From: a virus
Strand: one strand, 5' to 3'
Length of the DNA: 64,000 bases
IMG/VR virus record: IMGVR_UViG_3300030090_003378
Span: 1-64,000 of that record
Shown: piece after piece, positions 1-64,000 of the stretch
How the letters are laid out: the number at the start of each line of letters is the position of its first letter
How positions within the stretch are numbered: position 1 is the first letter of the stretch
The notes under the pieces: model-generated
Told to the model about the DNA's origin: nothing
Databases searched by the model: none
The model's input: the letters and a program-made list of their open reading frames with translations, nothing else
Program-made: the position numbers and the translations under genes

Positions 1-1396
1 ACTTAAAAAGTCCTAATGCTACTGACTTAAAATCTTTTTTACCATCAGTAAATTGCTTCAAGAACCAATCTGTCAAATTACCCGCTAAACCACCTAAGAA
101 AGTTTCTGCTACTTTAAGACCAAATGTCCATATTGTACCAAGGAATACAAGTGCTTTATTTATTAAGTCTTTAGCAGCCACCCATGCTTCACCATTTGTG
201 CCTGTAAATAACGCTTGGAAAAATGTAATAAGAGAAGTAACAAGTTCACTACCTGCCGTCAAAACTGCACCACCAAATTCCATAATTGTTTGTAGTGTAT
301 CATAAAGTGTTCCTGCAATACCTTTCATTAGGTCAACAATTCCTATTTGTTTTAACATTAATAGAGTAAACATAAGAGTTGCAAAAAGCATCATACCTTT
401 AATTAAGAATGAACCCATCATTTTTGCATTCTTACCAATTGAAACCCACATATCCTTATTCATAACAACTGATTTTACTTTGTCAAACATTTTAAATACT
501 GTTGTATTTTTCAAAAATTTCATTATAGGGTCATCTTTACTATCTGCTGGGCCTAATACTTTTTCTCCAAATGCAGCGAACCTTTCGCGCATTGTCATTT
601 TACCTTTTAGCCCTGTAATTTCATTTCCTGATACAAATTTACCACCTTCTCTTTTTTGTTGTATTTTAATACCACTTTCTTCTGTTATTGCTTCCATTCT
701 TTCTTTTATTCTCGCAATCTCTTCAGTATCATTAACTTTTTTAGCCATAGCAAGTTTTTCTTCTAAATTAATTAATGCTACAATTGCTATTTTTTCTTCC
801 TTTCTTGCATCATTTAATTGTTGCATTGTAATTGATGTAACTTTATCTTGTTCAACTCTTTTTTTTAATGAACGTAATTGTTCCTTAAATATACTTGATT
901 CAGTTTTGGCAATAGTGTCCAAAACACCTTGCGACCTTTCTTCAAGCAATACTAATGCTTCTTTTGTCCCATGTATTCTTTCTAAATACAGAAATTGTTC
1001 TTCTTGAAGAATTTTTTTTGCTTCTTCGTCAGTTACTGAATCTTTACCTAACTCACCAATTTTTTCTATAATTGCCTGAAGTGCTTTTTGGTGCTTCATT
1101 TGTTTAGCCAATTGCTCAACATTTTCTTTTTCTTTCTTTAATGCTTCAGTTTGCATCTTTGCCCTAAAATTCAACAAGTTAGAATATGCCTTAATCTTAT
1201 TCTGAATTCGCCAAAATGCACCACCGGAGAAGAAACGTGCCAAGGCCACCCATAATTGACCGGATGATTTGCTTGTTTTAGTAATTTCTAATAGGAATGT
1301 ATTTGCCCTATTAAATTGAATTTCGTTGACTTCCTGCATGGCTTTGGATAATTGTCCAAAACTATCTACAATACTTTCAACGGATTCATCAGCCAT
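1..1396 (-). CDS. Tail tape measure protein (5' part; runs off the window edge)
   Basis: Not in the ORF track. ATG at 1396 begins MADESVESIVDSFGQLSKAMQ...; it has long coiled-coil and hydrophobic/amphipathic segments and lies directly after the tail chaperone pair. Confidence 0.75.
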   Translation of the reverse strand, partial: MADESVESIVDSFGQLSKAMQEVNEIQFNRANTFLLEITKTSKSSGQLWVALARFFSGGAFWRIQNKIKAYSNLLNFRAKMQTEALKKEKENVEQLAKQMKHQKALQAIIEKIGELGKDSVTDEEAKKILQEEQFLYLERIHGTKEALVLLEERSQGVLDTIAKTESSIFKEQLRSLKKRVEQDKVTSITMQQLNDARKEEKIAIVALINLEEKLAMAKKVNDTEEIARIKERMEAITEESGIKIQQKREGGKFVSGNEITGLKGKMTMRERFAAFGEKVLGPADSKDDPIMKFLKNTTVFKMFDKVKSVVMNKDMWVSIGKNAKMMGSFLIKGMMLFATLMFTLLMLKQIGIVDLMKGIAGTLYDTLQTIMEFGGAVLTAGSELVTSLITFFQALFTGTNGEAWVAAKDLINKALVFLGTIWTFGLKVAETFLGGLAGNLTDWFLKQFTDGKKDFKSVALGLFK

Positions 1397-1400
1397 TTAA

Positions 1401-1622
1401 TCATCCCAATTTATTTTGATGTTTTTGCATTTCCTCTAATTTGTATGCCTCCACTTGCATATGAACTTCTAATAATTCCATTACTAAACTTGCTGGTAAT
1501 TTATATGCTTCCATTGGGCTGATATTAAGTTCTTTTGCTAAAGTGTATAATACTAACCTCGATGCGATTTGGGGATTGCCTACTTTGCCGCTCCTAACTG
1601 CGTTCTTTATTCCACTTTTAAA
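1401..1622 (-). CDS. -1 frameshift extension of the tail chaperone (gpGT-like)
   Basis: The -1 frame from TTTAAAA (1616-1622) stays open for ~73 codons (KSGIKNAVRSG...LYTLAKELNISPMEAYKLP...KLG*) and ends 4 nt before the tape measure ATG. Confidence 0.75.
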   Translation of the reverse strand, partial: FKSGIKNAVRSGKVGNPQIASRLVLYTLAKELNISPMEAYKLPASLVMELLEVHMQVEAYKLEEMQKHQNKLG

Positions 1623-1972
1623 TCCTCATTCACCTGTCCTAAACTAAATGGGTCAGGTAATAATGCTTTAATTTGTGCGCCCACATACGGGTTTAATCGC
1701 ATCATATCTAAAGCACCCAAAGCAGGTTCAGTTTTTTCAACAAAAGCATCCCATAAGAATTGGTATACTTCTTTCATATCAAAAGACAAGTCCCTTTCAT
1801 CCATGTTAATATTAAAAAGTTTCATCTGCGCCTGTTCTAATTGAAGGAATGTTGGTTCTTTCAACCAAACCTTCAAGTGTTCATCCGAATCAGGGGCCAC
1901 TTTAACATAGTGGACTTTACTATTTTTGTTTGCTAATATTTTACTCACGTCATTCAAAATTTGTTTTTCCAT
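1607..1972 (-). CDS. Tail assembly chaperone (lambda gpG-like)
   Basis: 121 aa, located between tail tube and tape measure; ends just after a slippery T TTA AAA heptamer. Confidence 0.7.
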   Translation of the reverse strand: MEKQILNDVSKILANKNSKVHYVKVAPDSDEHLKVWLKEPTFLQLEQAQMKLFNINMDERDLSFDMKEVYQFLWDAFVEKTEPALGALDMMRLNPYVGAQIKALLPDPFSLGQVNEDLKVE

Positions 1973-2002
1973 TTATAACACCTTTTTTCATAATAATTTC
2001 TC

Positions 2003-2590
2003 CTATTCAGTATCATCATCTTCGACGAATTGTATATCTTGGCCGGGTTCCACATAAAAATCTTGGTCTTTTGTACGTCTTTCTCTTACTCTATCTCTAA
2101 TACTTGTGCCGCTAAGATTTCTATGACTACCACTTGTGGGCCGTGGGTTAAATGCTTCTTCCCAAGAACCATCATCTGTTGTATCACCCTCTCTTAAAGT
2201 GATAGTAATGCTTTGATTATCTCCTTCCACAAAATCACCTTCTTGTTTAAAATAATCTTTTAACGTATCAAAGAAATAATCAGGACCGCCATGTTTCATA
2301 AAAATACTATGGTTAATTAAAATTGTTCCTTTGATACCATTTGTTTCTACCTCAGGTCTATATGATACTGCATTAAACCCACCCATAGCAGGTATACCTT
2401 TATTCATTAAAGCAATAGGAATTTTTGAAATACCTCTTTTATTGTATGTTTTTTCAACTAATTTATCCAATGCTTGTAGCCATTTTAGATTTTGTGAATT
2501 GGAAAGAATTTCCTGAGCCGCTTCTTTTTTGGCTTGCATCATAGATGCACCGCCTTGAAACTTCAGAATATCAAACCATTGTTCAGTCAA
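2003..2590 (-). CDS. Hypothetical protein with WxxILK leader
   Basis: N-terminus MTEQWFDILK. Confidence 0.6.
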   Translation of the reverse strand: MTEQWFDILKFQGGASMMQAKKEAAQEILSNSQNLKWLQALDKLVEKTYNKRGISKIPIALMNKGIPAMGGFNAVSYRPEVETNGIKGTILINHSIFMKHGGPDYFFDTLKDYFKQEGDFVEGDNQSITITLREGDTTDDGSWEEAFNPRPTSGSHRNLSGTSIRDRVRERRTKDQDFYVEPGQDIQFVEDDDTE

Positions 2591-2615
2591 TTAAATCATT
2601 ACTCCTTTTTCTCTT

Positions 2616-3017
2616 TTATTCAGGTTGCTTAAGCAATATTGCACTATGTTTGTTAAAAGTGTATGTATCATCAACAGTATATCCTTCAGCCTTGTATAAA
2701 TCTCCAATTACCTTAAGAATATATTGTCGATTATTACCAAGTTTTTCTATTACATCAGTTCCAATAGTATAATAGTTATAACCATTTTTATTTCTACCTA
2801 CTTTATCGCCTCCATCATCATTAAAACCAATGAATATAGACCTTCGTTCTGTCGCAGGACGTGAGCGTATATGCGCTGTTAATTTAGGTTCAATTACTGA
2901 TTTCTCATATTCAATAATTGCTTGTTTATATTCTTCATCTCTATTAACCCTAGTATCTAAGGGCATAGGCATTTTCTCTAATTTACTTTTTAATATATCT
3001 TTCCACATTTTAATCAC
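2616..3017 (-). CDS. Hypothetical protein with WxxILK leader
   Basis: N-terminus MWKDILKS. Confidence 0.6.
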   Translation of the reverse strand: MIKMWKDILKSKLEKMPMPLDTRVNRDEEYKQAIIEYEKSVIEPKLTAHIRSRPATERRSIFIGFNDDGGDKVGRNKNGYNYYTIGTDVIEKLGNNRQYILKVIGDLYKAEGYTVDDTYTFNKHSAILLKQPE

Positions 3018-5341
3018 CCTGTTAATACCGAACTGCTAGTCGCATTCAATGTCCCTGTTTTTAGAGGAATAATAGTGAAGTCCACATAAATTGGACCTCT
3101 ATCTTCACCCATAGGCCAAGTATTTGTGCTAACCATGAAGTCATCAAATTGTAGTTTGATTGATTCTCCGTCGCTCTTTGTCAAATGTAGTTCAACTACT
3201 GAATCAGAAGTCAATACACTTCTTGTGCTTGATTCCTTACGCAATTCATCAAAGATTCTGCGGTCTGTAACTAATGCTGTCATAGTAACCTCATATGTTC
3301 TTTGTCCTGAAACACTCATTTTAATCTGCTTGTTATAGTTACCCAAATATCTCTTATCCGTAACACCGTTATTCAATGTTAAACTAAAGGAAGAAACCTT
3401 TAGGAAGTTTTGACCAAATAGGCTAACTGTTCCATCACTGAAAAAGAATGGTGTAACAAACTCTTGTTTAATTGTTCCTGCGGCACTTGTTCCTCCATTA
3501 CCTGTAAGTTGCCCAAAGTTATACAGGTTGCGGAAATCATTTGTTGGGTTATCAAGAATATCTGTTCCGCCTGTTTCAGTAGCACTGTAACAACGTCCCA
3601 TGTAACCATCAGGTGCTTCAAAGACACGCTTAACGTTAAGACCCATTGAAGCCTTAACTTCTTCATTTTCATTGGCAGTTAGAGTAAATGAATTCATTAC
3701 ACAGCCGGGATATACCTGCACGTAACATTCCTCATTATATGTATTTCTATCAACCATTGGTGCGTTTGCTAACTTGGTTCCTTTTTGGTTAACAAACTCA
3801 AGAGCAAATGATGGAAGTTCTGAATCGTTTCTTTCAGTAAATGTGTAGGTGAAAGTATTCTGTGCTACACCACTACTAACTGACGGTAGATTAGCAAGTT
3901 GTTTTGATGATTTTCCGGGCATAACAGGAGGACATATTGTTGTTCCACCCCTTAATACTCTATGGAAGAATGGCCCTGAATTAACACCTGCTACACCACT
4001 ACTACCATCCATAGCAACCCATGTTTCATGTGCTGTTGCCGCCGTTGATGCTCTTGCCGTAAATGGGCTATTATTTGCACTACCTGTTACTGATGGCAAA
4101 GTAAGAGCAGTTTGTCCGAAAGCATAATGAAGCCATGTTCCATTTGTCATATTCAAATCAATACTTGCTTCACTTGCAGTTTCCATTCCTCGGTATTGAT
4201 AGGTCATATTTCTTGACCCACCAAAACTCATAGGAATTGCTTTTGTTTCAATATCCACATTTGGCACTGTAACTGAATTAGTTAGTCCTAACCATTCATC
4301 TGAAAGGATTCTTGGTCGAACTGTATAGTAACTAGTTTTTGTTGCGGAAGAAGAACTGATTCTTGCACCTGCATTTCTTCCCCAAAAGATATGATGTGTT
4401 GCGGCAAGAGTTTGTAAACCTGAAGCATGAATGTAAGTGACTTCTGTTCCTGCGCTATCAATAGTTAGAACTTTACCCAAAATATCTCCCACGTTATTAC
4501 CTGCGCCGGTATGTGATGTTATCCAATCACCTGCGGTTAATGTTCCGGCCATTGATGTAGGCATAACAAATGAACCTATTCCGTTAGCAACGGCAGTAAT
4601 AGAATCAACCGCACCTAAACTTGTTGATACAAAGTGGAAATATTTATCATCAGCATCTCTTGTTGTTGATGGTTCCGTGTGTGGGGCAACATATGTTGCA
4701 CTATCTGTGATAGAACAAACTTGTCCAATTTCTGTTCCATCTGAAAGATAAAGAGTATCACCTAATTGGATATTTTCTACTGTTCCATCTGTGCCTGTGT
4801 TAAAGGCCATTAAGCCATCTCCGGCAGTTGCAGCACCAGCAGCAACAGAATTTCTTAATTCTAAATCCATTGGCGCAGGGACAATTGCCCCTTGCTTTGA
4901 TAAAGTAATATATCCTTTTGGACGCGCCGCCGATGGTGTAGTTTCTGTCCAAAGAGTAGGGAAATCACTAATGTTTCCATGAAAGTAAATTGCATCGGCA
5001 TCATTACCTGCTACAATTGCTGTAAATTGAAGTGAATATGGTGCGGTAGTATCAGCACTACTATCGCTATAATAGAACTTAGCAATACAACCTGTGTATA
5101 AGTCCGGCACTAAATGGTAATATTCAGTAAAATGCTTTGCAGCAGCATTACCTTCCCCATTTCCATTTTCTATTGTCGCTGATTCAGTAGCATAGCCTAA
5201 ACTATATTTGATTAAACTTGCTTTATCTGTATTTTCTCTACCTAATGTCGGGCCACAGGGACCATATCCTAAAAACAATTCACTCTCCGGTGCCATTGTT
5301 ACGGATAATCCTGAACCCATCCATGCTTCGCTTGATACCAT
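3014..5341 (-). CDS. Major tail (tube) protein with extra N-terminal/inserted beta-rich domains
   Basis: 775 aa, S/T/G-rich. The C-terminal half has a tail-tube pattern (PFFFSDGTVSL...VSSFSLTLNNG...GQRTYEVTMT). Lies upstream of the chaperones and tape measure. Confidence 0.7.
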   Translation of the reverse strand: MVSSEAWMGSGLSVTMAPESELFLGYGPCGPTLGRENTDKASLIKYSLGYATESATIENGNGEGNAAAKHFTEYYHLVPDLYTGCIAKFYYSDSSADTTAPYSLQFTAIVAGNDADAIYFHGNISDFPTLWTETTPSAARPKGYITLSKQGAIVPAPMDLELRNSVAAGAATAGDGLMAFNTGTDGTVENIQLGDTLYLSDGTEIGQVCSITDSATYVAPHTEPSTTRDADDKYFHFVSTSLGAVDSITAVANGIGSFVMPTSMAGTLTAGDWITSHTGAGNNVGDILGKVLTIDSAGTEVTYIHASGLQTLAATHHIFWGRNAGARISSSSATKTSYYTVRPRILSDEWLGLTNSVTVPNVDIETKAIPMSFGGSRNMTYQYRGMETASEASIDLNMTNGTWLHYAFGQTALTLPSVTGSANNSPFTARASTAATAHETWVAMDGSSGVAGVNSGPFFHRVLRGGTTICPPVMPGKSSKQLANLPSVSSGVAQNTFTYTFTERNDSELPSFALEFVNQKGTKLANAPMVDRNTYNEECYVQVYPGCVMNSFTLTANENEEVKASMGLNVKRVFEAPDGYMGRCYSATETGGTDILDNPTNDFRNLYNFGQLTGNGGTSAAGTIKQEFVTPFFFSDGTVSLFGQNFLKVSSFSLTLNNGVTDKRYLGNYNKQIKMSVSGQRTYEVTMTALVTDRRIFDELRKESSTRSVLTSDSVVELHLTKSDGESIKLQFDDFMVSTNTWPMGEDRGPIYVDFTIIPLKTGTLNATSSSVLTG

Positions 5342-5363
5342 TTTATCACCTATTTACATACTG

Positions 5364-6008
5364 TTAGACCACTTGGGCCAATCGCTTCATAACAACGCTT
5401 ATTTTATATCCAAAAATTCTATTTTTTTTATCATTACTTTCTGTTCTTTCTCCGAAAAAAAGTTGGTTCATATTTTCTTGAAGGACGCCGTTTTTAATCC
5501 AGCCCCGCCTCTTTGATTCGATTATGTATCTTACTATTAAATAAAGGCTTCGTATACGGTCTTTACCAAAAGTATCACCTGAAGGCTTAATTCGCGTAGT
5601 TCCATCGTTTAGAATACGGTCATCTTGTCTTGTTCTAATGCTAACACTCATGTTATATGTTTCATCACGGGTGTCCCAAAATAAAGTCGGATAAGTAACT
5701 GAATTACCTGTTTCCATAATAACAAGAATATCGTTAGAATAGGTAATTCTATGCCCATCATCATTGGCACTATTTCTAACTTCTTTCTTTCTTGCAGTAT
5801 TAATTTTACTACCTCCTTTAGCGCGATTCTGTGCATCAGTAGCACGACCTGAATTCATACTTCTAATGTCCATAATAATAGGATGAACTGCGTGTATATC
5901 TGCAATTGACCCATTACCGTTAGTAGTTTCTAATGCGTGACATGCAGCATCCCAATTCTCTTCTAAGAGATTGACTAAATATGTAACTTCATCCACCAAA
6001 AATCTCAC
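5364..6008 (-). CDS. Putative tail terminator/tail completion protein
   Basis: Position immediately before the tail tube, size ~210 aa; called by synteny only. Confidence 0.45.
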   Translation of the reverse strand: MRFLVDEVTYLVNLLEENWDAACHALETTNGNGSIADIHAVHPIIMDIRSMNSGRATDAQNRAKGGSKINTARKKEVRNSANDDGHRITYSNDILVIMETGNSVTYPTLFWDTRDETYNMSVSIRTRQDDRILNDGTTRIKPSGDTFGKDRIRSLYLIVRYIIESKRRGWIKNGVLQENMNQLFFGERTESNDKKNRIFGYKISVVMKRLAQVV

Positions 6009-6222
6009 CTAACCTTTGCATTAATTCTTTCTTTTGTTCTTGCATAATAATTTTTTCTTTGTATTCGCTTGATGATTCTACCCCATAATGAGCATCAATT
6101 AAGTCAAATAAATCTTCATTTTGTTTTCTAACATTATTAGCAATATCTGTTGCCATACCTGCAAGTGCATTTAGGTCATTAATTTTTGATTGAGGAAATG
6201 GATTTTTAATAATTTTTTTCAT
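5989..6222 (-). CDS. Hypothetical protein (neck region)
   Basis: ORF overlaps its neighbours in the operon. Confidence 0.5.
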   Translation of the reverse strand: MKKIIKNPFPQSKINDLNALAGMATDIANNVRKQNEDLFDLIDAHYGVESSSEYKEKIIMQEQKKELMQRLGEIFGG

Positions 6223-6476
6223 TTTAACTTCCCCTCAATTTCATCTATCTGTCTTTTAAGTTCAGCCATTTCTTTTTCTCTTTGTTTACCATACCTTTTG
6301 TAGTCGAAATTTTTTCTTTTTTTAGTATATTGGTGGACACTTTTAATCCTATTATATTCTTTTTGAAGGCGTTCTAACTCTCTCATTAATGGAGTACGTT
6401 TAGCAGACTCTATTATTTCTCTAGCCCTAACGTCATAATCACGTTTAAGAATATTTTCCCAACTCACATTAATCAC
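6219..6476 (-). CDS. Small basic coiled-coil protein with WxxILK leader
   Basis: VSWENILKR near the N-terminus. Confidence 0.55.
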   Translation of the reverse strand: MINVSWENILKRDYDVRAREIIESAKRTPLMRELERLQKEYNRIKSVHQYTKKRKNFDYKRYGKQREKEMAELKRQIDEIEGKLK

Positions 6477-7569
6477 TATCCATAAAATATACTAAGCGTT
6501 TCTTCATATTTAGAATCTTCTCAATATCCATTCGGTATGCATCATATTTTGTTTTTAAGTCTACACCTGATTCCTGATTCTCTCCCAATAGTAAATTATG
6601 GTCATCTGCTTGCATCAATTCACACGCTACTAATTTTGTAGCCGCTTCTGTAATAATTGCCGGAACTCTACTGTTACCTGCTGAATATGTAATTCGTAGT
6701 GAATGTTTCATTTGATATGGGTAAGCACTACGGAAGAAGATTGAGCCTTCTTCACCAATAGTCCACCAATCACTATTTCTTCCACTACTTTCTGTATCTG
6801 CAAAATCAGTAACTGTATTGCTACCACCATTAACTACTAACGTACAAGCATCTCCGTCATCTCCGGGAAGTAAAGAAGAAATAATAATTGTATCATCTTC
6901 TTCATCAAGAGTAGCATAGAAATAATTACTAATACTACCACCTGCCGTTCCAGAAAATGATTTAGCACCTGTTGACCGTGTAATACTTTGTGTATTAAGA
7001 GGCATTTGTTCATTAATTAAATACACAATTTCTTGAGCAGTAGTGTTATTACCATATGAAACATTGAAACAACCTTCATTAGTAGGGTGTGTTAGTAGCG
7101 TGAATGTTTCACCACCACAAGTAAGAACAATATTTGTAATATTAGCATAATCAGTCATCTTAATTTTAGCAGTAGCACCACCTAATTCTTCCCAATGATT
7201 ACCACGCCAAACAGCCAGTCTAATAATCTTGCGAATATGCTCATGGTGTAAGCGAATCATTCCGACATAATCTCTAAATCTGTATTGGGCTGACATACGA
7301 TACATCTTCCATAGGTCAAAATCAAAATCATGAATTTCGTTCTCAATAACTAACGGCCTCCATGTTTCTCTTGTATATTCATCAATATAATCTTCAGCCC
7401 TTTTAATTAATTCCCCAACATCAGATAATGCGGGAAGAGTAGTAGTATTATCGAATGGTGTAATACCTAACAAATTTGTAACTAATTCTGATGAGGTATA
7501 ATAACCTATCCCGTTAGTGTAATTAGCACTTGCTAATTTGGTATCTGAAGGTCTACTTGATACAGGCAT
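6469..7569 (-). CDS. Head-tail adaptor/neck protein with internal insertion
   Basis: YYTSSELV...LIKRAEDYIDEYT at the N-terminus and ITYSAG...VPAIITEAATKLVA at the C-terminus, typical of gp6/gp15-like connectors. Confidence 0.65.
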   Translation of the reverse strand: MPVSSRPSDTKLASANYTNGIGYYTSSELVTNLLGITPFDNTTTLPALSDVGELIKRAEDYIDEYTRETWRPLVIENEIHDFDFDLWKMYRMSAQYRFRDYVGMIRLHHEHIRKIIRLAVWRGNHWEELGGATAKIKMTDYANITNIVLTCGGETFTLLTHPTNEGCFNVSYGNNTTAQEIVYLINEQMPLNTQSITRSTGAKSFSGTAGGSISNYFYATLDEEDDTIIISSLLPGDDGDACTLVVNGGSNTVTDFADTESSGRNSDWWTIGEEGSIFFRSAYPYQMKHSLRITYSAGNSRVPAIITEAATKLVACELMQADDHNLLLGENQESGVDLKTKYDAYRMDIEKILNMKKRLVYFMDSD

Positions 7570-10502
7570 TATACATTCACCGCCTGATTCAATCTTCTAT
7601 AATTTTCCACTAAAATTTTAACAAAATCGTGGCGAGGTTTATTTACAGAACTTTTCTTTTCTTCTCCTAAAGTTTGACCATACATTGTTAATGATGGTTC
7701 TTGAACTTGCCCTGTTTGTAGTAATCTTTCACCAAAGAAGTTTTTCAAACGTGTTTTATCTTTTGATGTAAGACCGAGGCCCATCAACCTTTGAGTAATG
7801 TGAGGGTCTTGTCTTACGACAGGTTTGTATTCTCCTTTAATCTCATAATCTATATTACCTGTAATACTAACAGAACCTTCTAAGAAATTTAGACTAATTA
7901 CTACATTTTCCAAACTTACTTCAATAGCCGCATTGTAAATATTATTAAACACTCTATCTTTGTATAAGTTATTGGCTAAAATTTCTTTAAAGTTTAATGT
8001 ATTTAAAAGAAGTTCAAATCTACCTATACTTTTCATTCTTCTTGCACCCTCTTTATCTGATGTATCATCACCTAAAGTTAGAATTTCTTCTTTTTTATTG
8101 CGCCAAGTAGAATTAATAGTATTAAACATCGCTTCCACGTCAGTTCTTAATGACGCTTTATCATCTTCTTCCATAGCATCAACATTTCCTGTTTTCCTCA
8201 TTAAGTTTAACATGAAATTTGACCTTTTTTCATCTATGTCTAATACCTTAAATAACTTCTTTGCTTTCTTTGTCATATCACCACTGTTTAGAGAGTATTT
8301 TTTTCTCTTTACAACAACAATTAATGTATCTATTAATGTATCTAAATCATCAATCAAGGAACTAATGTAATCTTTATCAATACTTTCATCGGTAGCATCT
8401 AACGAAGCCTTCAATTGGGTAATATCGAGTAATTCTTCGTCCTCTTCTTCCTCTTCTTCCTCTTCTTCATCAACAAGTAAGTCACCTTCTCTTGTTAATG
8501 CTACTGCTTGAGCACCTTCACCTGCAATAACTTCTTCCTCTTCATCTCCGGTTTGTTCTACTTCTTTTAATCTAAGCATTTCAACCTCTTGTCTTAATTC
8601 AGAAATAGATTTGTTTCTAACGCCTTTAATTCCATATGCCCTTGCTAAATCTTTTACTTCTTTATCAGACATATCATCCATTTCAGTAGAATCTTCAACA
8701 TCTTCCTCATCATCATCTTCTAAATCATCTATTTTTTCTAAATATTTCCAAAGTGAATTGATTCCTTCTTGCATATTTTTTAATTGGTCTAATAATTTTC
8801 TTTCGCCTGAACCGGCAACAGCAAGACCTAAGACATATCTTTTAAAGGAATTTAAGTTATCGTATCTATCCCAAAAATCTTTGTCATATCCTGTTAAATC
8901 TATATGGTTTTCAACATTATCAATAAGGCTTAAACTATCAAGAATTTCAGCCGATGTATCTAACGATTTCCAATAAAGATTCAAAGTATCTGAAACCTTA
9001 TTATCTATTGATTGTTCTAAAGTGGTCTGACTTCTTCTTCCAAAGTCTTTTATATTTCTAATTAAATGGTCAAAAGTTTGTTTATGTTCAATACCCGGAA
9101 ATAATTCTTTTATTTCACTATCAAGTAATTTATCCTCTCTAATTCGTATTCGTCCACGGGTAGGATTTTGTTTTCTAAGTTGGGTAATTGCTTCTGTGGT
9201 TTTTGCACCAATTTTATCAGCAAATTGTTGAAGCCAATTAACAGTCATTGTTGATGTAACAAACACTTTGTAAACATTATCCTTGAGTGATGACTTTTTT
9301 CTTGGAGATGCAGAAATAACTTGTTCTTGTAAAGCAGCCAATAATTCTTTCTGACTAAAAGGTGTAGATTTTTGTAAAAATTCTTCTCCCCCTTCATCAA
9401 GTTTAGTTTTTCTCGCTCTTGGCTCATCAAGTTTTTCTTCAATAATTTCAGGGGTAGCGAGAGTAGTCCCTTCAGGTAATTCCTCATCAATCTTACTTTT
9501 GTATTTAGTTGTAAGTCGAGTAAAATAATCATTCCATTCTTCATCGTCAATTTCTTGAAGATATGCTGAAAAATCAGTATCTGTTGGAAACTCTTCCTTA
9601 TCACGGTGTTCAAATGCCACTTCCATAGTCCTTCTACTAACATCTTGTAATCTTTTCTTTTGAAATGACTCTAAATCGTAGATACCTTGGACGGCTTTTG
9701 CTTTAGCCTCTTTAAAATCTCTATATGGGACACCATATAATTCTTCAAATTTATCGGGAGCATCCTCAAATTTAATTTTCTCAACATCAGTAACTATTGC
9801 TAATGCTTTAGCGGCATCTGATTTTGCTTCAGGACTTAATGATAAAATTGTAAAAAAACCTTCTGCGTCATTTAAGTTTGTTACTGCTTGATTTAAAGTT
9901 ATGTCGTTATCGTAATTTTTTTCTCTTAAAGCAGTAAGAGTTTGTTGTAATTTTCCAATCGCTTTTTCTTGTCTTTTAATTTTTTTGTCGACTTTATCTT
10001 CAAGGTCTTTATTGCCCTTTGCTTGCTTTTTTTCTTTTTTTAATTTAGCAAGTGAATTTTGACCTTTTTGTATATTTTTCTGATATTCAAGAACTGTGTC
10101 AATATCTACTTCTTTAATATCTTCATCTTCTTCTCCTCTTAGATTAGTCCATTTCCAACCAAAAGGTAAGTCCTTTCCTGTATCTTTAGAAGCAATTCCT
10201 TCAGCACCGTATTTAGTTTCATTAACTGCCAAATCTTTAAGAGTAGAATTACCTAATTTTTGTAGAGCCATTTGATTAATTTTATTAAATTCTGCCATGT
10301 TAAAATCTATTTCATCATCATCTTCCATATCTTCTTTATCCATAAGCCAACCCACAAGGGCTGACTTAACATTTCTTTGTTCCTTATCCTTAACTGAAGG
10401 ATGAATAAATTTGTAGAATAAACGAGTCGCCTTTTCTATATCCCAATTACTTTTATTTTGGACCGCCGCTACGTTAGGCATTTCGGCCACTTCTGTTGGC
10501 AC
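7569..10502 (-). CDS. Large acidic protein (977 aa) with an internal HeH/Rho-N-like motif
   Basis: D/E tracts; MDDMSDKEVKDLARAYGIKGVRNKSISELRQEV resembles a Rho-N/HeH helix pair. Confidence 0.55.
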   Translation of the reverse strand: MPTEVAEMPNVAAVQNKSNWDIEKATRLFYKFIHPSVKDKEQRNVKSALVGWLMDKEDMEDDDEIDFNMAEFNKINQMALQKLGNSTLKDLAVNETKYGAEGIASKDTGKDLPFGWKWTNLRGEEDEDIKEVDIDTVLEYQKNIQKGQNSLAKLKKEKKQAKGNKDLEDKVDKKIKRQEKAIGKLQQTLTALREKNYDNDITLNQAVTNLNDAEGFFTILSLSPEAKSDAAKALAIVTDVEKIKFEDAPDKFEELYGVPYRDFKEAKAKAVQGIYDLESFQKKRLQDVSRRTMEVAFEHRDKEEFPTDTDFSAYLQEIDDEEWNDYFTRLTTKYKSKIDEELPEGTTLATPEIIEEKLDEPRARKTKLDEGGEEFLQKSTPFSQKELLAALQEQVISASPRKKSSLKDNVYKVFVTSTMTVNWLQQFADKIGAKTTEAITQLRKQNPTRGRIRIREDKLLDSEIKELFPGIEHKQTFDHLIRNIKDFGRRSQTTLEQSIDNKVSDTLNLYWKSLDTSAEILDSLSLIDNVENHIDLTGYDKDFWDRYDNLNSFKRYVLGLAVAGSGERKLLDQLKNMQEGINSLWKYLEKIDDLEDDDEEDVEDSTEMDDMSDKEVKDLARAYGIKGVRNKSISELRQEVEMLRLKEVEQTGDEEEEVIAGEGAQAVALTREGDLLVDEEEEEEEEEDEELLDITQLKASLDATDESIDKDYISSLIDDLDTLIDTLIVVVKRKKYSLNSGDMTKKAKKLFKVLDIDEKRSNFMLNLMRKTGNVDAMEEDDKASLRTDVEAMFNTINSTWRNKKEEILTLGDDTSDKEGARRMKSIGRFELLLNTLNFKEILANNLYKDRVFNNIYNAAIEVSLENVVISLNFLEGSVSITGNIDYEIKGEYKPVVRQDPHITQRLMGLGLTSKDKTRLKNFFGERLLQTGQVQEPSLTMYGQTLGEEKKSSVNKPRHDFVKILVENYRRLNQAVNV

Positions 10503-10512
10503 TTAAAACACC

Positions 10513-10932
10513 TCAAGAGTATAGGACAAATACTTCTAAGTTAGCCGCAGTTAATCGGTCTATTTCAATACGCAAACCTGATTTACAATAAATACCATCA
10601 TCAAATGATTGACTAAAATAAGATTCATCGGCACCATCTGTTGTATCGGGGTTGCCGTCAAAAGCCGCCATATAGGTAAAATCTTTACGCCAAATTAAAT
10701 TTGTTGTCCCTGTTCCTGTTGTATCTTCATATGCTCTAACTTCAAATGGGACACCACCATGCCCCATAACACCCGTTGCTTTATCAATAACACTAACAAT
10801 AATCTGATGCAATACTGCACCTTGATTTGTCAATATATCTGTATCAACACCACCACTGGCTAAACCTGCGATTCTCATACTTCTTACTCTACCCATAATA
10901 ACGCCTCTAATATGTTCTAAACCTATCGCCAC
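10513..10932 (-). CDS. Hypothetical virion-associated protein
   Basis: Beta-rich 139-aa ORF in the head module. Confidence 0.45.
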   Translation of the reverse strand: MAIGLEHIRGVIMGRVRSMRIAGLASGGVDTDILTNQGAVLHQIIVSVIDKATGVMGHGGVPFEVRAYEDTTGTGTTNLIWRKDFTYMAAFDGNPDTTDGADESYFSQSFDDGIYCKSGLRIEIDRLTAANLEVFVLYS

Positions 10933-10953
10933 TAATAAAAGTAGCGGTTAGAT

Positions 10954-11310
10954 TTATTCTTCTTCATCAAGTGAATTTGCTAATGCAAGTAATTTTGATT
11001 TAGTTAGTGATGAATCGTATTCCACACCTGCTTCATCAAGATAAGCCTTTAATTCAGACTTATTCATTGAATCAAGAGAAGGGGTTGAAGAGGCATCATC
11101 GTTATCCTCCGCCTCAACAACTTCCTCAACGACTTCATCAACAGTTTCTTCTACTGTTTCAGCCGTAGTTTCACCTTCTACTTCCCAATCAGGTGCGTTA
11201 CGCACTTTGAGATACATATTCTCATCTACTTCATACCATCCCATAGACGTTCTAAATTCCTGTCCATATAGACGGCAAAAGCCTCCCAAATACTTAACGC
11301 GATGTGTCAT
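10954..11310 (-). CDS. HeH/SAP-like domain protein
   Basis: C-terminal LDSMNKSELKAYLDEAGVEYDSSLTKSKLLALA after an acidic linker; such genes are common downstream of capsid genes. Confidence 0.65.
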   Translation of the reverse strand: MTHRVKYLGGFCRLYGQEFRTSMGWYEVDENMYLKVRNAPDWEVEGETTAETVEETVDEVVEEVVEAEDNDDASSTPSLDSMNKSELKAYLDEAGVEYDSSLTKSKLLALANSLDEEE

Positions 11311-11321
11311 CCTGATTCACC

Positions 11322-11681
11322 TCAAAGGTTGCCCCAAACTCTCACTCGGATTTCACCAATATTATCAGTGTTACTTGCTTCTTTAGCATGGATTTGGAAC
11401 CTATCACTTTGACTATGATATTTTCCACCATTTGTCGCACCGGACATTACTTCAGGTGCAATCATCCTTGCTTCATAGCCGCCTGTAAGGGTATCAACGG
11501 AAATACCCGATACAACCACACAATTAATTGTGCTTAATCCGAAGGAAGTAGCAAGAACCTCTTCGCCGTTAGCAGTATAAGATGTAATATCTACTACTGC
11601 ATCAACGCAATATTCATTTCCTGCAACTCGTGGTTTATCTGACCCTAAATGGTCTGCTAATAATGTTACTGTATGTGCCAT
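11322..11681 (-). CDS. Putative capsid decoration/cement protein
   Basis: 119-aa beta-rich ORF directly after the capsid gene. Confidence 0.45.
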   Translation of the reverse strand: MAHTVTLLADHLGSDKPRVAGNEYCVDAVVDITSYTANGEEVLATSFGLSTINCVVVSGISVDTLTGGYEARMIAPEVMSGATNGGKYHSQSDRFQIHAKEASNTDNIGEIRVRVWGNL

Positions 11682-11713
11682 TTTATATCACCTATGTAAA
11701 TTATTAAACAAAC

Positions 11714-13018
11714 TCACTGAAGGTTTGTAATTTTTCCTTGTCCCTTGAAGAATGTACAAACTGTTTCTCCGATAGTCCGATAAAGACCTCGGTTTCCGAG
11801 TTTGTTAACACCGAATGGGTCGCCCGAATCAATTCCACCTTCAAAGTATTCTGTTGGCTTCAATGTAGCAAAGTGCAAATGGTCTGTATCAAGGATAAGA
11901 ATATCGCTCAATCCTGAACCACTACCTGTTGATGGCATCTCTTTGCATGGGATTAGGGGAATGTCGTGATAGGTAGCAACCTTGAATCCGACTTCTCGAC
12001 CCTTTACACCCTTTACACCGTTAGCAGTTGGCATAATTTCTGCACGTCCCATATATCGCTCTTGAGATTGTAGCAATTCGCCCAATGCTTGAATTGTGTC
12101 ATATCCTGTTAGCATAACCTTTGGAGAACCACCGCGAATCTGTAACTCACGTAGAGCAGTATTCAAAGTGTTCAAAGTTAGGTTTCGGCGTGAAGCATAA
12201 GATGTTCCGTAGTCCACATAAGCATCTAACCATGCATCAGTAGCACCTGTAACACGAGTTTGTCCGTATAGAGTAACTAATGTTGCGTTACCTGTCTGTG
12301 TTCCTGCCATTAGCACACCGCCATCCATAGCATCTACTTCAGCATAACTTGAAACGATTTTGTATAGCGAAGTAATGTTGTTACCGATACCTGATACCGA
12401 TGAACCACTATCAATGTGTGACTCAAGAGGCATAAGTAGCATATGATTCATAGCCTCAGCGTGGGAAACACCAATTTCCTCACGGTAAGCCGACATAATA
12501 TCACCAATGCCATCATCAATCTTTGCCATAGCAGCAGCCAACTCGGAAATCTCGAATTGATGTGCAATAGTCTTTGGACTTGCATATAGTGTATCGAATA
12601 CAGGCTTTAGTGGACTCAAAACATCAGCCGCCGCAGTAGTAAATGATGCGTTTTCTGCAACACCACCAATTTGTGCTTCTGTTAGTGAACCATGACCTGT
12701 TCCACCTGTTGTAGACCAAGTATCTCCTGAACCACCTAATGCACGCTCTTTGAGAACTCGCCATCCACTTGAGGACCACGGCTTTTTAGGTAGCATAGCC
12801 AAAGCGTTAATTTCACGGTTTAGCATAGACCATACTTTCTGACCATAGATAAGGTTGTAAAGTGCATTTGCTGAAAATGCGCCTGAATCGTGAGCGGTGT
12901 GAATACCACTCTCAATACCTGCACTCTTCAAAATGCTACTGTTAAAGTTACCATATGTTGCTCTTTCTAAATCTTCGATTGTTCTAATTGTATTAATTCC
13001 TGACATAATAATCACCAT
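11714..13018 (-). CDS. Major capsid protein (HK97 fold)
   Basis: ~430 aa following the prohead protease; capsid-like segments (PKTIAHQFEISE, VATYHDIPLIP, ILILDTDHL, GQGKITNLQ). Confidence 0.85.
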   Translation of the reverse strand: MVIIMSGINTIRTIEDLERATYGNFNSSILKSAGIESGIHTAHDSGAFSANALYNLIYGQKVWSMLNREINALAMLPKKPWSSSGWRVLKERALGGSGDTWSTTGGTGHGSLTEAQIGGVAENASFTTAAADVLSPLKPVFDTLYASPKTIAHQFEISELAAAMAKIDDGIGDIMSAYREEIGVSHAEAMNHMLLMPLESHIDSGSSVSGIGNNITSLYKIVSSYAEVDAMDGGVLMAGTQTGNATLVTLYGQTRVTGATDAWLDAYVDYGTSYASRRNLTLNTLNTALRELQIRGGSPKVMLTGYDTIQALGELLQSQERYMGRAEIMPTANGVKGVKGREVGFKVATYHDIPLIPCKEMPSTGSGSGLSDILILDTDHLHFATLKPTEYFEGGIDSGDPFGVNKLGNRGLYRTIGETVCTFFKGQGKITNLQ

Positions 13019-13040
13019 TTAATTTAAATTCCGAACCTAA

Positions 13041-14339
13041 TTAAAGGCCACGGACCTCCCTTGCCAAATCGTTAACTTGTTCCCAAGATAATTCGTGGAG
13101 ATTCTGCATCTTTAGTAGAACATCTTCAGGAACCGCATTTGCAGCGTTAACTGATTCAACCTGCTTTGCGATAACTGTGTTGTTATTCTCAAGAGATTTT
13201 CGTAGTTCTGAAAATTCGTTCTTTAGAGATGCGATTTCTGCGGAAGCATCATACTTTGACTTTGCTACTGCATCAGATTCACTCTTAAGTTCTGCCTGAT
13301 AGCGAGCCTCAAACTCTTGCTTAATAACTTCGTATGCGCGAGCCTCTTCTTGCTCTGCCTTAAACTGTGCATATGCTTTAGCGAGATTCTCATGGCTTAG
13401 GTCAAGAGTGGTAATGCTCTCAGACTTTCGCTTGATATACTCGTTATATTCACTGTCTGCATGGGTAGCAACGGTTCCCTCAATTGAGTTACCTGTTGCA
13501 TTGTGACCATATACAACTGAATCAGCCTTCATTTCATGCATTTCTTTACCATACCCTGCATCTTTGTCAGAATACATGGCATCTTTGTCAGAATACATTG
13601 CTTTGTCGTCTGCGCCATCATCAGCATCTTCGTCTTTTGCGACTTCTGCTTTTGTTGCTTCTTCAGAATCGGTCATTTCCATATCCTCTTCTTCTTCCTT
13701 GCTAATTACACTTACTTGATTTCGGAGTTCTGATACAATATCATTAAACTCGTTCAATGCTTTTTCTATTTCGTCTGTCATTTTATTCACCTTTTTGTCT
13801 TGTTTTACAATGTTGAATTTTGCTTCGGGGTTAATCCCTTCCTCGCATATTGTGATTTCGTGTAGTTCTAATTTGTCTATTTCTTTATATGTGCCAATTT
13901 CGGGGTCATATCTGTTTGCTTTATGTAACGCTTGACCTCCAATACTGAATGAACGTAATTTTCCTCTCCTAATATCTCTTGCTACTTCTTTAGCCTTTTC
14001 AATATCACTTCTCATCTTAATAACTACAAAAAATCCTGTATCATCTACACCTGTTTTTAATACATTACCTTTAGAATCTCTCCAATTATCTACTACTTCT
14101 CCTACTTGAACATTGGAATGGGTAATCATAACGTTTTTGTAATCCCCCTTCATGAATTTTGATGATGCATCCCGTAGTGCTTCTAATGTGATTAAGTCAT
14201 TCTGTTTATCTACTACATCTACTGAAGCATAACCGGCAATAACCAAATCATTTGATTTTCCTTTTAGAATAACTAATTCGCTTCCGGCCCCTAAATGCTT
14301 ACCCATCATGCTTGGCTCGATAGCAATTGCGCTACTCAT
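13041..14339 (-). CDS. Prohead (maturation) protease fused to a C-terminal scaffold
   Basis: IAGYASVDVVDKQND, ITHSN, SFSIGG and LHEITIC motifs of caudoviral prohead serine proteases; acidic coiled-coil tail. Confidence 0.88.
   Translation of the reverse strand: MSSAIAIEPSMMGKHLGAGSELVILKGKSNDLVIAGYASVDVVDKQNDLITLEALRDASSKFMKGDYKNVMITHSNVQVGEVVDNWRDSKGNVLKTGVDDTGFFVVIKMRSDIEKAKEVARDIRRGKLRSFSIGGQALHKANRYDPEIGTYKEIDKLELHEITICEEGINPEAKFNIVKQDKKVNKMTDEIEKALNEFNDIVSELRNQVSVISKEEEEDMEMTDSEEATKAEVAKDEDADDGADDKAMYSDKDAMYSDKDAGYGKEMHEMKADSVVYGHNATGNSIEGTVATHADSEYNEYIKRKSESITTLDLSHENLAKAYAQFKAEQEEARAYEVIKQEFEARYQAELKSESDAVAKSKYDASAEIASLKNEFSELRKSLENNNTVIAKQVESVNAANAVPEDVLLKMQNLHELSWEQVNDLAREVRGL
13558..13598. 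repeat. Tandem duplication with 21-bp period (AMYSDKD x2) in the scaffold
   Basis: gcatctttgtcagaatacat at 13558-13577 and again at 13579-13598. Confidence 0.85.
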
Positions 14340-14363
14340 GTTATCACCCTTTGTATCTTTGAC

Positions 14364-14373
14364 TATTTAAATA
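14364..14373 (-). promoter_or_regulatory. Candidate archaeal TATA box for the protease-capsid operon
   Basis: TATTTAAATA ~25 nt upstream of the ATG at 14339, with a GGTGA RBS in between. Confidence 0.45.
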
Positions 14374-14381
14374 TAGCGTAG

Positions 14382-17144
14382 TTATTCAGTATATTTTATA
14401 CTTTTATATCTATCTACGTCAATATCCCATACACCTTTATCGCTTTCTTTATCAGTAGGGGTCTGTTCATATCCTGTCCACGCTAACCATCTTTCTTCAC
14501 CATCAACGGGTATTACTCTAAAGTGCATTTTCCCATTATGTAAATCACCACTTAAGAAGTATTCATGGTAGCCATCTCTTTGTGAACCTAATTTAATTCC
14601 ACCTTCATCTAATAATTTATATCTATCTGCAACCTTATCTACTTGTGCTTCAAACTTATCTGCTTTTCCAAATAGTGAAAAAATGTCATCAACGTTATTT
14701 TGTTGAATACGCCAAATTAACTTTCGGTCATCCAAGTCAATAACAAGGTTTAAATCTTCATCTTCTCTTCTCCAAATTTTATAATCTCCTTTAGAATAGT
14801 CTGCTTTTAATTCAATATCATCTTGAGCATCAGGAACCTTGATTAAAGTTTCACCATCATGGCTAAATTCTTTGGTATCTTTGTTATACTCAATACCATA
14901 CAATCCATTTTGAGATACTTCTTGTAGACGATTATTAATTTCTTCTTCTAATTCTTCACCTTTTTTGTTTGGTATTAATCTACCTAAAACTTCATCCATA
15001 TCGTCAGGTAATTCATCTATAATTTCTTTTAGTGTTGCTGGCTTTCTGTTAAGAATCTTTGAAACTTCAGAATAGAACAAACCACTATCCTTACCATATA
15101 AAGTTTTTAATTCATCTTTCCACAAGTCAATATCAAGTAGTGCATTCTTAGCCATTAATGTTCCATCAATGCCGGTCAATACAAAACCTTCTGAATGCAG
15201 TTCAGTATTTAGTTTTGCTATACCGTGTATATTATCTGTAATAACGTATGATTTCTTAAGTGCTTCGATATTATAATCACTTGCTGATTTCTTATTATCT
15301 TTAGATAGGAACTCTAATGTAATAATTTTTTCTGCTTCAGTAACTTCAGGAATTTCAATCACTTTAGCACTGTATAGTGTATAGCCCTTTTTGGTTTTCT
15401 TTACTTCATCTACTTTAACACGGATAATCTTGCCAACATTATTAACAGTGATTTTTGTATTCAGTGCTTTACCGACCTTCAAGTATGTTTTATTTCCAAT
15501 ATCCTGTGTATCAGTAAAACGTTCTTTATCTTCATCTGATAGTGGACCTGCACCTAATGTATAACTAAATGTGCCATTCTTATTTTTCCGCTTATCAAGC
15601 ACAATCAAATCAAGGTCAACAAACTTTTTCCATTTAATCCACTTAGGATTTTTCTTTTTACCGATGACATAGGATGATTTTGCATCCTTAATAATCACAC
15701 CTTCTGATGTTGGGTTTTCCATAATTTCCTTAGCATAATCTTCAATCTCTTCTAATGAATCTGCAAATCGAGTATCACGCTTGTTAGGGAATTGTAAAAA
15801 TTCGTGAGAATGAGCGGAGAATGTATTCATTAATTTTTGTAGCCTTTCTTCAAGTTTGGTGGCTACAATACTTTCTTCTTCGTATTTTAATATGTCAAAT
15901 ACATGGACTTTCAAATCATAGTCTTTCTTTTCTTCTTTTGAATTAACATAGGCCAAAGTATCGGCTCTATGCAGAGGTTCATCATTCATGTATAATACTG
16001 CTTCAGCATCTAAAATACAATTTGGAAACTTGTCATCATTTAGTAATTGGATTTGTTTTTCAAACTTATCGGTAATATCATTACCATTAAATGAATAAAC
16101 TTTGATGGAACTATCTTTGTGTAATTGAACACGCATTCCATCGTATTTCTCTTGGACTACCCATTCTCCTGTAAAACCTCTAAGTTCTTTCATATCGTCA
16201 ATCTCAAAGATTCGATACATTGGCTTATTGGGTTGAATAAATACAGGGTCTTTATCTTCTTTATTGAAGTCTGATTTTTGAATGTTATTCCATCTATATC
16301 TATTTACTTTATTTGAATACATTCCTTCAGTAGTATGAGGTTGGGTTATCGCTTCTTTTTCATAATTTTTATTATAGGCTAAATATGCCGCTACTGTTCT
16401 TGAAGCCGGTGCGAGTTTAGTTTGGGTAATTAACCACTCATAAACCTGCCTCATATTTCTCCAATCTCCGACTTCTTGCATATATTTATCTATTTTATCC
16501 ATCCATCGTTTTCTTTTACCTTTTAATAATTCTGATTTAGCCAACCTCTTAGATTCAACTAATTCTCCCCATGCTTTGTTACTCAAAGATTCACTAAATA
16601 CTTGATAAAGATGTTGTCTTGCACCATCAAGTTTAGTTTCTAATCTTTCAATGGCTTCATCTTCACCGTAGTTTGATACTAACCAATCAAAGATTTCATC
16701 ATCAGTTAAATCTAATCCTTGATAACCTGATGTGAAATTATCTATCTCTTTACCATGCATTTCCCAATGCTCAATAGGTAGTGCTTTCTTATGGTCACGA
16801 TATGCCCAATGGAGGAACATAGCAAATAATTCTTTGCTCTTAATTAATTCATCTACTAATTTATCACCATACTTTTTTCTAAATGGGTCTTGAGTAATAT
16901 CAGCATCATTACGCATATCCTTAATTAATTGATAGATTCTTTTTGCTTTTCCGCCTCCGGCGTCTTTTGCTTTTTCTGAAAATAATAAATTCTCATCCAT
17001 TCTATCTCTCATTAAATCTCCAAGTTTTCCTGTTCCATCCCATTTTTGTCTTAGTTTATCTATGAGATTTCCCCATTCATCTTCGTATTCTTTTGGACGT
17101 TCACGCGCACTTAGATAAGCAATTCTAACTTCGTCATATATCAT
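14382..17144 (-). CDS. ATP-dependent DNA ligase-domain protein (920 aa) in the head module
   Basis: Ligase motifs QEKYDGMR, ILDAE, VFDIL, EGVIIK, WIKWK plus an OB region; long N- and C-terminal extensions. Confidence 0.85.
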   Translation of the reverse strand: MIYDEVRIAYLSARERPKEYEDEWGNLIDKLRQKWDGTGKLGDLMRDRMDENLLFSEKAKDAGGGKAKRIYQLIKDMRNDADITQDPFRKKYGDKLVDELIKSKELFAMFLHWAYRDHKKALPIEHWEMHGKEIDNFTSGYQGLDLTDDEIFDWLVSNYGEDEAIERLETKLDGARQHLYQVFSESLSNKAWGELVESKRLAKSELLKGKRKRWMDKIDKYMQEVGDWRNMRQVYEWLITQTKLAPASRTVAAYLAYNKNYEKEAITQPHTTEGMYSNKVNRYRWNNIQKSDFNKEDKDPVFIQPNKPMYRIFEIDDMKELRGFTGEWVVQEKYDGMRVQLHKDSSIKVYSFNGNDITDKFEKQIQLLNDDKFPNCILDAEAVLYMNDEPLHRADTLAYVNSKEEKKDYDLKVHVFDILKYEEESIVATKLEERLQKLMNTFSAHSHEFLQFPNKRDTRFADSLEEIEDYAKEIMENPTSEGVIIKDAKSSYVIGKKKNPKWIKWKKFVDLDLIVLDKRKNKNGTFSYTLGAGPLSDEDKERFTDTQDIGNKTYLKVGKALNTKITVNNVGKIIRVKVDEVKKTKKGYTLYSAKVIEIPEVTEAEKIITLEFLSKDNKKSASDYNIEALKKSYVITDNIHGIAKLNTELHSEGFVLTGIDGTLMAKNALLDIDLWKDELKTLYGKDSGLFYSEVSKILNRKPATLKEIIDELPDDMDEVLGRLIPNKKGEELEEEINNRLQEVSQNGLYGIEYNKDTKEFSHDGETLIKVPDAQDDIELKADYSKGDYKIWRREDEDLNLVIDLDDRKLIWRIQQNNVDDIFSLFGKADKFEAQVDKVADRYKLLDEGGIKLGSQRDGYHEYFLSGDLHNGKMHFRVIPVDGEERWLAWTGYEQTPTDKESDKGVWDIDVDRYKSIKYTE

Positions 17145-17205
17145 GCGAAGTGACCGTGACAGAGGGTCTAACCTCTCAGACTTTAAGATGATGTTAAATC
17201 ACCAC

Positions 17206-18000
17206 CTAAATATTATCTCTAAGTTGATTACTAATTCCGGGGCTTGAACCTTTAGGCATTCCGCCTCTTCGGTCTTGTGGGTTCATAACTTTACTTGCAG
17301 GTGTTTTAGTTGTTCGCATATCCTTTTCTTTTGCTGCTACTAAACCGCCAAGTTCTTTGTCTACTTCCCCGAGAGTTCTACCCATAGCCTTAATTTTAGT
17401 AATTGATTGTTTAAGTGCCATCAAAAGATTATGTTCTTGAGGACTCATTTTCCTTTCATCATCTACTGCTTTTGCACCAGCCGCTACTAATGGTAGTAGT
17501 TTATCCATATCAGTCTTGTAATAATCTCCTCCATCTGTGGGGTCGTAATCTGACTCATCATCAGCAGGTGGTTCATCAGCATCATCCATTGGGTCATAAT
17601 CCGATTCAGGTTCTACTTCATCTTCCCAATCTTCAGGTGTTGGTTTTGGTTCTTCTTTATTCAATGAAGAACCTGTATAGTCCCGACTCTTTTTTACTGC
17701 GGGTTTCTTAACTGTATTTGGCTTGCTTGGTTTAGCCGCGAATCGTGGTAATTGTTTGTTACCGAGGCTTGAATCATCTGTAACTTGAGTCCCACCCATA
17801 ACGTCTACTTTTTGACCTGATTGCTTTTTTGGTTTTACAATTTCAGCATCACCGACACCACTACCCAACGCATTGTTAATATGGTATTCTAATTCATCTA
17901 ATTGAGAAAGCATTAATGTTAACATTCTTTCTCCGTCGCTCAAGTCTTTTTTTCGGGCAACATGACCCAAATCAATATCATCATAATTTAAACTCATCAA
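17206..18000 (-). CDS. Hypothetical protein with an acidic low-complexity centre
   Basis: ORF containing a duplicated ESDYDP motif. Confidence 0.55.
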   Translation of the reverse strand: MMSLNYDDIDLGHVARKKDLSDGERMLTLMLSQLDELEYHINNALGSGVGDAEIVKPKKQSGQKVDVMGGTQVTDDSSLGNKQLPRFAAKPSKPNTVKKPAVKKSRDYTGSSLNKEEPKPTPEDWEDEVEPESDYDPMDDADEPPADDESDYDPTDGGDYYKTDMDKLLPLVAAGAKAVDDERKMSPQEHNLLMALKQSITKIKAMGRTLGEVDKELGGLVAAKEKDMRTTKTPASKVMNPQDRRGGMPKGSSPGISNQLRDNI

Positions 18001-18239
18001 ATATCACCTGTTAATTTTCTTACTAAGTCATCTACTTCGGTCCATTCCATTTTAGCCAAAGTGTCTGCATTTGGAACACCGTTTGTATTTGTGTTAATTG
18101 ATGGGGTCGGAGAATTTGTAACCACCAACCCTGATTTCATCAACACATTATCTGCGCTAAATACTGTGTATTCTAATTGCTTTACTCTATCTACTAATTC
18201 TTTTAATAGTAACGTTAATTCATTGTTTTCTTCTGTCAT
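17997..18239 (-). CDS. Hypothetical protein
   Basis: C-terminus (LAKMEWTEVDDLVRKL) resembles the end of the scaffold (LHELSWEQVNDLAREV). Confidence 0.55.
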   Translation of the reverse strand: MTEENNELTLLLKELVDRVKQLEYTVFSADNVLMKSGLVVTNSPTPSINTNTNGVPNADTLAKMEWTEVDDLVRKLTGDI

Positions 18240-21200
18240 CTTGTTCCGCCTCCGGATTTAGGGTATACCATTTCGCGTAAGTCCCGATACAGTTGTTCGT
18301 ATTCCTTACGCAATCTGCTTGCTAATTTCACTACTTTAATGTTTTCATCCTCATATCGAATAATTTTCTTCTTTAATTTAGCATCTCCCTTCATTAAACC
18401 TAACTTTTTGAGAGTGTCAATTAACTCACCTAACTTCAAAAAATCTTGTCCAAAATATTCTGTTGGGTCTGCTTGTGATAACAACATTTTAATTTGTTTT
18501 TTCTTTTTCTTATCTACTGATTCTAAAACTTTACCATCATCAGCCTTTGTAATATCTGATTTGTATAATTGGTCGCCCAATTTCTTTTTACGCTTTGTCC
18601 ACATTTGTAATTCAGACTCTATTTCTTCTCCTTTAGAGTTACGTCTTGGTTCATCTGAAAGTTTTGCCGTTCCATCTTTGTGTTCTTTTATTTTTTTCTG
18701 TGCTTCTTTGTAGCGATTAAAAAGGTCTTGACGCATAAATTCTTCAGCACTACCTCTCTTTGGTCGCCTTCGTTTAATATCTTCTAAATCTTTTTTGCCC
18801 CTTCGCCAATTATATTTTTTTGCGGCTTCAGCATATTCTTCATTAGTCATATCTTTTCTTCTTGCCCATGCTTCTTCTGCTTCCGCATCTTCTTCTTCAG
18901 GGGGAAGTTTAAATGGATTTCTTACTTCTTCAGATTCCAATTTAACTTTAGGTTTTTCACCGCGTTTACCTCTCATTTCTTCAAGTTGTGCAAGTGGTAA
19001 TCCCGTTTCAGGGTCATGTGTTTTTGCACGTTCTTCTGCTTCACGTTTAAATTCGGCTTCAGTTTTAAATCGCTTTGAGTCTATTTCTTTTTTCCATGAA
19101 GGTATATCAGGTTTAGGTTTCTTAGACGGTTTAACAAATTGACCACTCTTCGGGGGCCATTCTACTTCTATTTCACCTTCCTTTTCTTCTACTTCTTCAA
19201 GGGACATTGTTAGTGGATGAAGCATTCCGGAAAATTCACGCTTACCTTTAGGTTTCTTTTGGTCAGCCTCAAAAACTTCAATATGAGTAGATAATATGTA
19301 ATGGTATAATGAGAAATCTTTTCCGGGAACACCTGTTGCTATTTTTTGTTGCAAAAGGTCTGCCGCTTTATTTTCAATAGCACGTAATTCCTTGACACCT
19401 TTAATGCCTACGAATTTATCAGCAATACTTTTACCATCTATTGCTAATGCTATCATCAATCGAATAATATAATTTTTATCATCATACGGTCTAATTAGAT
19501 TTTTATATTCTCTTACAAAATTACTTGTAACACGGCCTCTCTTCCTATCAACCGTTAAACCACTTTTTACCATAGTTACTAATTCAGGTAAAGTGTCTTG
19601 AATAAATTCCAATAATTCTTGCACTGTGTTTAGGTCATCTCTTCCTACATCTTCACCTGATAATTTTCGATTCATCGTTTCAACAAAACTTTCAAGGAAA
19701 CTTGGGAACCCTTCAGCATTTGCATTCTTTACTTGAGTATTAAATGCGTTCCACATTCTCATTAAGTTTCTTGTTGGAATTGGATAATTAGGTGGCTTCA
19801 AAGCATAAATTTTTGCTAATACGTTAGACTTTCTTTTATCTGTTAAAGCCTCAAAATCTGATGCTTCCTTTTTGAACCCAACCTTGTTTAACCAATATTC
19901 TAAAATCCCACTACCATAGGTATACCAACCATCTTCATTATTTAACGTGTAAGGTATAGTGCTTTTTGTTGCAGTAATTAACGGAACAACCACAGTTAAA
20001 TCTTCTCCAATTGAATCTAAAGGAATATTATTTTTATCTCCACCCTTTCTACCAATTCTAATAACAGGGTTTCTTCTTTGAGTCCTTGCTTCTGATTGTT
20101 CTGCTAATCTTTTACCTTCAGAAGACATTTCAATTTGACCTGCTTTACCTGCACTTAATGGTTTAATAACTTCTGCTTCTGCTTCTGTTTCTTCTCTTAT
20201 AATTTCAATAAAGTAATCAAGTGTATCTAAATGTTCTTGTTTAAAATCTTTTGTTCTAGCCTCTTGTAGTAGTTTTAATCTTTCATTTTTATCTTCCTCA
20301 AGTAGTGCTTCTTGTAATAACCCATGTAGTTTGAATTCTTCGATTTGTTTTATCTGCTCTTGAATTTCCTCACGGGGAATCTTAAGTTTTTTTCCTTGAC
20401 TTACTACTTCTTCACGCGAAGCCAATTGACTTTGCCAACCTCTTAAACCGGCTTTAGAACCTGCGCCCGTCATAGGTGAAGTGGGACCAACAGGCTTTAG
20501 TTTTTCTGCCGCTTGTCTTCGAGCCTCTAATGCTGCTTCTGATTCTTCCTTTAGTTTTTCCTTAATTCTTTTCTCTTGACCGTAGCCATATTCTTCTTGC
20601 ATATCGTTACGATAATCTCGTAACACATCTCTAATGAGTTCTTGATTTTTTCCCCATACTGGCAATTCAGGTAATCTTTCTCTAATTGCTTCGTATATTC
20701 TTTTTTGGAATGAATCACCTGACAAATCTGCTTTGGGAAATTCCTTGTAATATTCATCCGTGACTTCATCTATAATTTTACTTCTTGCTTCTCTAATTTC
20801 ATCGAGATGTTCTGAAGTGTCCCACTTGCCTTCTTCAGTTTTATATTTCTCCATTACTTCTTTCATTTTTTCTTCATACATACGTCCGTATTTAGCACCC
20901 ATTAATTTTGCACCTGTTTCATACAGGTTTGAATCAGTTAACACTTGCGTTCTACCCATTAAGGCTGATTCAGGTATAAGATTTAATTGCCACATAACAG
21001 GTAAATCATAATCTACTTCTTTAGTCCTTTGAAGTGACCTTTCCCACCTTTCTTTTTGTTCCTTCCTACTCTCTTTGCTACCTTGAAACTTAGGAACTTT
21101 TGTGTAGAATTTTGGAAGTTTTTGGTCGCCTTGAAATTTTATTGGTCCGTGTTCTTCATCAAGTCCGGTATTTCTCCATATTTTTTCCCAATCTTCTCTT

Positions 21201-21424
21201 GACCTACTTACATTCAATGGTCGGCCCATCTTAGGAATAACAACGGGTCTTTTACTTTCCATAAAATCTTTTGACCATTCCTGCCCTATCTTTGCATCAA
21301 TGCGAGCGTATGTTTCTTGTGGTAAAAACTCTCCTTTAAGTAACTCATCACTATCCGCTATTTGATAGTAAATAGAACCTGCTAACTTTAGCAGGTAGCC
21401 CTTTATTAGAGTTTCTGATTTCAT
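18236..21424 (-). CDS. Large charged protein (1062 aa), possible internal virion protein
   Basis: K/E/R-rich ORF between portal and protease. Confidence 0.55.
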   Translation of the reverse strand: MKSETLIKGYLLKLAGSIYYQIADSDELLKGEFLPQETYARIDAKIGQEWSKDFMESKRPVVIPKMGRPLNVSRSREDWEKIWRNTGLDEEHGPIKFQGDQKLPKFYTKVPKFQGSKESRKEQKERWERSLQRTKEVDYDLPVMWQLNLIPESALMGRTQVLTDSNLYETGAKLMGAKYGRMYEEKMKEVMEKYKTEEGKWDTSEHLDEIREARSKIIDEVTDEYYKEFPKADLSGDSFQKRIYEAIRERLPELPVWGKNQELIRDVLRDYRNDMQEEYGYGQEKRIKEKLKEESEAALEARRQAAEKLKPVGPTSPMTGAGSKAGLRGWQSQLASREEVVSQGKKLKIPREEIQEQIKQIEEFKLHGLLQEALLEEDKNERLKLLQEARTKDFKQEHLDTLDYFIEIIREETEAEAEVIKPLSAGKAGQIEMSSEGKRLAEQSEARTQRRNPVIRIGRKGGDKNNIPLDSIGEDLTVVVPLITATKSTIPYTLNNEDGWYTYGSGILEYWLNKVGFKKEASDFEALTDKRKSNVLAKIYALKPPNYPIPTRNLMRMWNAFNTQVKNANAEGFPSFLESFVETMNRKLSGEDVGRDDLNTVQELLEFIQDTLPELVTMVKSGLTVDRKRGRVTSNFVREYKNLIRPYDDKNYIIRLMIALAIDGKSIADKFVGIKGVKELRAIENKAADLLQQKIATGVPGKDFSLYHYILSTHIEVFEADQKKPKGKREFSGMLHPLTMSLEEVEEKEGEIEVEWPPKSGQFVKPSKKPKPDIPSWKKEIDSKRFKTEAEFKREAEERAKTHDPETGLPLAQLEEMRGKRGEKPKVKLESEEVRNPFKLPPEEEDAEAEEAWARRKDMTNEEYAEAAKKYNWRRGKKDLEDIKRRRPKRGSAEEFMRQDLFNRYKEAQKKIKEHKDGTAKLSDEPRRNSKGEEIESELQMWTKRKKKLGDQLYKSDITKADDGKVLESVDKKKKKQIKMLLSQADPTEYFGQDFLKLGELIDTLKKLGLMKGDAKLKKKIIRYEDENIKVVKLASRLRKEYEQLYRDLREMVYPKSGGGTR

Positions 21425-21432
21425 TTAATCAC

Positions 21433-21648
21433 CTAAACTTGTTTAAATTTATTTGAACGTTTTGGACCCCCTGTAATAACACCGGGAACATTAGGTTCAT
21501 TAACACCCTTATTGTCCGGCGCTTCAGGGATAGGTGGACACATATTTTTTGTGACCCTTTCCTGTGGCTTTGGTTTATTCAAATCACTATGTAGTTTCTC
21601 AATTTTTGCTTTTGCGTCTGCTAATTTTCTATTAATTATATCTGTCAT
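21433..21648 (-). CDS. Hypothetical protein
   Basis: ORF with a GGTGA RBS. Confidence 0.5.
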   Translation of the reverse strand: MTDIINRKLADAKAKIEKLHSDLNKPKPQERVTKNMCPPIPEAPDNKGVNEPNVPGVITGGPKRSNKFKQV

Positions 21649-21652
21649 AATA

Positions 21653-23296
21653 TCACCCTACTCTTCTTTCTGTTCTTTTATCAACATTCTGATTACCTGC
21701 ACCTCTTGGTAGTCCTGTGTTTCTTTTATCAGGCCCAACACTCATTGAAGGTTTATTTCTTGTTTTTGCTACTGGTGTGCCTCCACCTTTATTTCCACCC
21801 ATCATCATCTGCTCTTGCATTTGACCTAATTGACTTGCATCAATATCTGTTCCCGCATATGGGTCAGTTTCTAATGGCTTATCTCCACCATCTTCAGACT
21901 TCTTTCCTTCAATTTCTTTTTGTTCTTTCTTGAATATAAAGTTTCCTTCTTCATCCATATCTACTTCAAATCCTAAATTCTTAATTTGTGTAGCGAGGTT
22001 AATTTCAATTTCTCGGCGTCGTAAGTGTGCCACATCATCCTCTTCTTCTGAACGTAATAGTTTTAATGACCAATCTGTAATACCAAACTCTCTCATTAAG
22101 TATGGGAATAGATATTGATTGTAAACATTTTGTGACATTTCAACCGCTCGATTTGTAACAAGAATTTGCATACTTTCGTTATTCAATCCACCACTCGTTG
22201 ATGTATCTGCTTGGAATGCTTTTGATACACCATAGAAAGCCCCTATGCGGTCCCTTAAGTCATCCTTAACAGGTATGTAGTCCATCTCCTTTAGTGTGTT
22301 CATAAATTGAATCCACTCAACACTACCTCGATTGTTACCTTCTGTTTCAATTCCCATGATAGGAATGTAGTGTGGGTCTTTTTCTAACTTCTCCTTTACA
22401 CCCTTCCAATATCGAACTAATGATTCCATATTGTTTGTTTGAACTGCAAGAATACCTCTTGGTGTTCGTGCCTTAGTATATGAAGTATTAACATAGTTTT
22501 CCATAGCAATAAGGGTAGTAATATGATTCCATAATGTAATAATAGGTGGCCGACCATATAGCCGACTTGGATTATACTTGCTAAAGTGAATAACTTCCCC
22601 TTCAATAAAATATTGGTCCTCACCATGAACTCTATTAACGAAGGTAATAGGGTGAAGTTTGGAATTGCATTCAGGACACCTTTCATGTTTATCTTGAGTA
22701 ATAAAATCTCTATGTGTTACACAGGTGTAATTAGAATTATTTCTGTCACCTTCTTCATCTACTTCTAAATACATTGTTAGTGGGTCGCCTCTGTATAATT
22801 CCTTAATCTTATGCATCACAATATTTCCTAAATTATCTAAGTAATATTCTTTGACCAAAATTAAATAGGCGTCATCAGCAATATTTAAATCGGTTTCTAA
22901 TTCCTTTAATACATCAATAAATAATTGGTCAGACTTATTAACATAGCCTTCAAAGAACTTTTCAGCGTATTGCTTTTGTGCATAATCAGGTTTTACCAAA
23001 TTAGTAGAACCACAAGAAACACATTGGTCTGTATGTTCTGCCATTGTAACATTACAATCCGCACACTTACTATAAAATGCCTTTTCCCATTCATAGCCTC
23101 GTCGGAAAATTTCAGTCTTTAATTTACTAATACAAGTTCTCACAATAACAGATTGATTTGCTACTTCGTAAAGATACGGACCCACCATATGTTGTGGGTG
23201 TCGTCTTTCCTGAATACCTAAATTATACACCTCTTTATCTTTAGGTGTAGGCGTTCTACGTTTAACAAATTTTCCTATGTAATCTTTTAATCCCAT
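21653..23296 (-). CDS. Portal protein with Zn-ribbon insertions
   Basis: Portal segments (VIHFSKYNPSRLYGRPPI, PRGILAV, RDRIGAFYGV); located between terminase and head genes; Cys clusters inserted. Confidence 0.85.
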   Translation of the reverse strand: MGLKDYIGKFVKRRTPTPKDKEVYNLGIQERRHPQHMVGPYLYEVANQSVIVRTCISKLKTEIFRRGYEWEKAFYSKCADCNVTMAEHTDQCVSCGSTNLVKPDYAQKQYAEKFFEGYVNKSDQLFIDVLKELETDLNIADDAYLILVKEYYLDNLGNIVMHKIKELYRGDPLTMYLEVDEEGDRNNSNYTCVTHRDFITQDKHERCPECNSKLHPITFVNRVHGEDQYFIEGEVIHFSKYNPSRLYGRPPIITLWNHITTLIAMENYVNTSYTKARTPRGILAVQTNNMESLVRYWKGVKEKLEKDPHYIPIMGIETEGNNRGSVEWIQFMNTLKEMDYIPVKDDLRDRIGAFYGVSKAFQADTSTSGGLNNESMQILVTNRAVEMSQNVYNQYLFPYLMREFGITDWSLKLLRSEEEDDVAHLRRREIEINLATQIKNLGFEVDMDEEGNFIFKKEQKEIEGKKSEDGGDKPLETDPYAGTDIDASQLGQMQEQMMMGGNKGGGTPVAKTRNKPSMSVGPDKRNTGLPRGAGNQNVDKRTERRVG

Positions 23297-24852
23297 TATT
23301 CCACCCCGCTTTCTAATTCATCCATAAGACTCATTTTATTATTATCGTGATACTTTACTACAACTTCAGGGTCAATGCCATATTTAACAAACTCAGTTTT
23401 GTTTCTTGCATCTTTCCAATTCTCGTATTTAATTAACTTAAAGATTTCTTCTAATCTTGGTTTAGCCCAATCTTGTTTCTTAAAACCTTGCTTAATTCTA
23501 ATTGCTTCTAATACTAATTCTGCTTGGGCCTTTTTCATTCTGAAGTGAGGCAGACATTTTTCTAAAATTACCCCAATATCATTTTGACTGTAAAAGTTTA
23601 AACGATGTTGACTGCGATTATTCTCCCCTACCTTTTGGTCAAGATGAAGTCTGCCACATTTTAATTCCTTTTCAAGTTCTTGGAAAAAGCCTCTACCTCT
23701 ATCTCCCGTAGCAATCATTCCTACTCTTGGTGAAGTTTTTGAATCCATTGTAATGTAACCATCTGAATCAATAAATCCTGCAACATATGAATATAGGTCT
23801 TTTTTGATTTCCTTTGGCAGTAGATAATAACCATCATCCACCTTAGTAGTATTAATTTTCTTTACCATTTTTGAAATAGATTGCGGACTTGTAATTTTAT
23901 GGAATGATAGGGGAAGTTTATTGTGAATTTGATTTGATGTAATTCCCGGATGACCACAAATAATATCTGTAACCGTATCTTGTATTATTTGCTTTTTTGA
24001 TTTCCTAATTGATTGGTGTGAAATTTCCTTAAGTTTAGAATTGAATAGTTTGCGGCTATCTTTAATTGATTTAGTTAAGTCTGCAAAATCATGCCCAAAA
24101 TCTAAATCTTTTTTATCCAAAGAATCTTCCCACATTTTACACAATAATTCTACAAACTCTCCGCGAGTTTTACCATCCTTAATATAGTATAATTTAGCCA
24201 ACTTTTCTTCTTTCAAAGCCAACGTTTTCATAATAGATTGATATGGTCTTAACCAGTAAATTGAATCCATTGTTTTCTGAATGTATTCTTCATAGGCAGT
24301 AATTAAATGGTCTGAAGCCTTAGTAACTTTATCCCTATGTTCTCCTTTTAATTCACGTCGAATCATTTTTAATTCTTTGATTAAATCAGGAATACACTTT
24401 CCTCCCACAATTGGTGCTGATGGATATTCGGGAATATAACTCATCGCTTCAGTTAGATTAGTTCCTTTCATACGTGAGATAGTTTTGACAATATCTGCTT
24501 CATTCCCATACTGATTAGACAGCCATTTGTCAAATGATTTAGTTTCGTCTTTAGCACTACCTTCCATACCTGTTGGTGCATCTAAATCCGCAGTAGCGAA
24601 ACCTTCTATTGAAGTCTCCAATACATCTTGTAAAGTTGGTGAACCTTTTTTACCATCAGTTCCTGTTTGTCGCAAATAATTTTCAGCCCCTGTTTGAACG
24701 GATGGAGGAACATCTAATTTGTTTAAATTTTCTGAAAGGCGTTCCTTAATCGGTGCTTCTTCTTCTTTAATCCGTTCTAATTCTTGAAGGTCACGTTTAG
24801 CATCTTCAATGTTTATTTCCTCAGCCTTCTTAATTAATACCATATATTCCAC
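23296..24852 (-). CDS. LAGLIDADG endonuclease-domain protein with N-terminal extension and wHTH
   Basis: YSYVAGFIDSDGYI motif, plus LPHFRMKKAQAEL, typical of LAGLIDADG C-termini. Confidence 0.8.
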   Translation of the reverse strand: MEYMVLIKKAEEINIEDAKRDLQELERIKEEEAPIKERLSENLNKLDVPPSVQTGAENYLRQTGTDGKKGSPTLQDVLETSIEGFATADLDAPTGMEGSAKDETKSFDKWLSNQYGNEADIVKTISRMKGTNLTEAMSYIPEYPSAPIVGGKCIPDLIKELKMIRRELKGEHRDKVTKASDHLITAYEEYIQKTMDSIYWLRPYQSIMKTLALKEEKLAKLYYIKDGKTRGEFVELLCKMWEDSLDKKDLDFGHDFADLTKSIKDSRKLFNSKLKEISHQSIRKSKKQIIQDTVTDIICGHPGITSNQIHNKLPLSFHKITSPQSISKMVKKINTTKVDDGYYLLPKEIKKDLYSYVAGFIDSDGYITMDSKTSPRVGMIATGDRGRGFFQELEKELKCGRLHLDQKVGENNRSQHRLNFYSQNDIGVILEKCLPHFRMKKAQAELVLEAIRIKQGFKKQDWAKPRLEEIFKLIKYENWKDARNKTEFVKYGIDPEVVVKYHDNNKMSLMDELESGVE

Positions 24853-26266
24853 CTCCTAAGAAATTTTGCATTGGGTCGGGTTCTTGATTCAGGAATCCCT
24901 CATCATCTATGTCTATGAATGCGTCATTAAAAGTCTTTGTGGCGTAATTTGCTAATGCAAGAGCAATCACTATGTCGTCGTGAGCGCCCACTCCCTCTAT
25001 CTTACCATTCACGTTGATACCGAATGCACTCATCTCCTGTATAATACTTTTGGTCACATTCTTAGATTCTGCGTTACGCATAGGGAAAATAATTTTGTGA
25101 TTTTCTACATTCATCTGCAAATTGACAATGATTTCTTCTTTCTTTTTTCTACTCATAGTAAACTCTCTCACGGGGAAGTCTGAAATACTTTTTAATTCCA
25201 TAGCAAAAGCCTTTGCAAATGTATTAGTTTCAATCATCACAATTTCAGGTTGGAACCTACGGCATAAGTCCATGATATGTTGAATGTGTTCTCTAAAGTC
25301 TAAACCTTTGGCTCTAAACATATGAACAACCTGTTTATTCATATCTTCATCTACTTCAAGAACTAACATCACTGTGTAGTCACCATCGGCTGATATAGCA
25401 GGGTCATACCCAATGTAATATCTGTAACCATCTCTTTTACTACTACGCAACATAGCGTGTTTATCTTGACAGGCTTTAATGTGTTCAGGGTCAAATAGCA
25501 TTGTATCGGTGCTTATGGGTATACAAAGATATTCGCGGGTAAATTTCATGGAACCAATTTCACGCTTACGTTGTTCTAATTTTTCAGCGTTCCATCTTTC
25601 AGGCCATAATGCATCACCCGCTTGATTGATTGCTGGATAACGTAGAACATGATACTCAGGGTTTTCATCTAACTCAGCAAATATGTCAGTATAGGTAAAC
25701 GGTGTGCCAACCATTCTAAGTTTTGCTGTGTGGTGTAGGGTAGGCATCATATCGCCCCAAAACCAATCACTTACTCGCTTAATAGCATTCATGCTAAACT
25801 CTTTCAAAGGGTCGTCAATGATAATTTCATTTGGGTGCAAACCTCGAATCTGTGAACCGACTGAGCGTTCTTTGATATTGTTGCCATTTGTTAATGTCAT
25901 GTTACCAACGGCCCAACCTTCTCTCGGTTTGAATTGTTTTAAACAGGGTGTGTTAATAAATATTCTTTCAATATCTTTCATATGAACCATTGTCTGTTTA
26001 TGGTTAGAAGAAATGTATACAATCTCATAACCTGAAGGTTGAAATACTAACTGAAATACACACCATGCGTGAAAGAAAACAGATTTTCCGTGGTCACGAG
26101 AACAGATAATAACTGTGCTGTTTGTATTGCGAACTTCTTCTAACCATTCAGCGTGAAATTCTGTTAACTGATAGCCTAAAACTTTAGTGAAGAAATACTC
26201 AAAGTTTCCATCGGACATTTTCAAGTCCATCTCTTGTAACAGGTTATCCATTATACTCTCTCCCAT
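24830..26266 (-). CDS. Terminase large subunit
   Basis: Walker A variant SRDHGKS, Walker B IIIDD, VGTP, nuclease IGYDPA...DYT and HDDIVIALALA. Confidence 0.92.
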   Translation of the reverse strand: MGESIMDNLLQEMDLKMSDGNFEYFFTKVLGYQLTEFHAEWLEEVRNTNSTVIICSRDHGKSVFFHAWCVFQLVFQPSGYEIVYISSNHKQTMVHMKDIERIFINTPCLKQFKPREGWAVGNMTLTNGNNIKERSVGSQIRGLHPNEIIIDDPLKEFSMNAIKRVSDWFWGDMMPTLHHTAKLRMVGTPFTYTDIFAELDENPEYHVLRYPAINQAGDALWPERWNAEKLEQRKREIGSMKFTREYLCIPISTDTMLFDPEHIKACQDKHAMLRSSKRDGYRYYIGYDPAISADGDYTVMLVLEVDEDMNKQVVHMFRAKGLDFREHIQHIMDLCRRFQPEIVMIETNTFAKAFAMELKSISDFPVREFTMSRKKKEEIIVNLQMNVENHKIIFPMRNAESKNVTKSIIQEMSAFGINVNGKIEGVGAHDDIVIALALANYATKTFNDAFIDIDDEGFLNQEPDPMQNFLGGGIYGIN

Positions 26267-26925
26267 TCTCCGTGAAATTTATGTGCTTCTTCTACCGGTT
26301 CCTTAGTATACCAATTTTTGTTATCGACAACATTCTGCAAATATCTTTTGTGACCTCGCTTTAATTTTCTATGAGCAATAACTTTAGCATTGGTAATTGC
26401 AGACTTATTCCAAATACAACCACTATCTACATCTAAGGATGAAAGGTAATATGGTTCATCCAAATGATGAGTTCTTGCTTTCCAATGGTCATAAAACTCT
26501 ATTCCATCATAGTCATTAGCAACGGCAATCCAATTAATATACGGGCGGTGGTATGTAGGAAAGCGACTTTTATCAGAATCTCTATCATACATTACTAGAT
26601 ACTTTTCATGGAAATTAACATAATCTTCTTTTGTTCTTAATTGTAAAACATTACCTGTAATATCGAAGGTATAGATGTAATCATAATTAAAGTCCCAATC
26701 AGGTTGATTACCTTTTAACCACTGTGACCAATTATATTCATCTCCTGCAAAAGAATACCAAACGCCCGAAGGTTTCATTGATTGGTCACGTTGCTCAACA
26801 TTATTTGCTAATTCTACATCAGGGTGAGTTCCTAACCTAACCCTTTTATCTTTAGGTAAATCTGTTAAATCTACATTCCATGTAGGCATTTTTAGAACAT
26901 CCCACCACATATTATTTACCTCCAA
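26251..26925 (-). CDS. WxxILK-leader protein, possible ADP-ribosyltransferase-like fold
   Basis: MWWDVLK leader; KPSGVWYS...INWIAVANDYDGIEF...DVDSGCIWN pattern. Confidence 0.45.
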   Translation of the reverse strand: MEVNNMWWDVLKMPTWNVDLTDLPKDKRVRLGTHPDVELANNVEQRDQSMKPSGVWYSFAGDEYNWSQWLKGNQPDWDFNYDYIYTFDITGNVLQLRTKEDYVNFHEKYLVMYDRDSDKSRFPTYHRPYINWIAVANDYDGIEFYDHWKARTHHLDEPYYLSSLDVDSGCIWNKSAITNAKVIAHRKLKRGHKRYLQNVVDNKNWYTKEPVEEAHKFHGEWERV

Positions 26926-27781
26926 ATAGCCGTTTAATAAAATTTCTATATTCTTCAGTATTTATCTCAGGGTGGGTTCCATATCTTGCTAGAGCCTGTT
27001 TTAAATTTTGGGGAAAGTTTTTCTTCACAAACCTATTTTTACCTTTGGCCCAAGACACTTCCATTCTTAACAGTTTTTCTCTATCCCCTTTAGTTTTAGC
27101 CCATTTTTCTACATATGATATTCTACTTCTAATTAATGCTAATCTTTCTGTATCTTTGTATGTCGTAACAGGAAAAATACTACTACCCTTCCCCTGATAT
27201 TGCCTCCATGTTTCGTTATCAACTTCTATGTTTAAATTGACATGGGTAAGCATATCTTTATACGCATCATAAATTGATTCAGGGTATTCTGAAATAAATG
27301 CCGCATATTCAAGGTGGTGCATATCAAACTCACCGGGATTTTCTCCGAAAAACTTTTTGTCTTCTGCTACATGATGTGCTGAATGTCCTGCTTCGTGCAT
27401 TACTACTCTCTTAAATGCTTTAGCCGTTAATTCTTCTAATAACGGGGTGGGCAAATATTTTTCATTTCCTTTTGCATCATATTCGCGTTTGATTTGTCCA
27501 TTTTCATCCTGTTCAAAAAACAAATATTTACCTTTTCTTTTAGAAAAAATGCCCATACCCTTTTCTTTTAATTTATTTCTGACCAACTGAAAAACTTTAT
27601 TAGGATTTATCTTAATCGTGCCTTGTTTAAGTTCCAATACTACATTATCATCTTCATCTCTTTTTAACTCATAAGACAAACCTAATTGGCGAGAAAATTG
27701 TGGTGGAATATACTGCCCAATTGGTCCCATACCAAAGTCCCAAACTACTTCAGTTGCTTTTAAAATATTTTGCCAACTCAT
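26912..27781 (-). CDS. WxxILK-leader protein with HExxH zinc-metallopeptidase motif
   Basis: MSWQNILKA; VVMHEAGHSAH followed by a downstream E. Confidence 0.55.
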   Translation of the reverse strand: MSWQNILKATEVVWDFGMGPIGQYIPPQFSRQLGLSYELKRDEDDNVVLELKQGTIKINPNKVFQLVRNKLKEKGMGIFSKRKGKYLFFEQDENGQIKREYDAKGNEKYLPTPLLEELTAKAFKRVVMHEAGHSAHHVAEDKKFFGENPGEFDMHHLEYAAFISEYPESIYDAYKDMLTHVNLNIEVDNETWRQYQGKGSSIFPVTTYKDTERLALIRSRISYVEKWAKTKGDREKLLRMEVSWAKGKNRFVKKNFPQNLKQALARYGTHPEINTEEYRNFIKRLFGGK

Positions 27782-28023
27782 TATCCCACTTCAATTTTAA
27801 CTCTATGATACCCTTCTCTTTCACCAACACTTAGTATTTTGAATGCTCTCCTTTGGTCCAATAATAATCCCTTAATATCTTTAATATAATTTCTTGCATT
27901 ATCGTCATTCATAAAATCAACAATTATAACATTATTTTTAAATGTGCCTAACCCGCCATATTTTTTTGCTAATTCAGCGTAGTCTTTAGGTAGTGCTAAT
28001 TTTAGAATACTTTCCCAAGTCAT
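27781..28023 (-). CDS. Small WxxILK-leader protein
   Basis: MTWESILK. Confidence 0.55.
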   Translation of the reverse strand: MTWESILKLALPKDYAELAKKYGGLGTFKNNVIIVDFMNDDNARNYIKDIKGLLLDQRRAFKILSVGEREGYHRVKIEVG

Positions 28024-30614
28024 CTAAACATCCCCTTGACTTTGTAAATAATATCTTCATGTAGCCCCATATCAGTAGCCACTGTATTAAACGCACCTTC
28101 ATGTTTTACAATCTTTTCAATATCTGTTGCATACAAGTCAATTTTGTTTTCTTTCTGTATCAAATCAATTATGAAAGAGATGTTATCTACATCATGTATA
28201 TCCATAGTTCCTTTATACACTTTGTTACCCTGCATCTTTAGCAATAAATCTTTTGCTGCTAACATGGCCCTCGTGATACTTGTTATTTTTAGGGTATTAT
28301 TTCTTGTAATAGTTCCCTTTAACCTTTTATATTGTGAAGTTAAGTTTTCATCGTCTATTCTTTCGATGAATTTTTGGAAGCCTCTTGAAACTAATAGACC
28401 GATAATTCGTTCTAATTCTATATTGCTATCTTCCTGCTTATCCTTCCAATAGGTTAATTTCCTACCCATAAATTTTTCTTTTTGTAGTTCTTCTTGTGTA
28501 AATGTATTTAGTCCAATATCATATAACAAGGAACCTACTACTGCCTTAACATTCCTTCTCATTTCCATATATTTTTCCGGCTTACGCCCAACGCCTTGGA
28601 ATAGATTAATGTAACCGTTACAAAATCTTGCCCAATCTTTTTTCGTATCTGTATCTAAAGTTTGCATCGACCCTTCGTTAATTCCCGCAATTGCTATTGA
28701 CATATTTTCTAAATCTTCACCTTTAATGGGAGGGTCGCCACGCATCGGGTCTAAAATACTCTTTAGTGATAAGTAAACAGCATCTTCCTCAAGAGCAAGT
28801 CTTAAATCTTCAAATACTTTGTCTGTGTAAAAATCAGGTGGGTCTTCATTAAAAACATATCTGCTTTCAAAAGGTTCAATGTAATACTTTCTCATCATAT
28901 CCCATGTTTCTTCCAAATCTTGCATAATTTCTTCATCTACTTCAGGTAATCGTGGGTCTGAACCTCCCACTTGACCACCAATATCCGCACGTTCACTAAA
29001 TCCTGAACCAACGCCCTTAACCTTCTTTTTCTTAGCCATTCCTGATACAGCATAAATTGAAGGAACTAATTTTAAAGTTTTGGCTAACACTTTAACAAAT
29101 TTCTTTACATTTGTATTAACAAACTTAACTGCTTCTGAATATTTCATGGGCTCAGTTTCATTAGATGTTCCTGTCCAATCAATATATTCTACAACAAAGC
29201 CACCTTTAACATTTAATGATTCAATGATATTCATGTTGGTAGATTCGTCCATGATAGGTAAATAAAACGAATTGCCTTCTTCATTAATAATTTGTTGTGC
29301 CTGTTTGTAATTATTTAAGAATTTATCAATATGTTGCTCATAAACAGACCAAAGAGTTTCAATTAAGTCCGGCCTTCCTTGAGCCATGTGTAATTTAATT
29401 GATTCCTTTGCTTGTGCAAGGACTTCATCAGTGTATAGGTAGTCTAATTTACTATTATCAGATTTTACAACCATAGCAAATAATGGGTCAACATGAATTT
29501 CGTCATATCTTTTCAATGTTTCTTGAATTTCTGCTTGCTCTTGGGTGTATTCACCTGCGGCGGGAATAGAAGTTCTTTCTTGTTGCGTTTGTTGTTTATC
29601 TTCAGCAAGTTGTGGGTGGACTACTTTATCATCGTCTGCTTTTGCTCTTTCAGCAACCCTAATACTTGAAGGAAGAGGCGCACCGATTGTTTTTAGGTAT
29701 TTTCTGACTAATTCAGTAACAAGAGAATCATCTTTTAATTGTTTCATAGAGATACTTCTAAACTCTATCAGATAATTAGGAATAACTATATCCTTAATAT
29801 CCTTTCTAAACTGCTGAACAGTGGTTAGTATTTCCGCATCTTCTAATTTTTCCTTATCTTTTTCTGCCATCATATCTGAAGCCATAAGTTCGTCTAATAG
29901 ACTTTGAGAAATTTTGACGCTTTCTATATCTTTTGCTACACCTTCTAAACCAAAAACAGTTCTTGCGAATGTTTTGTATAGCGCGTTTTTTTGTTCCCAA
30001 TAATCATAAAATGCTTTTCTTTCACTTGATGATACCATATCAAAATTTGATAACGCTTTAGCAGTTTGAGTAATAAAATTTGTGTCCCACACTTCAATAG
30101 ATTCATCGTTATCATCATCTAACAATGCTATCATAGAATGAAATAAGTCAAAATCTTTTTGCTCGAAAGGTTTTTCAAAAGCATATTTACCTGTTTCTTC
30201 TTGTGGGTTTTTCAAAAAATGTTCTAATTGGGTAACTATTTCAGCCGCGCTTTCAATGGCTAATTGTGTAGGAACAACAATTTCGTGTCTGATACTTTCT
30301 CTAATATCATCTACACTTCTTCCTAAGTATTTAACTCTCATTAGTTCTCGCCCTTCACTAAAATGTCTAATGATACCTTTTTCGGCGTCATAGACTTCAG
30401 CACGAATTTTTTCATTATCTGCTCTATTTCTGAAATAGATAGACATTCCCTTTTCATCTACATTGTAGCCCTCGTCATTTAATTCAGTAATAACATCTTG
30501 GAAATCATCTTGAACTTCCTGTGTGTTTTTATTATTTTTAACAAAAGCGGTTGTAATGTCCTCAATTGCCATTTGAGTTGGCCTGTCTAAATCTTCAAAG
30601 TCCCATTCTTTCAT
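28020..30614 (-). CDS. Large hypothetical protein (864 aa)
   Basis: Long ORF translationally coupled to its neighbours; HTH-like C-terminus (FNTVATDMGLHEDIIYKVKGMFR). Confidence 0.6.
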   Translation of the reverse strand: MKEWDFEDLDRPTQMAIEDITTAFVKNNKNTQEVQDDFQDVITELNDEGYNVDEKGMSIYFRNRADNEKIRAEVYDAEKGIIRHFSEGRELMRVKYLGRSVDDIRESIRHEIVVPTQLAIESAAEIVTQLEHFLKNPQEETGKYAFEKPFEQKDFDLFHSMIALLDDDNDESIEVWDTNFITQTAKALSNFDMVSSSERKAFYDYWEQKNALYKTFARTVFGLEGVAKDIESVKISQSLLDELMASDMMAEKDKEKLEDAEILTTVQQFRKDIKDIVIPNYLIEFRSISMKQLKDDSLVTELVRKYLKTIGAPLPSSIRVAERAKADDDKVVHPQLAEDKQQTQQERTSIPAAGEYTQEQAEIQETLKRYDEIHVDPLFAMVVKSDNSKLDYLYTDEVLAQAKESIKLHMAQGRPDLIETLWSVYEQHIDKFLNNYKQAQQIINEEGNSFYLPIMDESTNMNIIESLNVKGGFVVEYIDWTGTSNETEPMKYSEAVKFVNTNVKKFVKVLAKTLKLVPSIYAVSGMAKKKKVKGVGSGFSERADIGGQVGGSDPRLPEVDEEIMQDLEETWDMMRKYYIEPFESRYVFNEDPPDFYTDKVFEDLRLALEEDAVYLSLKSILDPMRGDPPIKGEDLENMSIAIAGINEGSMQTLDTDTKKDWARFCNGYINLFQGVGRKPEKYMEMRRNVKAVVGSLLYDIGLNTFTQEELQKEKFMGRKLTYWKDKQEDSNIELERIIGLLVSRGFQKFIERIDDENLTSQYKRLKGTITRNNTLKITSITRAMLAAKDLLLKMQGNKVYKGTMDIHDVDNISFIIDLIQKENKIDLYATDIEKIVKHEGAFNTVATDMGLHEDIIYKVKGMFR

Positions 30615-32890
30615 TCTTCCTCATCCCCCTCGATTAAAATATCCATATTAATTAGTTTTTCTTTTAGAGATTGTGATTGCCCCTTTAGTTTAGCAGTTCC
30701 TGTAATTTCATCTGTTGATATTTTTTCCAATATGTCATTAAAGTGAGAATTGATTAACTTGGGTATTTTTCCTAATGCGCTGTCCAATTTATTTTCCATA
30801 TCCATTAAATTATCTTTTATCCCCATGCAAGAATCGTATTGTTGAGATAAGTTAGGGTGTAGTTCCAAAATTTGTTGTTTTCCATTTAAGCCCTTTTTAT
30901 TTGTTTTCTCTTCAACCATCCAAGCCACGTTTCTTTTTTTGTTTTTTTCACTAATCATACCTTTTTTCTTTGATAAGGTCATAACAGTTTTATCCATATT
31001 TACTATGAATTCATTCATCATTTTTTGCATAGAGTTACTGTATCTTTGCATTGTGCCTGTTCCTGAAAATGCTTGAATAATAGTTAGTAACGCTTTGAAT
31101 GATTGGGGAAATGTATTACTATCAACATTTTGGAAAATTCGACCTGTGGGCCAATAACCTGTCCAACCTGATGTTGAAGGAACCCATTTATTAATTTGTC
31201 TATCCCATTCTGTGCCTTCTAATTCCCAATATTTGAAATACATTGTCACAAAAATTCCTTTTGCAAATCTTGTATCTAGTAAATTAAACGCCTCTTCAAT
31301 TTCTTTTGATTTTAATACGCCATCAGTAATTCCGAATAAAGCATAATCAGGTCTTTCTTCTAAATCCATCTTGCTGTAAATATTTCTAATTTTATCACGT
31401 ATTGCAGGGGCTTGTGCTTCCGATGCTTCTCTAAGTTCTTCCATTAATTCCTTTGCATCTGCATCAGCGTTGGCTTTTTGTCTAACATAATGTTGCCATG
31501 CCTTTCTAAACATTGTATCTCCTGTGTTCAATTCCTTTCTAATTTTATCGAACAGTGTTTCAACTGCATCAAAGTGGTTTTCTAATCTTTTTTCCTGTGG
31601 GCCAGTTAGTGAATTAGGGGCTTCTCTCCTTTTAGTCATTAGTTTGTTAAATGTATTTTCACCCAAAAGTTTATCCACGTCTAAGAACTCAAACACCGTT
31701 TTGTCTTTATTCTTACGCATTTCATTTTTAATATATGTGTAAATAAAATTAGATTGTTGTCCACGTTTTTCTGTTCTGTGAGTAATACCTTTTCTAATTT
31801 CATCAATACGCATTACTAACTCGCTTACTTTATTTTCATCGAGTGTAATAATTTGATGTAAAATTCTTAAGCCTCTATCTTTAAAATGCATTAAAGGTGT
31901 ATCTTTCAATGCGTTGGCTTTATGTAATGAATTCATAAAAATAGTAAATTCGCGGTAAGGTAAATCTTGAATTTTATTATAGGCTGAAGGCGAAACTCTT
32001 GTAGGAATAGATTCATCTTTTCCGTAAATAACACGACCACCTCTCACCTTTCTTTTCTTTTCCTTGTATTTGGTTTGCTTCTCTTGTTCAGCCGCTCTTT
32101 TTCTTTGCTTCTTGGTTTTCTTTTTACCTTCTTTGAAAGCCTCTTCCAATTTTGGTGATTGGGCGGCTTGACCTGTTTCTAATTCTACGCGAGTTTTAAC
32201 AGGTCTTTCTGATACATCTTCTGTTTTTCCTGCTGTAATATCAAATTGGTTTCTAATATCTTCAAATATTCCCGTAGGAATTCTTTTATCAATTGAAAAT
32301 TTGTTTAGTCCTCTTGTAAACTCTTCTTTTGTATCAGGTGAGGGTTTCCAATTTTGAAATAGATTTTCCGGCCTTCTTTTCTTACCACCTTTTGCATCTA
32401 ATGTTTTTAGTCTTGTCAAAAATTGACCCAATACTGTTAATTTAGCAAGAGTCGGATTACCAGCAAAGTCTTGATACAATGTATTAGTTGTATCTTGAAC
32501 CCATTCAACCCATGATTCATCCCCTCTTGGGAATGCGTTTTTGAATGCTTTATTTTTGAATTTAAGTGAAGCAATATTTTCAGGCATAGGTTCCTTTAAT
32601 AAATTCTTATGCTCTATAAGTTTCTTAATCATGGCATTAATTTTAGCGGGCTTGTAGCCCACCCTGCCTCTAAGTTCATTTGTAGTAGTAATTTGTTTGT
32701 AAAAATCACTTTGTTTATTACGCATTTCAGAAATCAATTGTTCTAATTTATTGTGCGCCGTGTTAATCTCATTGTTTGAAAATTGCTCTAAGTTTAACTT
32801 ATCAGGAATATTATCATCCTTGACAGCCTGTTTCCAATTAGGCATCCCTGCCTTTAAGAGCGATTGCCAATTCAAATGAATCACACTCAT
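30611..32890 (-). CDS. Large basic WxxLLK-leader protein (759 aa)
   Basis: LNWQSLLKAG near the N-terminus. Confidence 0.6.
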   Translation of the reverse strand: MSVIHLNWQSLLKAGMPNWKQAVKDDNIPDKLNLEQFSNNEINTAHNKLEQLISEMRNKQSDFYKQITTTNELRGRVGYKPAKINAMIKKLIEHKNLLKEPMPENIASLKFKNKAFKNAFPRGDESWVEWVQDTTNTLYQDFAGNPTLAKLTVLGQFLTRLKTLDAKGGKKRRPENLFQNWKPSPDTKEEFTRGLNKFSIDKRIPTGIFEDIRNQFDITAGKTEDVSERPVKTRVELETGQAAQSPKLEEAFKEGKKKTKKQRKRAAEQEKQTKYKEKKRKVRGGRVIYGKDESIPTRVSPSAYNKIQDLPYREFTIFMNSLHKANALKDTPLMHFKDRGLRILHQIITLDENKVSELVMRIDEIRKGITHRTEKRGQQSNFIYTYIKNEMRKNKDKTVFEFLDVDKLLGENTFNKLMTKRREAPNSLTGPQEKRLENHFDAVETLFDKIRKELNTGDTMFRKAWQHYVRQKANADADAKELMEELREASEAQAPAIRDKIRNIYSKMDLEERPDYALFGITDGVLKSKEIEEAFNLLDTRFAKGIFVTMYFKYWELEGTEWDRQINKWVPSTSGWTGYWPTGRIFQNVDSNTFPQSFKALLTIIQAFSGTGTMQRYSNSMQKMMNEFIVNMDKTVMTLSKKKGMISEKNKKRNVAWMVEEKTNKKGLNGKQQILELHPNLSQQYDSCMGIKDNLMDMENKLDSALGKIPKLINSHFNDILEKISTDEITGTAKLKGQSQSLKEKLINMDILIEGDEEE

Positions 32891-33111
32891 AGAGATTGAA
32901 TCATTACTACTACTGCTACTGCTACGGGTATTGCAAGAAGAATGTATTTCTTGTATAGTTTAACCTTGGATAAAATCAATTGAGCCTTCGACTCACTAAT
33001 TAATCCCAAGTCCTCTAATTCATCAATAACATCCTCTACAATATCATCTGCTTTCTCTACTTTGCCTTTGAGTTCTTGTTCTTTATCTTTTTTTGTTGCC
33101 ATTTTAATCAC
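32887..33111 (-). CDS. Small protein with C-terminal transmembrane helix
   Basis: YILLAIPVAVAVVVMIQSL. Confidence 0.55.
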   Translation of the reverse strand: MIKMATKKDKEQELKGKVEKADDIVEDVIDELEDLGLISESKAQLILSKVKLYKKYILLAIPVAVAVVVMIQSL

Positions 33112-34141
33112 CTAAATTATGTGGGGATTTTACCCCATGTTTTTGTTCATACATAGCCCTTCTTGCTCTTTCAATTTGAGATTGTTGGCCGGGAGAACGC
33201 TCACCTTGTATATTACGTTGTAATTGTTTTAGGTATTTTAATCTTTTCTCCACCGCTTTAATTTCAACATCTATTTCTTCTTCAGTCATAATGACTTCTT
33301 TATCAGGTCTATACCCTGCTTCTTCCATACGTTCCTCGAATGTTGTTTTAGTAATGTTAAAGTTTTTAGTTTCTTTCCAAGTCATATTAAATCGCCTCAC
33401 TTGTTATGTTGATAATCTTGTTGTGTAGTTCCTGTTCGTGAAAGGTGCATTCTTACTACGGCCAATATTTGCATAAGAGTATTTTTAGGGTTAGTGCTTG
33501 ATTCAATTGCTTGTCTAACTTGCGCTAACACTTGCTCATCTGTAACTTCGTATTTTTTAATTGTGTTTTCCCAATTCATTTTAATCACTGTTCCTCATCA
33601 TATTCAAGTAGGGCGCGTTCTCCTTCTAGTGCTTCATCATAAGATAAATAATGGCGTGATTCACGAGGGTTAATATCTCTCACATCAGTTCCAAATCTAT
33701 CTTTGTCTAATTTTTGTTCTGTGTAAATACCTTGATTACCCAACTTAGTCATTAGATTTAGAATCATACCCTTATGTCCTACCTTTTCAGGAAAATCATA
33801 TTCCTTAATGTCGCCCTCTTCATCCATTCTTTCTGTTTGTAAATGTTTTCGCCAAGGTTTCATTTCATCGTGAATATTACCCTTACTAATTTTTTCTTCC
33901 CACATTATTCTTCACCCCTTAATAAATCTTCAACGTATTCTCGCAGTTTATCAATATTCTCTTCGGCTTCTGCTACTGCGTCTACAACTTTTGCGGGTAA
34001 TGATGCCCCAAGATTCATTGTTTCTAAACTCTCCTGATATTCTAATACTAATTGGATTGCGTGTTCTATTTGCCTAAATAGACTATCTCCTTCTTCTTCG
34101 CCAAATTCATCAGCAATTTTAATTATGTCAGCCCAATTCAT
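33104..34141 (-). CDS. Run of four small leader-bearing ORFs (33104-33400, 33397-33588, 33585-33905, 33905-34141)
   Basis: MTWKETK, MNWENTIK, MWEEKISK, MNWADIIK; overlapping or adjacent stop/start codons. Confidence 0.55.
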
Positions 34142-34563
34142 TGTTCTCGCCTCATTTGATTTTCTTTAGATGTTTTATCATCATCAATTGGGCCACCCTT
34201 AGCCCATGTGTAGCAGGTTCTATCTTTATGACATTTAAAATCATGCATCCAACAGTAACCTAAATCTCCTTCAAGTGGCATACATTCACTCATTCTTGGA
34301 GATATGTCAAATGCGACACAATTAGAACATCTTGATTTCTTAGCAACTTCAGGTGATGTGTTCCAATGTTCTGCTGCATCTACCCAATATTGGTCATCTG
34401 ATAAATTAAGGGGGCCATATCGAATATCTTCATCTTTAATTGCAGCATCTCTATTTTTAGTATTAACTTTTAAATCTTGAGTAGCGCGTGGGCAACTCAA
34501 TTCCTTTAGTAAAATTTCCCAACTCATTGTATCACTTCGGTTTATGTGTGTAAATATCTCCAT
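34138..34563 (-). CDS. Cys/His-rich leader-bearing protein (likely start MSWEILLK at ~34527)
   Basis: CPRATQD...RCSNCVAFD...GYCWMHDFKCHKDRTC, a putative metal-binding domain. Confidence 0.6.
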   Translation of the reverse strand: MEIFTHINRSDTMSWEILLKELSCPRATQDLKVNTKNRDAAIKDEDIRYGPLNLSDDQYWVDAAEHWNTSPEVAKKSRCSNCVAFDISPRMSECMPLEGDLGYCWMHDFKCHKDRTCYTWAKGGPIDDDKTSKENQMRREQ

Positions 34564-34735
34564 CCTTATGCATAAAGATTTTACCTTCCTTTTCTAACTT
34601 AGATAAGACTCTTTTAATTTCAGATTCTTTTCCGAATTGCTTTAGGTTTTTCATGCCTAATGCCCCACCTTCTTTTTTAATTTCAGCAAGTATTTTTTCT
34701 TCAATATCTGCCTTTAGTATATTTTCCCAACTCAT
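34532..34735 (-). CDS. Winged-helix-like small protein with leader
   Basis: MSWENILKA; EIKRVLSKLEKEGKIF. Confidence 0.55.
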   Translation of the reverse strand: MSWENILKADIEEKILAEIKKEGGALGMKNLKQFGKESEIKRVLSKLEKEGKIFMHKDGDIYTHKPK

Positions 34736-35394
34736 TCTAACATCTCCGCAACATTATCTCTAATTTCTGTCCAAATCTCAGGGTATTGTTCAATTAAAAC
34801 TCGCTGAATAACTTCAACCTGTTTAACGATTACAGTTTCCTCCTTCTTGTGGATTAATTCACCCTTGAATGATAGTAAGTATTTCAATGATTCCCGTATC
34901 TCTTTTGCTAATTTTGTAAGGCTATCAATTTGCTTATTGGATAACTCGGTGTCCTCTAATAGTTCTCCCACTTTATCTTGCAGTATTTTAACGTTATTAC
35001 TCAAAAGGTCTATTTCATTTAAGTCCATTCTTGCTATATCAATTGCGGCATGTTGTTGCACAATTGGTTTTAAGTGATTCTTAAGATGTAATTGTATAAC
35101 ATCGACGGAACAACCTAAATGTTTTGCTGCTTCTGAAGGGGTCATTGTACCTTCTCTAATTTGAACTTCTAAATCGGCTCTATTAGGATGAGTGCATAAT
35201 GCACAGGATGGATTACTGCCTTTATTGTAGTTATCAATATGATTCTGCATATGTTTCTTTGCTGTACCTGCCCACCAACCTTCTTGTTTATCTAATTCGT
35301 CGCAAGTTAAATTACCTGCTAAAATATCTGCTTCTAAACCATCACGCTCAGGGTGTTGGCAAAACTTACAGGACTTTCTAACTTTACGACTCAT
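34732..35394 (-). CDS. Candidate terminase small subunit (two CxxC-H/HTH repeats plus coiled coil)
   Basis: CKFCQHPER...KHMQNH and CALCTHPNR...LHLKNH followed by oligomerisation-like helices. Confidence 0.5.
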   Translation of the reverse strand: MSRKVRKSCKFCQHPERDGLEADILAGNLTCDELDKQEGWWAGTAKKHMQNHIDNYNKGSNPSCALCTHPNRADLEVQIREGTMTPSEAAKHLGCSVDVIQLHLKNHLKPIVQQHAAIDIARMDLNEIDLLSNNVKILQDKVGELLEDTELSNKQIDSLTKLAKEIRESLKYLLSFKGELIHKKEETVIVKQVEVIQRVLIEQYPEIWTEIRDNVAEMLE

Positions 35395-36475
35395 TTCGTA
35401 ATATTCCCTCCCATGATATAGGTTGCATTTTTTGTAAGTTAATTCCCGGAGGTGCTTGCTCAGGCGTTGTTCCGGGTTTTTGGAAAGTGCTTAATTCATC
35501 CCCCATAACTTCTCTAATTAGTTTGTTAATAGCCACATTTGATTTAGGCCATTTGAGTTTGTATTGTTTTAAATTTTTACTTCCGGGCATATCCTTAAAC
35601 CCAATCATCATTTCTTCAAGAATAGCAATATCATTTGGTGTTGCTGTGAAAACCTTGTTACTGAAAGCGTCATTTAATCTTGTAGGCATAGGTGTAGTTC
35701 TGCGCCCTTTAGGGTAAATATTTGGGTCATTTAAAATCTCAAGAACGTGCTGTTTCATGGTGCTAATATCCTTTAATCTTCCGGGGGTCCGCTTAACATT
35801 AAACAAGGCAACGGTGCCACGCTTTTGTTTTACTTTTTCTCCCTTTTTACCAATGCTTTTCTTTGCAGTTTTAACAACCTTCATAATGCCATCTTTATTG
35901 TTAGCAATACATTCTAACAGGGGTGGTTTAGCCTTACCTTCGTTTTTATTCCACCATTTATCATCTGCCGCTACAATTTTATGGTTTTCACCATTTACTT
36001 CATTATCCCACTCAAGGTATTTGTTATATGCTGTTGTGCGATAGTGACCATGAACTTCTGCCCTAACTATTTCGGGCTTTTTTGGGTCATCGGTTTCAGC
36101 AAAATATACAACAGTTCTGAACGGGATGTTTTGCGGGTTCTTTTTTGGGTCTTTTAAAACTGCTTCCATTTCATCTACTGCTTTATTAAATAGTTCAATT
36201 TCTTTAGCAGTAATAGTTCCTGATAATAGATTTTGAATTGCTTTGACTAACTCACCTAAACCATCGAAAGAAGCAGTTCCACTTCTTGATTGTTCGGGTT
36301 CACCGTGACGTTCTGCTTGACCTAATACTGTATCGGGTGTTTTACCTTTTCTATTACCATGACCACCAACGATTCCCCAATTAGCACCGTCAGACCATTT
36401 ATTAACCCATTCTTCTAATCTTTGTTGAACACCACGTTCATTCCACTCTTGGTCAAAACTTATTACATCACTCAT
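35384..36475 (-). CDS. Hypothetical protein with a C-terminal copy of the leader motif
   Basis: Ends LQKMQPISWEGILRNES. Confidence 0.55.
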   Translation of the reverse strand: MSDVISFDQEWNERGVQQRLEEWVNKWSDGANWGIVGGHGNRKGKTPDTVLGQAERHGEPEQSRSGTASFDGLGELVKAIQNLLSGTITAKEIELFNKAVDEMEAVLKDPKKNPQNIPFRTVVYFAETDDPKKPEIVRAEVHGHYRTTAYNKYLEWDNEVNGENHKIVAADDKWWNKNEGKAKPPLLECIANNKDGIMKVVKTAKKSIGKKGEKVKQKRGTVALFNVKRTPGRLKDISTMKQHVLEILNDPNIYPKGRRTTPMPTRLNDAFSNKVFTATPNDIAILEEMMIGFKDMPGSKNLKQYKLKWPKSNVAINKLIREVMGDELSTFQKPGTTPEQAPPGINLQKMQPISWEGILRNES

Positions 36476-38068
36476 TCATTACACCTACACTTTGTTTTTT
36501 TATCGTCGCATTTTGGGCAACTACCATAAGTTATATTATGTATATTAGGTTGAAAGCCGGTATTAGTAGTTAAACCTATCCCTGCTTCTTTTTTTGCTTC
36601 ATCATACTGTTGTTCTCTATCTTCAATATTGTGCTGTTCATCTTTAATCACTTCCCTTAGTATATCCATTGTTGATAATGGAACGCCTAATTCCTTTCCT
36701 TTTCTAATGAATTCTTTTACTGCGATTTCCCAATTAGTAATATCTTTATCTGTTGTCTTTTTTAAATAATCTTCCCAAGTCATTCATCTTCCTCCTTTAT
36801 ACGTTGTTCTAATCTTGTAAATTTTGGTTCTCTTTTAATACCCATTTCTTTAGCCCGTTCTCTTTTTCCTCTTTCTACTGCTAAGGTTTTTTTCCAACTG
36901 TGTAAGTTTTGTTTTCTTTTTTGTTCTGCTTCCTTTTCCTCTTTCTCTTTCTTTTCTCGCTCTATTTCACTCAAAAGTTTTCTTGATGCTGTCCTATATC
37001 CCCAACTATCCCATTTGGGATTACCATAAAGTTTTACATAATCTTCCCAACTATTAATTTCAGGTTCTGCTGTCCAAATCATAGTTGCTCTAACATATGC
37101 CTCATTCCCGTAAGGTTGGAAACCTCTAACAAAAAATTTCTTGACTAAATTTTGACTAACTAAGTTATCTAATATTACCTGTGCGAATTTCCAAGTAAGT
37201 GCATTATAATCCTGTATTGCTCTAGTCATTCTTAGTGGGTCAGACCCGTAATCTATTACTACAATACTACCATCATCTCCCCGAACTTGAACAGGTTGCT
37301 TGAAATCACTCATCGCCTCTCTTTGTTCTTCTTCTATATCTTTGATTTCTTGTTCACTTATTAATGTAAAAAACTCATCTCTATAACCTAATATGTCTAT
37401 TAATTCTTGATTTCCCTTCTTAATTATTTGACCTACTTTGCCACTTCCAATATCATCATTACCTTGTATTATCTTAACTTTTTTAAGGTAATTTAACACA
37501 TCGTTTTGAGATTTGCTTAAATTCTCACGCTTAGTTTGTTCGTATTCTTGTCTTGCTTCTTCAACAATTTCAGGTGCATAACGTTCTGCCTCCTCTTGAG
37601 GGGTGACTTTTAATATATTTTCCCAAGTCATCTGTTATACCCCATGTATCTTTCTATATCTGCTGTGCTATAAAGCCAAAATGGAATTCCTTCTTTCAAT
37701 CCTCTGTCGAATAATTCTAATTGTTCTATTAATTTATCAGGTGCATCACTTTCTACTGCTAAATCATACCACACATCAAAGTATTCCTCATATTCTTTGG
37801 TTGGGGATTCATCCCAAATACCTATCATTGCTAATGACTCTTGACGCATTTTATCTACATAAATGTTTAGGTCATCTAAATTAGTAAACTCGATAGGTTT
37901 ATCTACATCAATAATTGAACCTGCAAAAGCGTGTCTAAAATCTATGGGCATTTTATCTAAATTTCTAATATGTGTTGTAACATCTTGAATTAAACCCATA
38001 AAATATTGTCGCCATTCACCGTCAGGGACTTCTGTGGGAATTTCTCTTTTAATAATATTAAACCACAT
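36472..38068 (-). CDS. Three leader-bearing ORFs (36472-36783, 36780-37631, 37628-38068)
   Basis: MTWEDYLK, MTWENILK, MWFNIIK. Confidence 0.55.
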
Positions 38069-38072
38069 AATA

Positions 38073-38468
38073 TCACTTCTTTTTTGGCACTAATGTTTTC
38101 AACGGTCGCTTTAGGTGCATTCTCTTCAAATCATCTTCTGTTTTTGATATTCGTCGCATAGCCTCAACACGTTCTTCTTGTTCTGCATTCCATCTATCGA
38201 AGAATCGAGAAATAGCCATGTAGGATGGACCGGAAAGAATACCTAATACTGCAATATATGATTCAATATCTTCTCTAACTTGGTCGTTAACAAATGCTTG
38301 ATTAATTAACTGATATGATAAAATAAAGAAAATGAAAACCATAGGTAGTGAAACTACTGCAACAAAAATATCATTGAGTGTAATTCTTACATCCCAATTG
38401 CCGTTATCCTTCATGCTTACCAATCCCTGCAAGCCATACATCTTGCTGAATAATCTCCCCTTTTGCAA
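38073..38468 (-). CDS. Two-TM membrane protein (holin-like candidate; likely start MKDNG at ~38414)
   Basis: Two hydrophobic helices and a charged C-terminal tail. Confidence 0.4.
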   Translation of the reverse strand: MQKGRLFSKMYGLQGLVSMKDNGNWDVRITLNDIFVAVVSLPMVFIFFILSYQLINQAFVNDQVREDIESYIAVLGILSGPSYMAISRFFDRWNAEQEERVEAMRRISKTEDDLKRMHLKRPLKTLVPKKK

Positions 38469-38683
38469 GTTTTACAATTATGTCTTGCTCTAAAAGATTT
38501 CTTACGTTTTGTATTGCCTTTCTTACCTGTTACTGAAACACCTCTTTGGCCCCAATGAACTCTTTTATAACCACCTTTTCCATTAGGAACACAAGCCATC
38601 CATTTCTTACCTTTACGGTCAGAACTTGTTTTACCTGTGCGCTTAGTGCATTGACCCGCTTTTAATAAATCAAACCAACTCAT
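38417..38683 (-). CDS. Very basic Cys-containing leader protein
   Basis: MSWFDLLKA; RKKSFRARHNC...CRDW. Confidence 0.6.
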   Translation of the reverse strand: MSWFDLLKAGQCTKRTGKTSSDRKGKKWMACVPNGKGGYKRVHWGQRGVSVTGKKGNTKRKKSFRARHNCKTCKRGDYSARCMACRDW

Positions 38684-38753
38684 TCTTTTACCTCCTTAAA
38701 AATTTCTTCCATACAACTAATAAACATTTTACATTTTGAATACGGCCTTGTCA

Positions 38754-38954
38754 TTAATTATCCCCCCTGCTATCTCCTTCAAATTTCTCATAACCTTTTT
38801 CATCTTGAATATCTGCTAAATCATTTGAAAGTGATGCTATTACTGATTGTAGTTTATCAAACTCTGCACCACCAAATACTTTTGCCGCTAACAACCTGTT
38901 AAATTTTTGTGTTGCTATGCGTATTGCCTGTTCTACCCTCTCCTGTTTATCCAC
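38754..38954 (-). CDS. Hypothetical protein
   Basis: ORF adjacent to the upstream gene. Confidence 0.45.
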   Translation of the reverse strand: MDKQERVEQAIRIATQKFNRLLAAKVFGGAEFDKLQSVIASLSNDLADIQDEKGYEKFEGDSRGDN

Positions 38955-40099
38955 TACTCATCCCTCGCTACTAATTCAACATTTCTCCAAATAAGTTCTT
39001 TAATCATCTGTCCATCATCGTTAATTAAGTATGCATAAATGTCATATGTATCATTTTCAAAATTACTAAGGTAAACTGTTCGGCTATCCCAATCTTGATA
39101 TGTTGTATTGTAAGTATCTACTGTGTAATTATATGGTGCTTCACCATGCCCACTACCATTAACGTAAGCAAGGAATTGAATTGTAACTTCTTGTTCTTCA
39201 TTACATGAAATATCTACATCATAAGTAAATTGTAGGGTGGTATTGTTATTATCTGTATAACTAACATAGTAATCATAATATTCAGGTTCACAAGGTTCCG
39301 GTTCAGGATATTCACATGAACCATCATCTTCTTCTGCCTCTTCATTATAGTTTGTTGCGCTATCATCTGTGCATCCTTGAACGGGTTCTTCTTCAATAAC
39401 AATACCGTTAGTTGTTTCTTCATCCCATATATCATTCATCCACTTAACTTCAATTCTTGCGTGATAATTACCTTCTCCCATATCAGACCAATATTGTTCA
39501 AGGTCAATGTAGCCTTCTTCATCATATGAATGTAGTGTAACTCGTCTAAGACCATCATCATAAAAACCATTAACTTCAATCTCCCACGCAATTTCAATAT
39601 CATCGCAACAGAAATCGCCATCGACTTCAAGACCAAACTCAACCTTTAGTTCATTATCACCAACAAGTGATAATTCGTGATTTTGAATATCTAACAGTTT
39701 TTCATCCTCATGGTAGTTACAAGTCCCATCATCTTCTTCAGCGTATTCATCGTAATTCTCAGCATTACTATCTATACATCCGTAGCGAACAGGTTCAGGA
39801 TAATAATGTCCATTATCTTGCCAAGCCCATTCATCATCACCATCACCTGCGGGCGTAAGGTCAATAACACCACCTAATTCTAATCCACTACCTGCAATTA
39901 GAACAAGAATAGGAATAACAGCAGTAATTAATTTTTGTAGTTTTTCTGCTGTAACTGTGGCTTTATCTATGGCTGATGTGTTTTCCTGAATAGAGTTATT
40001 CAATACACCATCGTCAAGAATATCTGCAATAACATCTTTTGTAGACCTGCCAGTTAATTCCGCAATTTCTTTTGCATTCTCTAATGCTTTATCTACCAT
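38954..40099 (-). CDS. Membrane-anchored acidic protein with GCxDxxAxNYxxxAxxDDGxC repeats
   Basis: TM helix (VIPILVLIAGSGL); repeats YGCIDSNAENYDEYAEEDDGTC and QGCTDDSATNYNEEAEEDDGSC. Confidence 0.7.
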   Translation of the reverse strand: MVDKALENAKEIAELTGRSTKDVIADILDDGVLNNSIQENTSAIDKATVTAEKLQKLITAVIPILVLIAGSGLELGGVIDLTPAGDGDDEWAWQDNGHYYPEPVRYGCIDSNAENYDEYAEEDDGTCNYHEDEKLLDIQNHELSLVGDNELKVEFGLEVDGDFCCDDIEIAWEIEVNGFYDDGLRRVTLHSYDEEGYIDLEQYWSDMGEGNYHARIEVKWMNDIWDEETTNGIVIEEEPVQGCTDDSATNYNEEAEEDDGSCEYPEPEPCEPEYYDYYVSYTDNNNTTLQFTYDVDISCNEEQEVTIQFLAYVNGSGHGEAPYNYTVDTYNTTYQDWDSRTVYLSNFENDTYDIYAYLINDDGQMIKELIWRNVELVARDE

Positions 40100-40100
40100 A

Positions 40101-40995
40101 TTAATCTCTCCAATAATATAATGTTTTCACGTTGCCGGTGGTTCCCACTGGATTTCTTTGCACATGTATATTAGGATGATTTTGTAAAAATTTTCTTACT
40201 CTTTTATTTGACCAATTTCCTAAATCTAAACTTGTTAGGGCTTTTAATTTAAGACCTGAAGGATTTCTTTTCAATACTTCAATAATTCTGTCTTCCATTT
40301 TTGGCTTTGGGACGTGTGGTTTTCTAACCCAATCATCTTTTTTAGCCTTAAGTGTATCTTCCCAACTCATTTAACTTCCCCCTTTAATTTACTAATAACA
40401 TCTTCTAAATCCATAATAACTTCTCTCATTTGATTTCTATACCTAATGCCTGTTTGGTTATCTAAACCTGCCATCTCAAATTTATCTATTAGTGTGGTAA
40501 ATTGCTTACCCAAGTGAATAACTTTTTGATTGTATTCGCGCATATTATGTTCTGATTGTAGTTCAGGGCGATTTTCCATTAAATCATCTACTACCGCTTC
40601 ATCTTCAAAACCACGCTTAACTCTTACTTTGGTTTTGTGAGGAACTTCTTGTAAAGTATCTGCCCATCCCATAATATAACCACCGTCTATTTTCAATATA
40701 AAGGTTACTATTTTTTCTTTCCCCATTTTTTACCTTTACCTTTTTGTCCACAGGCAGAAGGTGTAGGTCTACAAGAAGGATATTTAGAGCGTTTATCTCC
40801 TTTAGAACGACCACAGGCACTACAAGTTTTACGTCCTGTTTTCTTATCTTTACGACAAGTATTACAATCTACCCAGCCGCCTTTACTTCCTTTAGCCCCT
40901 TTACGACCAAACCAATCTCTAAGACTTGTTTCAGAAGAAGGCTTTGCAGTTAATTTGCGTTTTTTTAATACTTCTTCCCAAGTCATAATAATCAC
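40101..40995 (-). CDS. Three leader-bearing ORFs (40101-40370 wHTH-like; 40367-~40672; 40708-40995 basic Cys-rich)
   Basis: MSWEDTLK, MGWADTLQ, MTWEEVLK. Confidence 0.55.
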
Positions 40996-41153
40996 TTCTT
41001 AGATTTGCCGTAATTAGCACAACCCTTTTTTCTACATTGTACTACTCTACCTGAAGCATATGCTGAAGGCCAAACTTTTGCTGTTGCTTTGACCTTTCTA
41101 GCACAACAGTCTAGTTTCTTTTTTTTCTTCTTCTTCAAAATATCTTCCCACAT
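40992..41153 (-). CDS. 53-aa basic leader protein missed by the ORF track
   Basis: Translates as MWEDILK, a Lys run, then LDCCARKVKATAKVWPSAYASGRVVQCRKKGCANYGKSKK*; GGTGA RBS upstream. Confidence 0.7.
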   Translation of the reverse strand: MWEDILKKKKKKKLDCCARKVKATAKVWPSAYASGRVVQCRKKGCANYGKSKK

Positions 41154-41157
41154 AGTA

Positions 41158-41577
41158 TCACCTGTAAATATACATTGGTAGTTCTGCTAAATCTGCATAT
41201 ACGCCTTCAGACATAATATCGGAAACTTGAGTGTAACAATACACGGGTTTTCCGCCTTGTTTATTCACTTGTTCTCTTAGTATATTAATGTCAGTATCAT
41301 TCATTGGATTTACAAGTGCTACTTTAGGTTTATCGTATAAGTGATTATTGCGGTCTGCAAGTAATTGAGAATAATGACCTTCTCCTCTGTATTCAGGTGC
41401 AATATATGTATTTCCTACAAAGTAAAAATCTCCCATATCTGCGAATGAAGTGTAGCCTACAATATCGGGATATATTGCACCTACAAAATAAGTAACAGGT
41501 TCAACAATAGCGGGATAACCTTTGTCTGTTGGGTTAAGAGTGTCTGTAAAGTTAGTGTCTGAGGAAAAAGTAATCAT
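41158..41577 (-). CDS. GNAT-family acetyltransferase-like protein
   Basis: YIAPEYRGEGHYSQLL matches the acetyl-CoA-binding motif A. Confidence 0.55.
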   Translation of the reverse strand: MITFSSDTNFTDTLNPTDKGYPAIVEPVTYFVGAIYPDIVGYTSFADMGDFYFVGNTYIAPEYRGEGHYSQLLADRNNHLYDKPKVALVNPMNDTDINILREQVNKQGGKPVYCYTQVSDIMSEGVYADLAELPMYIYR

Positions 41578-41578
41578 A

Positions 41579-43644
41579 TCAAACCACCTCTTTGTCGCAC
41601 TCCTTCCATTCCTCGTATATTTTTCTCCACTCTAAATATTCAGGATTAATTTTCATACCTTTAGGTGGTTTTTCATGTGAAATATCATGCATTCGCTTGA
41701 CTATACTGAGCAATTCACCGCAATCGTACTGTTCCAGAGGTGGGATAGCAATTTCTATTCCTTTTGCTTCTTCCTCTCTTCCTTCTTTTTCATATCTCCT
41801 TTGTACATTTCCCATTAATTCTATTACATGATTTCTTGCCACTTCACAACAACTATCTGTAACATCCATTTCACCTGCTAACTCAAAATCTATCACTTTA
41901 GAATTAGGGGCTTGTAATTCTCTATCAGGTTTCCTCTCCATCATGGGTTCAGCACCAAGTCTTTTAAGAATATCAAACCAAGTCATCGTTGACCACCTTC
42001 AATTATGTCTAACATTTCTCTAAGGTATTTATGAATTTTAAGTGCTTTACGTCTATGCCGTGGATGTTCATGTAACTTAGATGCCACTTCCATTGAATTT
42101 AATAATGACTGGCGTAAATCTTTATTTATTTGTTTTGCTTCTTCTACTTCTTCAGGGGTTCTTTGACCTACAACATATCTGTCTAACACTTCTTTAATAT
42201 AGCCAATTCTAATATGTTGTTGTAGTGTGCCTACTGATAATCTTTTAAATTCCCCTCTATTGTATTGGTCCCAAACATAATCCAATAAATGTTCCCTGTC
42301 AATTTCAGGATTAAGAATCTTGACGCCCCAATCATATTTTGAAGCAGTTTCTCTATTCATTCTATCTTTATCATCATATTTTACTTTAGGTCTACCTACG
42401 GTATAATCTTCACCACGGGCTTGAAGCCAAAAATCAGCATTGGGCATATTTGATTTAACGTAAAAATTATCTGTTTTGAAAGGCGCTTTCAATGTATTCT
42501 CCCAATTCATCTCCTTCCTCTCCCATCTCCCCAATTATATGAACCTCTAACTAAATTTGGCAACCACTTATTAGCGTTGTTAATTATCAGGTCTATTGCA
42601 GGGGCCACATTAACTACGACCTGTTCCCAATTAACTTCATTTAAGTCCTCTTTGGGCATAGCAGCAAAATCAACATTTGTTTTAATTTCTTGAAATGTTA
42701 TTTGTTTAAAGGCTTCAGGTAAACTGCCCCAAAATTCATTAAGAGCATCCTTCTTAATTTCATATCTCTTTACTTCACCTGTTTGTTTATCGTGAATTAC
42801 GTGCCACGCTCCTAAATGCATAAGTAAATCTTGAATGTGTTGCACAAATTTACTGTCCTTTCTAAGAGCAGTAGAAATGTATCGTTCCAAGTCGAATTTT
42901 AGAATTTTTTTCCAAGTCATGTTAAATCCCTCCGTTGTTTATCTTCAGGGGATATTCCTGCTTTTTCTAATATTAGGTTAATTTGGGCAAGAATAAATTC
43001 AGGAGTCATAAATGACACAATATTTTCATCATCAAATGTTTCAATTGCACGTTCAATTAAATCAGCCCATTGTAAAACGTCTTTTTCTGCTTGTCCTCTT
43101 AACTTTGGTAAGAAATCAAATCTAATTCTTCTTTTGGCTTGTATTAAATCATCCTTAGACAACGTTCCTTCAGGAAACCATCTTTTTGTAGAATCTCCAA
43201 CATTAGGAAATTCGTATTTTAGAATTTTTTTCCAAGACATTATTTCACCCACTGTAATTTAACAGCCCCTGTTGCTTCATCTTGACCTACCAAATTATAT
43301 TGAATTCCTGCTATCTGTCTAAGTGCATCATTAGCATTATTAAGGATTGTTGTTATCATTATTTGATATTGATTACCTAAATCATCACTTAATTGCTGTA
43401 ACTCTTTTTTATCTTCAAGATTTTCTGAACCCTCATCCCACAACTTCTGCATAATTTCGTTTAAGTCAGTAATTTGGGTATTAAAGTGTTTTTCTATCTG
43501 CCAAATCGGAAAACCCCTTTTATATTCTACAATTTTTTCCCAATCTAAATCTTTAAGCCATTTTTTGTGTTTATCAGACCAAGAAAATATATCTGCATTC
43601 CAAATAAAGCGAGTATTTTCTTTTTTCAGAATTTTTTCCCACAT
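41579..43644 (-). CDS. Five leader-bearing ORFs (41579-41986, 41983-~42510, 42507-42920, 42917-~43240, 43240-43644)
   Basis: MTWFDILK, MNWENTLK, MTWKKILK, MSWKKILK, MWEKILK. Confidence 0.6.
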
Positions 43645-43764
43645 AATTTTTTCACAACCTGCAAAACGGCTTTTTCAAAAAATTGGCCGGAGATTTTTGT
43701 GGCATTAGCAAAATTTTTTATATTAAATTAAATCCATTTCCAGAATAAGCATCATAAAATGGCA

Positions 43765-44163
43765 TCACATATAACTAACGTCATCATCCTCTTGTTTATT
43801 TGAAGATTTCTCTTTCTTATTAAGGTTTTGTTGCCCGTACATTAGTGAAAACTCACCAAAGTTTGTATTAATAGCCCGCCGAAGTGTTTTATTATACCTT
43901 TTTATGCATTTTTGATGCTGTTGACGCAGTTCTTTGAACCATTGTTGTATTTGTTCTTGTTCTGTATTAGGTGGCGGCGCGTGTATCATGTAGAGTTTGA
44001 AAAAATTGTCCCAATCTTGAAGTAGATTGTCTAACTCATGTAATAATTCAGTTGCATCATTTTGCTGTGGAAAGCATTTGTATATTTCATGTAGGTAGTC
44101 CCAATCCATGTATTTCACCGGCTGAGGATTCTTAGTATATGTTATAAGAGTTTGCATGAGCAT
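43765..44163 (-). CDS. Hypothetical protein
   Basis: 132-aa ORF. Confidence 0.45.
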   Translation of the reverse strand: MLMQTLITYTKNPQPVKYMDWDYLHEIYKCFPQQNDATELLHELDNLLQDWDNFFKLYMIHAPPPNTEQEQIQQWFKELRQQHQKCIKRYNKTLRRAINTNFGEFSLMYGQQNLNKKEKSSNKQEDDDVSYM

Positions 44164-44587
44164 ATAATAGAGGTTAGATTACCCTGCAAAGATATTTTTC
44201 CCTTCTAAAACATAACATTCGCGGGTTAGAGTATAACGGTGGGTAAAAGGCATGTTCTAATAACTTTTGAAGGTCTATTTTGCGCCATAAGGCCATTTAG
44301 TAACTAACTTTTGTTTTTATCTCAATAAAAAATTGATTCCGCAAAGTGGAACCATATGGGTGTAAGTATACGATAATAAATAATAAAAACCTCGCCGATA
44401 ATGGAGATGACGACGATGACGCATAAATACAACCATATGGTATGCTTTGCATTACCTTAAGATATTAAACTAGAAGAGTATAATATCATTCAAGGGGGAA
44501 AGACAAGGAGGAAATATGCTAACCCCCTTTCTCCGTTAAGCCCGAAGTTGTTTAGTCCTTATTACTGGATAAACCCCTTGAATCTAT

Positions 44588-45773
44588 TTAATCTTCTTCT
44601 TCATTTCTCATTTGGTCGCGTAGAACAATATAGTTCCTGAAGTTTTGAGAGCAGTATTCTGCGTTATCATCCCACTCTTCTTGTGCGCCTGTTGTTAAAT
44701 CATACTTTCCTAATACTTGATTACAACATACACAGTTATGCCATATAACCCTAATACGTGGATAATTTGCATCACCCACATAATATTGGTCTTCACGGCT
44801 AACTTTAACCTCAACTTCTTCATTACACTTCTTACAGTATAATTTTTTCCATAACATACCTAACGATTTACTCATTCTTCTTCCTCCCTACCTTGACCGA
44901 CTATATCTTGAGCAACATCATAAGGCATATGTTGTCCTTTGATTGCAAAAGCAGCAACTACTGTGCGATTTACCTCAAGGCTACTTCTAGTCATAGCAAT
45001 TAAGCCATTAAGATAGTCAAGAATTGCCTCATTATCCCAATCACTCTCAATAACGGTAATATGATTAGGGAAGTGAGTCATCAATTTCATCAAAACACAT
45101 CTAACTTCTTCCCGTATTACTGTGTTTAGTATAGCATCTAATTTTTCTTCCATTCAAATCACCATATATTCTTGATATGTCCAAATAGGAATACCTGTTT
45201 CTTCATCTATCGGGCCTTCTAATTCAGTTTTCAATTTCAATTGTTTCATTTCATCACCACTGTCATACACTTATTGTAATAATGACTATAATTTCTCCAT
45301 TCAGGTAGAGGTTTATTACAACATGGACAAATATCTCCTGTAATTACTCTATCTTTGCTCATTCTTCTTCACCTCGGAATAAACTGTTGCTTAGTATTCC
45401 TCGCTTAAGTTCGTTAAGTTCTACTTTTTGGTCTTCAAGCATCTTAAGGCATAGGTCACTTAACAAGCATCTGACTGTTTCAACCCTAAGCCATTCTCCT
45501 GCGTGGACTTTCTTATCAGCACCATCTAATAAACTTTCAATATATTCTGCGTATACCATTATTTCACTCTCCGGTTTATGACTCATCTAGATTTCTACGT
45601 AGAGTTTCAGCAGTTACTATGTCAAGGGCATCCTTAATCATATCCTGTGCTTCTGAAGTATTATCCGCTTGGACTCTTACTTCAGCAAGCCAAACACCCT
45701 TAGCGTTCTGCTTCATTTTCATTACAACATCTTTCATCACTATCACATTATTGTCTTTATCTTCATTAGGCAT
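44588..45773 (-). CDS. Cluster of small leftward ORFs (44588-44875 Zn-ribbon; 44872-45153; 45359-45586; 45576-45773)
   Basis: Coupled ORFs, several ending in EEE/EED; CxxC pairs in the first. Confidence 0.5.
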
Positions 45774-45907
45774 CTTATCACCTATGCTAATATGTAACCT
45801 AGTACAAGTTAAGGTGTGTGCAAAGCCACACCATATGGAACGTAACTTTGTGGCTTCCTTACACCTACCGACCTTAACTTACTAATGCCCAATAGGAGGA
45901 CGGGCTA

Positions 45908-46486
45908 ATGAAAGAAATGAAATGGACAGCAGAAAAGATAGCAACTTTTCTTGCACCCTTCGTTGCTTGGCTAAAGGCCAACAAGAAGAAGCAAGAGAAA
46001 TGGGATATGGGTTTGAAGTGGGCCTATGAGGACGTTGAAAAATACGTTCGACAAATGCCTACTTGTCAAACCGACGATGATGTGAAGCAGATACAGCGGA
46101 AGTTGAGAACAGCAGGGCAAACCACCGGCATTGAATCAACAGGTTATCCGGTTGTGAAAGCAAATTCAAAATGGGTTCCACCGGCTCACGCGAAGCCCGC
46201 ATGGGATTTGATTGAGAAAGGACTCAAGCGTGAATTGAGGCCTCAGAAGAAAGGATTTGAAGCACTTCTGACACATCGCAACACCCATGCCAAGAAAGAC
46301 AAGGATGGAAAAATCATCAAGAAAGGTGAAAGATTCTTCCAAAGTCGTGATGATATTCGCGACACTCGATTGGCAACATTCATGGGTAGACTCAAGGCTG
46401 ACCTAATCTCAGGAGATTGGGATGGCACAATTGAAGGACTCAAGAAGATTGCAGACCTACCTGACGGGGTGAATTTGGATGATTGA
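45908..46486 (+). CDS. GxWDG-family paralog 1
   Basis: 192 aa, C-terminal LISGDWDGT. Confidence 0.65.
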   Translation: MKEMKWTAEKIATFLAPFVAWLKANKKKQEKWDMGLKWAYEDVEKYVRQMPTCQTDDDVKQIQRKLRTAGQTTGIESTGYPVVKANSKWVPPAHAKPAWDLIEKGLKRELRPQKKGFEALLTHRNTHAKKDKDGKIIKKGERFFQSRDDIRDTRLATFMGRLKADLISGDWDGTIEGLKKIADLPDGVNLDD

Positions 46487-46512
46487 TGACAACGAAGATT
46501 GATTAAAATGAC

Positions 46513-46542
46513 GGGTGGGGGGTTGGTTTGAACCCCCTGCCC
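46513..46542 (+). terminator. GC-rich hairpin after paralog 1
   Basis: gggtggggggtt-ggtttg-aaccccctgccc. Confidence 0.5.
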
Positions 46543-46732
46543 TGAATTTAGGGTGTGTATTTTATAGATTGGTCATTTGCTACAAAGTTCTCATTCCCTA
46601 TCGAACTAACACAGAATTAGAAATTCTGCGTTATTAAAATATTCACACCATATGGTAAGCACTTTGTGGCGAACCCTAACAGTGTAATCGGCCACCTAGT
46701 AATGCTTCGTAATGAAGTAGGAGAGATATGAA

Positions 46733-47311
46733 ATGTCAGACGACAAAGATATGAGCATGACAGATGAACAATGGGCAAAGGTAATTGCGCCAGTAGAGCA
46801 GCATTACAAAGACCACCAAAAGGAACTGAAAGCCAACAAGGAACACGGTGAAGATTGGGGAGAGTCACTAACCATTATTCGTAGTCAGATTAAGAGAGGA
46901 AATAAGAACGCAAGCAACCGTGTAAAATACTACACGTTAATCAAAGATGAAGGTCGTGACCTTCCTCATTGGCCTATCAAGAAGGGACAGCAATCTAAAT
47001 TGCCACAAGCCCTTCAAGATAGTTTGAATGTTATGGGCGATGAACTCGCAGAAGCCTACACCGCTTTTTGGGAGGCTAACCCAATCGTTCAAGCAACAAG
47101 TATCATCAGCGACCGTAACAAGGAATTGGGCGGTTCGCAATATAATGATGGTGCAGAGTTTGCGGCAAGTAGAGTATTGGCTATGCGACAGCGCTTCATT
47201 AAGCACTTCAATACTGGCCGATGGGATGGTGAATATAATGCTGAAGGCATGACAATTTCACCACCGCCTCAAGATGATGATGCAGGAGATGATTCTTCTG
47301 ATGAGTCTTGA
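46733..47311 (+). CDS. GxWDG-family paralog 2
   Basis: 192 aa, C-terminal FNTGRWDGE. Confidence 0.65.
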   Translation: MSDDKDMSMTDEQWAKVIAPVEQHYKDHQKELKANKEHGEDWGESLTIIRSQIKRGNKNASNRVKYYTLIKDEGRDLPHWPIKKGQQSKLPQALQDSLNVMGDELAEAYTAFWEANPIVQATSIISDRNKELGGSQYNDGAEFAASRVLAMRQRFIKHFNTGRWDGEYNAEGMTISPPPQDDDAGDDSSDES

Positions 47312-47608
47312 GCAAATTTTCCTTGATGAAGAGGAAGATTAAATCTGTTCTCAAGAACAGTAGGAACTATCTGATTCAGTGATGAAGATAGGGCTAACCG
47401 CACGGCCCCTTAATAATGTGCGGTAACACAATCCCCTTTAATATAATAATTAGTATAGGGGCGGCTGTTTCAGGATAGCGTCGACATAATAAATCCTAAC
47501 CTTTAATATTATTTTGATTTTTTAATATTAAGGTATGGCGCAAAGCACCTTACCATATGGAACAAAACTTTGTTATTTCCCCATGACTACAATAGCCCAT
47601 CTACTAAT

Positions 47609-48135
47609 GTTCGGGGCGTGAAAGAGAGGCATCTCTTAAGCAACCTGAATGGGATAGTGGCTGAAATCGAAAGACCGCAGATTGAGAAGCGGGAACAGCA
47701 TACACATTGAGATAGACTCGTGATAGTAATATCGTGGTAGAGTCAAAAGCAATTAACGAATGGTTGTAATACCCTTCGCTGACATAATAATCAAAAGTCA
47801 TTTTGCGGGCATGAAAAAAGGCAACTGTATAACCAGCAGTCAGATGATAACAATGGGAGGTACAGCCCATTGGTGTAGTTAGAGTAAGTGTCATTCGGAA
47901 AAACGCGTTTACTAATCAATAGTAATAAACGAACGACTCACACTGAAATTTGTAGTGTAAACCTTAATCGGGGTTATCCTACCTATCCACCTTTCACATT
48001 CCTCTAGGGGATGACGGAAGTTAGGCAATAAGAAACCCGACAAACAATATACGTTGTCGAATCCGGATAGTAACGGTGAAGTTTCTCGCTTAGTATTGTT
48101 GCAAACCTTCCCGAATCCTCTTGAGGTGATTTTTT
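47609..48135 (+). ncRNA. Putative large structured non-coding RNA (~520 nt)
   Basis: No credible ORF; more than 12 nested stems; begins at the same offset from an ACCATATGG element as the neighbouring genes' leaders; ends with a hairpin and T-run. Confidence 0.6.
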
Positions 48136-48369
48136 TAATATCAGGGTTCTGTTTTTCAAAGAAAAGAACCATATGGTTCAATTAATTTGACCGGAGGTGT
48201 ATAAAGTGCGTGACGACGATACTGATGAAGATGCTTAAATAAGCATCTAGACCTGAACAAGTCGTTAAACTGTTCACGCCCTTTCACACCATATGGTAAG
48301 AAACTTTGTTTCATTACCTTACACGTATTCGTTATATGTTAGTGATGCCCTAAAAGGGTAGGAGATAAT

Positions 48370-48972
48370 ATGATGAGACATATAGATGATGAAAGATGGA
48401 ATGAGATGTGGTCAGAAAAGATTTTGACTTCACAGCAAGTTCTTTTGAATGAAGGTGATAAGGATATGGCAAAGATATTCGGTTGGATGCACGAAATGGG
48501 AAGTCGGAGAGGAAGTGAAGGAATCCGACATTCTCTCATTAAGTCAATGCGAGATATGGTTAGGCATAATGCCCGATATGGAAACGAAGTTTGTTACACA
48601 TTGGGTGGTCGGTATAGACTACCTTATCAAGTGCGTGAAGTAATTTGGCATGCCGCCGATGTTTTGGCTACACAGGTTATACAAGAAAGACATAATCAAT
48701 CGCAATACCAAGCATTGATTAACTTTAGAACAAGAAAACAATGGATTCACGATAAGAGAGGTAATGACTACAAAATTAAGCAATCTTATGAAGATGACGC
48801 TTATGCCGCAGGAAATCGTGCCGCAAAGAAATTGATGCGAACCTTAACCCATTGGTTTAAGATTGGTATTTGGGATGGCACAAAGGATATGCTTGACCAG
48901 TTTTTAGCAGAACCACAATATGCTATCGAGGCATTGAATCAGATACAAGGACGTGAGGTGGGAGATTGTTAA
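48370..48972 (+). CDS. GxWDG-family paralog 3
   Basis: 200 aa, C-terminal FKIGIWDGT. Confidence 0.65.
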   Translation: MMRHIDDERWNEMWSEKILTSQQVLLNEGDKDMAKIFGWMHEMGSRRGSEGIRHSLIKSMRDMVRHNARYGNEVCYTLGGRYRLPYQVREVIWHAADVLATQVIQERHNQSQYQALINFRTRKQWIHDKRGNDYKIKQSYEDDAYAAGNRAAKKLMRTLTHWFKIGIWDGTKDMLDQFLAEPQYAIEALNQIQGREVGDC

Positions 48973-49091
48973 ATATTCCATCCAACCTTGACAAAAACGG
49001 TAATATCGTAAAATTGTATAATAGGTATGAACATTCAGTGTTCACCGTATACAATGACGATATGGAAGAATGACTAATCATCATTTCAATT

Positions 49092-49122
49092 CAGCAGTAG
49101 GGGTCTGCTTTATCAAAACCCC
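49092..49122 (+). other. H-type pseudoknot motif, copy 1
   Basis: AGCAG/CTGCT stem with loop GGGGT pairing to a downstream ACCCC. Confidence 0.55.
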
Positions 49123-49649
49123 GACCTTTTTAATCTTAAGGTAATATTCCCCTCAAAGAGTCTATTACCATATGGTTCATTTTATATGACCGGAGGTGAT
49201 TGCATAGTTCTTGACGAAGACCCAGCAGACGACGACGCGTAATTCAATTACGCAGAGTCCTGAGTAAGACTTCAAACTGCTCGCCTTCAAACTATTCCAC
49301 ACCATATGGTAATATATCCATTTAAAAAGATATTTTTTGAAATAAAAAAATAACGCCAAATCGAGCGATGGGCCTTATAAGTGGATTCGCCCACCCTGTA
49401 TTGCGTTACCCGAGATGCGACAATAAGCATACCGATGGCTAATACTTCTCAAGTATTTGTTATCCTTTTGTCTAAGTTACACCAATTACTCTTATTATAT
49501 GTGACTAATCAGAATAATTAATATATTTATTATTGTTTACACTTTTAGCCAAAAGGACGTGCAAGTTATAGAACTATGCATGAACTAATGAACTACTAAC
49601 TATCAATGTTTTTCTTAATAATTTTTTTCTTGTTCATTTTGTCCGAGAT

Positions 49650-49925
49650 AATTTTCCACGATGGGAATTCCCACGTTTTCTCATTGGTATGGGAAAACAT
49701 TATGAAGGACTTATGGTATATATCTAACACATTTTGTATTAATACCTTTATTTTCCCATTTTCCCATTCCTTACTTACTTATTCTCCCTTTCTCTCTCTC
49801 TCTATGTGTATATGTGTAGGGGGGATAGGTGGGAAAAGTGGGAAAAGTGGGAACTTTGACAAATTGTTCGAGAACATGGCGTTTTCTCAAGCATTTTGTT
49901 GTCCCAACGATGGGAAAATGGGAAT
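49650..49925. repeat. Iteron-like TGGGAA(AA)/TTCCCA cluster; candidate replication origin
   Basis: About 11 copies in both orientations, including GTGGGAAAA tandems at 49829-49853, next to an AT-rich tract at 49490-49640. Confidence 0.5.
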
Positions 49926-49992
49926 CTCCTACAAAATGACCGAGTAATTATATGACATAAATGCTGCTATTGCTGCGAATTGAGGTGTTAAA

Positions 49993-50259
49993 ATGGAAAC
50001 AAAACAAAAAATTAGAGAAGTTATGATGGAATTAGAGGAACTATTAGTGAAAAAGAATGAACAATATGGCGACTCAGTAATGGAACCAATTGGTATATTC
50101 GCTGAGGGTAATTCACAAGACTTGATACGGGTGAGAATTGATGATAAACTATCTCGACTTGTGCGAGGGAACGATAACATTGAGTCAGATGAAGACATAG
50201 TTTTAGATTTAATAGGTTACTTAGTGCTACTACTTATTACTATGAGGGATGGGCATTGA
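49993..50259 (+). CDS. Nucleotide-modification-associated domain protein (DUF1599-like, dimeric dUTPase/MazG-like helical fold)
   Basis: KKNEQYGDS...IRVRIDDKLSRL...DLIGY. Confidence 0.65.
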   Translation: METKQKIREVMMELEELLVKKNEQYGDSVMEPIGIFAEGNSQDLIRVRIDDKLSRLVRGNDNIESDEDIVLDLIGYLVLLLITMRDGH

Positions 50260-50413
50260 CCTTTGAATATGAATGGGCCCACTTGAGAAGTATAGTTAGA
50301 GTGGCTGTTGGAATTCTTAAAGATTATGTTGATTTAGAAGAAGTTTCTAAAGATGATGTAAAAGAAATAGTAAAGGATATTAAAAGAGTAATAAATTTGT
50401 TGGAGATGAACTT

Positions 50414-51469
50414 ATGAATAAACTAGAAATGGCGATGTTAAGAGAAATGATGATTGATACGTTAATAAAAAACTGGCCCTACATGGAAAACCATGAGCCT
50501 CACAATTGGTCACTTGGTGAAGTTTGGTATGAACTTAGAGATTTAATTGAAAATGATAGAAAAAATTTGAAACTTACAAGAAATATTGTGAAGGCATACG
50601 GTGTAAAATATCGCTATATCATGTTTGAACCTGAAGCATTAGAAATATTGGAGGAAGAATAATGAGTTATGACCACGGAAACCCTCTTGATAGAGAAATG
50701 ATGGATGGAAAAGAAGAACAATGTGATGATTGTTGGGAAATGGGTTCAGATTGTAAATGTGAGGAAGAATAATGGGTGAGATGAAAAAGATATGGGCGAT
50801 GTTCAATGGTGGTTCAACAACAGATAATGTTGCTTGGCACTTAATGTTGAACACAAAAATAGCAACTTGGGTTGAGGCCAAAGAAGTTGCTCAAAAATTA
50901 AGAAAAGAATATGAATTAACTATAAATAGTGGTGTTGATATAGATGGAGATAACAAGTAAGAAATTAAATTTATTATACAAATTAGATATGCACGAGTAT
51001 AAATCAGGACTTGTGATAGGAACTGCAAGTAAAGTAGTATTGGATAATCCCAATTGGTATGAACCATTAGACCAAATATGGTTTCCTTCTGTAACAGACA
51101 AGGGGTCAATGGAACAAAAATTCATTGATTGGGCACATAATGATATTGCCACTGAATTACAAGGTGTCATTGATGACGATGATATAATGATGGAAATTAG
51201 AATTTGGAACAGGGGAGATTTTAGGAATGGGAAAAAGAAGAATTAAGAGCCACATTTGGGGATATTTAATGGAACATGGTAAAGGTAATACAGTTCAAAT
51301 ATGTGAGTATTTGAATAAAGTAACAAGAGATGGTACATGTGTAAAACAAATTGGACCAATCTTAAGTCAAGAACCTGCATTTGAATGTGTAGGTAAAGAA
51401 AAAATTAAATCTTTAATGGGTGGTTCTTACAACGTTAAGATATGGAAATTGAGGGATAATAATGAATGA
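50414..51469 (+). CDS. Small ORFs (50414-50662, 50772-50960, 50944-51246, 51227-51469 wHTH-like)
   Basis: Closely spaced purine-rich ORFs; the last has an HTH-plus-wing pattern. Confidence 0.5.
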
Positions 51470-51657
51470 AGAAGAACATTATTTATATGAGATGAGGGAA
51501 AGACGAAAGTTGAAATCCGAATCTTATGATAAACCTGCAAAGGTAGAAAGTAAAGAAGAAGAAGAGTAAAATAACACTTTTCTTCTACAATATGATTGTG
51601 AAATGATAAATTGAAGAAGTTTTATATGGCTTCTCGTATTAGGAACATATAGCAAAA

Positions 51658-52029
51658 GTGGGTCGGCTTCATAGACCCCACATTGAAAAAAAAGGTGAAA
51701 AAGAAATGGATGTAACAGCATTGGAAAATACATTGAAAGAGCAAATGACAGCAGGAATTGTGACCGAAACAGAAATGCGTCGAATTATGGCGAGAGCCAC
51801 TGGCGGCGTTTATCTAAATGAGGCACAAAAGGAACAATATGAAGCCGCAAGTGACTTCATTAACGGCACTCTTGAGGTTCTAAACAAACTTCAAATTGTT
51901 GGCCCTGCGCGAGAAGATAGCACACGACGAAAGTTAGAAGCGGCAGTTGTAAAGCATATCGTAAATAATGGTGAATTTAACGCAGATGGTTCGCCTAACG
52001 TAAGTGACCTTGAGTCATATTGGGCGTGA
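51658..52029 (+). CDS. Hypothetical protein upstream of the Ubl (likely start MDVTAL at ~51706)
   Basis: GGTGA RBS before the internal ATG. Confidence 0.55.
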   Translation: MGRLHRPHIEKKGEKEMDVTALENTLKEQMTAGIVTETEMRRIMARATGGVYLNEAQKEQYEAASDFINGTLEVLNKLQIVGPAREDSTRRKLEAAVVKHIVNNGEFNADGSPNVSDLESYWA

Positions 52030-52034
52030 TTTGA

Positions 52035-52241
52035 ATGGTTAAGGTAACTATTCTAAACGAAACAGGACATACTGAACTAATGCTAAGTGGAAGCGAAGCA
52101 TTGGAACAGATTCTTGACCACCCTACCCATTGGGCATATATTGATGGGGAATTGGTTAGTCGAGAAAACATCAATACAGTTAACTTTGATGAGGTTAATG
52201 ATGTTGTGCTAACACACGCCATTGTCGGCGGTAATTACTGA
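52035..52241 (+). CDS. Ubiquitin-like (beta-grasp; ThiS/MoaD/SAMP-type) protein, pro-form ending GG-NY
   Basis: 68 aa; MVKVTIL N-terminal strand, YIDGELV, and C-terminal VVLTHAIVGG followed by NY. Confidence 0.65.
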   Translation: MVKVTILNETGHTELMLSGSEALEQILDHPTHWAYIDGELVSRENINTVNFDEVNDVVLTHAIVGGNY

Positions 52242-52256
52242 GTAGTTACCTAAGAC

Positions 52257-53039
52257 TTGACAGCAGTTTGCGGTCTGCTTGAACAAAACCGCAATTTTAA
52301 ATTAGAGATGATTATTATGTGGAGAAAGAAAAAAGATTTTAATGAGTTCTTAAGTATTGTAAAAGATATGCCATTCCTTCATGCAGGTAGAACACATAGA
52401 GGTTATAGAAGGTGGAATCATAGGACTCGAAGTTACGATGGTCCTGCATATGAACCTTTAAATGTAGAAACATTAATGAATTATGTTAATACTCTTGAAG
52501 ATTCGTATAAGACTTCATATCAGGTGAATGCAGAAGGTTATAATTATGACACTATTCCCACTTTAGAGGAATATAAAATAACTTGCCTAACCCAATGGAT
52601 TAGAACAAGAAACTACAATGCAACAAAAGAATTTAGAGAAACAAGAAAAACAACAGAATATTTTAAAAGGTTGGAGAATTATGAGAAGAGATGAAGATAG
52701 TGATGAAGGTGCTGATGAATGATTAAGTTAATTAAAGATTTATGGTTATTTATCAGACACGTTTTATGGCAAGCATGGAAGACACATAGACAAATTATGA
52801 AAAGTCAGCGAGCGATAAAGAAAATGGAAGATAAAGATGGTGTGTGCAATACATTTTTACTTTTCTTAGAAGAAGCAATTGCACATAACGTACACGAGGA
52901 AGAAATCAAATGGATGATTGGAACATTCCTTGATTGTTCTGATGATAAAGTTAGAGCAGAGGAATCTTGGGAAGATGTTATATCTTATGTAAAGAAGTAT
53001 AACGTTAACCCATTAGATTTAGATTACAAGTCGGGTTAG
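52257..53039 (+). CDS. Two hypothetical ORFs (52257-52694, true start probably ~52317; 52719-53039)
   Basis: ORF track; coding-like composition. Confidence 0.45.
52261..52294 (+). other. H-type pseudoknot motif, copy 2
   Basis: AGCAG/CTGCT stem with loop TTGCGGT pairing to ACCGCAA. Confidence 0.55.
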
Positions 53040-53111
53040 TCAAGTGGTCAAAGACGGAAGGCTTAAGACCTTCTCCAAAATGGTTCGCAGGTTCAAATCC
53101 TGCACCCGACA
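53030..53111 (+). tRNA. tRNA-Leu (anticodon TAA)
   Basis: Acceptor GTCGGGT/ACCCGAC, anticodon arm GAAGG-CTTAAGA-CCTTC, long variable arm, T arm GCAGG-TTCAAAT-CCTGC; CCA not encoded. Confidence 0.92.
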
Positions 53112-53203
53112 CTTATATTATTGAGATTAGTATACAAATTGTCATGCTTCTCTCCCTCTCAATAATATATTTCCTAAGCAAGAATAAAAACTGCTTAAAT
53201 TAT

Positions 53204-53277
53204 GGGTCATTGGCGCAGTTAGGTAGCGCACCGGGCTTTTAACCCGATGGTCAGGGGTTCAAATCCCCTATGACCCT
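53204..53277 (+). tRNA. tRNA-Lys (anticodon TTT)
   Basis: Acceptor GGGTCAT/ATGACCC, D arm GCGC/GCGC, anticodon loop CTTTTAA, T arm AGGGG-TTCAAAT-CCCCT. Confidence 0.92.
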
Positions 53278-53296
53278 CTTATTCAAAGGTGATAAA

Positions 53297-53740
53297 ATGA
53301 ATTATGAAGAAATTATAGAAGATTTAGAGCAACCGTATAATGAGTGGTTCTTACACGAAAAAGTGTTTAAAGGTGAATTAAAAATTGGAGGATGGAAACT
53401 ACTTCATCCTAAACCAATAAATGAACTTCATCATGAGTTTAACAAAAGTAAATTTGTTATAACTAACCCTAACTTTTATGAAGACGGTTGGATATTAGCA
53501 GAATCACGACGTTCAGTAATAATGGCATCAGGTATTAAAACAGAATTTGTATGGGACGGAAAGGTATGGACAAGTTTTTACCAACTGTTTAAAGAGTATG
53601 GACCTGAAATGTTAAATTTGTTCCCTGAATTAAATTGGAACGAAACTAAAGAATGGATTATTGTAGATAAAAAGTCGAACAAACTGTTGGCTCAATTTGA
53701 TTATTGGGACGACGCACCTACTAGAAAGGATGTGGAATGA
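53297..53740 (+). CDS. Hypothetical protein
   Basis: Start moved to MNYEE (GGTGA RBS) because the track start overlaps tRNA-Lys. Confidence 0.55.
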   Translation: MNYEEIIEDLEQPYNEWFLHEKVFKGELKIGGWKLLHPKPINELHHEFNKSKFVITNPNFYEDGWILAESRRSVIMASGIKTEFVWDGKVWTSFYQLFKEYGPEMLNLFPELNWNETKEWIIVDKKSNKLLAQFDYWDDAPTRKDVE

Positions 53741-55599
53741 TGTTAGCAAATGAAATATTAAGTGATATTACAGTGTATATGAAATATGCACGATTTATTA
53801 AAAAAGAGAACCGAAGAGAAACATGGGCTGAAATATGTATGCGTAATATGAAAATGCATATTAAAAAATACCCTCAACTCAGAGAAAAGATTGAGGATGT
53901 GTATTCTAATTTCGTAGAACCAAAGAAGGTTTTACCTTCGATGAGGTCAATGCAATTTGGTGGAAAGCCAATTGAAATTAGCCCAAACAGGATTTACAAT
54001 TGTGCATACCTGCCCATTGATAGTTACGAATCATTTCATGAATCAATGTTTTTATTATTAGGTGGAACAGGTGTAGGTTATAGTGTGCAGAAGCATCACG
54101 TTAATCAATTACCTGATATTCAAAAACCTAATCCTACAAATCGTAGGCGACATTTGGTTGGAGATTCAATTGAAGGTTGGGCTGATGCTCTTAAAGTCTT
54201 GATGAAGTCATACTTCGGCATTAACAAAACAACACCGTGGTTTGATTATTCAGATATTAGACCACAAGGAACACCACTAAAAACATCAGGTGGAAAAGCA
54301 CCCGGACCTGCACCATTAAGAGAGTGTTTAGTTAAGGTTCAGAATATGCTTGAGAACAAAATCAATGGGACTAAACTTAAACCCATTGAAGTTCACGATA
54401 TTATGTGCCATATTGCTGATGCAGTATTAGCAGGTGGAATTAGAAGGGCCGCACTCATTAGTTTGTTTAGTGCAGATGATGAAGAAATGCTTGCTTGTAA
54501 ATCAGGTTCATGGTGGGAACTAAATCCTCAACGTGGACGGGCTAATAACAGTGCAGTATTGTTGCGACATAGAATTACAAAGAAGTTCTTCATGGGTCTT
54601 TGGGAGAAGATTAAGAATAGTGGTTCAGGTGAGCCGGGTATTTACTTCTCAAATGACAAAGATTGGGGAACTAACCCTTGTTGTGAAATTGCACTAAGAC
54701 CTTATCAGTTTTGTAACTTAGTCGAGGTCAATGTTAGTGATGTGGAAAATCAAAAAGATTTGAATTCAAGAGTCGCCGCCGCATCAATGTTGGCAACGTT
54801 ACAAGCAGGTTACACAGATTTTCATTATTTACGTGAAGTTTGGAAAGAAACAACAGAAAAGGATGCATTAATTGGTGTTAGCATGACAGGTATTGCTTCA
54901 GGAAAAATATTAAAGTTAAACTTAGAAAAGGCTGCTAACTTAGTCAAAGATGTTAATGAATTAGTATCTAATGAAATAGGAATTAATAAAGCAGCAAGAA
55001 CTACTTGTGTTAAACCTGCGGGAACAACATCTTGTGTGTTAGGAACAAGTAGTGGAATTCATGCTTGGCATGATAAATACTACATTAGACGTATTAGAGT
55101 AGGTAAAGGTGAAGCAATTTACCATTATCTAAAAAATAATCATCCTGATTTAGTAGAAGATGACTACTTTTCACCACATAACACAGCAGTTATTTCTGTT
55201 CCTCAAAAAGCACCACATAGTTCTATTCTTAGAGATGAATCTGTATTCGATTTATTAAAAAGAATTAAATTTATGAATACTATGTGGGTTTCTAATGGAC
55301 ATATTGATGGACAGAACTCTCATAACGTTTCAGCGACTGTTTCTATTAAAGAACCAGAGTGGCCCGAAGTAGGTAATTGGTTGTGGGGGAACAATGAAGT
55401 GTATAATGGGATTAGTGTATTGCCCTATGACGGTGGAAGTTACAAGCAACCACCATTTGAAAGTATTAGTAAATATAAGTATGACAAAATGATAGAGAAA
55501 TTGAAGAAAATAGATTTAACAGAAGTTTTTGAAACAGATGACAACACCGATTTACAAGGTGAGTTAGCCTGTTCTGGTGGAAGTTGTGAATTAAAGTGA
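53737..55599 (+). CDS. nrdJ: Ribonucleotide reductase, class II (AdoCbl-dependent)-like
   Basis: KYAR..RRETW, YNCAY, TNPCCEI, TCVKPAGT, C-terminal CSGGSC; no beta subunit adjacent. Confidence 0.85.
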   Translation: MMLANEILSDITVYMKYARFIKKENRRETWAEICMRNMKMHIKKYPQLREKIEDVYSNFVEPKKVLPSMRSMQFGGKPIEISPNRIYNCAYLPIDSYESFHESMFLLLGGTGVGYSVQKHHVNQLPDIQKPNPTNRRRHLVGDSIEGWADALKVLMKSYFGINKTTPWFDYSDIRPQGTPLKTSGGKAPGPAPLRECLVKVQNMLENKINGTKLKPIEVHDIMCHIADAVLAGGIRRAALISLFSADDEEMLACKSGSWWELNPQRGRANNSAVLLRHRITKKFFMGLWEKIKNSGSGEPGIYFSNDKDWGTNPCCEIALRPYQFCNLVEVNVSDVENQKDLNSRVAAASMLATLQAGYTDFHYLREVWKETTEKDALIGVSMTGIASGKILKLNLEKAANLVKDVNELVSNEIGINKAARTTCVKPAGTTSCVLGTSSGIHAWHDKYYIRRIRVGKGEAIYHYLKNNHPDLVEDDYFSPHNTAVISVPQKAPHSSILRDESVFDLLKRIKFMNTMWVSNGHIDGQNSHNVSATVSIKEPEWPEVGNWLWGNNEVYNGISVLPYDGGSYKQPPFESISKYKYDKMIEKLKKIDLTEVFETDDNTDLQGELACSGGSCELK

Positions 55600-56084
55600 T
55601 TGAAATGGAAGATATAGAAAAAGAAGTATTGGGTTTAACTCAACCACAGTATGTAGTATTTAGAGTAACAAGTTTGAAAAGTAATGGTTCGGTTTGGACC
55701 AAGCAGTATGAAAGTTTAGAACAGTTAGGGGAAGTAATTACTGTTTTATTAGAAAAATTCCCCCATGTGGTTATCTCAAGGCAAGTCCTTAAGAAATCAC
55801 CTTTAGAACATTTGAAAGGAATGAGTGATTGAATGATGAGTAAACAAGAAAAAAGAGTAGAATTTAGAATAGTAGAAGATGAAGAATTGCCCGCAATTAT
55901 TATCAAGCGGGATGGTGGTTTAGAGCCAGTAATTGTGATTAACACATATCATAAAATATGGTTGTCACTACAACGCGCTACTATTCCCGGAATAACAAAC
56001 AGTTTGGCTGAAAAGTTAACCTTACTGTGCGATGGTTTCTTAGAGGAACAACTTCAATATGAAGATATGGATAGGATGGATTGA
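55596..56084 (+). CDS. Two small hypothetical ORFs (55596-55832, 55833-56084)
   Basis: Closely coupled ORFs. Confidence 0.5.
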
Positions 56085-57312
56085 AATGGTAGATTACGAT
56101 GAAGCGATGGCGAATGTAGGAGAATATATGGCTATTGGTGAACACTTAGAAGGTGATAACATTGGTGGTATGAATCCTCACGGGCCTTACAATAAAGCAC
56201 TAATGACAAGAATGACAGAATTATCAGTAGCAGATGAATGGGATGAGGCTAAGAAAGAGTGGAGGATTACAGGTAACGTTTGGTATATTCCTTTTCATCA
56301 AACACATGGGCATGAAAGATTACCTCAAGTTCATCAAGATAAACACCCAAGAGAATGTCTATGTGGTCATCGTATTGCATGGCACTTTGAAGTAGAGAAT
56401 ACTCTCAATGGTGAGTTAGAAGTATTGGGTAGTGAACACGTTACTAATTGGATGATTATTCGCCACATGATTGAAGAATGTGGAATCCCTGCTGATGCTA
56501 TCACTGAAGAAAAGATTGCTGAGTGGGTTAAACAAGCAGTTAAGTCTATGAAGGCTGATTGGTGGTGGAATGAATATGGTGAAGAGTTTGAAGAACTATT
56601 CAATGAAGTTAAGGAACTTGACCTCCGAGTTAATGTAAGAAAGAAGGGTCGTTATTGGGATAGTAAAACCCGTGGGTATGAAGATAAGTGGGTTATTGCT
56701 AAAACAAAGAAAGGTTCACTTGGAAGAATGGCTTCTATTGTTTGGCGTTGGAATCATCCTGATAATGCTAATGCTCAAATTAAAACACGAGGCTACCCTA
56801 ATGATAAACTTTGGCGAGATGTTCAACTTCTTTATGCTCTCTACGAGGAAAAGAAAGAACTCATTGATGAAGTAGATAATGCGTATGCAGAACGTGTAGA
56901 ACGTAGTGGACAACGATTTGCTGAACAACAACGTCGAGCAGAAATTCAAAGAATTGCTACGGATGAACGTAATACTCAAATGAAGATTCAAGATGATGAA
57001 GCAGTAACAGCCGCCTGTGAATATTATGACCTTCCTTTCTTGGAAGAGGCAAATGCAAATAATGACTGGGAAAGAAAGTTTATTAGGGATGTGCGACTTA
57101 AGTTGATTAATCAAGTCACACTGACACCTAACCAAATTACTCGATGGATTCAGATTTCTAATCCAGAAGTAGTTCAAGTAATCCCAGCAACATATAAACA
57201 GGTTCGATATATTAAAAAGTTAGGTGGAGAACCACAAGAAGGAATTACAAAACAACAAGCAAGTGATATGATTGGAAAATTATTGGAGGCAAAAAGAAAT
57301 GGGAACGTATAG
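56059..57312 (+). CDS. Hypothetical protein with CxCGH Zn-binding motif
   Basis: ECLCGHRI...LGSEHV; C-terminal ATYKQVRYIKKLG...TKQQASDMI module. Confidence 0.55.
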   Translation: MKIWIGWIEMVDYDEAMANVGEYMAIGEHLEGDNIGGMNPHGPYNKALMTRMTELSVADEWDEAKKEWRITGNVWYIPFHQTHGHERLPQVHQDKHPRECLCGHRIAWHFEVENTLNGELEVLGSEHVTNWMIIRHMIEECGIPADAITEEKIAEWVKQAVKSMKADWWWNEYGEEFEELFNEVKELDLRVNVRKKGRYWDSKTRGYEDKWVIAKTKKGSLGRMASIVWRWNHPDNANAQIKTRGYPNDKLWRDVQLLYALYEEKKELIDEVDNAYAERVERSGQRFAEQQRRAEIQRIATDERNTQMKIQDDEAVTAACEYYDLPFLEEANANNDWERKFIRDVRLKLINQVTLTPNQITRWIQISNPEVVQVIPATYKQVRYIKKLGGEPQEGITKQQASDMIGKLLEAKRNGNV

Positions 57313-58558
57313 AATAGATATAATGGCATCAGATGACACAAGAGGAATACAAGCGTCTACTCATATATCAAGTCGAAGATTATTAGGTGGACGAACTATT
57401 CAAATTAGAGCAGGTCGCGGCCATATCTCAGGTAAAGAACCTACGATTATGGCTATCGTCGATGCTCTAACTAAAAGGATGGGAATAAAAAAGATTGTTA
57501 ATGATACCAATAATGCTAAACAAAGTATTCTACTAACTATTGGTAAACCTGAGTTTGAAGTAGTATTTAGAAAGAATGGTAATAGATATAGTTTAAATGG
57601 ACAACAAGCAACTTTAGATATTTTAGAAAAAGCATTAGCACGATGTATCTTAAGGTCTTGTTATCTTGATGATTCAGAAGAGTCATATGACCAATTAGAA
57701 GAATATCTATACAGATGTATTACATTGCCTGAGAATATAACATACGTAATTGAAAATAAATTACCATATATCTTTTACGAAAGGAATGAAACGAATATTA
57801 CGAAGCATGAGTGCAGGATGAATGTGAAACAAATTGCTGATTTTGAATTTGCCATAGAGGTAAGTGGTGGTATTTGGGGAACAATTGGTCTGAAGGACTT
57901 GAACACATTTGTCGATACATACCTATACAATAAACGAAGAGGTCAATGGGTTCAAATTTCCCCTCAAGAATTATATTTCAAGACTGTTGGAACAAGACCA
58001 AGTGAAGCACAAGTTAAGGTAATGAAGGAATTTCTGAAACAGAATCGAAAGCAAGACATTGTTGAGAAGAGGGCTATGGAATTGTTTGACGATATGGTTA
58101 GAGATTATGAAACTATCAAAACAGGTATGCGGTTAAGACCCGGAACTACTACTGGCGATAAAATCAAAGTTATGTATGTCCGAGGTAAAGTTGCAGATTG
58201 GATGATTGTAGATAATTGTTCAAAGTCGGGAACACAAGATGTATCAACGTATATTTTAAAAGATGGTGATAATGATGGCCGTGGGGGTTCAGGTTGGAAT
58301 TCAAATATGGCTACTGAAGAGAAAACTATGTCGAAGAAATTGTATTGGTCCGGCCCAATTTGTATTGATAATATGCAAAGTGGAGCAAGTGTAGGTGACC
58401 AATTCGCTTCAAGAGCATTTGCTTGCATGAACGATGAAATGACAATTGGTTTGGTATCAACAATTAGAAACTATGTATCTCCGACAATTTGGAACCATCC
58501 GGAAAGCAAGAAAATTGAAGGACATAAGGTAAGGTTAGATTGGGATGCCATGCCTTAA
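57272..58558 (+). CDS. Unknown protein with C-terminal GPICID-GDQ domain (candidate E2-like Cys acceptor)
   Basis: MYVRGK...WSGPICIDN...GDQFASRAFACMND; context next to E1 and JAB. The function is an inference. Confidence 0.35.
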   Translation: MENYWRQKEMGTYRIDIMASDDTRGIQASTHISSRRLLGGRTIQIRAGRGHISGKEPTIMAIVDALTKRMGIKKIVNDTNNAKQSILLTIGKPEFEVVFRKNGNRYSLNGQQATLDILEKALARCILRSCYLDDSEESYDQLEEYLYRCITLPENITYVIENKLPYIFYERNETNITKHECRMNVKQIADFEFAIEVSGGIWGTIGLKDLNTFVDTYLYNKRRGQWVQISPQELYFKTVGTRPSEAQVKVMKEFLKQNRKQDIVEKRAMELFDDMVRDYETIKTGMRLRPGTTTGDKIKVMYVRGKVADWMIVDNCSKSGTQDVSTYILKDGDNDGRGGSGWNSNMATEEKTMSKKLYWSGPICIDNMQSGASVGDQFASRAFACMNDEMTIGLVSTIRNYVSPTIWNHPESKKIEGHKVRLDWDAMP

Positions 58559-59174
58559 TTGCCAAAGTAAGGACTTAAAGATGGATAGGAAATTATCCCT
58601 GCCAATTTGTATGAGTTGTGGTTATATTAACGCTTCTCGCATTCGAGAAACGCAAAATAGTTCCTACATTTCAATGCATTCGAGTGATTTTGTATCGCTT
58701 GATATACTGTTAAGTGAATTTAAGATAGTAGACTATAAGGAGAATGTTCTTAGTAACTTTAAAACATTGAAAAAAGATAGAGTGTTTGAAGGTTATAGTA
58801 TAGATGAACAAATAGTGTCCACAACGTATTATACGTTACAAGCGAATAATGAATTAGTATATGTTAGAGCCTATTGTAAGTTTATGGGCGTCAATGTTAA
58901 AAGAGTATTTAATTTAAGTAAGAAGGTTGCTAAGTATTTCCTTAAACATGGTGTTTTTATTATGAGTGATGTATCTAAATATTTAGATAAAGTAGATAAC
59001 AAAAATGTGGTCCAGAAAGAAATAGAGAACTTTGAAGGAACTCTCACAAGAGCAATAACAGCAGGAATATTTTATGAGAACAGCGAACTCACACAAAAGA
59101 AAACGTGTGAACTATTTGGTATCTCGCTACCAAGACTAAAGCGAGCATTGAAAATAATAAGAAAAGGTGAATAA
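58545..59174 (+). CDS. Transcription factor TFIIB/TFB-like protein
   Basis: N-terminal Zn ribbon CLNC...CMSCG; helical core; C-terminal HTH LTQKKTCELFGISLPRL resembling the TFB BRE-binding helix. Confidence 0.7.
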   Translation: MPCLNCQSKDLKMDRKLSLPICMSCGYINASRIRETQNSSYISMHSSDFVSLDILLSEFKIVDYKENVLSNFKTLKKDRVFEGYSIDEQIVSTTYYTLQANNELVYVRAYCKFMGVNVKRVFNLSKKVAKYFLKHGVFIMSDVSKYLDKVDNKNVVQKEIENFEGTLTRAITAGIFYENSELTQKKTCELFGISLPRLKRALKIIRKGE

Positions 59175-59739
59175 AATGAAAAAGAGAAAAATAATGATAA
59201 TCGGAACGGGTGGAATTGGGTCATACCTAATCCCACTATTGAATAAGACAGGACTATATGATATTACAATCTATGACCCTGATGTTGTAGAGAGTAAGAA
59301 CATTTCATATCAGAACTTTGAAGATGCCCATGTTGGTATGTTAAAGGTTGATGCTATGGACGCACGATATGAAATCAAAAAGACATATGGTTACCCTGTA
59401 TTGACAGCAAAGCAACTTGGTGGATATGACCTTGTTGTTTGTTGTGCAGATAATTTAGATATTCGACGCACAATGTATAATGATAAAGGTTTGGCATGGT
59501 TGGATTTGAGAGCGCAGGGCCGCAATGGAATTCTTGTATCTTTCTTAGAAAACCCTGACCTTTATGGTGAATTAACAAGTGGACCCGATGGTTCTTTTTC
59601 TTGTCAAGGTGATGCATGGGATGGAGGAAATACTAATCTTCATTATATGCACGTTGCAGTAGCAGGTTTAGGTGCTGAATGGATTCAACGTTGGTTTAAC
59701 GAAGAAGAAGTATTTAAGCACCGAATGATTGCAGGGTGA
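59167..59739 (+). CDS. ThiF/MoeB/E1-family activating enzyme
   Basis: IIGTGGIGS, YDPDVVESKNISYQ, DLVVCCADN; candidate catalytic Cys in FSCQG. Confidence 0.85.
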   Translation: MNKMKKRKIMIIGTGGIGSYLIPLLNKTGLYDITIYDPDVVESKNISYQNFEDAHVGMLKVDAMDARYEIKKTYGYPVLTAKQLGGYDLVVCCADNLDIRRTMYNDKGLAWLDLRAQGRNGILVSFLENPDLYGELTSGPDGSFSCQGDAWDGGNTNLHYMHVAVAGLGAEWIQRWFNEEEVFKHRMIAG

Positions 59740-60271
59740 TTATATGAATATATTTTACTTAGACCATGATGTGCAAAAGTGTGCAGAAATGCATTGTGAT
59801 AAACACGTTGTTAAGATGATTTTAGAATATGCACAGTTGTTATGCACAGCGCATCATGCTAAAGATACATACATATGTCAAGAAGAATTTGAAATTAAAA
59901 GGGTAAATGAAGATAAACTTGGTATGTTATACAAGTCTACTCATTTAATGCACCCTTCATCTGTTTGGGCAAGAGAATCATTACAACATTACAATTGGTT
60001 GTATAGGTTATTTGCTGCATTATGTGATGAATACACTCATCGTTATGGTAAAGTGCATAAGACAGATTCTAAACTAAGAGAACTATTATCAGTTCCACCT
60101 TCAAGGTTAGAAGATAATGGTTGGAAACAACCTACACAGGCTATGCCTATGGTTTACAAAAAGCAAGATAGTGTCGAAGCGTATAGGCATTATTATTGTA
60201 GAGATAAGTTGAGAAATATACAAGTGCGCTACACAAAAAGAGAAAAACCTAATTGGTTGGTGAAGAAATGA
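59729..60271 (+). CDS. Pyrimidine-dimer DNA glycosylase (DenV/endonuclease V-like family)
   Basis: MNIFYLD...HCDKHVVKMILEYAQLL...YKSTHLMHPS..W...EYTHRYGKVH. Confidence 0.75.
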   Translation: MQGDYMNIFYLDHDVQKCAEMHCDKHVVKMILEYAQLLCTAHHAKDTYICQEEFEIKRVNEDKLGMLYKSTHLMHPSSVWARESLQHYNWLYRLFAALCDEYTHRYGKVHKTDSKLRELLSVPPSRLEDNGWKQPTQAMPMVYKKQDSVEAYRHYYCRDKLRNIQVRYTKREKPNWLVKK

Positions 60272-60589
60272 AAGGAAAGAGAGATTATAGAGGAAATGAA
60301 GTAGGAATTCCGGGCGGTGCTTGGCAAGTCGGGAGAACAGAAAGACATAAGAAATTACAACAGTTTTATAAAACACACGAATGGAAAGGATATAAAGTAG
60401 GATGGGTTAAGAAGGAAAGTGATGCAGATGGCAAGAAGAATTGAACAAAGAAAAACAACACATAAGACAGGAAAACCGATGGTAGGTTGGTGGACCGGAA
60501 AAAAAGTATGTAAATGTAACAGTCCTAATTGTGTTAGGCATGGTGGGGCCGCTTGTGTAAGGCGAGCAAATAGAATTAAGGTGATTTAG

Positions 60590-61066
60590 ATGGATAAAAT
60601 AGTAATGGATGCATATGCATCAGATATGAGTAATGTTAGCGATGAAGAATGGACAGGAATGAAACTGAAGATTTTCCAATCATATGAAGGAAACTTTGAC
60701 CAACAATCTTTCCTCGATACTATTTGGGATGTATCAGTAAATGATTTGCCCGGACTTGAAGTATCAGTGGTTGTTGATAGAAATGACCGACTGTTTATTA
60801 GTAAAGGAACAGGTTCATTTGTAGATTATAAGAAAGAAAGTGTTGAAGGTATGTCAATCCCTCTAAAGTGTTGGATTCATACTCACCCATTTGGTGCGGC
60901 ATATTTTAGTGGAACGGATTGGTATACAATTAACACACAACGACCCATTCTAAATCAAGCAACCGTATTGGGTAATCAACAAAACATGAAGTGGGTTAAG
61001 AAGGCTGACAATACAGAATATCTTTCCCGAACTGAATTTAGAACAATGGAAGATGAGGAAGAATGA
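60590..61066 (+). CDS. JAB/MPN+ (JAMM) metalloprotease
   Basis: Upstream Glu (LEVSVV) plus WIHTHPFGAAYFSGTD = HxH-x7-S-x2-D. Confidence 0.85.
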   Translation: MDKIVMDAYASDMSNVSDEEWTGMKLKIFQSYEGNFDQQSFLDTIWDVSVNDLPGLEVSVVVDRNDRLFISKGTGSFVDYKKESVEGMSIPLKCWIHTHPFGAAYFSGTDWYTINTQRPILNQATVLGNQQNMKWVKKADNTEYLSRTEFRTMEDEEE

Positions 61067-61425
61067 AACACGTTAGATTTCCTGTTGTTACGCCGACACT
61101 AATTAAGTGTCCTATTTGTAATGGTAAGGGATGTAACGTATGTAATTGGACAGGTGAATATGAAATGGAAAGTGAAGCATACATAGAAGTGCAACAACCA
61201 TTGGTTGTAAAGTATTTAGTAGATAATCAATCTACACTTAGTAGTGAAATTTCAAGGTTATATGGGGCGCACCCTGAAATAACTACTGAGAAAGTAATAA
61301 AGAATTATGAGATAGTTAGAATAGATTCCTTAAGTGGTTCTGTTTGGATTGCCTATAATCTTAAAGAAGTTGAAGCCCCAAGATATTTCTATAAATTAGA
61401 GGAAGTGGAAAAGTGGTTAGCGTAA
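61063..61425 (+). CDS. Zn-finger protein (CxxCxGxG, DnaJ-type)
   Basis: CPICNGKGCNVCNWTG. Confidence 0.6.
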   Translation: MKHVRFPVVTPTLIKCPICNGKGCNVCNWTGEYEMESEAYIEVQQPLVVKYLVDNQSTLSSEISRLYGAHPEITTEKVIKNYEIVRIDSLSGSVWIAYNLKEVEAPRYFYKLEEVEKWLA

Positions 61426-61649
61426 GAGAAATTAGAAGAGTGTTTAAAAGTGCCGGTATTGCTCGTCAGTTACCTGATGACGCATTAGAAGCATTTCAAG
61501 ATAGAGCAGAAAAGTTATTAGTGCTGTTTGCACAACGATGTGATGAGAAAGCAGGTGATAGTAATTCACGCTTGACAAAAGAACAAGTAGCATTAGCATT
61601 TTTGCAGGTAACAGAAGATGAAGAAGAGTTTGGTGATTGGAATGAATGA
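61413..61649 (+). CDS. Archaeal-type histone-fold protein with acidic tail
   Basis: IRRVFKSAG-ARQLPDDA...RLTKEQVALA aligns by eye with the HMfB pattern (IGRIIKDAG-ERVSDDA...TIKAEDIELA). Confidence 0.7.
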   Translation: MVSVREIRRVFKSAGIARQLPDDALEAFQDRAEKLLVLFAQRCDEKAGDSNSRLTKEQVALAFLQVTEDEEEFGDWNE

Positions 61650-61715
61650 AAAATTAGAAACGTATGATGAGTTAATAAATTGGTTACATGGTTACTATCG
61701 TAATGTTTTCCTTGA

Positions 61716-63281
61716 GTGGACAAAATATTTAGAACACATGGAACCCTACATGGAGGAAGAAGAATGAAGTTTGAAGAGTTTGCAGAACTAAATGAGGAAC
61801 TACAACAATTGACACCAACGCAAAGTGTTGCTAAGGTATCAAGAATCATAGCAGGTATGGATGACCAAGAGCATTCATTGTTAGGACTATTGGCTAAAGA
61901 TTATCCTAATAGTGGTGTAGGGGAATCAGGATTAGCAAAACGTGTTTGTGAATTAGTAGGAATTGGAATCGAGCATTTGGAATTTATAGTAGAAGAAGAA
62001 GGAACACTACCTGATGCTTTGAAACAAATGGGTGGCCCTACTGAAGCAACAAGTGAATTAGAAATTGCTGATGTTATGGATGAACTTACTATGGGAACAG
62101 CAGAATCAATTTACGATATGTATTTTACTAATTACCGAACTTTAACACGAACCGCTCGTAAGTGGTTAACTGCGTTTTTATTAAAGAAGCCACGCAACGG
62201 TATTGGTGAATCAGAAGTAAAGAAGATTTTGTGTAAGACATATGGTTACAAGGCTAAGGAAATGAAGAAGGCGGCATCATTCTTAACAATTGAAGAACTG
62301 ATTACACAATCTGTTATGAATGGTAGACTACATTACGCACCTACCGTTGGTAAGTTTATGACACCAATGTTGGCTAAAACTATCAAGCATAGAATTACAA
62401 ACAAGTGTATCGTGGACTACAAGTATGATGGAATTAGAGCGCAGGTTCATGTTAAGAAGAACGGTGAAGTAACTATCTTTAATCGTAGAGGTGATGATGT
62501 AACTCATCGCTACCGAGATATGGCTACGTTAACTTATGAAGAACTTGACTTAGCCTCAATGGGAACAAACGTTATCCTTGATGGTGAAATTTACCCTATC
62601 AATGAAGATGGAACACCTGCTGATTTCAAACTAATGGGCAGTAGGATTCATGGCAAGGAAGATGATGTTATTTATCGTCAAGATGTAACAGTGAGATTCT
62701 TTGATTTGTTGTATTGGGATAATGAATCATATTTTAATAAACCATATCTTGAACGATTTGAAACAATGCAACAAGCATGGGGCGCGTCATATCTTATTGC
62801 AGAAAATAAGATGGTGACAACTCAAGATGAAATGTTAGAGTATTACCAACAGGCTATTGATGATGGGTTTGAAGGTGTTATTGTAAAGTCACTTGATTCT
62901 CATTATGACTTTGGCGCACGTTCATACTCATGGTCTAAATTTAAGCCACCAACAGTAGATGTTGATTGTTGGGTTACGGGTGTAACAAGAGGAAAAGGAA
63001 AGAGAGCAGGTTATTACGGTTCTTATGATATTGCCATTCTTGATGGGTTAGATGTTATTCCATTCGGTAGTGTAGGTTCAGGATTTTCAGATAGCGATTT
63101 GAAATTCCTAACTGAAATGTATGATGAGAAAGGACCGGAACAAATAATTATTGAAGTCAAGGGTGACATTATTACTCAAGACGAAAACGGAAATTATGGA
63201 CTAAGATTCCCTCGGTATGTAAAATACAGGGATGATAAAACTGAACCGACAGATATTTCGGAATTAAAAATAGGTGAATAA
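61716..63281 (+). CDS. lig: ATP-dependent DNA ligase (replicative type; likely start MKFEE at ~61764)
   Basis: N-terminal DNA-binding domain, PMLAK, YKYDGIR, ILDGE, FFDLL, EGVIVK, WSKFK, LRFPRY..RDDK. Confidence 0.92.
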   Translation: MDKIFRTHGTLHGGRRMKFEEFAELNEELQQLTPTQSVAKVSRIIAGMDDQEHSLLGLLAKDYPNSGVGESGLAKRVCELVGIGIEHLEFIVEEEGTLPDALKQMGGPTEATSELEIADVMDELTMGTAESIYDMYFTNYRTLTRTARKWLTAFLLKKPRNGIGESEVKKILCKTYGYKAKEMKKAASFLTIEELITQSVMNGRLHYAPTVGKFMTPMLAKTIKHRITNKCIVDYKYDGIRAQVHVKKNGEVTIFNRRGDDVTHRYRDMATLTYEELDLASMGTNVILDGEIYPINEDGTPADFKLMGSRIHGKEDDVIYRQDVTVRFFDLLYWDNESYFNKPYLERFETMQQAWGASYLIAENKMVTTQDEMLEYYQQAIDDGFEGVIVKSLDSHYDFGARSYSWSKFKPPTVDVDCWVTGVTRGKGKRAGYYGSYDIAILDGLDVIPFGSVGSGFSDSDLKFLTEMYDEKGPEQIIIEVKGDIITQDENGNYGLRFPRYVKYRDDKTEPTDISELKIGE

Positions 63282-63528
63282 AATGAAAATTGAGAAAGTA
63301 AAAGAAGGAATTAAATGTAATTGGTGTGGAGAAGTAAGTAATGGTTGGGAAGAAATGTTTATTGACAATGATGTTGACGGAGATGACCCAGCATATTACC
63401 ATCTACGCTGTTTAGGAAAATTGTTTGTGTTGCGTATTGAAGGTGTAATGCCTGAAAAGATTTTTAACGCGGCTGTGAAAGAATTAAATAGCAAAGTTAC
63501 TCTACAAACAAATGAGGAAGAAGAATGA
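63274..63528 (+). CDS. Small Zn-finger protein
   Basis: CNWC...YYHLRC. Confidence 0.5.
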   Translation: MNKMKIEKVKEGIKCNWCGEVSNGWEEMFIDNDVDGDDPAYYHLRCLGKLFVLRIEGVMPEKIFNAAVKELNSKVTLQTNEEEE

Positions 63529-63671
63529 CGCGAGATAGTCAAATTAAAAACTATCTTATGAACTTAGAAAAAGATGCAATTGTTAATCTTATTATTCAAA
63601 GTTCAAGTGATAAATATTTGAATGAATTGAGAGGATGGATTGAAACACAATATTACTAAGGTTTCGATATA

Positions 63672-63899
63672 ATGGAATGGGATGATATAACTGCACCCTT
63701 GTTATTTAAGGAAGGCGATATGATTACATATGCTACTAATGAAGGAATCTACATAGGCGCTGAGATTGTTAAGGTTCAGTGCCAAATTTGTGGAGAAGAA
63801 TTCATAGGGAATAAAAAGAGTGCAGGTATGTTTCTCTCAGGTCATGCGGAATATCATTTGTATATTAACGATTTTGCTGAACATCATGGTGGCGCGTAA
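63672..63899 (+). CDS. Small C2H2-type Zn-finger protein
   Basis: CQICG...HAEYH. Confidence 0.5.
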   Translation: MEWDDITAPLLFKEGDMITYATNEGIYIGAEIVKVQCQICGEEFIGNKKSAGMFLSGHAEYHLYINDFAEHHGGA

Positions 63900-64000
63900 T
63901 GTATAGTAAAGAACAACTAAAAGGTATTCTATTATCTTTGGCTGTGCCGGAGATAGTAATGTTTACAAGTAAGGACTCGAAAATGCCATATGATTGTAGG

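Follow-up and report, generated by a model that had tools for sequence, protein, structure and literature searches.

The T4 protein Alt carries a capsid-targeting sequence (CTS), which is removed by the gp21 prohead protease. In Alt and the internal proteins IPI-III this short N-terminal peptide is the only common part of diverse, fast-evolving proteins, and the T4 internal proteins follow the same pattern of hypervariability (PMC3012670) as the viral genes described here, about one-fifth of their virus's genes, which open with a shared eight-residue peptide ending in Ile-Leu-Lys (the tag). The last residues of the T4 CTS form the motif at which the head protease cuts, and that protease acts on capsid and scaffold as well; here, the [IL]-L-K of the tag recurs at candidate sites in the capsid protein and the protease-scaffold protein. 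The differences are equally clear, as the protease matches Peptidase_S78 (the HK97 type) and not the T4 family, P1 would be Lys and not Glu, the host is archaeal and there is no homology. With such a protease, and with a tag whose sequence we take to be unlike that of the T4 CTS, the system is an analogue of the T4 system and not a member of it. The scale also differs, with more than 20 tagged genes and two diverged tag forms here against approximately 5-8 genes in T4.

In the giant phages phiKZ and SPN3US (PMC5694885, PMC7411985, PMC10052503), one prohead protease processes many propeptide-bearing head and ejection proteins at a short consensus, much as proposed here; those propeptides are long and differ from one another except at the cleavage consensus, whereas the tag is a near-identical 8-12-residue peptide at the extreme N-terminus. 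In HK97, the S78 protease gp4 cleaves at K103/S104, within an unstructured part of the capsid protein (PMC10275583), which bears out the statement in an earlier, sequence-only reading of this DNA that the HK97 protease cleaves after Lys. The protease studied here belongs to the same Pfam family, with Lys likewise proposed at P1 and a candidate capsid site in a linker that is predicted to be flexible and precedes the N-arm. HK97 loses a fused scaffold of 103 residues and has no tagged cargo, whereas the magrovirus scaffold forms one protein with the protease, and the capsid protein would lose only approximately 31 residues.

Two further systems share single features with this one. The cargo-loading peptides of encapsulins are short terminal peptides that anchor unrelated cargo to the inside surface of an HK97-fold shell; they are usually C-terminal, uncleaved, non-viral and without a protease, in contrast to the N-terminal, viral tag. 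Polyvalent or MuF-type phage effectors are variable anti-host enzymes that travel in the head, with genes close to those for portal and terminase, and they are fused to a structural MuF or portal-associated domain, whereas the proteins described here bear a short tag.

Magroviruses are tailed viruses, among the most abundant in the surface ocean, for which Marine Group II archaea are the assigned hosts. The virus studied here, whose genome is complete at 94,082 bp with a terminal repeat of approximately 257 bp, looks like a group B magrovirus. It encodes PolB, RFC, RNR and a replicative ligase, with another ligase inside the head module, and among cultured viruses HCTV-1 and HVTV-1 have the capsid proteins nearest to its own. 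Described magroviruses have genomes of approximately 100 kb with terminal redundancy, a halovirus-type head module, a large archaeal-type replication module, a second ATP-dependent ligase in the structural module and, in group B, RNR (PMC5434244). No published description of the tag was found, and the magrovirus papers examined make no mention of it.

A shared N-terminal peptide on the virion-gene strand

A six-frame scan that took start-codon context into account identified 22 minus-strand ORFs between positions 2616 and 43644 of the window (the whole 64,000-nucleotide stretch analysed) whose products begin with M-[STN]-W-x-x-[ILTVY]-[IL]-K or M-W-x-x-[IV]-[IL]-K (Table 1). All 22 have a Shine-Dalgarno-like GGAGG or GGTGAT 6-12 nt 5' of the start, and four further ORFs carry offset or degenerate copies, in good agreement with the approximately 24 leader-bearing proteins of the sequence-only reading. 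Counting the single plus-strand copy, the genome holds 23 tags, compared with a mean of 0.22 and a maximum of 2 in 200 triplet shuffles. The tag is a real feature and not a product of chance. Its restriction to the late/virion arm, also claimed from the first inspection, holds. The plus-strand copy (MVWENIMK, 49684-49947) belongs to an ORF whose reality is doubtful; a scan of the rest of the genome, bases 64-94 kb, revealed no tags. Across 45 related loci, the tag lies on the TerL/head strand in 138 cases and on the other in 2.

Once the tags are trimmed, all-against-all BLASTP shows no paralogy among the tagged proteins. The bodies behind the Lys are unrelated, as had been claimed, and the comparison with the T4 CTS is apt in this respect, with a short peptide common to otherwise unrelated proteins. 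The tagged genes are mostly ORFans or hypervariable, and the untagged genes in their midst are conserved. Several relationships show that the tag is portable between unrelated proteins. The DUF5754 domain joined directly to the tag in the 88-aa protein is 90% identical to the C-terminus of a 268-aa tagged protein of the relative G001, so that one domain occurs as tag plus domain here and as the end of a longer tagged protein there. The 103-aa protein, including its tag, is homologous to an internal M-K-W-T-E-Y-L-K-K in longer tagged proteins, near residue 436 of 509 in G001 and near residue 383 of 454 in G002, and the N-terminus of the 92-aa protein aligns to an internal K-S-W-E-D-I-L-Q in tagged proteins of 273-279 aa from relatives. 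Proteins of G001-G003 that share the C-terminal ~110 aa of the 1062-aa protein have full tags where ours has a degenerate start.

A second form of the tag, M-x-P-h-D-x-A-W-x-h-L-K, is found in distant relatives of approximately 90-100 kb. It is 12 residues long and has a different 5' sequence, yet it retains W...h-L-K. Its genomic position is as in the first form (29 copies on the plus strand, 1 on the minus strand), and in this distant lineage tagged genes lie just 3' of the capsid gene. Each of two such genomes, G006 and G007, whose CheckV completeness is 100% and 90%, contains 5-10 tagged genes.

Table 1. Tagged genes and head-protein features in the window. A slash marks the proposed cut after Lys; a start codon other than ATG is given in brackets.
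Feature	Length (aa)	N-terminus or motif	Remarks	Position	Strand
Tagged ORF	134	MWEKILK/		43240..43644	-
Tagged ORF	107	MSWKKILK/		42917..43240	-
Tagged ORF	137	MTWKKILK/		42507..42920	-
Tagged ORF	175	MNWENTLK/		41983..42510	-
Tagged ORF	135	MTWFDILK/		41579..41986	-
Tagged ORF	53	MWEDILK/	Then Lys run and Cys-rich basic body (weak DUF5872 match)	40992..41153	-
Tagged ORF	92	MTWEEVLK/		40708..40986	-
Tagged ORF	89	MSWEDTLK/		40101..40370	-
Tagged ORF	88	MSWFDLLK/	Joined directly to DUF5754 domain	38417..38683	-
Tagged ORF	146	MWFNIIK/		37628..38068	-
Tagged ORF	283	MTWENILK/		36780..37631	-
Tagged ORF	103	MTWEDYLK/		36472..36783	-
Tagged ORF	67	MSWENILK/	Weak winged-helix matches; tagged orthologues in four relatives	34532..34735	-
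Tagged ORF	129	MSWEILLK/		34138..34527	-
Tagged ORF	78	MNWADIIK/		33905..34141	-
Tagged ORF	60	MNWENTIK/		33397..33579	-
Tagged ORF	754	(TTG)NWQSLLK/		30611..32875	-
Tagged ORF	80	MTWESILK/	SUKH-like match under Pfam cut-off	27781..28023	-
Tagged ORF	289	MSWQNILK/		26912..27781	-
Tagged ORF	219	MWWDVLK/	ORFan, immediately upstream of large terminase	26251..26910	-
Tagged ORF	82	(GTG)SWENILK/	Within tail module	6219..6467	-
Tagged ORF	130	MWKDILK/	Adjoins tube-like gene	2616..3008	-
Offset tag	195	(TTG)TEQ-WFDILK/	Start L-T-E-Q-WFDILK	2003..2590	-
Degenerate tag		MTWKETK	Inner ATG of ORF 33104-33400	33104..33385	-
Degenerate tag	106	MWEEKISK		33585..33905	-
Degenerate start	1062	MKSETLIK	Between portal and head-module ligase	18236..21424	-
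Major capsid protein	434		Pfam SU10_MCP above cut-off	11714..13018	-
Candidate maturation site		N-S-S-I-L-K/S	Capsid residues 26-31	12926..12943	-
Prohead protease			Peptidase_S78 (residues 30-181) fused to acidic linker and helical scaffold-like C-terminal half	13041..14339	-
Candidate self-cleavage junction		F-N-I-V-K/QDK	Protease residues 175-179, end of protease domain	13803..13817	-
Conserved protease site		V-I-L-K/G	Protease residues 23-26, inside variable N-terminus	14262..14273	-
Scaffold C-terminal tail		L-S-W-E-Q-V-N-D-L		13065..13091	-

Peptide and nucleotide conservation of the tag

The codons for Ile, Leu, Lys, Glu, Asp and Asn in the tag match genome-wide usage, with all six Leu codons in use and Ile encoded by ATA 27 times and by ATT 33 times, and the amino acids are retained even where the nucleotides diverge. 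The full-length homologue of the 754-aa protein in the related locus L004, at 24% identity, still retains the tag (MTWTALLK). Because synonymous codons are free to vary, selection acts on the peptide. The sequence-only reading had named conservation at the nucleotide level alone as one refuting outcome; synonymous positions were found to vary like those of the rest of the genome, and a DNA or RNA signal is rejected for all but codon 2. At that codon, Ser is encoded by AGT in 25 of 32 cases, compared with 26% genome-wide (p=6e-9), so the pattern is partly fixed at the nucleotide level. The start lies in an ATGA that overlaps or abuts the upstream stop in 16 of the 22 tagged genes, and these overlaps largely account for the S/T/N at residue 2, which falls outside the peptide signal.

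These same features bear on the reading of the tag as an N-terminal expression or stability element without any addressing role, acting in initiation after ATGA-coupled restarts or on how long late proteins persist in the archaeal host. The frequent ATGA starts and the biased Ser codon are what such an element might look like, but we consider it improbable given that Trp, Ile-Leu and Lys are retained while their synonymous codons vary, that the tag is missing from the conserved core late genes of that strand, which are often ATGA-coupled too, and that the second form keeps W...h-L-K with another length and 5' sequence. More improbable still is a shared 5' sequence that serves as a DNA-level site for cassette shuffling, providing microhomology for gene gain and loss, with the peptide incidental. 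Tagged genes do turn over fast and domains do move among tagged proteins, but the free synonymous positions, the amino acids kept despite nucleotide differences and the peptide retained at 24% identity all argue the other way. Recombination through the leader may occur, yet it would not explain why the leader is conserved.

A role for the tag in the virus's ubiquitin-like system was also considered, either through its Lys as an acceptor or through a LIR-type W-x-x-I that binds the ubiquitin-like protein (Ubl). The Ubl, a ThiF-type E1 and a JAB protein are core genes of G0-G003, and the tag does combine an invariant Lys with a W-x-x-[ILV] core. The tag-bearing G006 and G007, however, have no match to Ubl, E1 or JAB by tblastn at E<=0.1, while PolB and RFC are easily found in them; marginal short matches lie beyond this threshold (Ubl in G006, E=0.43; JAB in G007, E=0.12 and 0.25). 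With these genes unmatched at that threshold in the two tag-bearing genomes, we rejected the Ubl-linked readings, whose probability we place lowest of all.

Lysine sites in the capsid protein and the protease-scaffold protein

The major capsid protein scores 30.7 bits against Pfam PF17236 (SU10_MCP; cut-off 24.1), and its AlphaFold2 (AF2) model (pTM 0.70) is in keeping with an HK97-like fold. A PDB sequence search returned no matches, and the sole match of a profile search was the cyanophage capsid protein 6j3q, whose chain begins past the Lys site. K31, the Lys of the candidate maturation site, is nearly invariant across the family, and in each of the two tag-bearing lineages it closes an [IL]-[LM]-K. 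The AF2 model places it in a linker with pLDDT <50, between a helix at residues 14-22 and the start of the fold near residue 55. The protease scores 42.2 bits against PF04586 (Peptidase_S78; cut-off 21), and from HK97 only we infer Lys at P1 for the magrovirus enzyme. The consensus at its protease/scaffold junction is F-x-I-L-K/E-D. When 110,436 internal positions were scanned with a matrix derived from the tags minus their Trp, the G003 junction, FDILK/E, shared the top score. The V-I-L-K/G site may simply be the first beta-strand of the protease fold.

Approximately 0.6 copies of [IL]-L-K are expected by chance per 434 aa of such an AT-rich proteome, and with a motif this short and common the link between tag and head sites depends on conservation and not on the match itself. 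Judged in this way, the Lys signature that the sequence-only reading had listed across the head proteins survives in part: ILK/S in the capsid protein and VILK/G and NIVK/Q in the protease are present and conserved in relatives, whereas LRK/S, VAK/S and most of the ligase sites may be no more than chance. Tag-bearing lineages all have h-L-K at the capsid site, and lineages with other capsid P2 residues (IQK, ITK, IAK and others) have no tags at all. However, the untagged lineage L198/L214 has h-L-K in the protease as well, so there is no clean co-variation of tag and head sites. HVTV-1, the nearest cultured relative, has a homologous K/AD site, GGMSK/ADNLL, in its capsid protein and no tag.

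The C-terminal tail of the scaffold half resembles the tag (M-S-W-x-x-[IV]), and each of the seven magrovirus genomes that we compared keeps it as M-S-W-x-[ED]-V-H-x-L. It is identical across both tag forms, and thus it does not co-vary with the tag.

If the likeness to the head sites were due to chance, the tag could be a docking motif for some other common partner, such as a hub protein of virus or host, a chaperone or a compartment built by the virus, unrelated to capsid and protease. W-x-x-h is a typical amphipathic anchor, the residue after the Lys (P1') is unconstrained (A, K, R, I, E, S or Y), and most of the window's tagged genes lie upstream of the terminase, beyond the recognised head module. 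Set against this are the strict restriction to the virion-gene arm over more than 45 loci, the correspondence of the invariant terminal Lys with P1 of an HK97-type protease, and the tagged genes placed directly behind the capsid gene in the more distant relatives and within the head module of G003, where seven of nine lie in the portal-protease interval or just past the capsid gene. Moreover, no candidate partner tracks the tag; a GroEL-like gene of G001 and G002, assigned from N-terminal sequence only, has no counterpart in G0. We regard docking to another partner as rather unlikely.

A possible route into the head

On balance, the tag is probably a portable address label, an analogue of the T4 CTS of independent origin, that loads variable cargo into the head, and it most likely also marks a cut site of the head protease. 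It is plausible that its W-x-x-[IV] mimics the conserved C-terminal tail of the protease-scaffold protein (M-S-W-x-E-V-H-x-L), resulting in the docking of the tagged protein within the assembling procapsid. The S78 prohead protease would then cut after the Lys of [IL]-L-K in the tag, just as it would process two head proteins: the capsid protein, within its flexible N-terminal linker, and the protease-scaffold protein itself, where protease and scaffold meet. The released cargo, variable and genome-specific, would remain in the head beside the DNA and presumably enter the host along with it. Docking, cleavage, packaging and delivery are steps that we infer, and the overall interpretation offered by the sequence-only reading, a modular label for effectors injected into an archaeal host, is partly supported. 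More tentatively, and with slightly less than even confidence, magroviruses may possess a programmable packaging system in which an 8-12-residue scaffold-tail mimic is clipped at Lys and 10-25 private, fast-turnover effectors per genome are delivered together with the DNA.

If the address-label reading is true, one short, readily recognised peptide would annotate hundreds of otherwise dark ORFan families of globally abundant archaeal viruses as virion cargo, and would point to the genes by which magroviruses fight their uncultured hosts. It would also follow that tailed viruses evolved tag-based cargo loading at least two times, using unrelated proteases. Under the more tentative view, these would be the first effectors of an archaeal virus to be delivered by its virion, and no tailed virus would have a larger known set of tagged cargo. 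The address-label reading would also mean that a minimal tag of eight residues with Lys at P1 could load foreign proteins into HK97-fold shells.

Twenty or more cargo species, some of them 750-1000 aa long, would be a heavy load for one head, which counts against loading. The tagged genes found among tail genes (n=3) and the unconstrained P1' likewise count against the address-label reading.

Sequence comparisons give weak leads to the functions of the tagged proteins, which may include ART-like, SUKH-like, DUF5754 and winged-helix types. The ART-like lead, a possible parallel with T4 Alt, comes from the Atlas (0.84-0.87) for the 219-aa protein, with ART-PolyVal among the leads; this protein has no homologues among 5.8 billion clusters, and AF2 without an alignment gave a pLDDT of 30 and no usable fold. 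As a group, the tagged proteins are more basic than the untagged ones, with a median pI of 8.0 compared with 5.6 (p=0.01).

A common leader on unrelated late proteins

Several features of the genome match the published description of magroviruses, and of group B in particular: its size, its redundant ends, a head module that includes a second ligase, RNR and its capsid relatives (PMC5434244). The window covers the first 64 kb of the record, whose first 25 bases reappear at 93,825 of 94,082 bp, a terminal repeat of ~257 bp. Head and tail genes run on the minus strand from ~45.6 kb down to base 1, and the plus strand encodes RNR, a ThiF-type E1, a replicative ligase, RFC and PolB. Homologues of the capsid protein occur in very large numbers in Tara and other marine data, with HCTV-1 and HVTV-1 the nearest cultured capsid relatives.

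Coordinates of genes and sites considered in the text
Feature	Position	Strand	Remarks
Tube-like protein	3014-5341	-
SU10-type capsid protein	11714-13018	-
S78 prohead protease fused to scaffold-like half	13041-14339	-
Protease-scaffold C-terminal tail	13065-13091	-	L-S-W-E-Q-V-N-D-L; M-S-W-x-E-V-H-x-L in relatives
Ligase-domain protein (head module)	14382-17144	-
F-D-I-L-K/Y in ligase-domain protein	15885-15899	-	residues 416-420
1062-aa protein	18236-21424	-	portal-to-protease slot; tag degenerate
Portal	21653-23296	-
Large terminase	24830-26266	-
Untagged genes within tagged block	28020-30614, 34732-35394, 35384-36475, 38954-40099	-	kept across relatives
Small, very basic, Cys-containing tagged proteins	38417-38683, 40992-41153	-	DUF5754 (E=3e-8), weakly DUF5872
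ORF with tag-like start	49684-49947	+	MVWENIMK; may not be a gene
Ubl	52035-52241	+	ends GG-NY
ThiF-type E1	59167-59739	+
JAB-like gene	60590-61066	+	assigned from sequence reading; no family by Pfam

Twenty-two minus-strand ORFs (2616-43644), each with a Shine-Dalgarno-like motif upstream, start M-[STN]-W-x-x-[ILTVY]-[IL]-K or M-W-x-x-[IV]-[IL]-K, and 4 further ORFs carry offset or degenerate copies. In 200 triplet shuffles, tags numbered 0.22 on average and 2 at most. The shared leader described in the sequence-only reading is confirmed, and no BLAST similarity was found among tagged proteins once the tag was trimmed. Between 26 and 44 kb, the tag is present on 20 of the 31 genes called; a scan of the 30 kb of genome that lie beyond the window found no tag.

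The untagged genes inside this block, among them those for an 864-aa protein and for a Cys-rich HTH protein of 220 aa, are the ones kept across relatives and may represent core late functions. The 1062-aa protein matches tagged proteins of relatives (181-807 aa) only in its last ~110 residues; ahead of these, its sequence has been replaced. The sole plus-strand ORF with a tag-like start belongs to a group of short, poorly supported ORFs in the divergent control region.

Peptide versus nucleic-acid signal

Codon choice in 68 tags, drawn from four complete genomes, agrees with that of the genomes at large for Ile, Leu, Lys, Glu, Asp, Asn, Gln and Thr, Ile and Leu departing mildly at most; all six Leu codons are used, and Ile is split between ATA (27) and ATT (33). 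Purely nucleotide-level conservation, which the initial reading had named as the mark of a DNA or RNA signal, was not seen in these codons, and W, I-L and K are, judging by codon choice, under selection as amino acids. This pattern of conserved amino acids with free codons is left unexplained by a DNA cassette signal.

Residue 2 behaves differently from the other tag positions, with AGT accounting for 25 of its 32 Ser codons (p=6e-9). In 16 of the 22 tagged genes of the window the start is ATGA, overlapping or abutting an upstream TGA (for example at 34141, 36783, 37631, 40370, 41986, 42510 and 42920), so that codon 2 must begin with A (AGT, ACT, AAT). The S/T/N preference is in large part a by-product of this stop/start overlap; the M-(S/T/N)-W-x-x-(I/L)-L-K motif originally read is a peptide signal at W, I-L and K but largely not at residue 2. 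An expression or stability element accounts for codon 2, but leaves W, I-L and K unaccounted for, and with them the absence of the tag from conserved late genes.

Distribution, second form and cargo

Restriction to the late/virion strand was borne out in 45 IMG/VR loci with terminases 57-96% identical, where 138 tags share the strand of the terminase and 2 lie opposite it. The complete relatives G001, G002 and G003 have 17, 19 and 9 tagged genes, 7 of the 9 in G003 lying between portal and protease or directly after the capsid gene. Tagged genes are nearly all private to single genomes, whereas core genes, including the untagged ones between them, are conserved. For one tagged protein, of 219 aa, a search of 5.8 billion clusters gave no homologue; where homologues of tagged proteins are found they are likewise tagged, and a 754-aa protein, 24% identical to its counterpart in the related locus L004, shares little with it besides fold-length alignment and the tag. 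Domains also move: an 88-aa protein consists of the tag joined straight to a DUF5754 domain, and a 90%-identical copy of that domain closes a tagged protein of 268 aa in G001. In two further small tagged proteins, the N-terminal sequence together with the tag lines up with segments inside longer tagged ones (M-K-W-T-E-Y-L-K-K and K-S-W-E-D-I-L-Q).

Three distant relatives of ~90-100 kb (G006, G007, G009; GC 46-52%; terminase about 36% and capsid protein about 40% identical to those of the window) lack this form and instead each have 4-10 genes that begin M-x-P-h-[DN]-x-A-W-x-h-L-K, also upstream of the terminase or just past the capsid gene; over 80 loci, 29 copies are on the plus strand and 1 on the minus. 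A recurrent N-terminal motif is absent from HVTV-1 and from smaller, non-marine relatives whose capsid proteins belong to the same family. Given this distribution, the tag seems confined to magroviruses, with W...h-L-K as its constant part. The tag pattern occurs in at least 113 IMG/VR stretches; among the matches listed, many are in 85-97-kb contigs, several with 2-5 copies. We found no mention of the tag in the magrovirus papers examined.

The same distant genomes speak against a tag belonging to a Ubl-linked system. The Ubl, E1 and JAB-like genes are kept in 4 of 4 genomes of the window's lineage, but G006 and G007 are tagged and gave no match to them by tblastn at E<=0.1, with marginal short matches above, although PolB and RFC were readily found; this explanation fails.

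The cargo offers weak leads to function. DUF5754 scores above cut-off, DUF5872, SUKH and winged-helix matches fall below it, and the ART lead consists of Atlas scores of 0.84-0.87 only. DUF5754 and DUF5872 are families of unknown function, present in other large DNA viruses.

Head proteins and a candidate capsid address

The I-L-K site noted near the capsid N-terminus ends in a conserved Lys. This Lys, 25-35 residues from the N-terminus, is nearly invariant in 120 close and about 100 distant homologues, occurs also in HVTV-1, and lies between a conserved T-I-x-D-L-E-x-x-Y-G helix and [AST]-D-[AD]-P; both tag-bearing lineages have [IL]-[LM]-K. In an AF2 model (pTM 0.70), K31 falls in a segment of pLDDT <50 that separates helix 14-22 from the fold start at ~residue 55. 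The HK97 protease, the type for S78, cuts its capsid protein at K103/S104 within an unstructured stretch (PMC10275583).

Of the protease sites, the end-of-domain junction is kept as F-x-I-[LV]-K/[QE]-[DE], beyond which lies an acidic linker, but V-I-L-K near the N-terminus aligns with the first fold strand in relatives and may be structural. When 110,436 internal positions were scanned with a matrix derived from tags without Trp, the G003 protease junction ranked joint first and the capsid sites about 30th-47th. Untagged relatives retain Lys at both sites, with different P2/P3 residues before it. The signature in the ligase-domain protein ties for the best internal match, but falls within the adenylation domain (Pfam residues 322-506) and so may be chance rather than a processing site.

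The scaffold tail, M/L-S-W-x-[ED]-[VI]-[HN]-x-L in 7 of 7 genomes, is kept across both magrovirus lineages and resembles the tag's M-S-W-x-x-[IV]; one untagged sediment lineage (L198) has a related P-W-x-x-V-H. The tagged set is somewhat more basic, its median pI being 8.0 against 5.6 for untagged proteins (p=0.01). However, [IL]-L-K is a short, common word, the residue following the tag Lys (P1') is unconstrained, h-L-K is found in the protease of one untagged lineage and the scaffold tail is alike in both tag forms, so the tag does not co-vary cleanly with the head proteins.

It is plausible from these sequence comparisons that the tag is a capsid-loading and maturation signal; the tagged proteins would then be cleaved, packaged and delivered. 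Docking to some non-capsid partner is a less likely alternative. Among known systems, the T4 capsid-targeting sequence, carried by diverse internal proteins (PMC3012670), comes closest. Protease family, P1 residue and tag sequence all differ, and the magrovirus tag is therefore an analogue, not a relative; as a parallel, the earlier comparison with T4 is apt. A 513-aa GroEL-like gene without counterpart in the window's genome, assigned by eye from its N-terminal sequence, is present in the related loci L046 (G001:9158-10699) and L053 (G002:51972-53513).

What the first reader, a model, noticed from the sequence alone, without database searches (positions are those of the whole stretch)
47609..48135. 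Unannotated ~520-nt highly structured RNA occupying a 'gene slot' in the control region
Seen: a dense set of nested stems, with GTAA/GAAA-type loops in some. They include TTCGGG/CCTGAA enclosing AAGAGA-GGCA-TCTCTT; GCTG/CAGC enclosing TC-GAAA-GA and CCGC/GCGG; GACTC/GAGTC enclosing GATA-GTAA-TATC; CGAA..GGT/ACC..TTCG; ACTG/CAGT; CAATGGG/CCCATTG; and CGTTTA/TAAACG. There is a long-range pairing ATTCGG (47893) with CCGAAT (48111). CAATA/TATTG and AGAAAC/GTTTCT enclose CGACAA/TTGTCG and CCG/CGG, and a terminal CCTC-TT-GAGG is followed by a T-run. It follows the same ACCATATGG...(+50)TACTAATG element as the three flanking paralogous genes. I see no RNase P, SRP, tmRNA or group II domain V hallmarks. 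Inference: a large viral ncRNA comparable in size to ROOL/GOLLD-type RNAs, possibly a new class and possibly a partner of the GxWDG proteins.
Basis: partly seen in the sequence, partly recalled or inferred. Interest (0 to 1): 0.82.

Follow-up and report, generated by a model that had tools for sequence, protein, structure and literature searches.

The report
Enlarged stand-alone manA-type RNA, archaeal virus
The flagged stretch is a real gene for an intricately folded, protein-free RNA in an ocean virus of archaea. It is an enlarged, free-standing relative of the cyanophage "manA" RNA rather than a wholly new class, and marine RNA data hold it in many studies.

Summary
Window 47602-48136 (+) is a self-contained transcription unit with no conserved ORF. 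It has a palindromic operator, a TATA-like box, an initiator box, a folded RNA and an oligo-T stop.

I found 12 distinct homologues in marine viral and metagenome contigs. On their model-fitted alignment, 60 base pairs in 15 helices are 94.6% paired, against 40-48% when partners are slid. 54 pairs show changes on both sides. Two helices that were never in the fitting model also covary.

Contigs from four marine metatranscriptome studies cover 47622-47991 only.

The virus fits a group B magrovirus, a virus of Marine Group II archaea.

The RNA is not a wholly new class. Rfam's manA model (RF01745) does not reach it. But my model of this family places its best hit exactly on bona fide manA RNAs in 7 of 7 cyanophage-type loci. 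Helix order and the conserved end motifs also agree. The central domain is expanded to about 177 nt, against about 75 nt in the manA consensus.

Unlike manA, this RNA is a stand-alone gene, and some relatives carry it inverted. That argues for action in trans.

Function is unproven. Self-assembly like manA cages is the leading guess.

This scan met the same RNA before in other magrovirus genomes.

The parts
47541..47572 (.). Palindromic element CAAAG-N7-CCATATGG-N7-CTTTG. It is the operator or cassette joint shared by all units of this region.
   Evidence: 9 copies within 44352-49309 against 0.88 expected. The same element precedes every homologous RNA gene.
47573..47580 (+). TATA-like box (TTATTTCC here; ACCTTAYA in most units), about 27 nt upstream of the initiator box.
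   Evidence: Read directly. The spacing fits an archaeal promoter. This is inference.
47602..47609 (+). Initiator-like box TACTAATG. The likely transcription start is near 47607.
   Evidence: the box sits 50-52 nt after the palindrome in four units; the RNA contig of the next gene starts at 48345, inside its TAGTGATG box. That is one contig, so a weak hint.
47610..47649 (+). P1, a variable 5' hairpin (TTCGGG/CCTGAA with an inner hairpin). It corresponds to the manA 5' hairpin.
   Evidence: A 5' hairpin is present in all homologues, but its sequence and length vary.
47652..47657 (+). P2 5' strand, GGATAG. It pairs with 47983-47988 and corresponds to manA GGGaG.
   Evidence: helix 1 is 100% paired, and 4 of 5 pairs show double changes. 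One search gives the manA consensus.
47658..47700 (+). GUGGCUGAAA motif, then P3 (GCTG 47660-47663 / CAGC 47696-47699) enclosing TC-GAAA-GA and P3a (CCGC/GCGG, loop AGAUUGAGAA).
   Evidence: helices 2-3. The motif matches manA GUGaCUGAAUAA.
47701..47877 (+). Central domain closed by P4 (47701-47705 / 47873-47877) and P4a (47706-47708 / 47846-47848). It holds P5, P5a, P6, P7, P8, P9 and P10, and is an expanded counterpart of the manA three-hairpin domain.
   Evidence: P4a was not in the fitting model, yet it is 100% paired with three covarying pairs.
47715..47744 (+). P5 (GACTC/GAGTC). Its loop carries an inserted GATA-GTAA-TATC hairpin and GUGGUA (47734-47739), like the manA GUGGUG loop.
   Evidence: helix 6.
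47749..47806 (+). P5a (GCAA 47749-47752 / TTGC 47803-47806) enclosing P6 (47757-47778) and P7 (47780-47800, loop AUAAUAAUCAAAA).
   Evidence: helices 7-10. P5a was not in the fitting model and is 95.7% paired. The P7 loop is near-invariant in 11 of 12 members.
47809..47822 (+). P8, a small hairpin (GCG/CGC type).
   Evidence: helix 11: 100% paired, 3 of 3 pairs covary.
47824..47840 (+). P9 (ACTG/CAGT) with loop UAUAACCAG. ACCA at 47832-47835 is complementary to UGGU at 47735-47738, and the loop resembles the manA uaACCA loop.
   Evidence: helix 12.
47851..47872 (+). P10 (CAATGGG/CCCATTG).
   Evidence: helix 13: 5 of 5 pairs covary.
47882..47951 (+). P11 (AGTGT 47887-47891 / ACACT 47940-47944), flanked by AGUA and GAAA (loop-E-like). 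It has a variable inner hairpin CGTTTA/TAAACG (47906-47931).
   Evidence: helix 14. The loop-E reading is inference from the motif.
47952..47982 (+). P12 (GTAG/CTAC) with an inner hairpin. It corresponds to the last hairpin of manA.
   Evidence: helix 15.
47983..47994 (+). P2 3' strand CTATCC plus the ACCUUU tail (manA: CuCCCaCcuu). RNA contigs of two studies stop at 47990/47991.
47995..48129 (+). Variable 3' domain. It is a long hairpin closed by GGGGAT (48007-48012) / ATCCTC (48115-48120). It is absent from manA, ranges from 17 to about 140 nt in relatives, and sits elsewhere in L012.
   Evidence: It is not covered by the RNA contigs laid.
48130..48136 (+). T7 run, the likely archaeal oligo-T terminator of the unit.
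   Evidence: All homologues end in a T-run before the next palindrome.

Best explanation
Window 47602-48136 (+) is an independent gene for a structured non-coding RNA in a magrovirus, a virus of Marine Group II archaea.

Its fold has about 16 helices. A 5' hairpin is followed by a long-range helix (P2) that closes a junction of four arms.

The RNA is a distant, enlarged relative of the manA RNA motif (RF01745) of cyanophages. The outer shell and its conserved strings are shared. The central domain has grown from three hairpins to eight helices, and a variable 3' domain has been added.

It has its own promoter and terminator, and some relatives carry it inverted between the same neighbours. It therefore acts in trans, not as a leader of a neighbouring gene.

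**Shown here**
- The gene, the fold, the plus strand, its presence in RNA libraries, and the kinship to manA.

**Inferred**
- Like manA RNAs in vitro, it probably joins with copies of itself through loop-loop contacts to build an RNA-only particle or scaffold during infection. The window copy keeps the complementary UGGU and ACCA loops.
For: **Real RNA gene**
- 12 homologues lie between CCATATGG palindromes and end in T-runs.
- Covariation: 94.6% of cells paired against 40-48% slid; 54 of 60 pairs with double changes against 10-20; covariation score 0.773 against 0.15 or less; 0 of 500 shuffles reach the observed values.
- P4a and P5a were found after fitting, were not in the model, and are 100% and 95.7% paired.
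- G.U cells outnumber A.C cells 65 to 12, which favours the plus strand.
- No ORF is conserved in strand, frame or position.

**Presence in RNA libraries**
- 20 metatranscriptome runs from 13 studies hold about a fifth of the sampled words.
- Contigs of 4 studies cover only 47622-47991. In run X1 the contig depth is 1545 for the RNA, against 70 and 10 for the flanking genes.

**Independent unit**
- The cassette is inverted relative to the same neighbours in L037, L020 and L116.

**Kinship to manA**
- The manA consensus has the same order of helices and shares the strings GGGaGUGaCUGAAUAA and CuCCCaCcuu.
- My model R1 puts its best hit on the manA RNA in 7 of 7 loci, at 11.8-25.2 bits. Rfam confirms manA at six of those seven sites, at 174-197 bits.

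**manA self-assembly**
- manA RNAs form RNA-only cages through kissing loops (preprint 10.64898/2026.07.01.735769).

**Virus identity**
Against: - Rfam's manA model gives no hit at E<=10 on three members and no candidate in the whole genome.
- R1 hits on manA are weak: 11.8-25.2 bits with roughly calibrated E-values.
- Six of the seven test loci were picked with a 16-mer that resembles R1's own 5' motif.
- A4, the alignment used for pair counts, was fitted to most of the structure.
- Single-sequence folding is not better than shuffles (z -1.0).
- Contigs cannot show strand, ends or level, and DNA carry-over in RNA libraries was not controlled.
- Self-assembly is untested. The UGGU/ACCA complementarity is only 4 bp, and members with UUAGCG loops lack it.
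- I could not show that the sampled Thermoplasmatota genomes include the host order.
Confidence: 0.8

Rival explanations
1. It is a protein-binding scaffold or decoy RNA. It is abundant and trans-acting, and its repeated loops (UUAGCG in P1, P5 and P9; ACCGA in P6 and P12a) are docking sites for a viral protein such as the flanking paralogues, or for a host protein that it sequesters.
For: - The same loop motifs recur two or three times per RNA in most members.
- The gene usually lies next to a pB-family gene.
- The contig depth is high in one RNA library.
- This reading is compatible with manA kinship, since the cellular role of manA is unknown.
Against: - No RNA-binding fold was recognised in pB.
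- The adjacency is biased, because the loci were fetched through pB.
- L084, found by a DNA pattern, shows no pB-family gene within 3.5 kb by BLAST.
- The window, L012 and L018 lack the UUAGCG loops altogether.
Confidence: 0.3
2. It is a ribozyme or self-processing RNA. The conserved junctions form an active site, and the break between the core and the 3' domain at 47990/47991 is a cleavage site.
For: - RNA contigs of two studies stop at 47990/47991.
- L012 diverges from the window at the same point.
- The RNA is large and has many conserved unpaired nucleotides.
Against: - No known ribozyme family matches.
- Contig ends at a point where strains differ are expected from assembly graphs.
- A T-stretch (ACCUUUU) follows P2 in most members, so simple termination explains the end.
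- manA RNAs are not known to be catalytic.
Confidence: 0.08
3. It is a cis-acting leader or riboswitch for the downstream gene (48370-48972), as manA was first proposed to be.
For: - manA RNAs lie in 5' UTRs in cyanophages and gamma-proteobacteria (PMC2864571).
- The downstream gene is on the same strand in the window.
Against: - A T7 run and two further palindrome-promoter elements (48169, 48289) separate the RNA from the next gene.
- The RNA cassette is inverted relative to both neighbours in L037, L020 and L116.
- RNA contigs do not run on into the next gene.
Confidence: 0.04
4. It is not an RNA gene. It is either a decayed fourth copy of the GxWDG paralogues, or two small minus-strand genes (47604-47894, 96 aa; 47912-48181, 89 aa).
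For: - The slot is about as long as a paralogue gene.
- Two minus-strand ORFs nearly tile it.
- There is one weak PHROG hit, E 0.0075.
Against: - There is no similarity to the paralogues in any frame.
- Open frames differ in strand, frame and place among the 12 homologues.
- Protein-level identity of the minus ORFs to the closest homologue L012 is only 37% over 62 aa of the first ORF (a 20-aa and a 25-aa piece reach 60-65%), in separate pieces, although the DNA matches strongly (E 2.7e-46).
- Base-pair covariation is strong.
Confidence: 0.02

Closest known systems
manA RNA motif (Rfam RF01745; Weinberg et al. 2010, PMC2864571; cage structures in preprint 10.64898/2026.07.01.735769)
   Same: - The order of elements is the same: 5' hairpin; long-range helix GGGaG/CuCCC (window GGAUAG/CUAUCC, L005 GGGAG/CUCCC); GUGaCUGAAUAA string; a hairpin; a central helix holding several hairpins; a long hairpin; a last hairpin; the tail aCcuu.
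- The window keeps a GUGGUA loop and a UAACCAG loop in the same order as the GUGGUG and uaACCA loops of manA.
- My family model finds manA as its best hit in 7 of 7 loci.
- Both occur in marine viruses.
   Different: - Rfam's model does not score this RNA.
- The core is about 385 nt against 192.
- The central domain has 8 helices in about 177 nt, against 3 hairpins in about 75 nt of the manA consensus.
- New conserved loops appear: GUAAUAAUCAAAG, AACAAACG and, in most members, UUAGCG and ACCGA.
- A 3' domain of 17-140 nt is added.
- It is a stand-alone, invertible gene with its own promoter, not a 5' UTR element.
- It sits in a virus of archaea, not of cyanobacteria.
ROOL, GOLLD and OLE (large ornate RNAs; Kretsch et al. 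2025, PMC12286853)
   Same: They are large, intricately folded, often phage-borne RNAs of unknown role. The three form RNA-only homo-oligomers (abstract seen).
   Different: There is no sequence or model similarity: no Rfam hit at E<=10. This RNA is smaller. It is not next to the tRNA genes, which lie 5 kb away at 53030-53278.
PeSL-type promoter cassettes of T4-type phages
   Same: The RNA occupies one self-contained promoter-to-terminator unit among small accessory genes. Relatives have flipped the unit.
   Different: This describes the setting of the gene, not the RNA. The joint here is an ACCATATGG palindrome in an archaeal virus.

Membership tests
manA RNA (Rfam RF01745) | Scores at or above Rfam's gathering threshold (55.2 bits) with the family covariance model | tested here: not met
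   There is no manA hit even at E<=10 on window 47300-48400, L003 6330-6880 or L037 690-1230. There are 0 candidates in the whole 94-kb genome. True manA scores 174-197 bits.
manA RNA (Rfam RF01745) | 5' hairpin, then a 5-nt strand GGGaG paired with CuCCC just before the 3' tail aCcuu | tested here: met
   P2 is 100% paired, and 4 of 5 pairs show double changes. L005 reads GGGAG...CUCCCACCUUUU, and the window reads GGAUAG...CUAUCCACCUUU.
manA RNA (Rfam RF01745) | Conserved string GUGaCUGAAUAA followed by a hairpin and a short return strand | tested here: met
   The window has AGUGGCUGAAAUCG, L037 has GGUGAUUGAAUAAUC and L116 has GGUGACUGAAAAAG, each followed by P3a, with P3 closing.
manA RNA (Rfam RF01745) | Central helix enclosing exactly three hairpins with loops GUGGUG, GAAA and uaACCA | tested here: not met
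   A central helix (P4) exists, but it encloses P4a, P5, P5a, P6, P7, P8, P9 and P10 in about 177 nt. Only the window, L012 and L018 keep UGGU-type and AACC-type loops; the other members have UUAGCG loops.
manA RNA (Rfam RF01745) | Detectable homology by an independent model (reciprocal search) | tested here: met
   With filters off, R1's best hit falls on the manA RNA, on the right strand, over the full model, in L296, L324, L364, L318, L303, L309 and L341 at 11.8-25.2 bits. Caveat: six of the loci were chosen with a 16-mer that resembles R1's 5' motif.
manA RNA (Rfam RF01745) | Located in the 5' UTR of a gene (putative cis-regulator) | tested here: not met
   It has its own promoter and T-run. 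Two further promoter elements lie before the next gene. The unit is inverted in three relatives.
manA RNA (Rfam RF01745) | Forms RNA-only oligomers through kissing loops | not testable with these tools
   This is known for manA from the preprint read. Here I see only a 4-bp UGGU/ACCA complementarity between the P5 and P9 loops of the window copy.
ROOL / GOLLD / OLE / HEARO / IMES, RNase P, SRP, tmRNA, group I and II introns (Rfam 15) | Match to the family covariance model | tested here: not met
   The gathering scan of the whole window finds only two tRNAs. Scans at E<=10 of three members give only chance snoRNA, miRNA and lncRNA rows. ARAGORN finds no tmRNA.

The most novel reading that the evidence does not exclude
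Magroviruses make, from a dedicated and probably strongly transcribed gene, an enlarged manA-type RNA that self-assembles in infected archaeal cells into an RNA-only particle. The added helices and conserved loops would supply new interfaces or cargo sites. That would make manA-type RNAs a virus-borne, trans-acting assembly system shared by viruses of bacteria and archaea, rather than riboswitches.
Probability: 0.25. Interest if true: 0.85.

Novelty: new variant of a known kind. Interest (0 to 1): 0.62.

Why it matters
manA has been an orphan "riboswitch candidate" since 2010. A 2026 preprint now shows that it builds RNA-only cages in vitro, but its role in cells is unknown.

A free-standing, invertible copy with its own promoter, held in marine RNA libraries of many studies, argues that this RNA family works in trans and not by switching a neighbouring gene. 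The copy sits in viruses of Marine Group II archaea, among the most abundant ocean microbes.

The finding also extends the family across host domains. It supplies a natural series of enlarged variants, with 12 sequences and a covariation-backed fold, for structural work. I know of no other large structured RNA described from an archaeal virus; this rests on my own knowledge and on the papers searched.

Tried and rejected
**Searches that found nothing**
- Phage GenBank collection, near and distant DNA searches: no match.
- Protein search of viral contigs with pC alone: nothing.
- Loose DNA patterns in viral and genome contigs gave mostly chance hits. Only L084 and L116 were new members.

**Tool problems**
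- One filters-off search over 16 loci failed internally and was repeated on 6 loci.
- mafft-qinsi was not usable.

**Looking for a host homologue**
- The signature pattern was not found in 401 Thermoplasmatota genomes. R1 found nothing in 151 plus 40 genomes.
- I could not confirm that these samples include Poseidoniales. The stricter filters also lose weak matches.
- R1 over the whole P-SSM2 genome with the tool's prefilter found nothing, although the full model does hit there.

**Ideas tested and dropped**
- Targets of the P7 loop in the viral genome: 5 sites with up to 2 mismatches against 5.5 expected.
- Loop-loop covariation between P3a and P7, and between P5 and P6: not consistent across members.
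- pB protein: no Pfam or PHROG family. The AlphaFold2 model is helical, with no Foldseek PDB match at E<=0.001.
- RNA identity is not higher than that of the neighbouring proteins, so I make no claim of exceptional conservation.
- A replication-primer RNA at the strand-switch region was considered. Nothing supports it beyond position.

**Parts not covered by the RNA contigs laid**
- 47330-47621 and 47992-48346. This proves nothing about their expression.

Full report
**What is there**

Window 47540-48140 holds no plus-strand ORF longer than 46 aa. It lies between genes of a diverged paralogue family at 45908-46486, 46733-47311 and 48370-48972.

The palindrome CCATATGG occurs nine times, all within 44352-49309, where chance expects 0.88. 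For four units, this one included, a TA(C/G)T(A/G)ATG box follows 50-52 nt downstream. The stretch ends in a T7 run at 48130-48136.

No Rfam family matches, either at gathering scores or at E<=10. Folding of the single sequence is no better than shuffles, with z -1.0 on the plus strand and -0.95 on the minus strand.

**The virus**

The record is a 94,082-base IMG/VR virus. It has a portal, an SU10-type capsid protein and a prohead protease. It also has a ribonucleotide reductase and an ATP-dependent DNA ligase in the replication arm. It carries two tRNA genes.

Two ligases with one in the structural module, RNR and two tRNAs are the published marks of group B magroviruses. These are viruses assigned to Marine Group II archaea (Philosof et al. 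2017, PMC5434244).

The promoter reads well as archaeal. A TATA-like ACCTTAYA box (TTATTTCC here) lies about 27 nt before the box. The neighbouring genes carry AGGAG after the box. One RNA contig of the next gene begins inside its box, at 48345. I therefore place the start of this RNA near 47607. This is inference.

**Homologues**

The paralogue pB has 44 relatives in marine metagenomes. An alignment of them (A1) fetched 3 viral and 35 metagenome loci.

nhmmer with the flagged stretch, followed by profile iterations and two DNA patterns, gave 11 distinct homologues. A covariance model added a twelfth, L014. Every copy sits behind the same palindrome and promoter and ends in a T-run.

There is one copy per genome. 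Some relatives that carry a pB gene show no copy in the DNA held.

In L037, L020 and L116 the whole unit is inverted between the same neighbours. It is therefore an independent unit and not a UTR.

**Not coding**

Open frames differ in strand, frame and place among the 12 copies. The window's two minus-strand ORFs (96 and 89 aa) are poorly conserved at the protein level and break into pieces even against the closest relative. The three paralogues find nothing in the stretch in any frame.

**The fold**

I read the helices from anchored segments. I then wrote them onto a MAFFT alignment of eight compact members (A3) and built model R1. Last, I aligned all 12 members to it (A4).

- On A4 with the stored structure, 53 pairs are 94.2% paired against 41-49% for slid partners. 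48 pairs show changes on both sides, against 8-19.
- A blind scan of A4 for stacked covarying columns recovered the helices and found two more, P4a and P5a.
- With these added, 60 pairs in 15 helices are 94.6% paired against 40-48% slid. 54 pairs show double changes against 10-20. The covariation score is 0.773 against 0.15 or less, and no shuffle out of 500 reaches the observed values.
- P4a and P5a were not in the model the alignment was fitted to. They are nonetheless 100% and 95.7% paired with covariation. This is the part of the evidence that is free of fitting bias.
- G.U cells outnumber A.C cells 65 to 12, so the plus strand is the folded one.

P1 and the inner P11 hairpin recur in homologues by eye only and were not counted.

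The 3' domain (47995-48129) is a long hairpin whose closing helix changes in step among relatives. Examples are GGGGAG/CUCCCC, GGAGAG/CUCUCC, GCCGAG/CUCGGC and GGUAGAG/CUCUACC. Its size ranges from 17 to about 140 nt. In L012 it lies upstream of the promoter, joined to the 3' region of the pB gene.

**RNA libraries**

Twenty marine metatranscriptome runs from 13 studies hold about a fifth of the sampled words of 47300-48400. Contigs were laid from four studies:

| Run | Region covered |
|---|---|
| X1 | 47651-47991 |
| X2 | 47622-47972 |
| X5 | 47624-47990 |
| X7 | 47628-47868 |

In X1 the depth is 1545 for this contig, against 70 and 10 for contigs of the flanking genes.

Contigs show presence only. 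They do not show strand, ends or level, and carry-over DNA was not controlled. The stop at 47990/47991 in two studies coincides with the ACCUUU tail after P2 and with the point where L012 diverges. It may mark termination, processing or merely a strain branch point.

**What it is**

Notes of earlier agents of this scan, on other magrovirus genomes, described what is plainly the same RNA. One wording was "three UUAGCG-capped hairpins", another a "multi-helix ncRNA in a cassette slot". They filed it as an enlarged relative of manA. I tested that claim.

*Against membership.* Rfam's manA model gives nothing at E<=10 on three members, and no candidate in the whole genome.

*For kinship.*
- The manA consensus, printed from phage P-SSM2, has the same order of parts. 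These are a 5' hairpin, GGGaG paired with CuCCC, GUGaCUGAAUAA, a hairpin, a central helix with hairpins, a long hairpin, a last hairpin and the tail aCcuu.
- Member L005 reads GGGAG ... CCUCCCACCUUUU. The window reads GGAUAG, AGUGGCUGAAAUCG and CUAUCCACCUUU.
- The window also keeps a GUGGUA loop (P5) and a UAACCAG loop (P9), in the order of the GUGGUG and uaACCA loops of manA.
- With filters off, R1 puts its best hit exactly on the manA RNA in P-SSM2, at 14.8 bits. It does the same in six further viral loci at 11.8-25.2 bits. Rfam confirms those six as manA at 174-197 bits.
- The six loci were chosen with a 16-mer close to R1's own 5' motif. This inflates the result somewhat. The hits nevertheless span the whole RNA on the correct strand.

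*Verdict.* This is a distant, enlarged, free-standing manA-type RNA. It fails strict membership on the model score, the three-hairpin centre and the 5' UTR position. It shares the outer architecture.

**How it likely works**

It has its own promoter and terminator and can be inverted, so it acts in trans.

A 2026 preprint shows that manA RNAs under 200 nt assemble into decamers and a 60-mer cage through the kissing loops L5-L7' and L8-L9' (10.64898/2026.07.01.735769). The complementary loop pairs in the manA consensus are GUGGUG with uaACCA and UaCUguA with acAguA. That reading of the consensus is my own.

The window copy retains the first pair, UGGU at 47735-47738 and ACCA at 47832-47835. Self-assembly into an RNA particle or scaffold is therefore my leading mechanism. 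I put it at about 0.3.

A protein-binding scaffold or decoy is about as likely. A ribozyme, a cis leader and a coding reading are unlikely.

**Limits**

- There are twelve sequences, and the alignment was fitted to the model.
- E-values from the model are roughly calibrated.
- The RNA data are contigs only.
- No confirmed sample of host genomes was searched.

Noticed in passing
window 47312-47505; L012 5646-5830: The stretch right after the pB stop codon is conserved with L012 (nhmmer E 9e-27). It shows hairpins with compensating changes: CCGCAC/GTGCGG against GGGAC/GTCCC, and CCCC.../...GGGG. A motif GA(G/A)GAAGATT(A/G)AA follows the stop codon of pB-family genes in several loci. It may be a second structured element or a 3' UTR signal. 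The four RNA runs laid do not cover it.
   Followed up: partly
L012 5824-5956 against window 47991-48121: In L012 the 3' domain of the RNA lies upstream of the RNA's own promoter, fused to the element after the pB gene. The L012 core ends instead in a short hairpin with a TTTCTCGC loop. The junctions share ATCCTACC. This could be a recombination at a microhomology or a chimeric assembly.
   Followed up: partly
window 44360-44432, 48177-48288, 49176-49301: Between each of the three closely paired palindromes lies a tiny ORF ending in an acidic tail...NGDDDDDA*, VRDDDTDEDA* (behind GGAGGTG) and ...VLDEDPADDDA*. They look like a family of acidic micropeptide genes, each in its own cassette.
   Followed up: partly
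window 45831-48347 and homologous loci: The promoter layout is repeated in every unit. It runs: palindrome with CAAAG/CTTTG arms, then ACCTTAYA about 10 nt later, then TA(C/G)T(A/G)ATG about 24 nt further. The layout fits an archaeal TATA box plus initiator with an upstream operator. The binding protein is unknown.
   Followed up: partly
loci L037, L020, L116 against L003, L007: The RNA cassette sits between the same F0 and F1 neighbours but in the opposite orientation. This agrees with earlier notes of this scan that magrovirus cassettes are flipped at the palindrome.
   Followed up: partly
L318 3764-3834; L364 2112-2160; L303 2608-2659: In the cyanophage-type contigs used as manA controls, manA lies about 50 nt from a tRNA gene in one case. 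In two cases it lies within about 400 nt of a glutamine riboswitch aptamer.
   Followed up: no
window 47882-47888 and 47945-47951: AGUA on the 5' side of P11 and GAA(A) on its 3' side are conserved in most members. Together they look like a loop-E or sarcin-ricin type module extending P11. I judged this from the motif alone.
   Followed up: no

Follow-up and report, generated by a model that had tools for sequence, protein, structure and literature searches.

The window analysed here, 64,000 nucleotides in length, belongs to the complete 94,082-bp (94-kb) genome of a magrovirus, an ocean virus of archaea. Four open reading frames, described in an earlier note as a ubiquitin-like (Ubl) conjugation set, were all confirmed on the plus strand at the positions given there, and their motifs were re-read from the DNA. 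They encode a Ubl precursor of 68 amino acids (52035..52241), an E2-like protein of 428 amino acids (57272..58558), a compact E1, or ThiF-type adenylation domain, of 190 amino acids (59167..59739), and a JAB/JAMM metalloprotease of 158 amino acids (60590..61066). Corrections to the starts were minor: the E2-like gene, counted above from a TTG at 57272, likely begins at the ATG at 57299, and the E1 gene at the ATG at 59176. A gene for a TFB-like Zn-ribbon/HTH protein (58545..59174, plus strand) lies between the E2-like and E1 genes, and overlaps them by 14 and 8 nt, respectively.

The C-terminus of the Ubl precursor, or tag, reads AIVGG-NY-stop, with the di-glycine encoded at 52227-52232 and the NY tail at 52233-52238. 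An AlphaFold2 (AF2) model (pLDDT 81) had the topology bb-a-bb-(a)-b, a predicted beta-grasp, and the nearest structures were TtuB, MoaD, ThiS, SAMP2 and ubiquitin, so that the fold proposed earlier was borne out by prediction. Judged by the model, the tag seems to resemble sulfur carriers most in structure, which counts against a role in conjugation. Sequence comparison did not identify the family. No Pfam, PHROG or PADLOC family matched, the family profile found no Ubl among PDB sequences and returned chance matches only, and a sequence-profile match to the ThiS, MoaD or ubiquitin families was not obtained. The conserved C-terminal Gly-Gly of the beta-grasp Ubl superfamily was present. The tag had 585 relatives in databases. 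AIVGG was fixed in the 120 relatives listed, and the residues following it differed in both sequence and length; among 73 aligned sequences, A62, V64, G65 and G66 were invariant and I63 was at least 90% conserved. The tails read CY, NY, SC, SY, RY and others, ranged in length from none to several residues, and were not fixed as Cys at the first position (N, S, R, D, H and others). The GG was thus conserved in homologues, as the earlier note would require, while the tail varied, a pattern that, by analogy, may be read as in processed Ubl precursors. Sulfur carriers are acidic and poor in lysine, and because of this the lysine depletion of the tag (1.0%, against a background of 8.0%) was dropped as a sign of a conjugated modifier.

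In the JAB protein, Glu57 (60758-60760) and the stretch HTHPFGAAYFSGTD (60878-60919) together form the pattern E..HxH-x7-S-xx-D. This satisfies the JAMM/MPN+ motif E-x(n)-H-x-H-x7-S-x2-D, which the earlier note had reported as intact, and E57, H97, H99, S107 and D110 were invariant in seven homologues. The Pfam Prok-JAB match was weak (E 0.022, 15 bits against a cut-off of 25) and did not reach the curated threshold. A profile of the family reached the JAMM domains of AMSH-LP and AMSH at E 0.003-0.007, with AMSH-LP (E 0.003) matched in the motif region. A RadC-type JAB was considered, and no RadC match appeared.

Membership of the E1 in its family is clear from the sequence. Pfam ThiF matched at E 3.5e-16 (59.5 bits against a cut-off of 28.1), the E1 profile matched the ThiF-type PDB entry 9egc at 6e-9, as well as MccB, Uba4, MoeB, UBA5 and NAE, and the top PADLOC match was CBASS E1-E2 (2.6e-12). 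Motifs were GTGGIGS (59203-59223), DN (59449-59454) and Cys146 (59602-59604); GxGGxGS, D95-N96 and C146 were invariant among homologues. The features expected of the E1/ThiF-MoeB family, namely a profile match above the curated threshold, the glycines of the Rossmann ATP loop and the Mg-binding Asp, were therefore all found, in agreement with the earlier description of a compact ThiF/E1. Other canonical features were absent. The motif KN[LI]xYQNF carries an invariant Tyr where canonical NLxRQ has Arg; the protein begins at the first Rossmann strand, with no N-terminal helix bearing an Arg finger; and neither of the two CxxC zinc motifs was seen, SFSC replacing the first with no second pair. 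C146, the only conserved loop Cys, lies in GPDGSFSCQGDAWDG and aligns with a zinc-ligand position of MccB and not with the known catalytic Cys. The E1 is unusually minimal and aberrant, which is an argument against conjugation, and its adenylation activity is inferred. It was nevertheless the most conserved of the four proteins, with a mean identity of 57% across loci and a mean column identity of 80% in eight homologues. Two peptide patterns were searched for in 185,579 species genomes; the compact E1 was found in no archaeal genome, and only on three contigs of bacterial MAGs (Maricaulis, Altibacter), which are probably misbinned virus.

The 428-residue protein had been suggested to be a divergent E2. 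Its AF2 model (pLDDT 85.7) placed a UBC (E2/UEV) fold in the C-terminal 165 residues or so (residues 255-428; 58034..58555, plus strand), with the N-terminal helix, four-strand meander, active-site loop and C-terminal helices of that fold all predicted. At least 36 of the 50 matches listed in an unbiased structural search of 48,161 chains were E2, UEV or RWD folds over residues 258-426, as were all of the best 50 (50/50) in a second structural comparison. Scores of the domain against E2 folds were modest on this model, and UEV domains scored level with active E2s. A whole-model Foldseek search against the PDB was uninformative; the UBC match came from an aligner independent of Foldseek. The N-terminal 255 residues gave no convincing match in either structural search. 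Cys364 (58361-58363) is the candidate catalytic residue. It is invariant, as is the Cys-x-Asp pattern, within SGPICIDN, and the predicted structure places it in the loop that leads from the beta-meander to the following helix (374-386), which begins 10 residues further on. We take GPICIDN to resemble the E2 signature GxICLD; no HPN motif was seen.

Sequence methods gave no support to this assignment. The family is closed, confined to viruses and unnamed (158-163 clusters), without a Pfam, PADLOC or PHROG name, and Pfam matched neither the protein nor 71 of its relatives. A HMMER search of 1.84 billion representatives recovered only the family itself, in 163 clusters of the same architecture. 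The UQ_con HMM found nothing anywhere in the genome, a profile of the domain matched no PDB sequence, and hhalign against Prok-E2_A (nine bacterial domains) gave a probability of 0.3%, so that no sequence-profile match to UQ_con or to prokaryotic E2 families can be claimed. An ESM Atlas feature search with the domain returned uninformative small phage proteins, below 0.9, and a BFVD search only three unnamed homologues. Given the failed comparisons, any kinship of the domain to known E2s would therefore be visible only in the predicted fold; the suggestion of a divergent E2 stood at that level and at no other.

All 76 related viral loci that hold the four genes keep them in the order Ubl, E2-like, E1, JAB (76/76), with the E2-like gene always between Ubl and E1 and the JAB gene always downstream of E1, while RNR, p55833, p56059 and p59729 shift position relative to them. 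In large records anchored on PolB (47-61% identity), the E2-like gene was present in 10 of 10 and the Ubl gene in 9 of 10, the single exception being cut at a contig end. Co-occurrence in related viruses, the absence of which the earlier note had named as one refutation, was thus found, though it could partly reflect general synteny of a conserved replication module. With 585 tag relatives carrying an invariant AIVGG and a fixed four-gene order in 76 loci, the gene set is far beyond chance. The earlier note had also described TFB and histone genes as interleaved with the enzymes. A TFB-like gene is indeed embedded between the E2-like and E1 genes, the largest ORF at that position having a CxxC..CxxC N-terminus in at least 65 of the 76 loci. 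Both labels rest on weak matches, however: TFIIB Zn ribbon gave E 0.086 for the copy in the window (1.9e-5 for the homologue L001:8193-9014), and a homologue of 61413-61649 matched Pfam Histone at 0.0032, below the cut-off. Because the TFB-like gene holds this position in most genomes, the transcription machinery is a possible target, but chromatin or transcription targets remain speculation, for which the embedded gene is the sole relevant fact.

Taken together, these data lead us to favour, with some confidence but well short of certainty, a Ubl conjugation cascade owned by the virus and resembling the bacterial BilABCD systems. A beta-grasp precursor of 68 amino acids would be made, in which a short, variable tail covers the di-glycine. 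The JAMM protease would trim this tail, exposing Gly66, and would probably also reverse conjugates. The compact ThiF-type E1 would adenylate the exposed C-terminus, and the activated tag would pass to Cys364 of the UBC-fold domain, either with an E1 thioester as intermediate or directly from the adenylate. From there it would be transferred to target proteins, whose choice probably lies with the unassigned first 255 residues of the E2-like protein. Predicted folds, motifs, a precursor-type tail and strict co-occurrence form the basis of this scheme; JAB cleavage after GG, adenylation by the E1, a thioester on Cys364 and every other chemical step are inference, as is the existence of any target. 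Neither a target nor an E3 was found, which weighs against the scheme. Since a tag precursor, a stripped-down E1, a trimming protease and a carrier fold of E2 type are all encoded, the virus probably tags proteins itself, although there are no bench data and the targets are unknown. The computational results that the earlier note had named as able to refute a viral tagging pathway were all sought, and none refuted it.

A sulfur-carrier system of the QbsCDE, CysO-Mec or TtuABC type would use the same first parts: once the JAB has unmasked the GG and the E1 has adenylated it, the tag is converted to a thiocarboxylate and donates sulfur, with tRNA 2-thiouridine or a thio-modified nucleotide or cofactor as possible acceptors. 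The sulfur would come from, and be received by, enzymes of the host, the 428-residue protein serving as a sulfur acceptor or transferase. We consider this explanation unlikely. The conserved partner has a predicted UBC fold, which is absent from classical sulfur relays (PMC10557695), and the tails do not consistently begin with Cys. A search of the complete genome at E up to 1, whose positive controls were matched in 12-14 of 14 control genomes, gave no rhodanese, cysteine desulfurase, PP-loop thiolase, MoaE or ThiG; host enzymes could still serve. The sole ThiG match was an IMPDH-family gene. The absence of thiamine and molybdopterin genes, noted earlier for the window, extends to the whole genome, and to other sulfur-transfer partners. 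A plain sulfur relay is made less likely by the E2-like partner and the lack of sulfur partners, which therefore count for the conjugation cascade.

We give little credence to two further explanations. Tag, E1 and JAB might be decoys or erasers directed against host SAMP/Ubl conjugation or Ubl-based immunity, the JAB stripping host conjugates much as Cap3 reverses Cap2 products, and the 428-residue protein acting as an inactive UEV-like binder. The equal scoring of UEV domains and active E2s and the missing catalytic features of the E1 would suit such a role, and since bacterial Ubl systems are antiviral, counter-measures are plausible (PMC10557695). An eraser alone, however, needs neither a tag under strict conservation, complete with precursor tail and invariant GG, nor an invariant Cys-x-Asp in a UBC-like domain, and the E1, as the most conserved of the four, fits an active enzyme. 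Alternatively, the four might share no pathway and simply be core genes, each independent of the others, within a syntenic replication module, the 428-residue protein being, for example, a replication or transcription factor with an alpha/beta fold that merely resembles UBC. Other genes of the module, however, shuffle while these four keep their order, and the fold matches fall almost exclusively in one superfamily. A beta-grasp GG protein, an E1 and a JAMM protease also form a functional triad that recurs in all domains of life (PMC1779556).

A conjugation cascade in these viruses would have some reach. Complete Ubl-E1-E2-protease sets are known from eukaryotes, from a few archaea and from the anti-phage islands of bacteria, and those of prokaryotes have been portrayed as weapons of the host against viruses. 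Magroviruses rank with the most abundant viruses of ocean archaea. Here, a set of this kind belongs to the core genes of an entire lineage of abundant viruses of marine archaea. The magrovirus and archaeal tailed-virus literature searched made no mention of ThiF, JAB or ubiquitin. That all magroviruses carry a self-contained cascade, built on a minimal E1 and an E2 family not catalogued before, and that they use it in infection to mark host or viral proteins, is a broader claim that we put forward only tentatively, as one that may about as easily fail as hold. If true, prokaryotic viruses, like eukaryotic ones, would manipulate cells by ubiquitin-type tagging with their own machinery, and a very small E1 (~190 amino acids) and a new E2-fold family would be available for mechanistic study. 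The viral set would also mirror bacterial Bil defence and would have given E2-type conjugation a way to spread among archaea by virus, so that models of how such conjugation arose and spread would gain a viral vehicle.

The closest known systems are the bacterial BilABCD operons, Types I and II, which encode the Ubl BilA, the E2 BilB, the JAB deubiquitinase BilC and the E1 BilD (PMC10557695). In BilA proteins whose processing has been shown by experiment, a conserved Gly precedes a tail of as many as nine non-conserved residues, which BilC removes (PMC10557695). The viral set has the same four parts, encoded together and co-inherited (76 loci and the PolB-anchored records), clustered on one strand without a RING or HECT E3, and a conserved Gly with a short non-conserved tail whose removal by the JAB is inferred. 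Unlike the Bil genes, which lie in bacterial defence islands, the viral four are core genes of a lytic-type tailed archaeal virus, with TFB-like and other genes interleaved. The viral E1 (~190 amino acids) consists of one adenylation domain, lacks both an inactive domain and a Cys-bearing insertion, and has Tyr in place of the canonical Arg; the E2-like domain forms the C-terminal part of a 428-residue protein whose closed family has no sequence link to known E2s; and the tag is ThiS/MoaD-sized and sulfur-carrier-like. PADLOC gave only CBASS E1-E2 matches, to the E1 alone, and homology to BilB, BilC or BilD has not been demonstrated.

The SAMP/UbaA/HvJAMM1 system of Haloferax shares a small beta-grasp GG tag, a MoeB-type E1, a JAMM protease and an archaeal setting; SAMPs have dual potential for sulfur transfer and conjugation, and in Haloferax one SAMP substrate, a TATA-binding protein, is directed to the proteasome (PMC2948915, PMC4895103, PMC4443979). 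SAMPylation, however, proceeds without an E2 and UbaA is a full-length MoeB-type protein, whereas the virus has a UBC-fold partner and makes its tag as a precursor. A ThiS/MoaD-like tag and a ThiF-type E1 are likewise found in the sulfur-carrier sets QbsC/D/E, CysO/MoeZ/Mec+, ThiS-ThiF, MoaD-MoeB and TtuB-TtuC. In QbsE, moreover, two further residues cover the GG until a JAMM enzyme cleaves them off. Unlike these sets, the viral genome lacks a sulfur donor or acceptor enzyme and has an E2-fold partner. Among viruses, the Nidhogg viruses of Asgard archaea similarly carry ThiF/E1-like genes, which their authors read as a link to ubiquitin-type modification (bioRxiv 10.1101/2021.07.29.454249). 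Only E1-like genes are reported from these viruses there, and the genes were proposed to hijack ubiquitin, E2 and other parts of the host (bioRxiv 10.1101/2021.07.29.454249), whereas the virus described here itself brings the tag, the E1, the E2-like protein and the protease.

All four open reading frames proposed earlier as a ubiquitin-like (Ubl) conjugation set were present as described, and their motifs were re-read from the DNA: the 68-aa Ubl precursor, or tag (52035–52241), a 428-aa E2-like protein (57272–58558), a 190-aa ThiF-type E1 (59167–59739) and a 158-aa JAB protease (60590–61066), all on the + strand. An IMG/VR scan with the tag profile confirmed 215 tag-encoding stretches, and 80 loci were fetched; with seven further loci anchored on E1, HMMs of the four proteins were applied to a set of 87. 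The genes co-occurred in related viruses, as the earlier note had proposed to check: 76 of the 87 loci carried all four, always on one strand and in the order tag, E2-like, E1, JAB, and in the remaining 11 the stretch ended before the missing genes. A further anchor was provided by ten large records picked through the family B DNA polymerase (PolB, 47–61% identity). The E2-like gene was found in 10/10 and the tag in 9/10; the one exception has 2.5 kb of contig ahead of its E2-like gene, so that the tag was probably cut off. A search of 185,579 species genomes with two peptide patterns gave the compact E1 on no more than three contigs, all filed in bacterial MAGs (L090 and L092, Maricaulis sp.; L091, Altibacter sp.); these contigs carry an E1 of the magrovirus type and are most likely misbinned virus.

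The complete record is 94,082 bp long, and the window covers its first 64 kb. A minus-strand arm (1–45 kb) encodes an SU10/HK97-type capsid protein, prohead protease, portal, terminase and tail tube. The plus-strand arm (46–81 kb) encodes a class II ribonucleotide reductase (RNR, 53737–55599), ATP-dependent DNA ligase, RFC, family B DNA polymerase, a PD-(D/E)XK nuclease and an IMPDH-family enzyme. Related genomes were marine viral contigs of 86–96 kb. From its gene content and size, compared with published descriptions (PMC5434244, PMC10160649) and without formal classification, the virus was read as a magrovirus, one of the tailed viruses that infect Marine Group II archaea. The full-length IMPDH/GMP-reductase-family gene (Pfam IMPDH, E 1.3e-99) lies outside the window, just upstream of the polymerase gene, at 71208–72266 of the whole genome (L089:8208–9266, the same gene in a fetched locus), and together with the class II RNR it points to nucleotide-pool control. 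A sub-threshold ThiG match was rejected, as it corresponded to the IMPDH-family TIM barrel.

Spacing within the set varied widely, from 439 to 6481 nt between the tag and E2-like genes, 496 to 2320 nt between E2-like and E1, and −105 to 1746 nt between E1 and JAB. The RNR gene sits between the tag and E2-like genes in 41 loci, and in many relatives only a short distance separates the tag gene from the E2-like gene that follows it. Two conserved proteins without a Pfam domain or known function, p55833 (55833–56084, 83 aa) and p56059 (56059–57312, 417 aa), are encoded between the tag and E2-like genes in this genome, and right before the tag gene in 51 of the 76 relatives; p56059 was downstream of the tag in 10 loci. 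These differing placements indicate rearrangement around a fixed four-gene order. A further protein, p59729 (59729–60271, 180 aa), matched phrog_624, 'DNA binding protein' (E 2.9e-57), and weakly Pfam Pyr_excise, a pyrimidine-dimer glycosylase (E 3.4e-4), and occurs in three different intervals relative to the four genes.

The tag product ends IVGG-NY, confirming a di-glycine masked by two residues. A family profile search gave 585 database clusters, nearly all of 66–80 aa, from marine contigs of up to about 100 kb. Across 73 aligned members, N8, T10, G11, H12, T13, Q25, H29, P30, T31, W33, L59, A62, V64, G65 and G66 were invariant. The residues after GG varied among the 120 relatives listed (CY in 44, NY in 20, SC in 10, then SY, RY, NL, DY and others), with some tails of a single residue, some with acidic extensions and one relative without any. 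Judged from sequence, such a constant GG before a tail free to vary is the hallmark of a trimmed precursor. The same pattern of conserved Gly and variable tail has been shown experimentally for BilA, whose tail is cleaved off behind that Gly by BilC, a JAB enzyme (PMC10557695). No sequence method tried put a name to the family. The suspected beta-grasp fold was supported by an alignment-based AlphaFold2 model (pLDDT 81), with bb-a-bb-(a)-b order and a disordered C-terminal tail. Foldseek E-values were weak, as expected for only 68 residues, and nearly all the matches listed were beta-grasp proteins, of the ubiquitin family or others, with the top TM-scores for TtuB (0.52) and ThiS (0.48). The tag surface bears the invariant His/Thr-rich stretches NxTGHT and HPTHW. 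Lysine is very scarce in the tag (1.0%, against a genome background of 8.0%); it is absent from 48 of the 120 relatives, and most others have a single Lys at position 3. Such depletion is no help in telling a modifier from a sulfur carrier.

The JAB product contains the full JAMM signature, Glu57 and HTHPFGAAYFSGTD, which was invariant in seven homologues; its family profile links to AMSH-LP and AMSH (E 0.003–0.007). The E1 passed Pfam ThiF (E 3.5e-16), and its profile matched the ThiF-type entry 9egc (6e-9), then MccB, Uba4, MoeB, UBA5 and the NEDD8 E1; its PADLOC match was the E1 half of CBASS Cap2. No variation was seen in the glycine-rich ATP loop or in the DN motif, which holds the Mg-binding Asp. 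The protein is stripped down: it begins at the first Rossmann strand, and therefore lacks the N-terminal helix with the Arg finger, an invariant Tyr replaces the Arg of the NLxRQ motif, and no CxxC zinc pairs were found. Only one loop Cys is conserved, C146 within GPDGSFSCQGDAWDG, and it lines up with an MccB zinc ligand rather than a known catalytic Cys. At 57% mean identity across loci, E1 is the best conserved of the four proteins, which argues for activity but leaves undecided whether it forms a thioester or an adenylate only.

The E2-like product carries SGPICIDN and belongs to a family with one shared architecture, no name and no Pfam domain; it comprises 158 clusters in one database, and a search of 1.84 billion proteins gave 163 representatives. 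C364, D366, D376, Q377, R381, N387, D388 and T397 were invariant in 71 sequences, and G361, P362, I363, I365 and N367 were at least 90% conserved. No fold could be assigned to the first 255 residues. From residue 258, the AlphaFold2 model (pLDDT 85.7) has a helix and a four-strand meander; a variable loop then leads to a short strand, which ends at Cys364 and is followed by four helices. Neither Pfam (71 members), PADLOC, the PDB profile nor the UQ_con HMM gave a link, and hhalign against nine bacterial Prok-E2_A domains gave no support. The earlier suggestion of a divergent E2 was thus supported by predicted fold and motif but failed every sequence-based test, and the protein is named E2-like on the former grounds, not as a member of a known E2 family.

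Between the E2-like and E1 genes, at least 65 of the 76 loci have, as the largest ORF, one for a 200–340-aa protein whose N-terminus carries a CxxC..CxxC ribbon. The window copy, a TFB-like protein with a C-terminal HTH (58545–59174), overlaps both neighbouring genes, and its homologue in a related locus (L001:8193–9014) matches the TFIIB zinc ribbon (1.9e-5) plus an HTH. As overlaps are common throughout the plus arm, the arrangement is only a lead and does not show that the genes are functionally linked. Downstream of JAB lies a gene for a small protein (61413–61649), found there in only 13/76 loci (tblastn, E ≤ 1e-4). Its homologue in another locus (L003:12204–12428) matched Pfam Histone below threshold (E 0.0032, 18 bits against a cut-off of 26), and the window copy had no Histone match.

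Taken as far as sequence and predicted structure reach, the overall reading of the earlier note is supported. The most likely mechanism, towards which we lean with moderate confidence, is that the tag is matured by JAB, activated by E1 and carried by the E2-like protein; the chemistry and targets have not been shown. The tag could instead serve a sulfur-carrier pathway. Its resemblance to sulfur carriers and the frequent Cys in its tails led to a search of the whole genome for sulfur-partner enzymes; at E up to 1 it gave no rhodanese, cysteine desulfurase, PP-loop thiolases, MoaE or ThiG, while controls matched in 12–14 of 14 control genomes. The reported lack of thiamine and molybdopterin genes, as judged by MoaE and ThiG, extends beyond the window. 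Host enzymes could still be used, however, so this alternative to tagging keeps some weight.

The published descriptions of magroviruses and archaeal tailed viruses that were searched made no mention of ThiF, JAB or ubiquitin, and no paper was found joining magroviruses with ThiF or ubiquitin (a Poseidoniales/ubiquitin-like/virus match was unrelated); literature coverage was incomplete and novelty is unproven. A preprint on Asgard viruses states that E1-like genes had not previously been described in archaeal viruses; it reports E1-like genes only, proposed to hijack host parts (bioRxiv 10.1101/2021.07.29.454249). The prokaryotic Ubl-E1-E2-JAB operons and the Ubl-JAB pairs of phage tails described by Iyer et al. 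2006 (PMC1779556) are contexts unlike that of the viral set described here.
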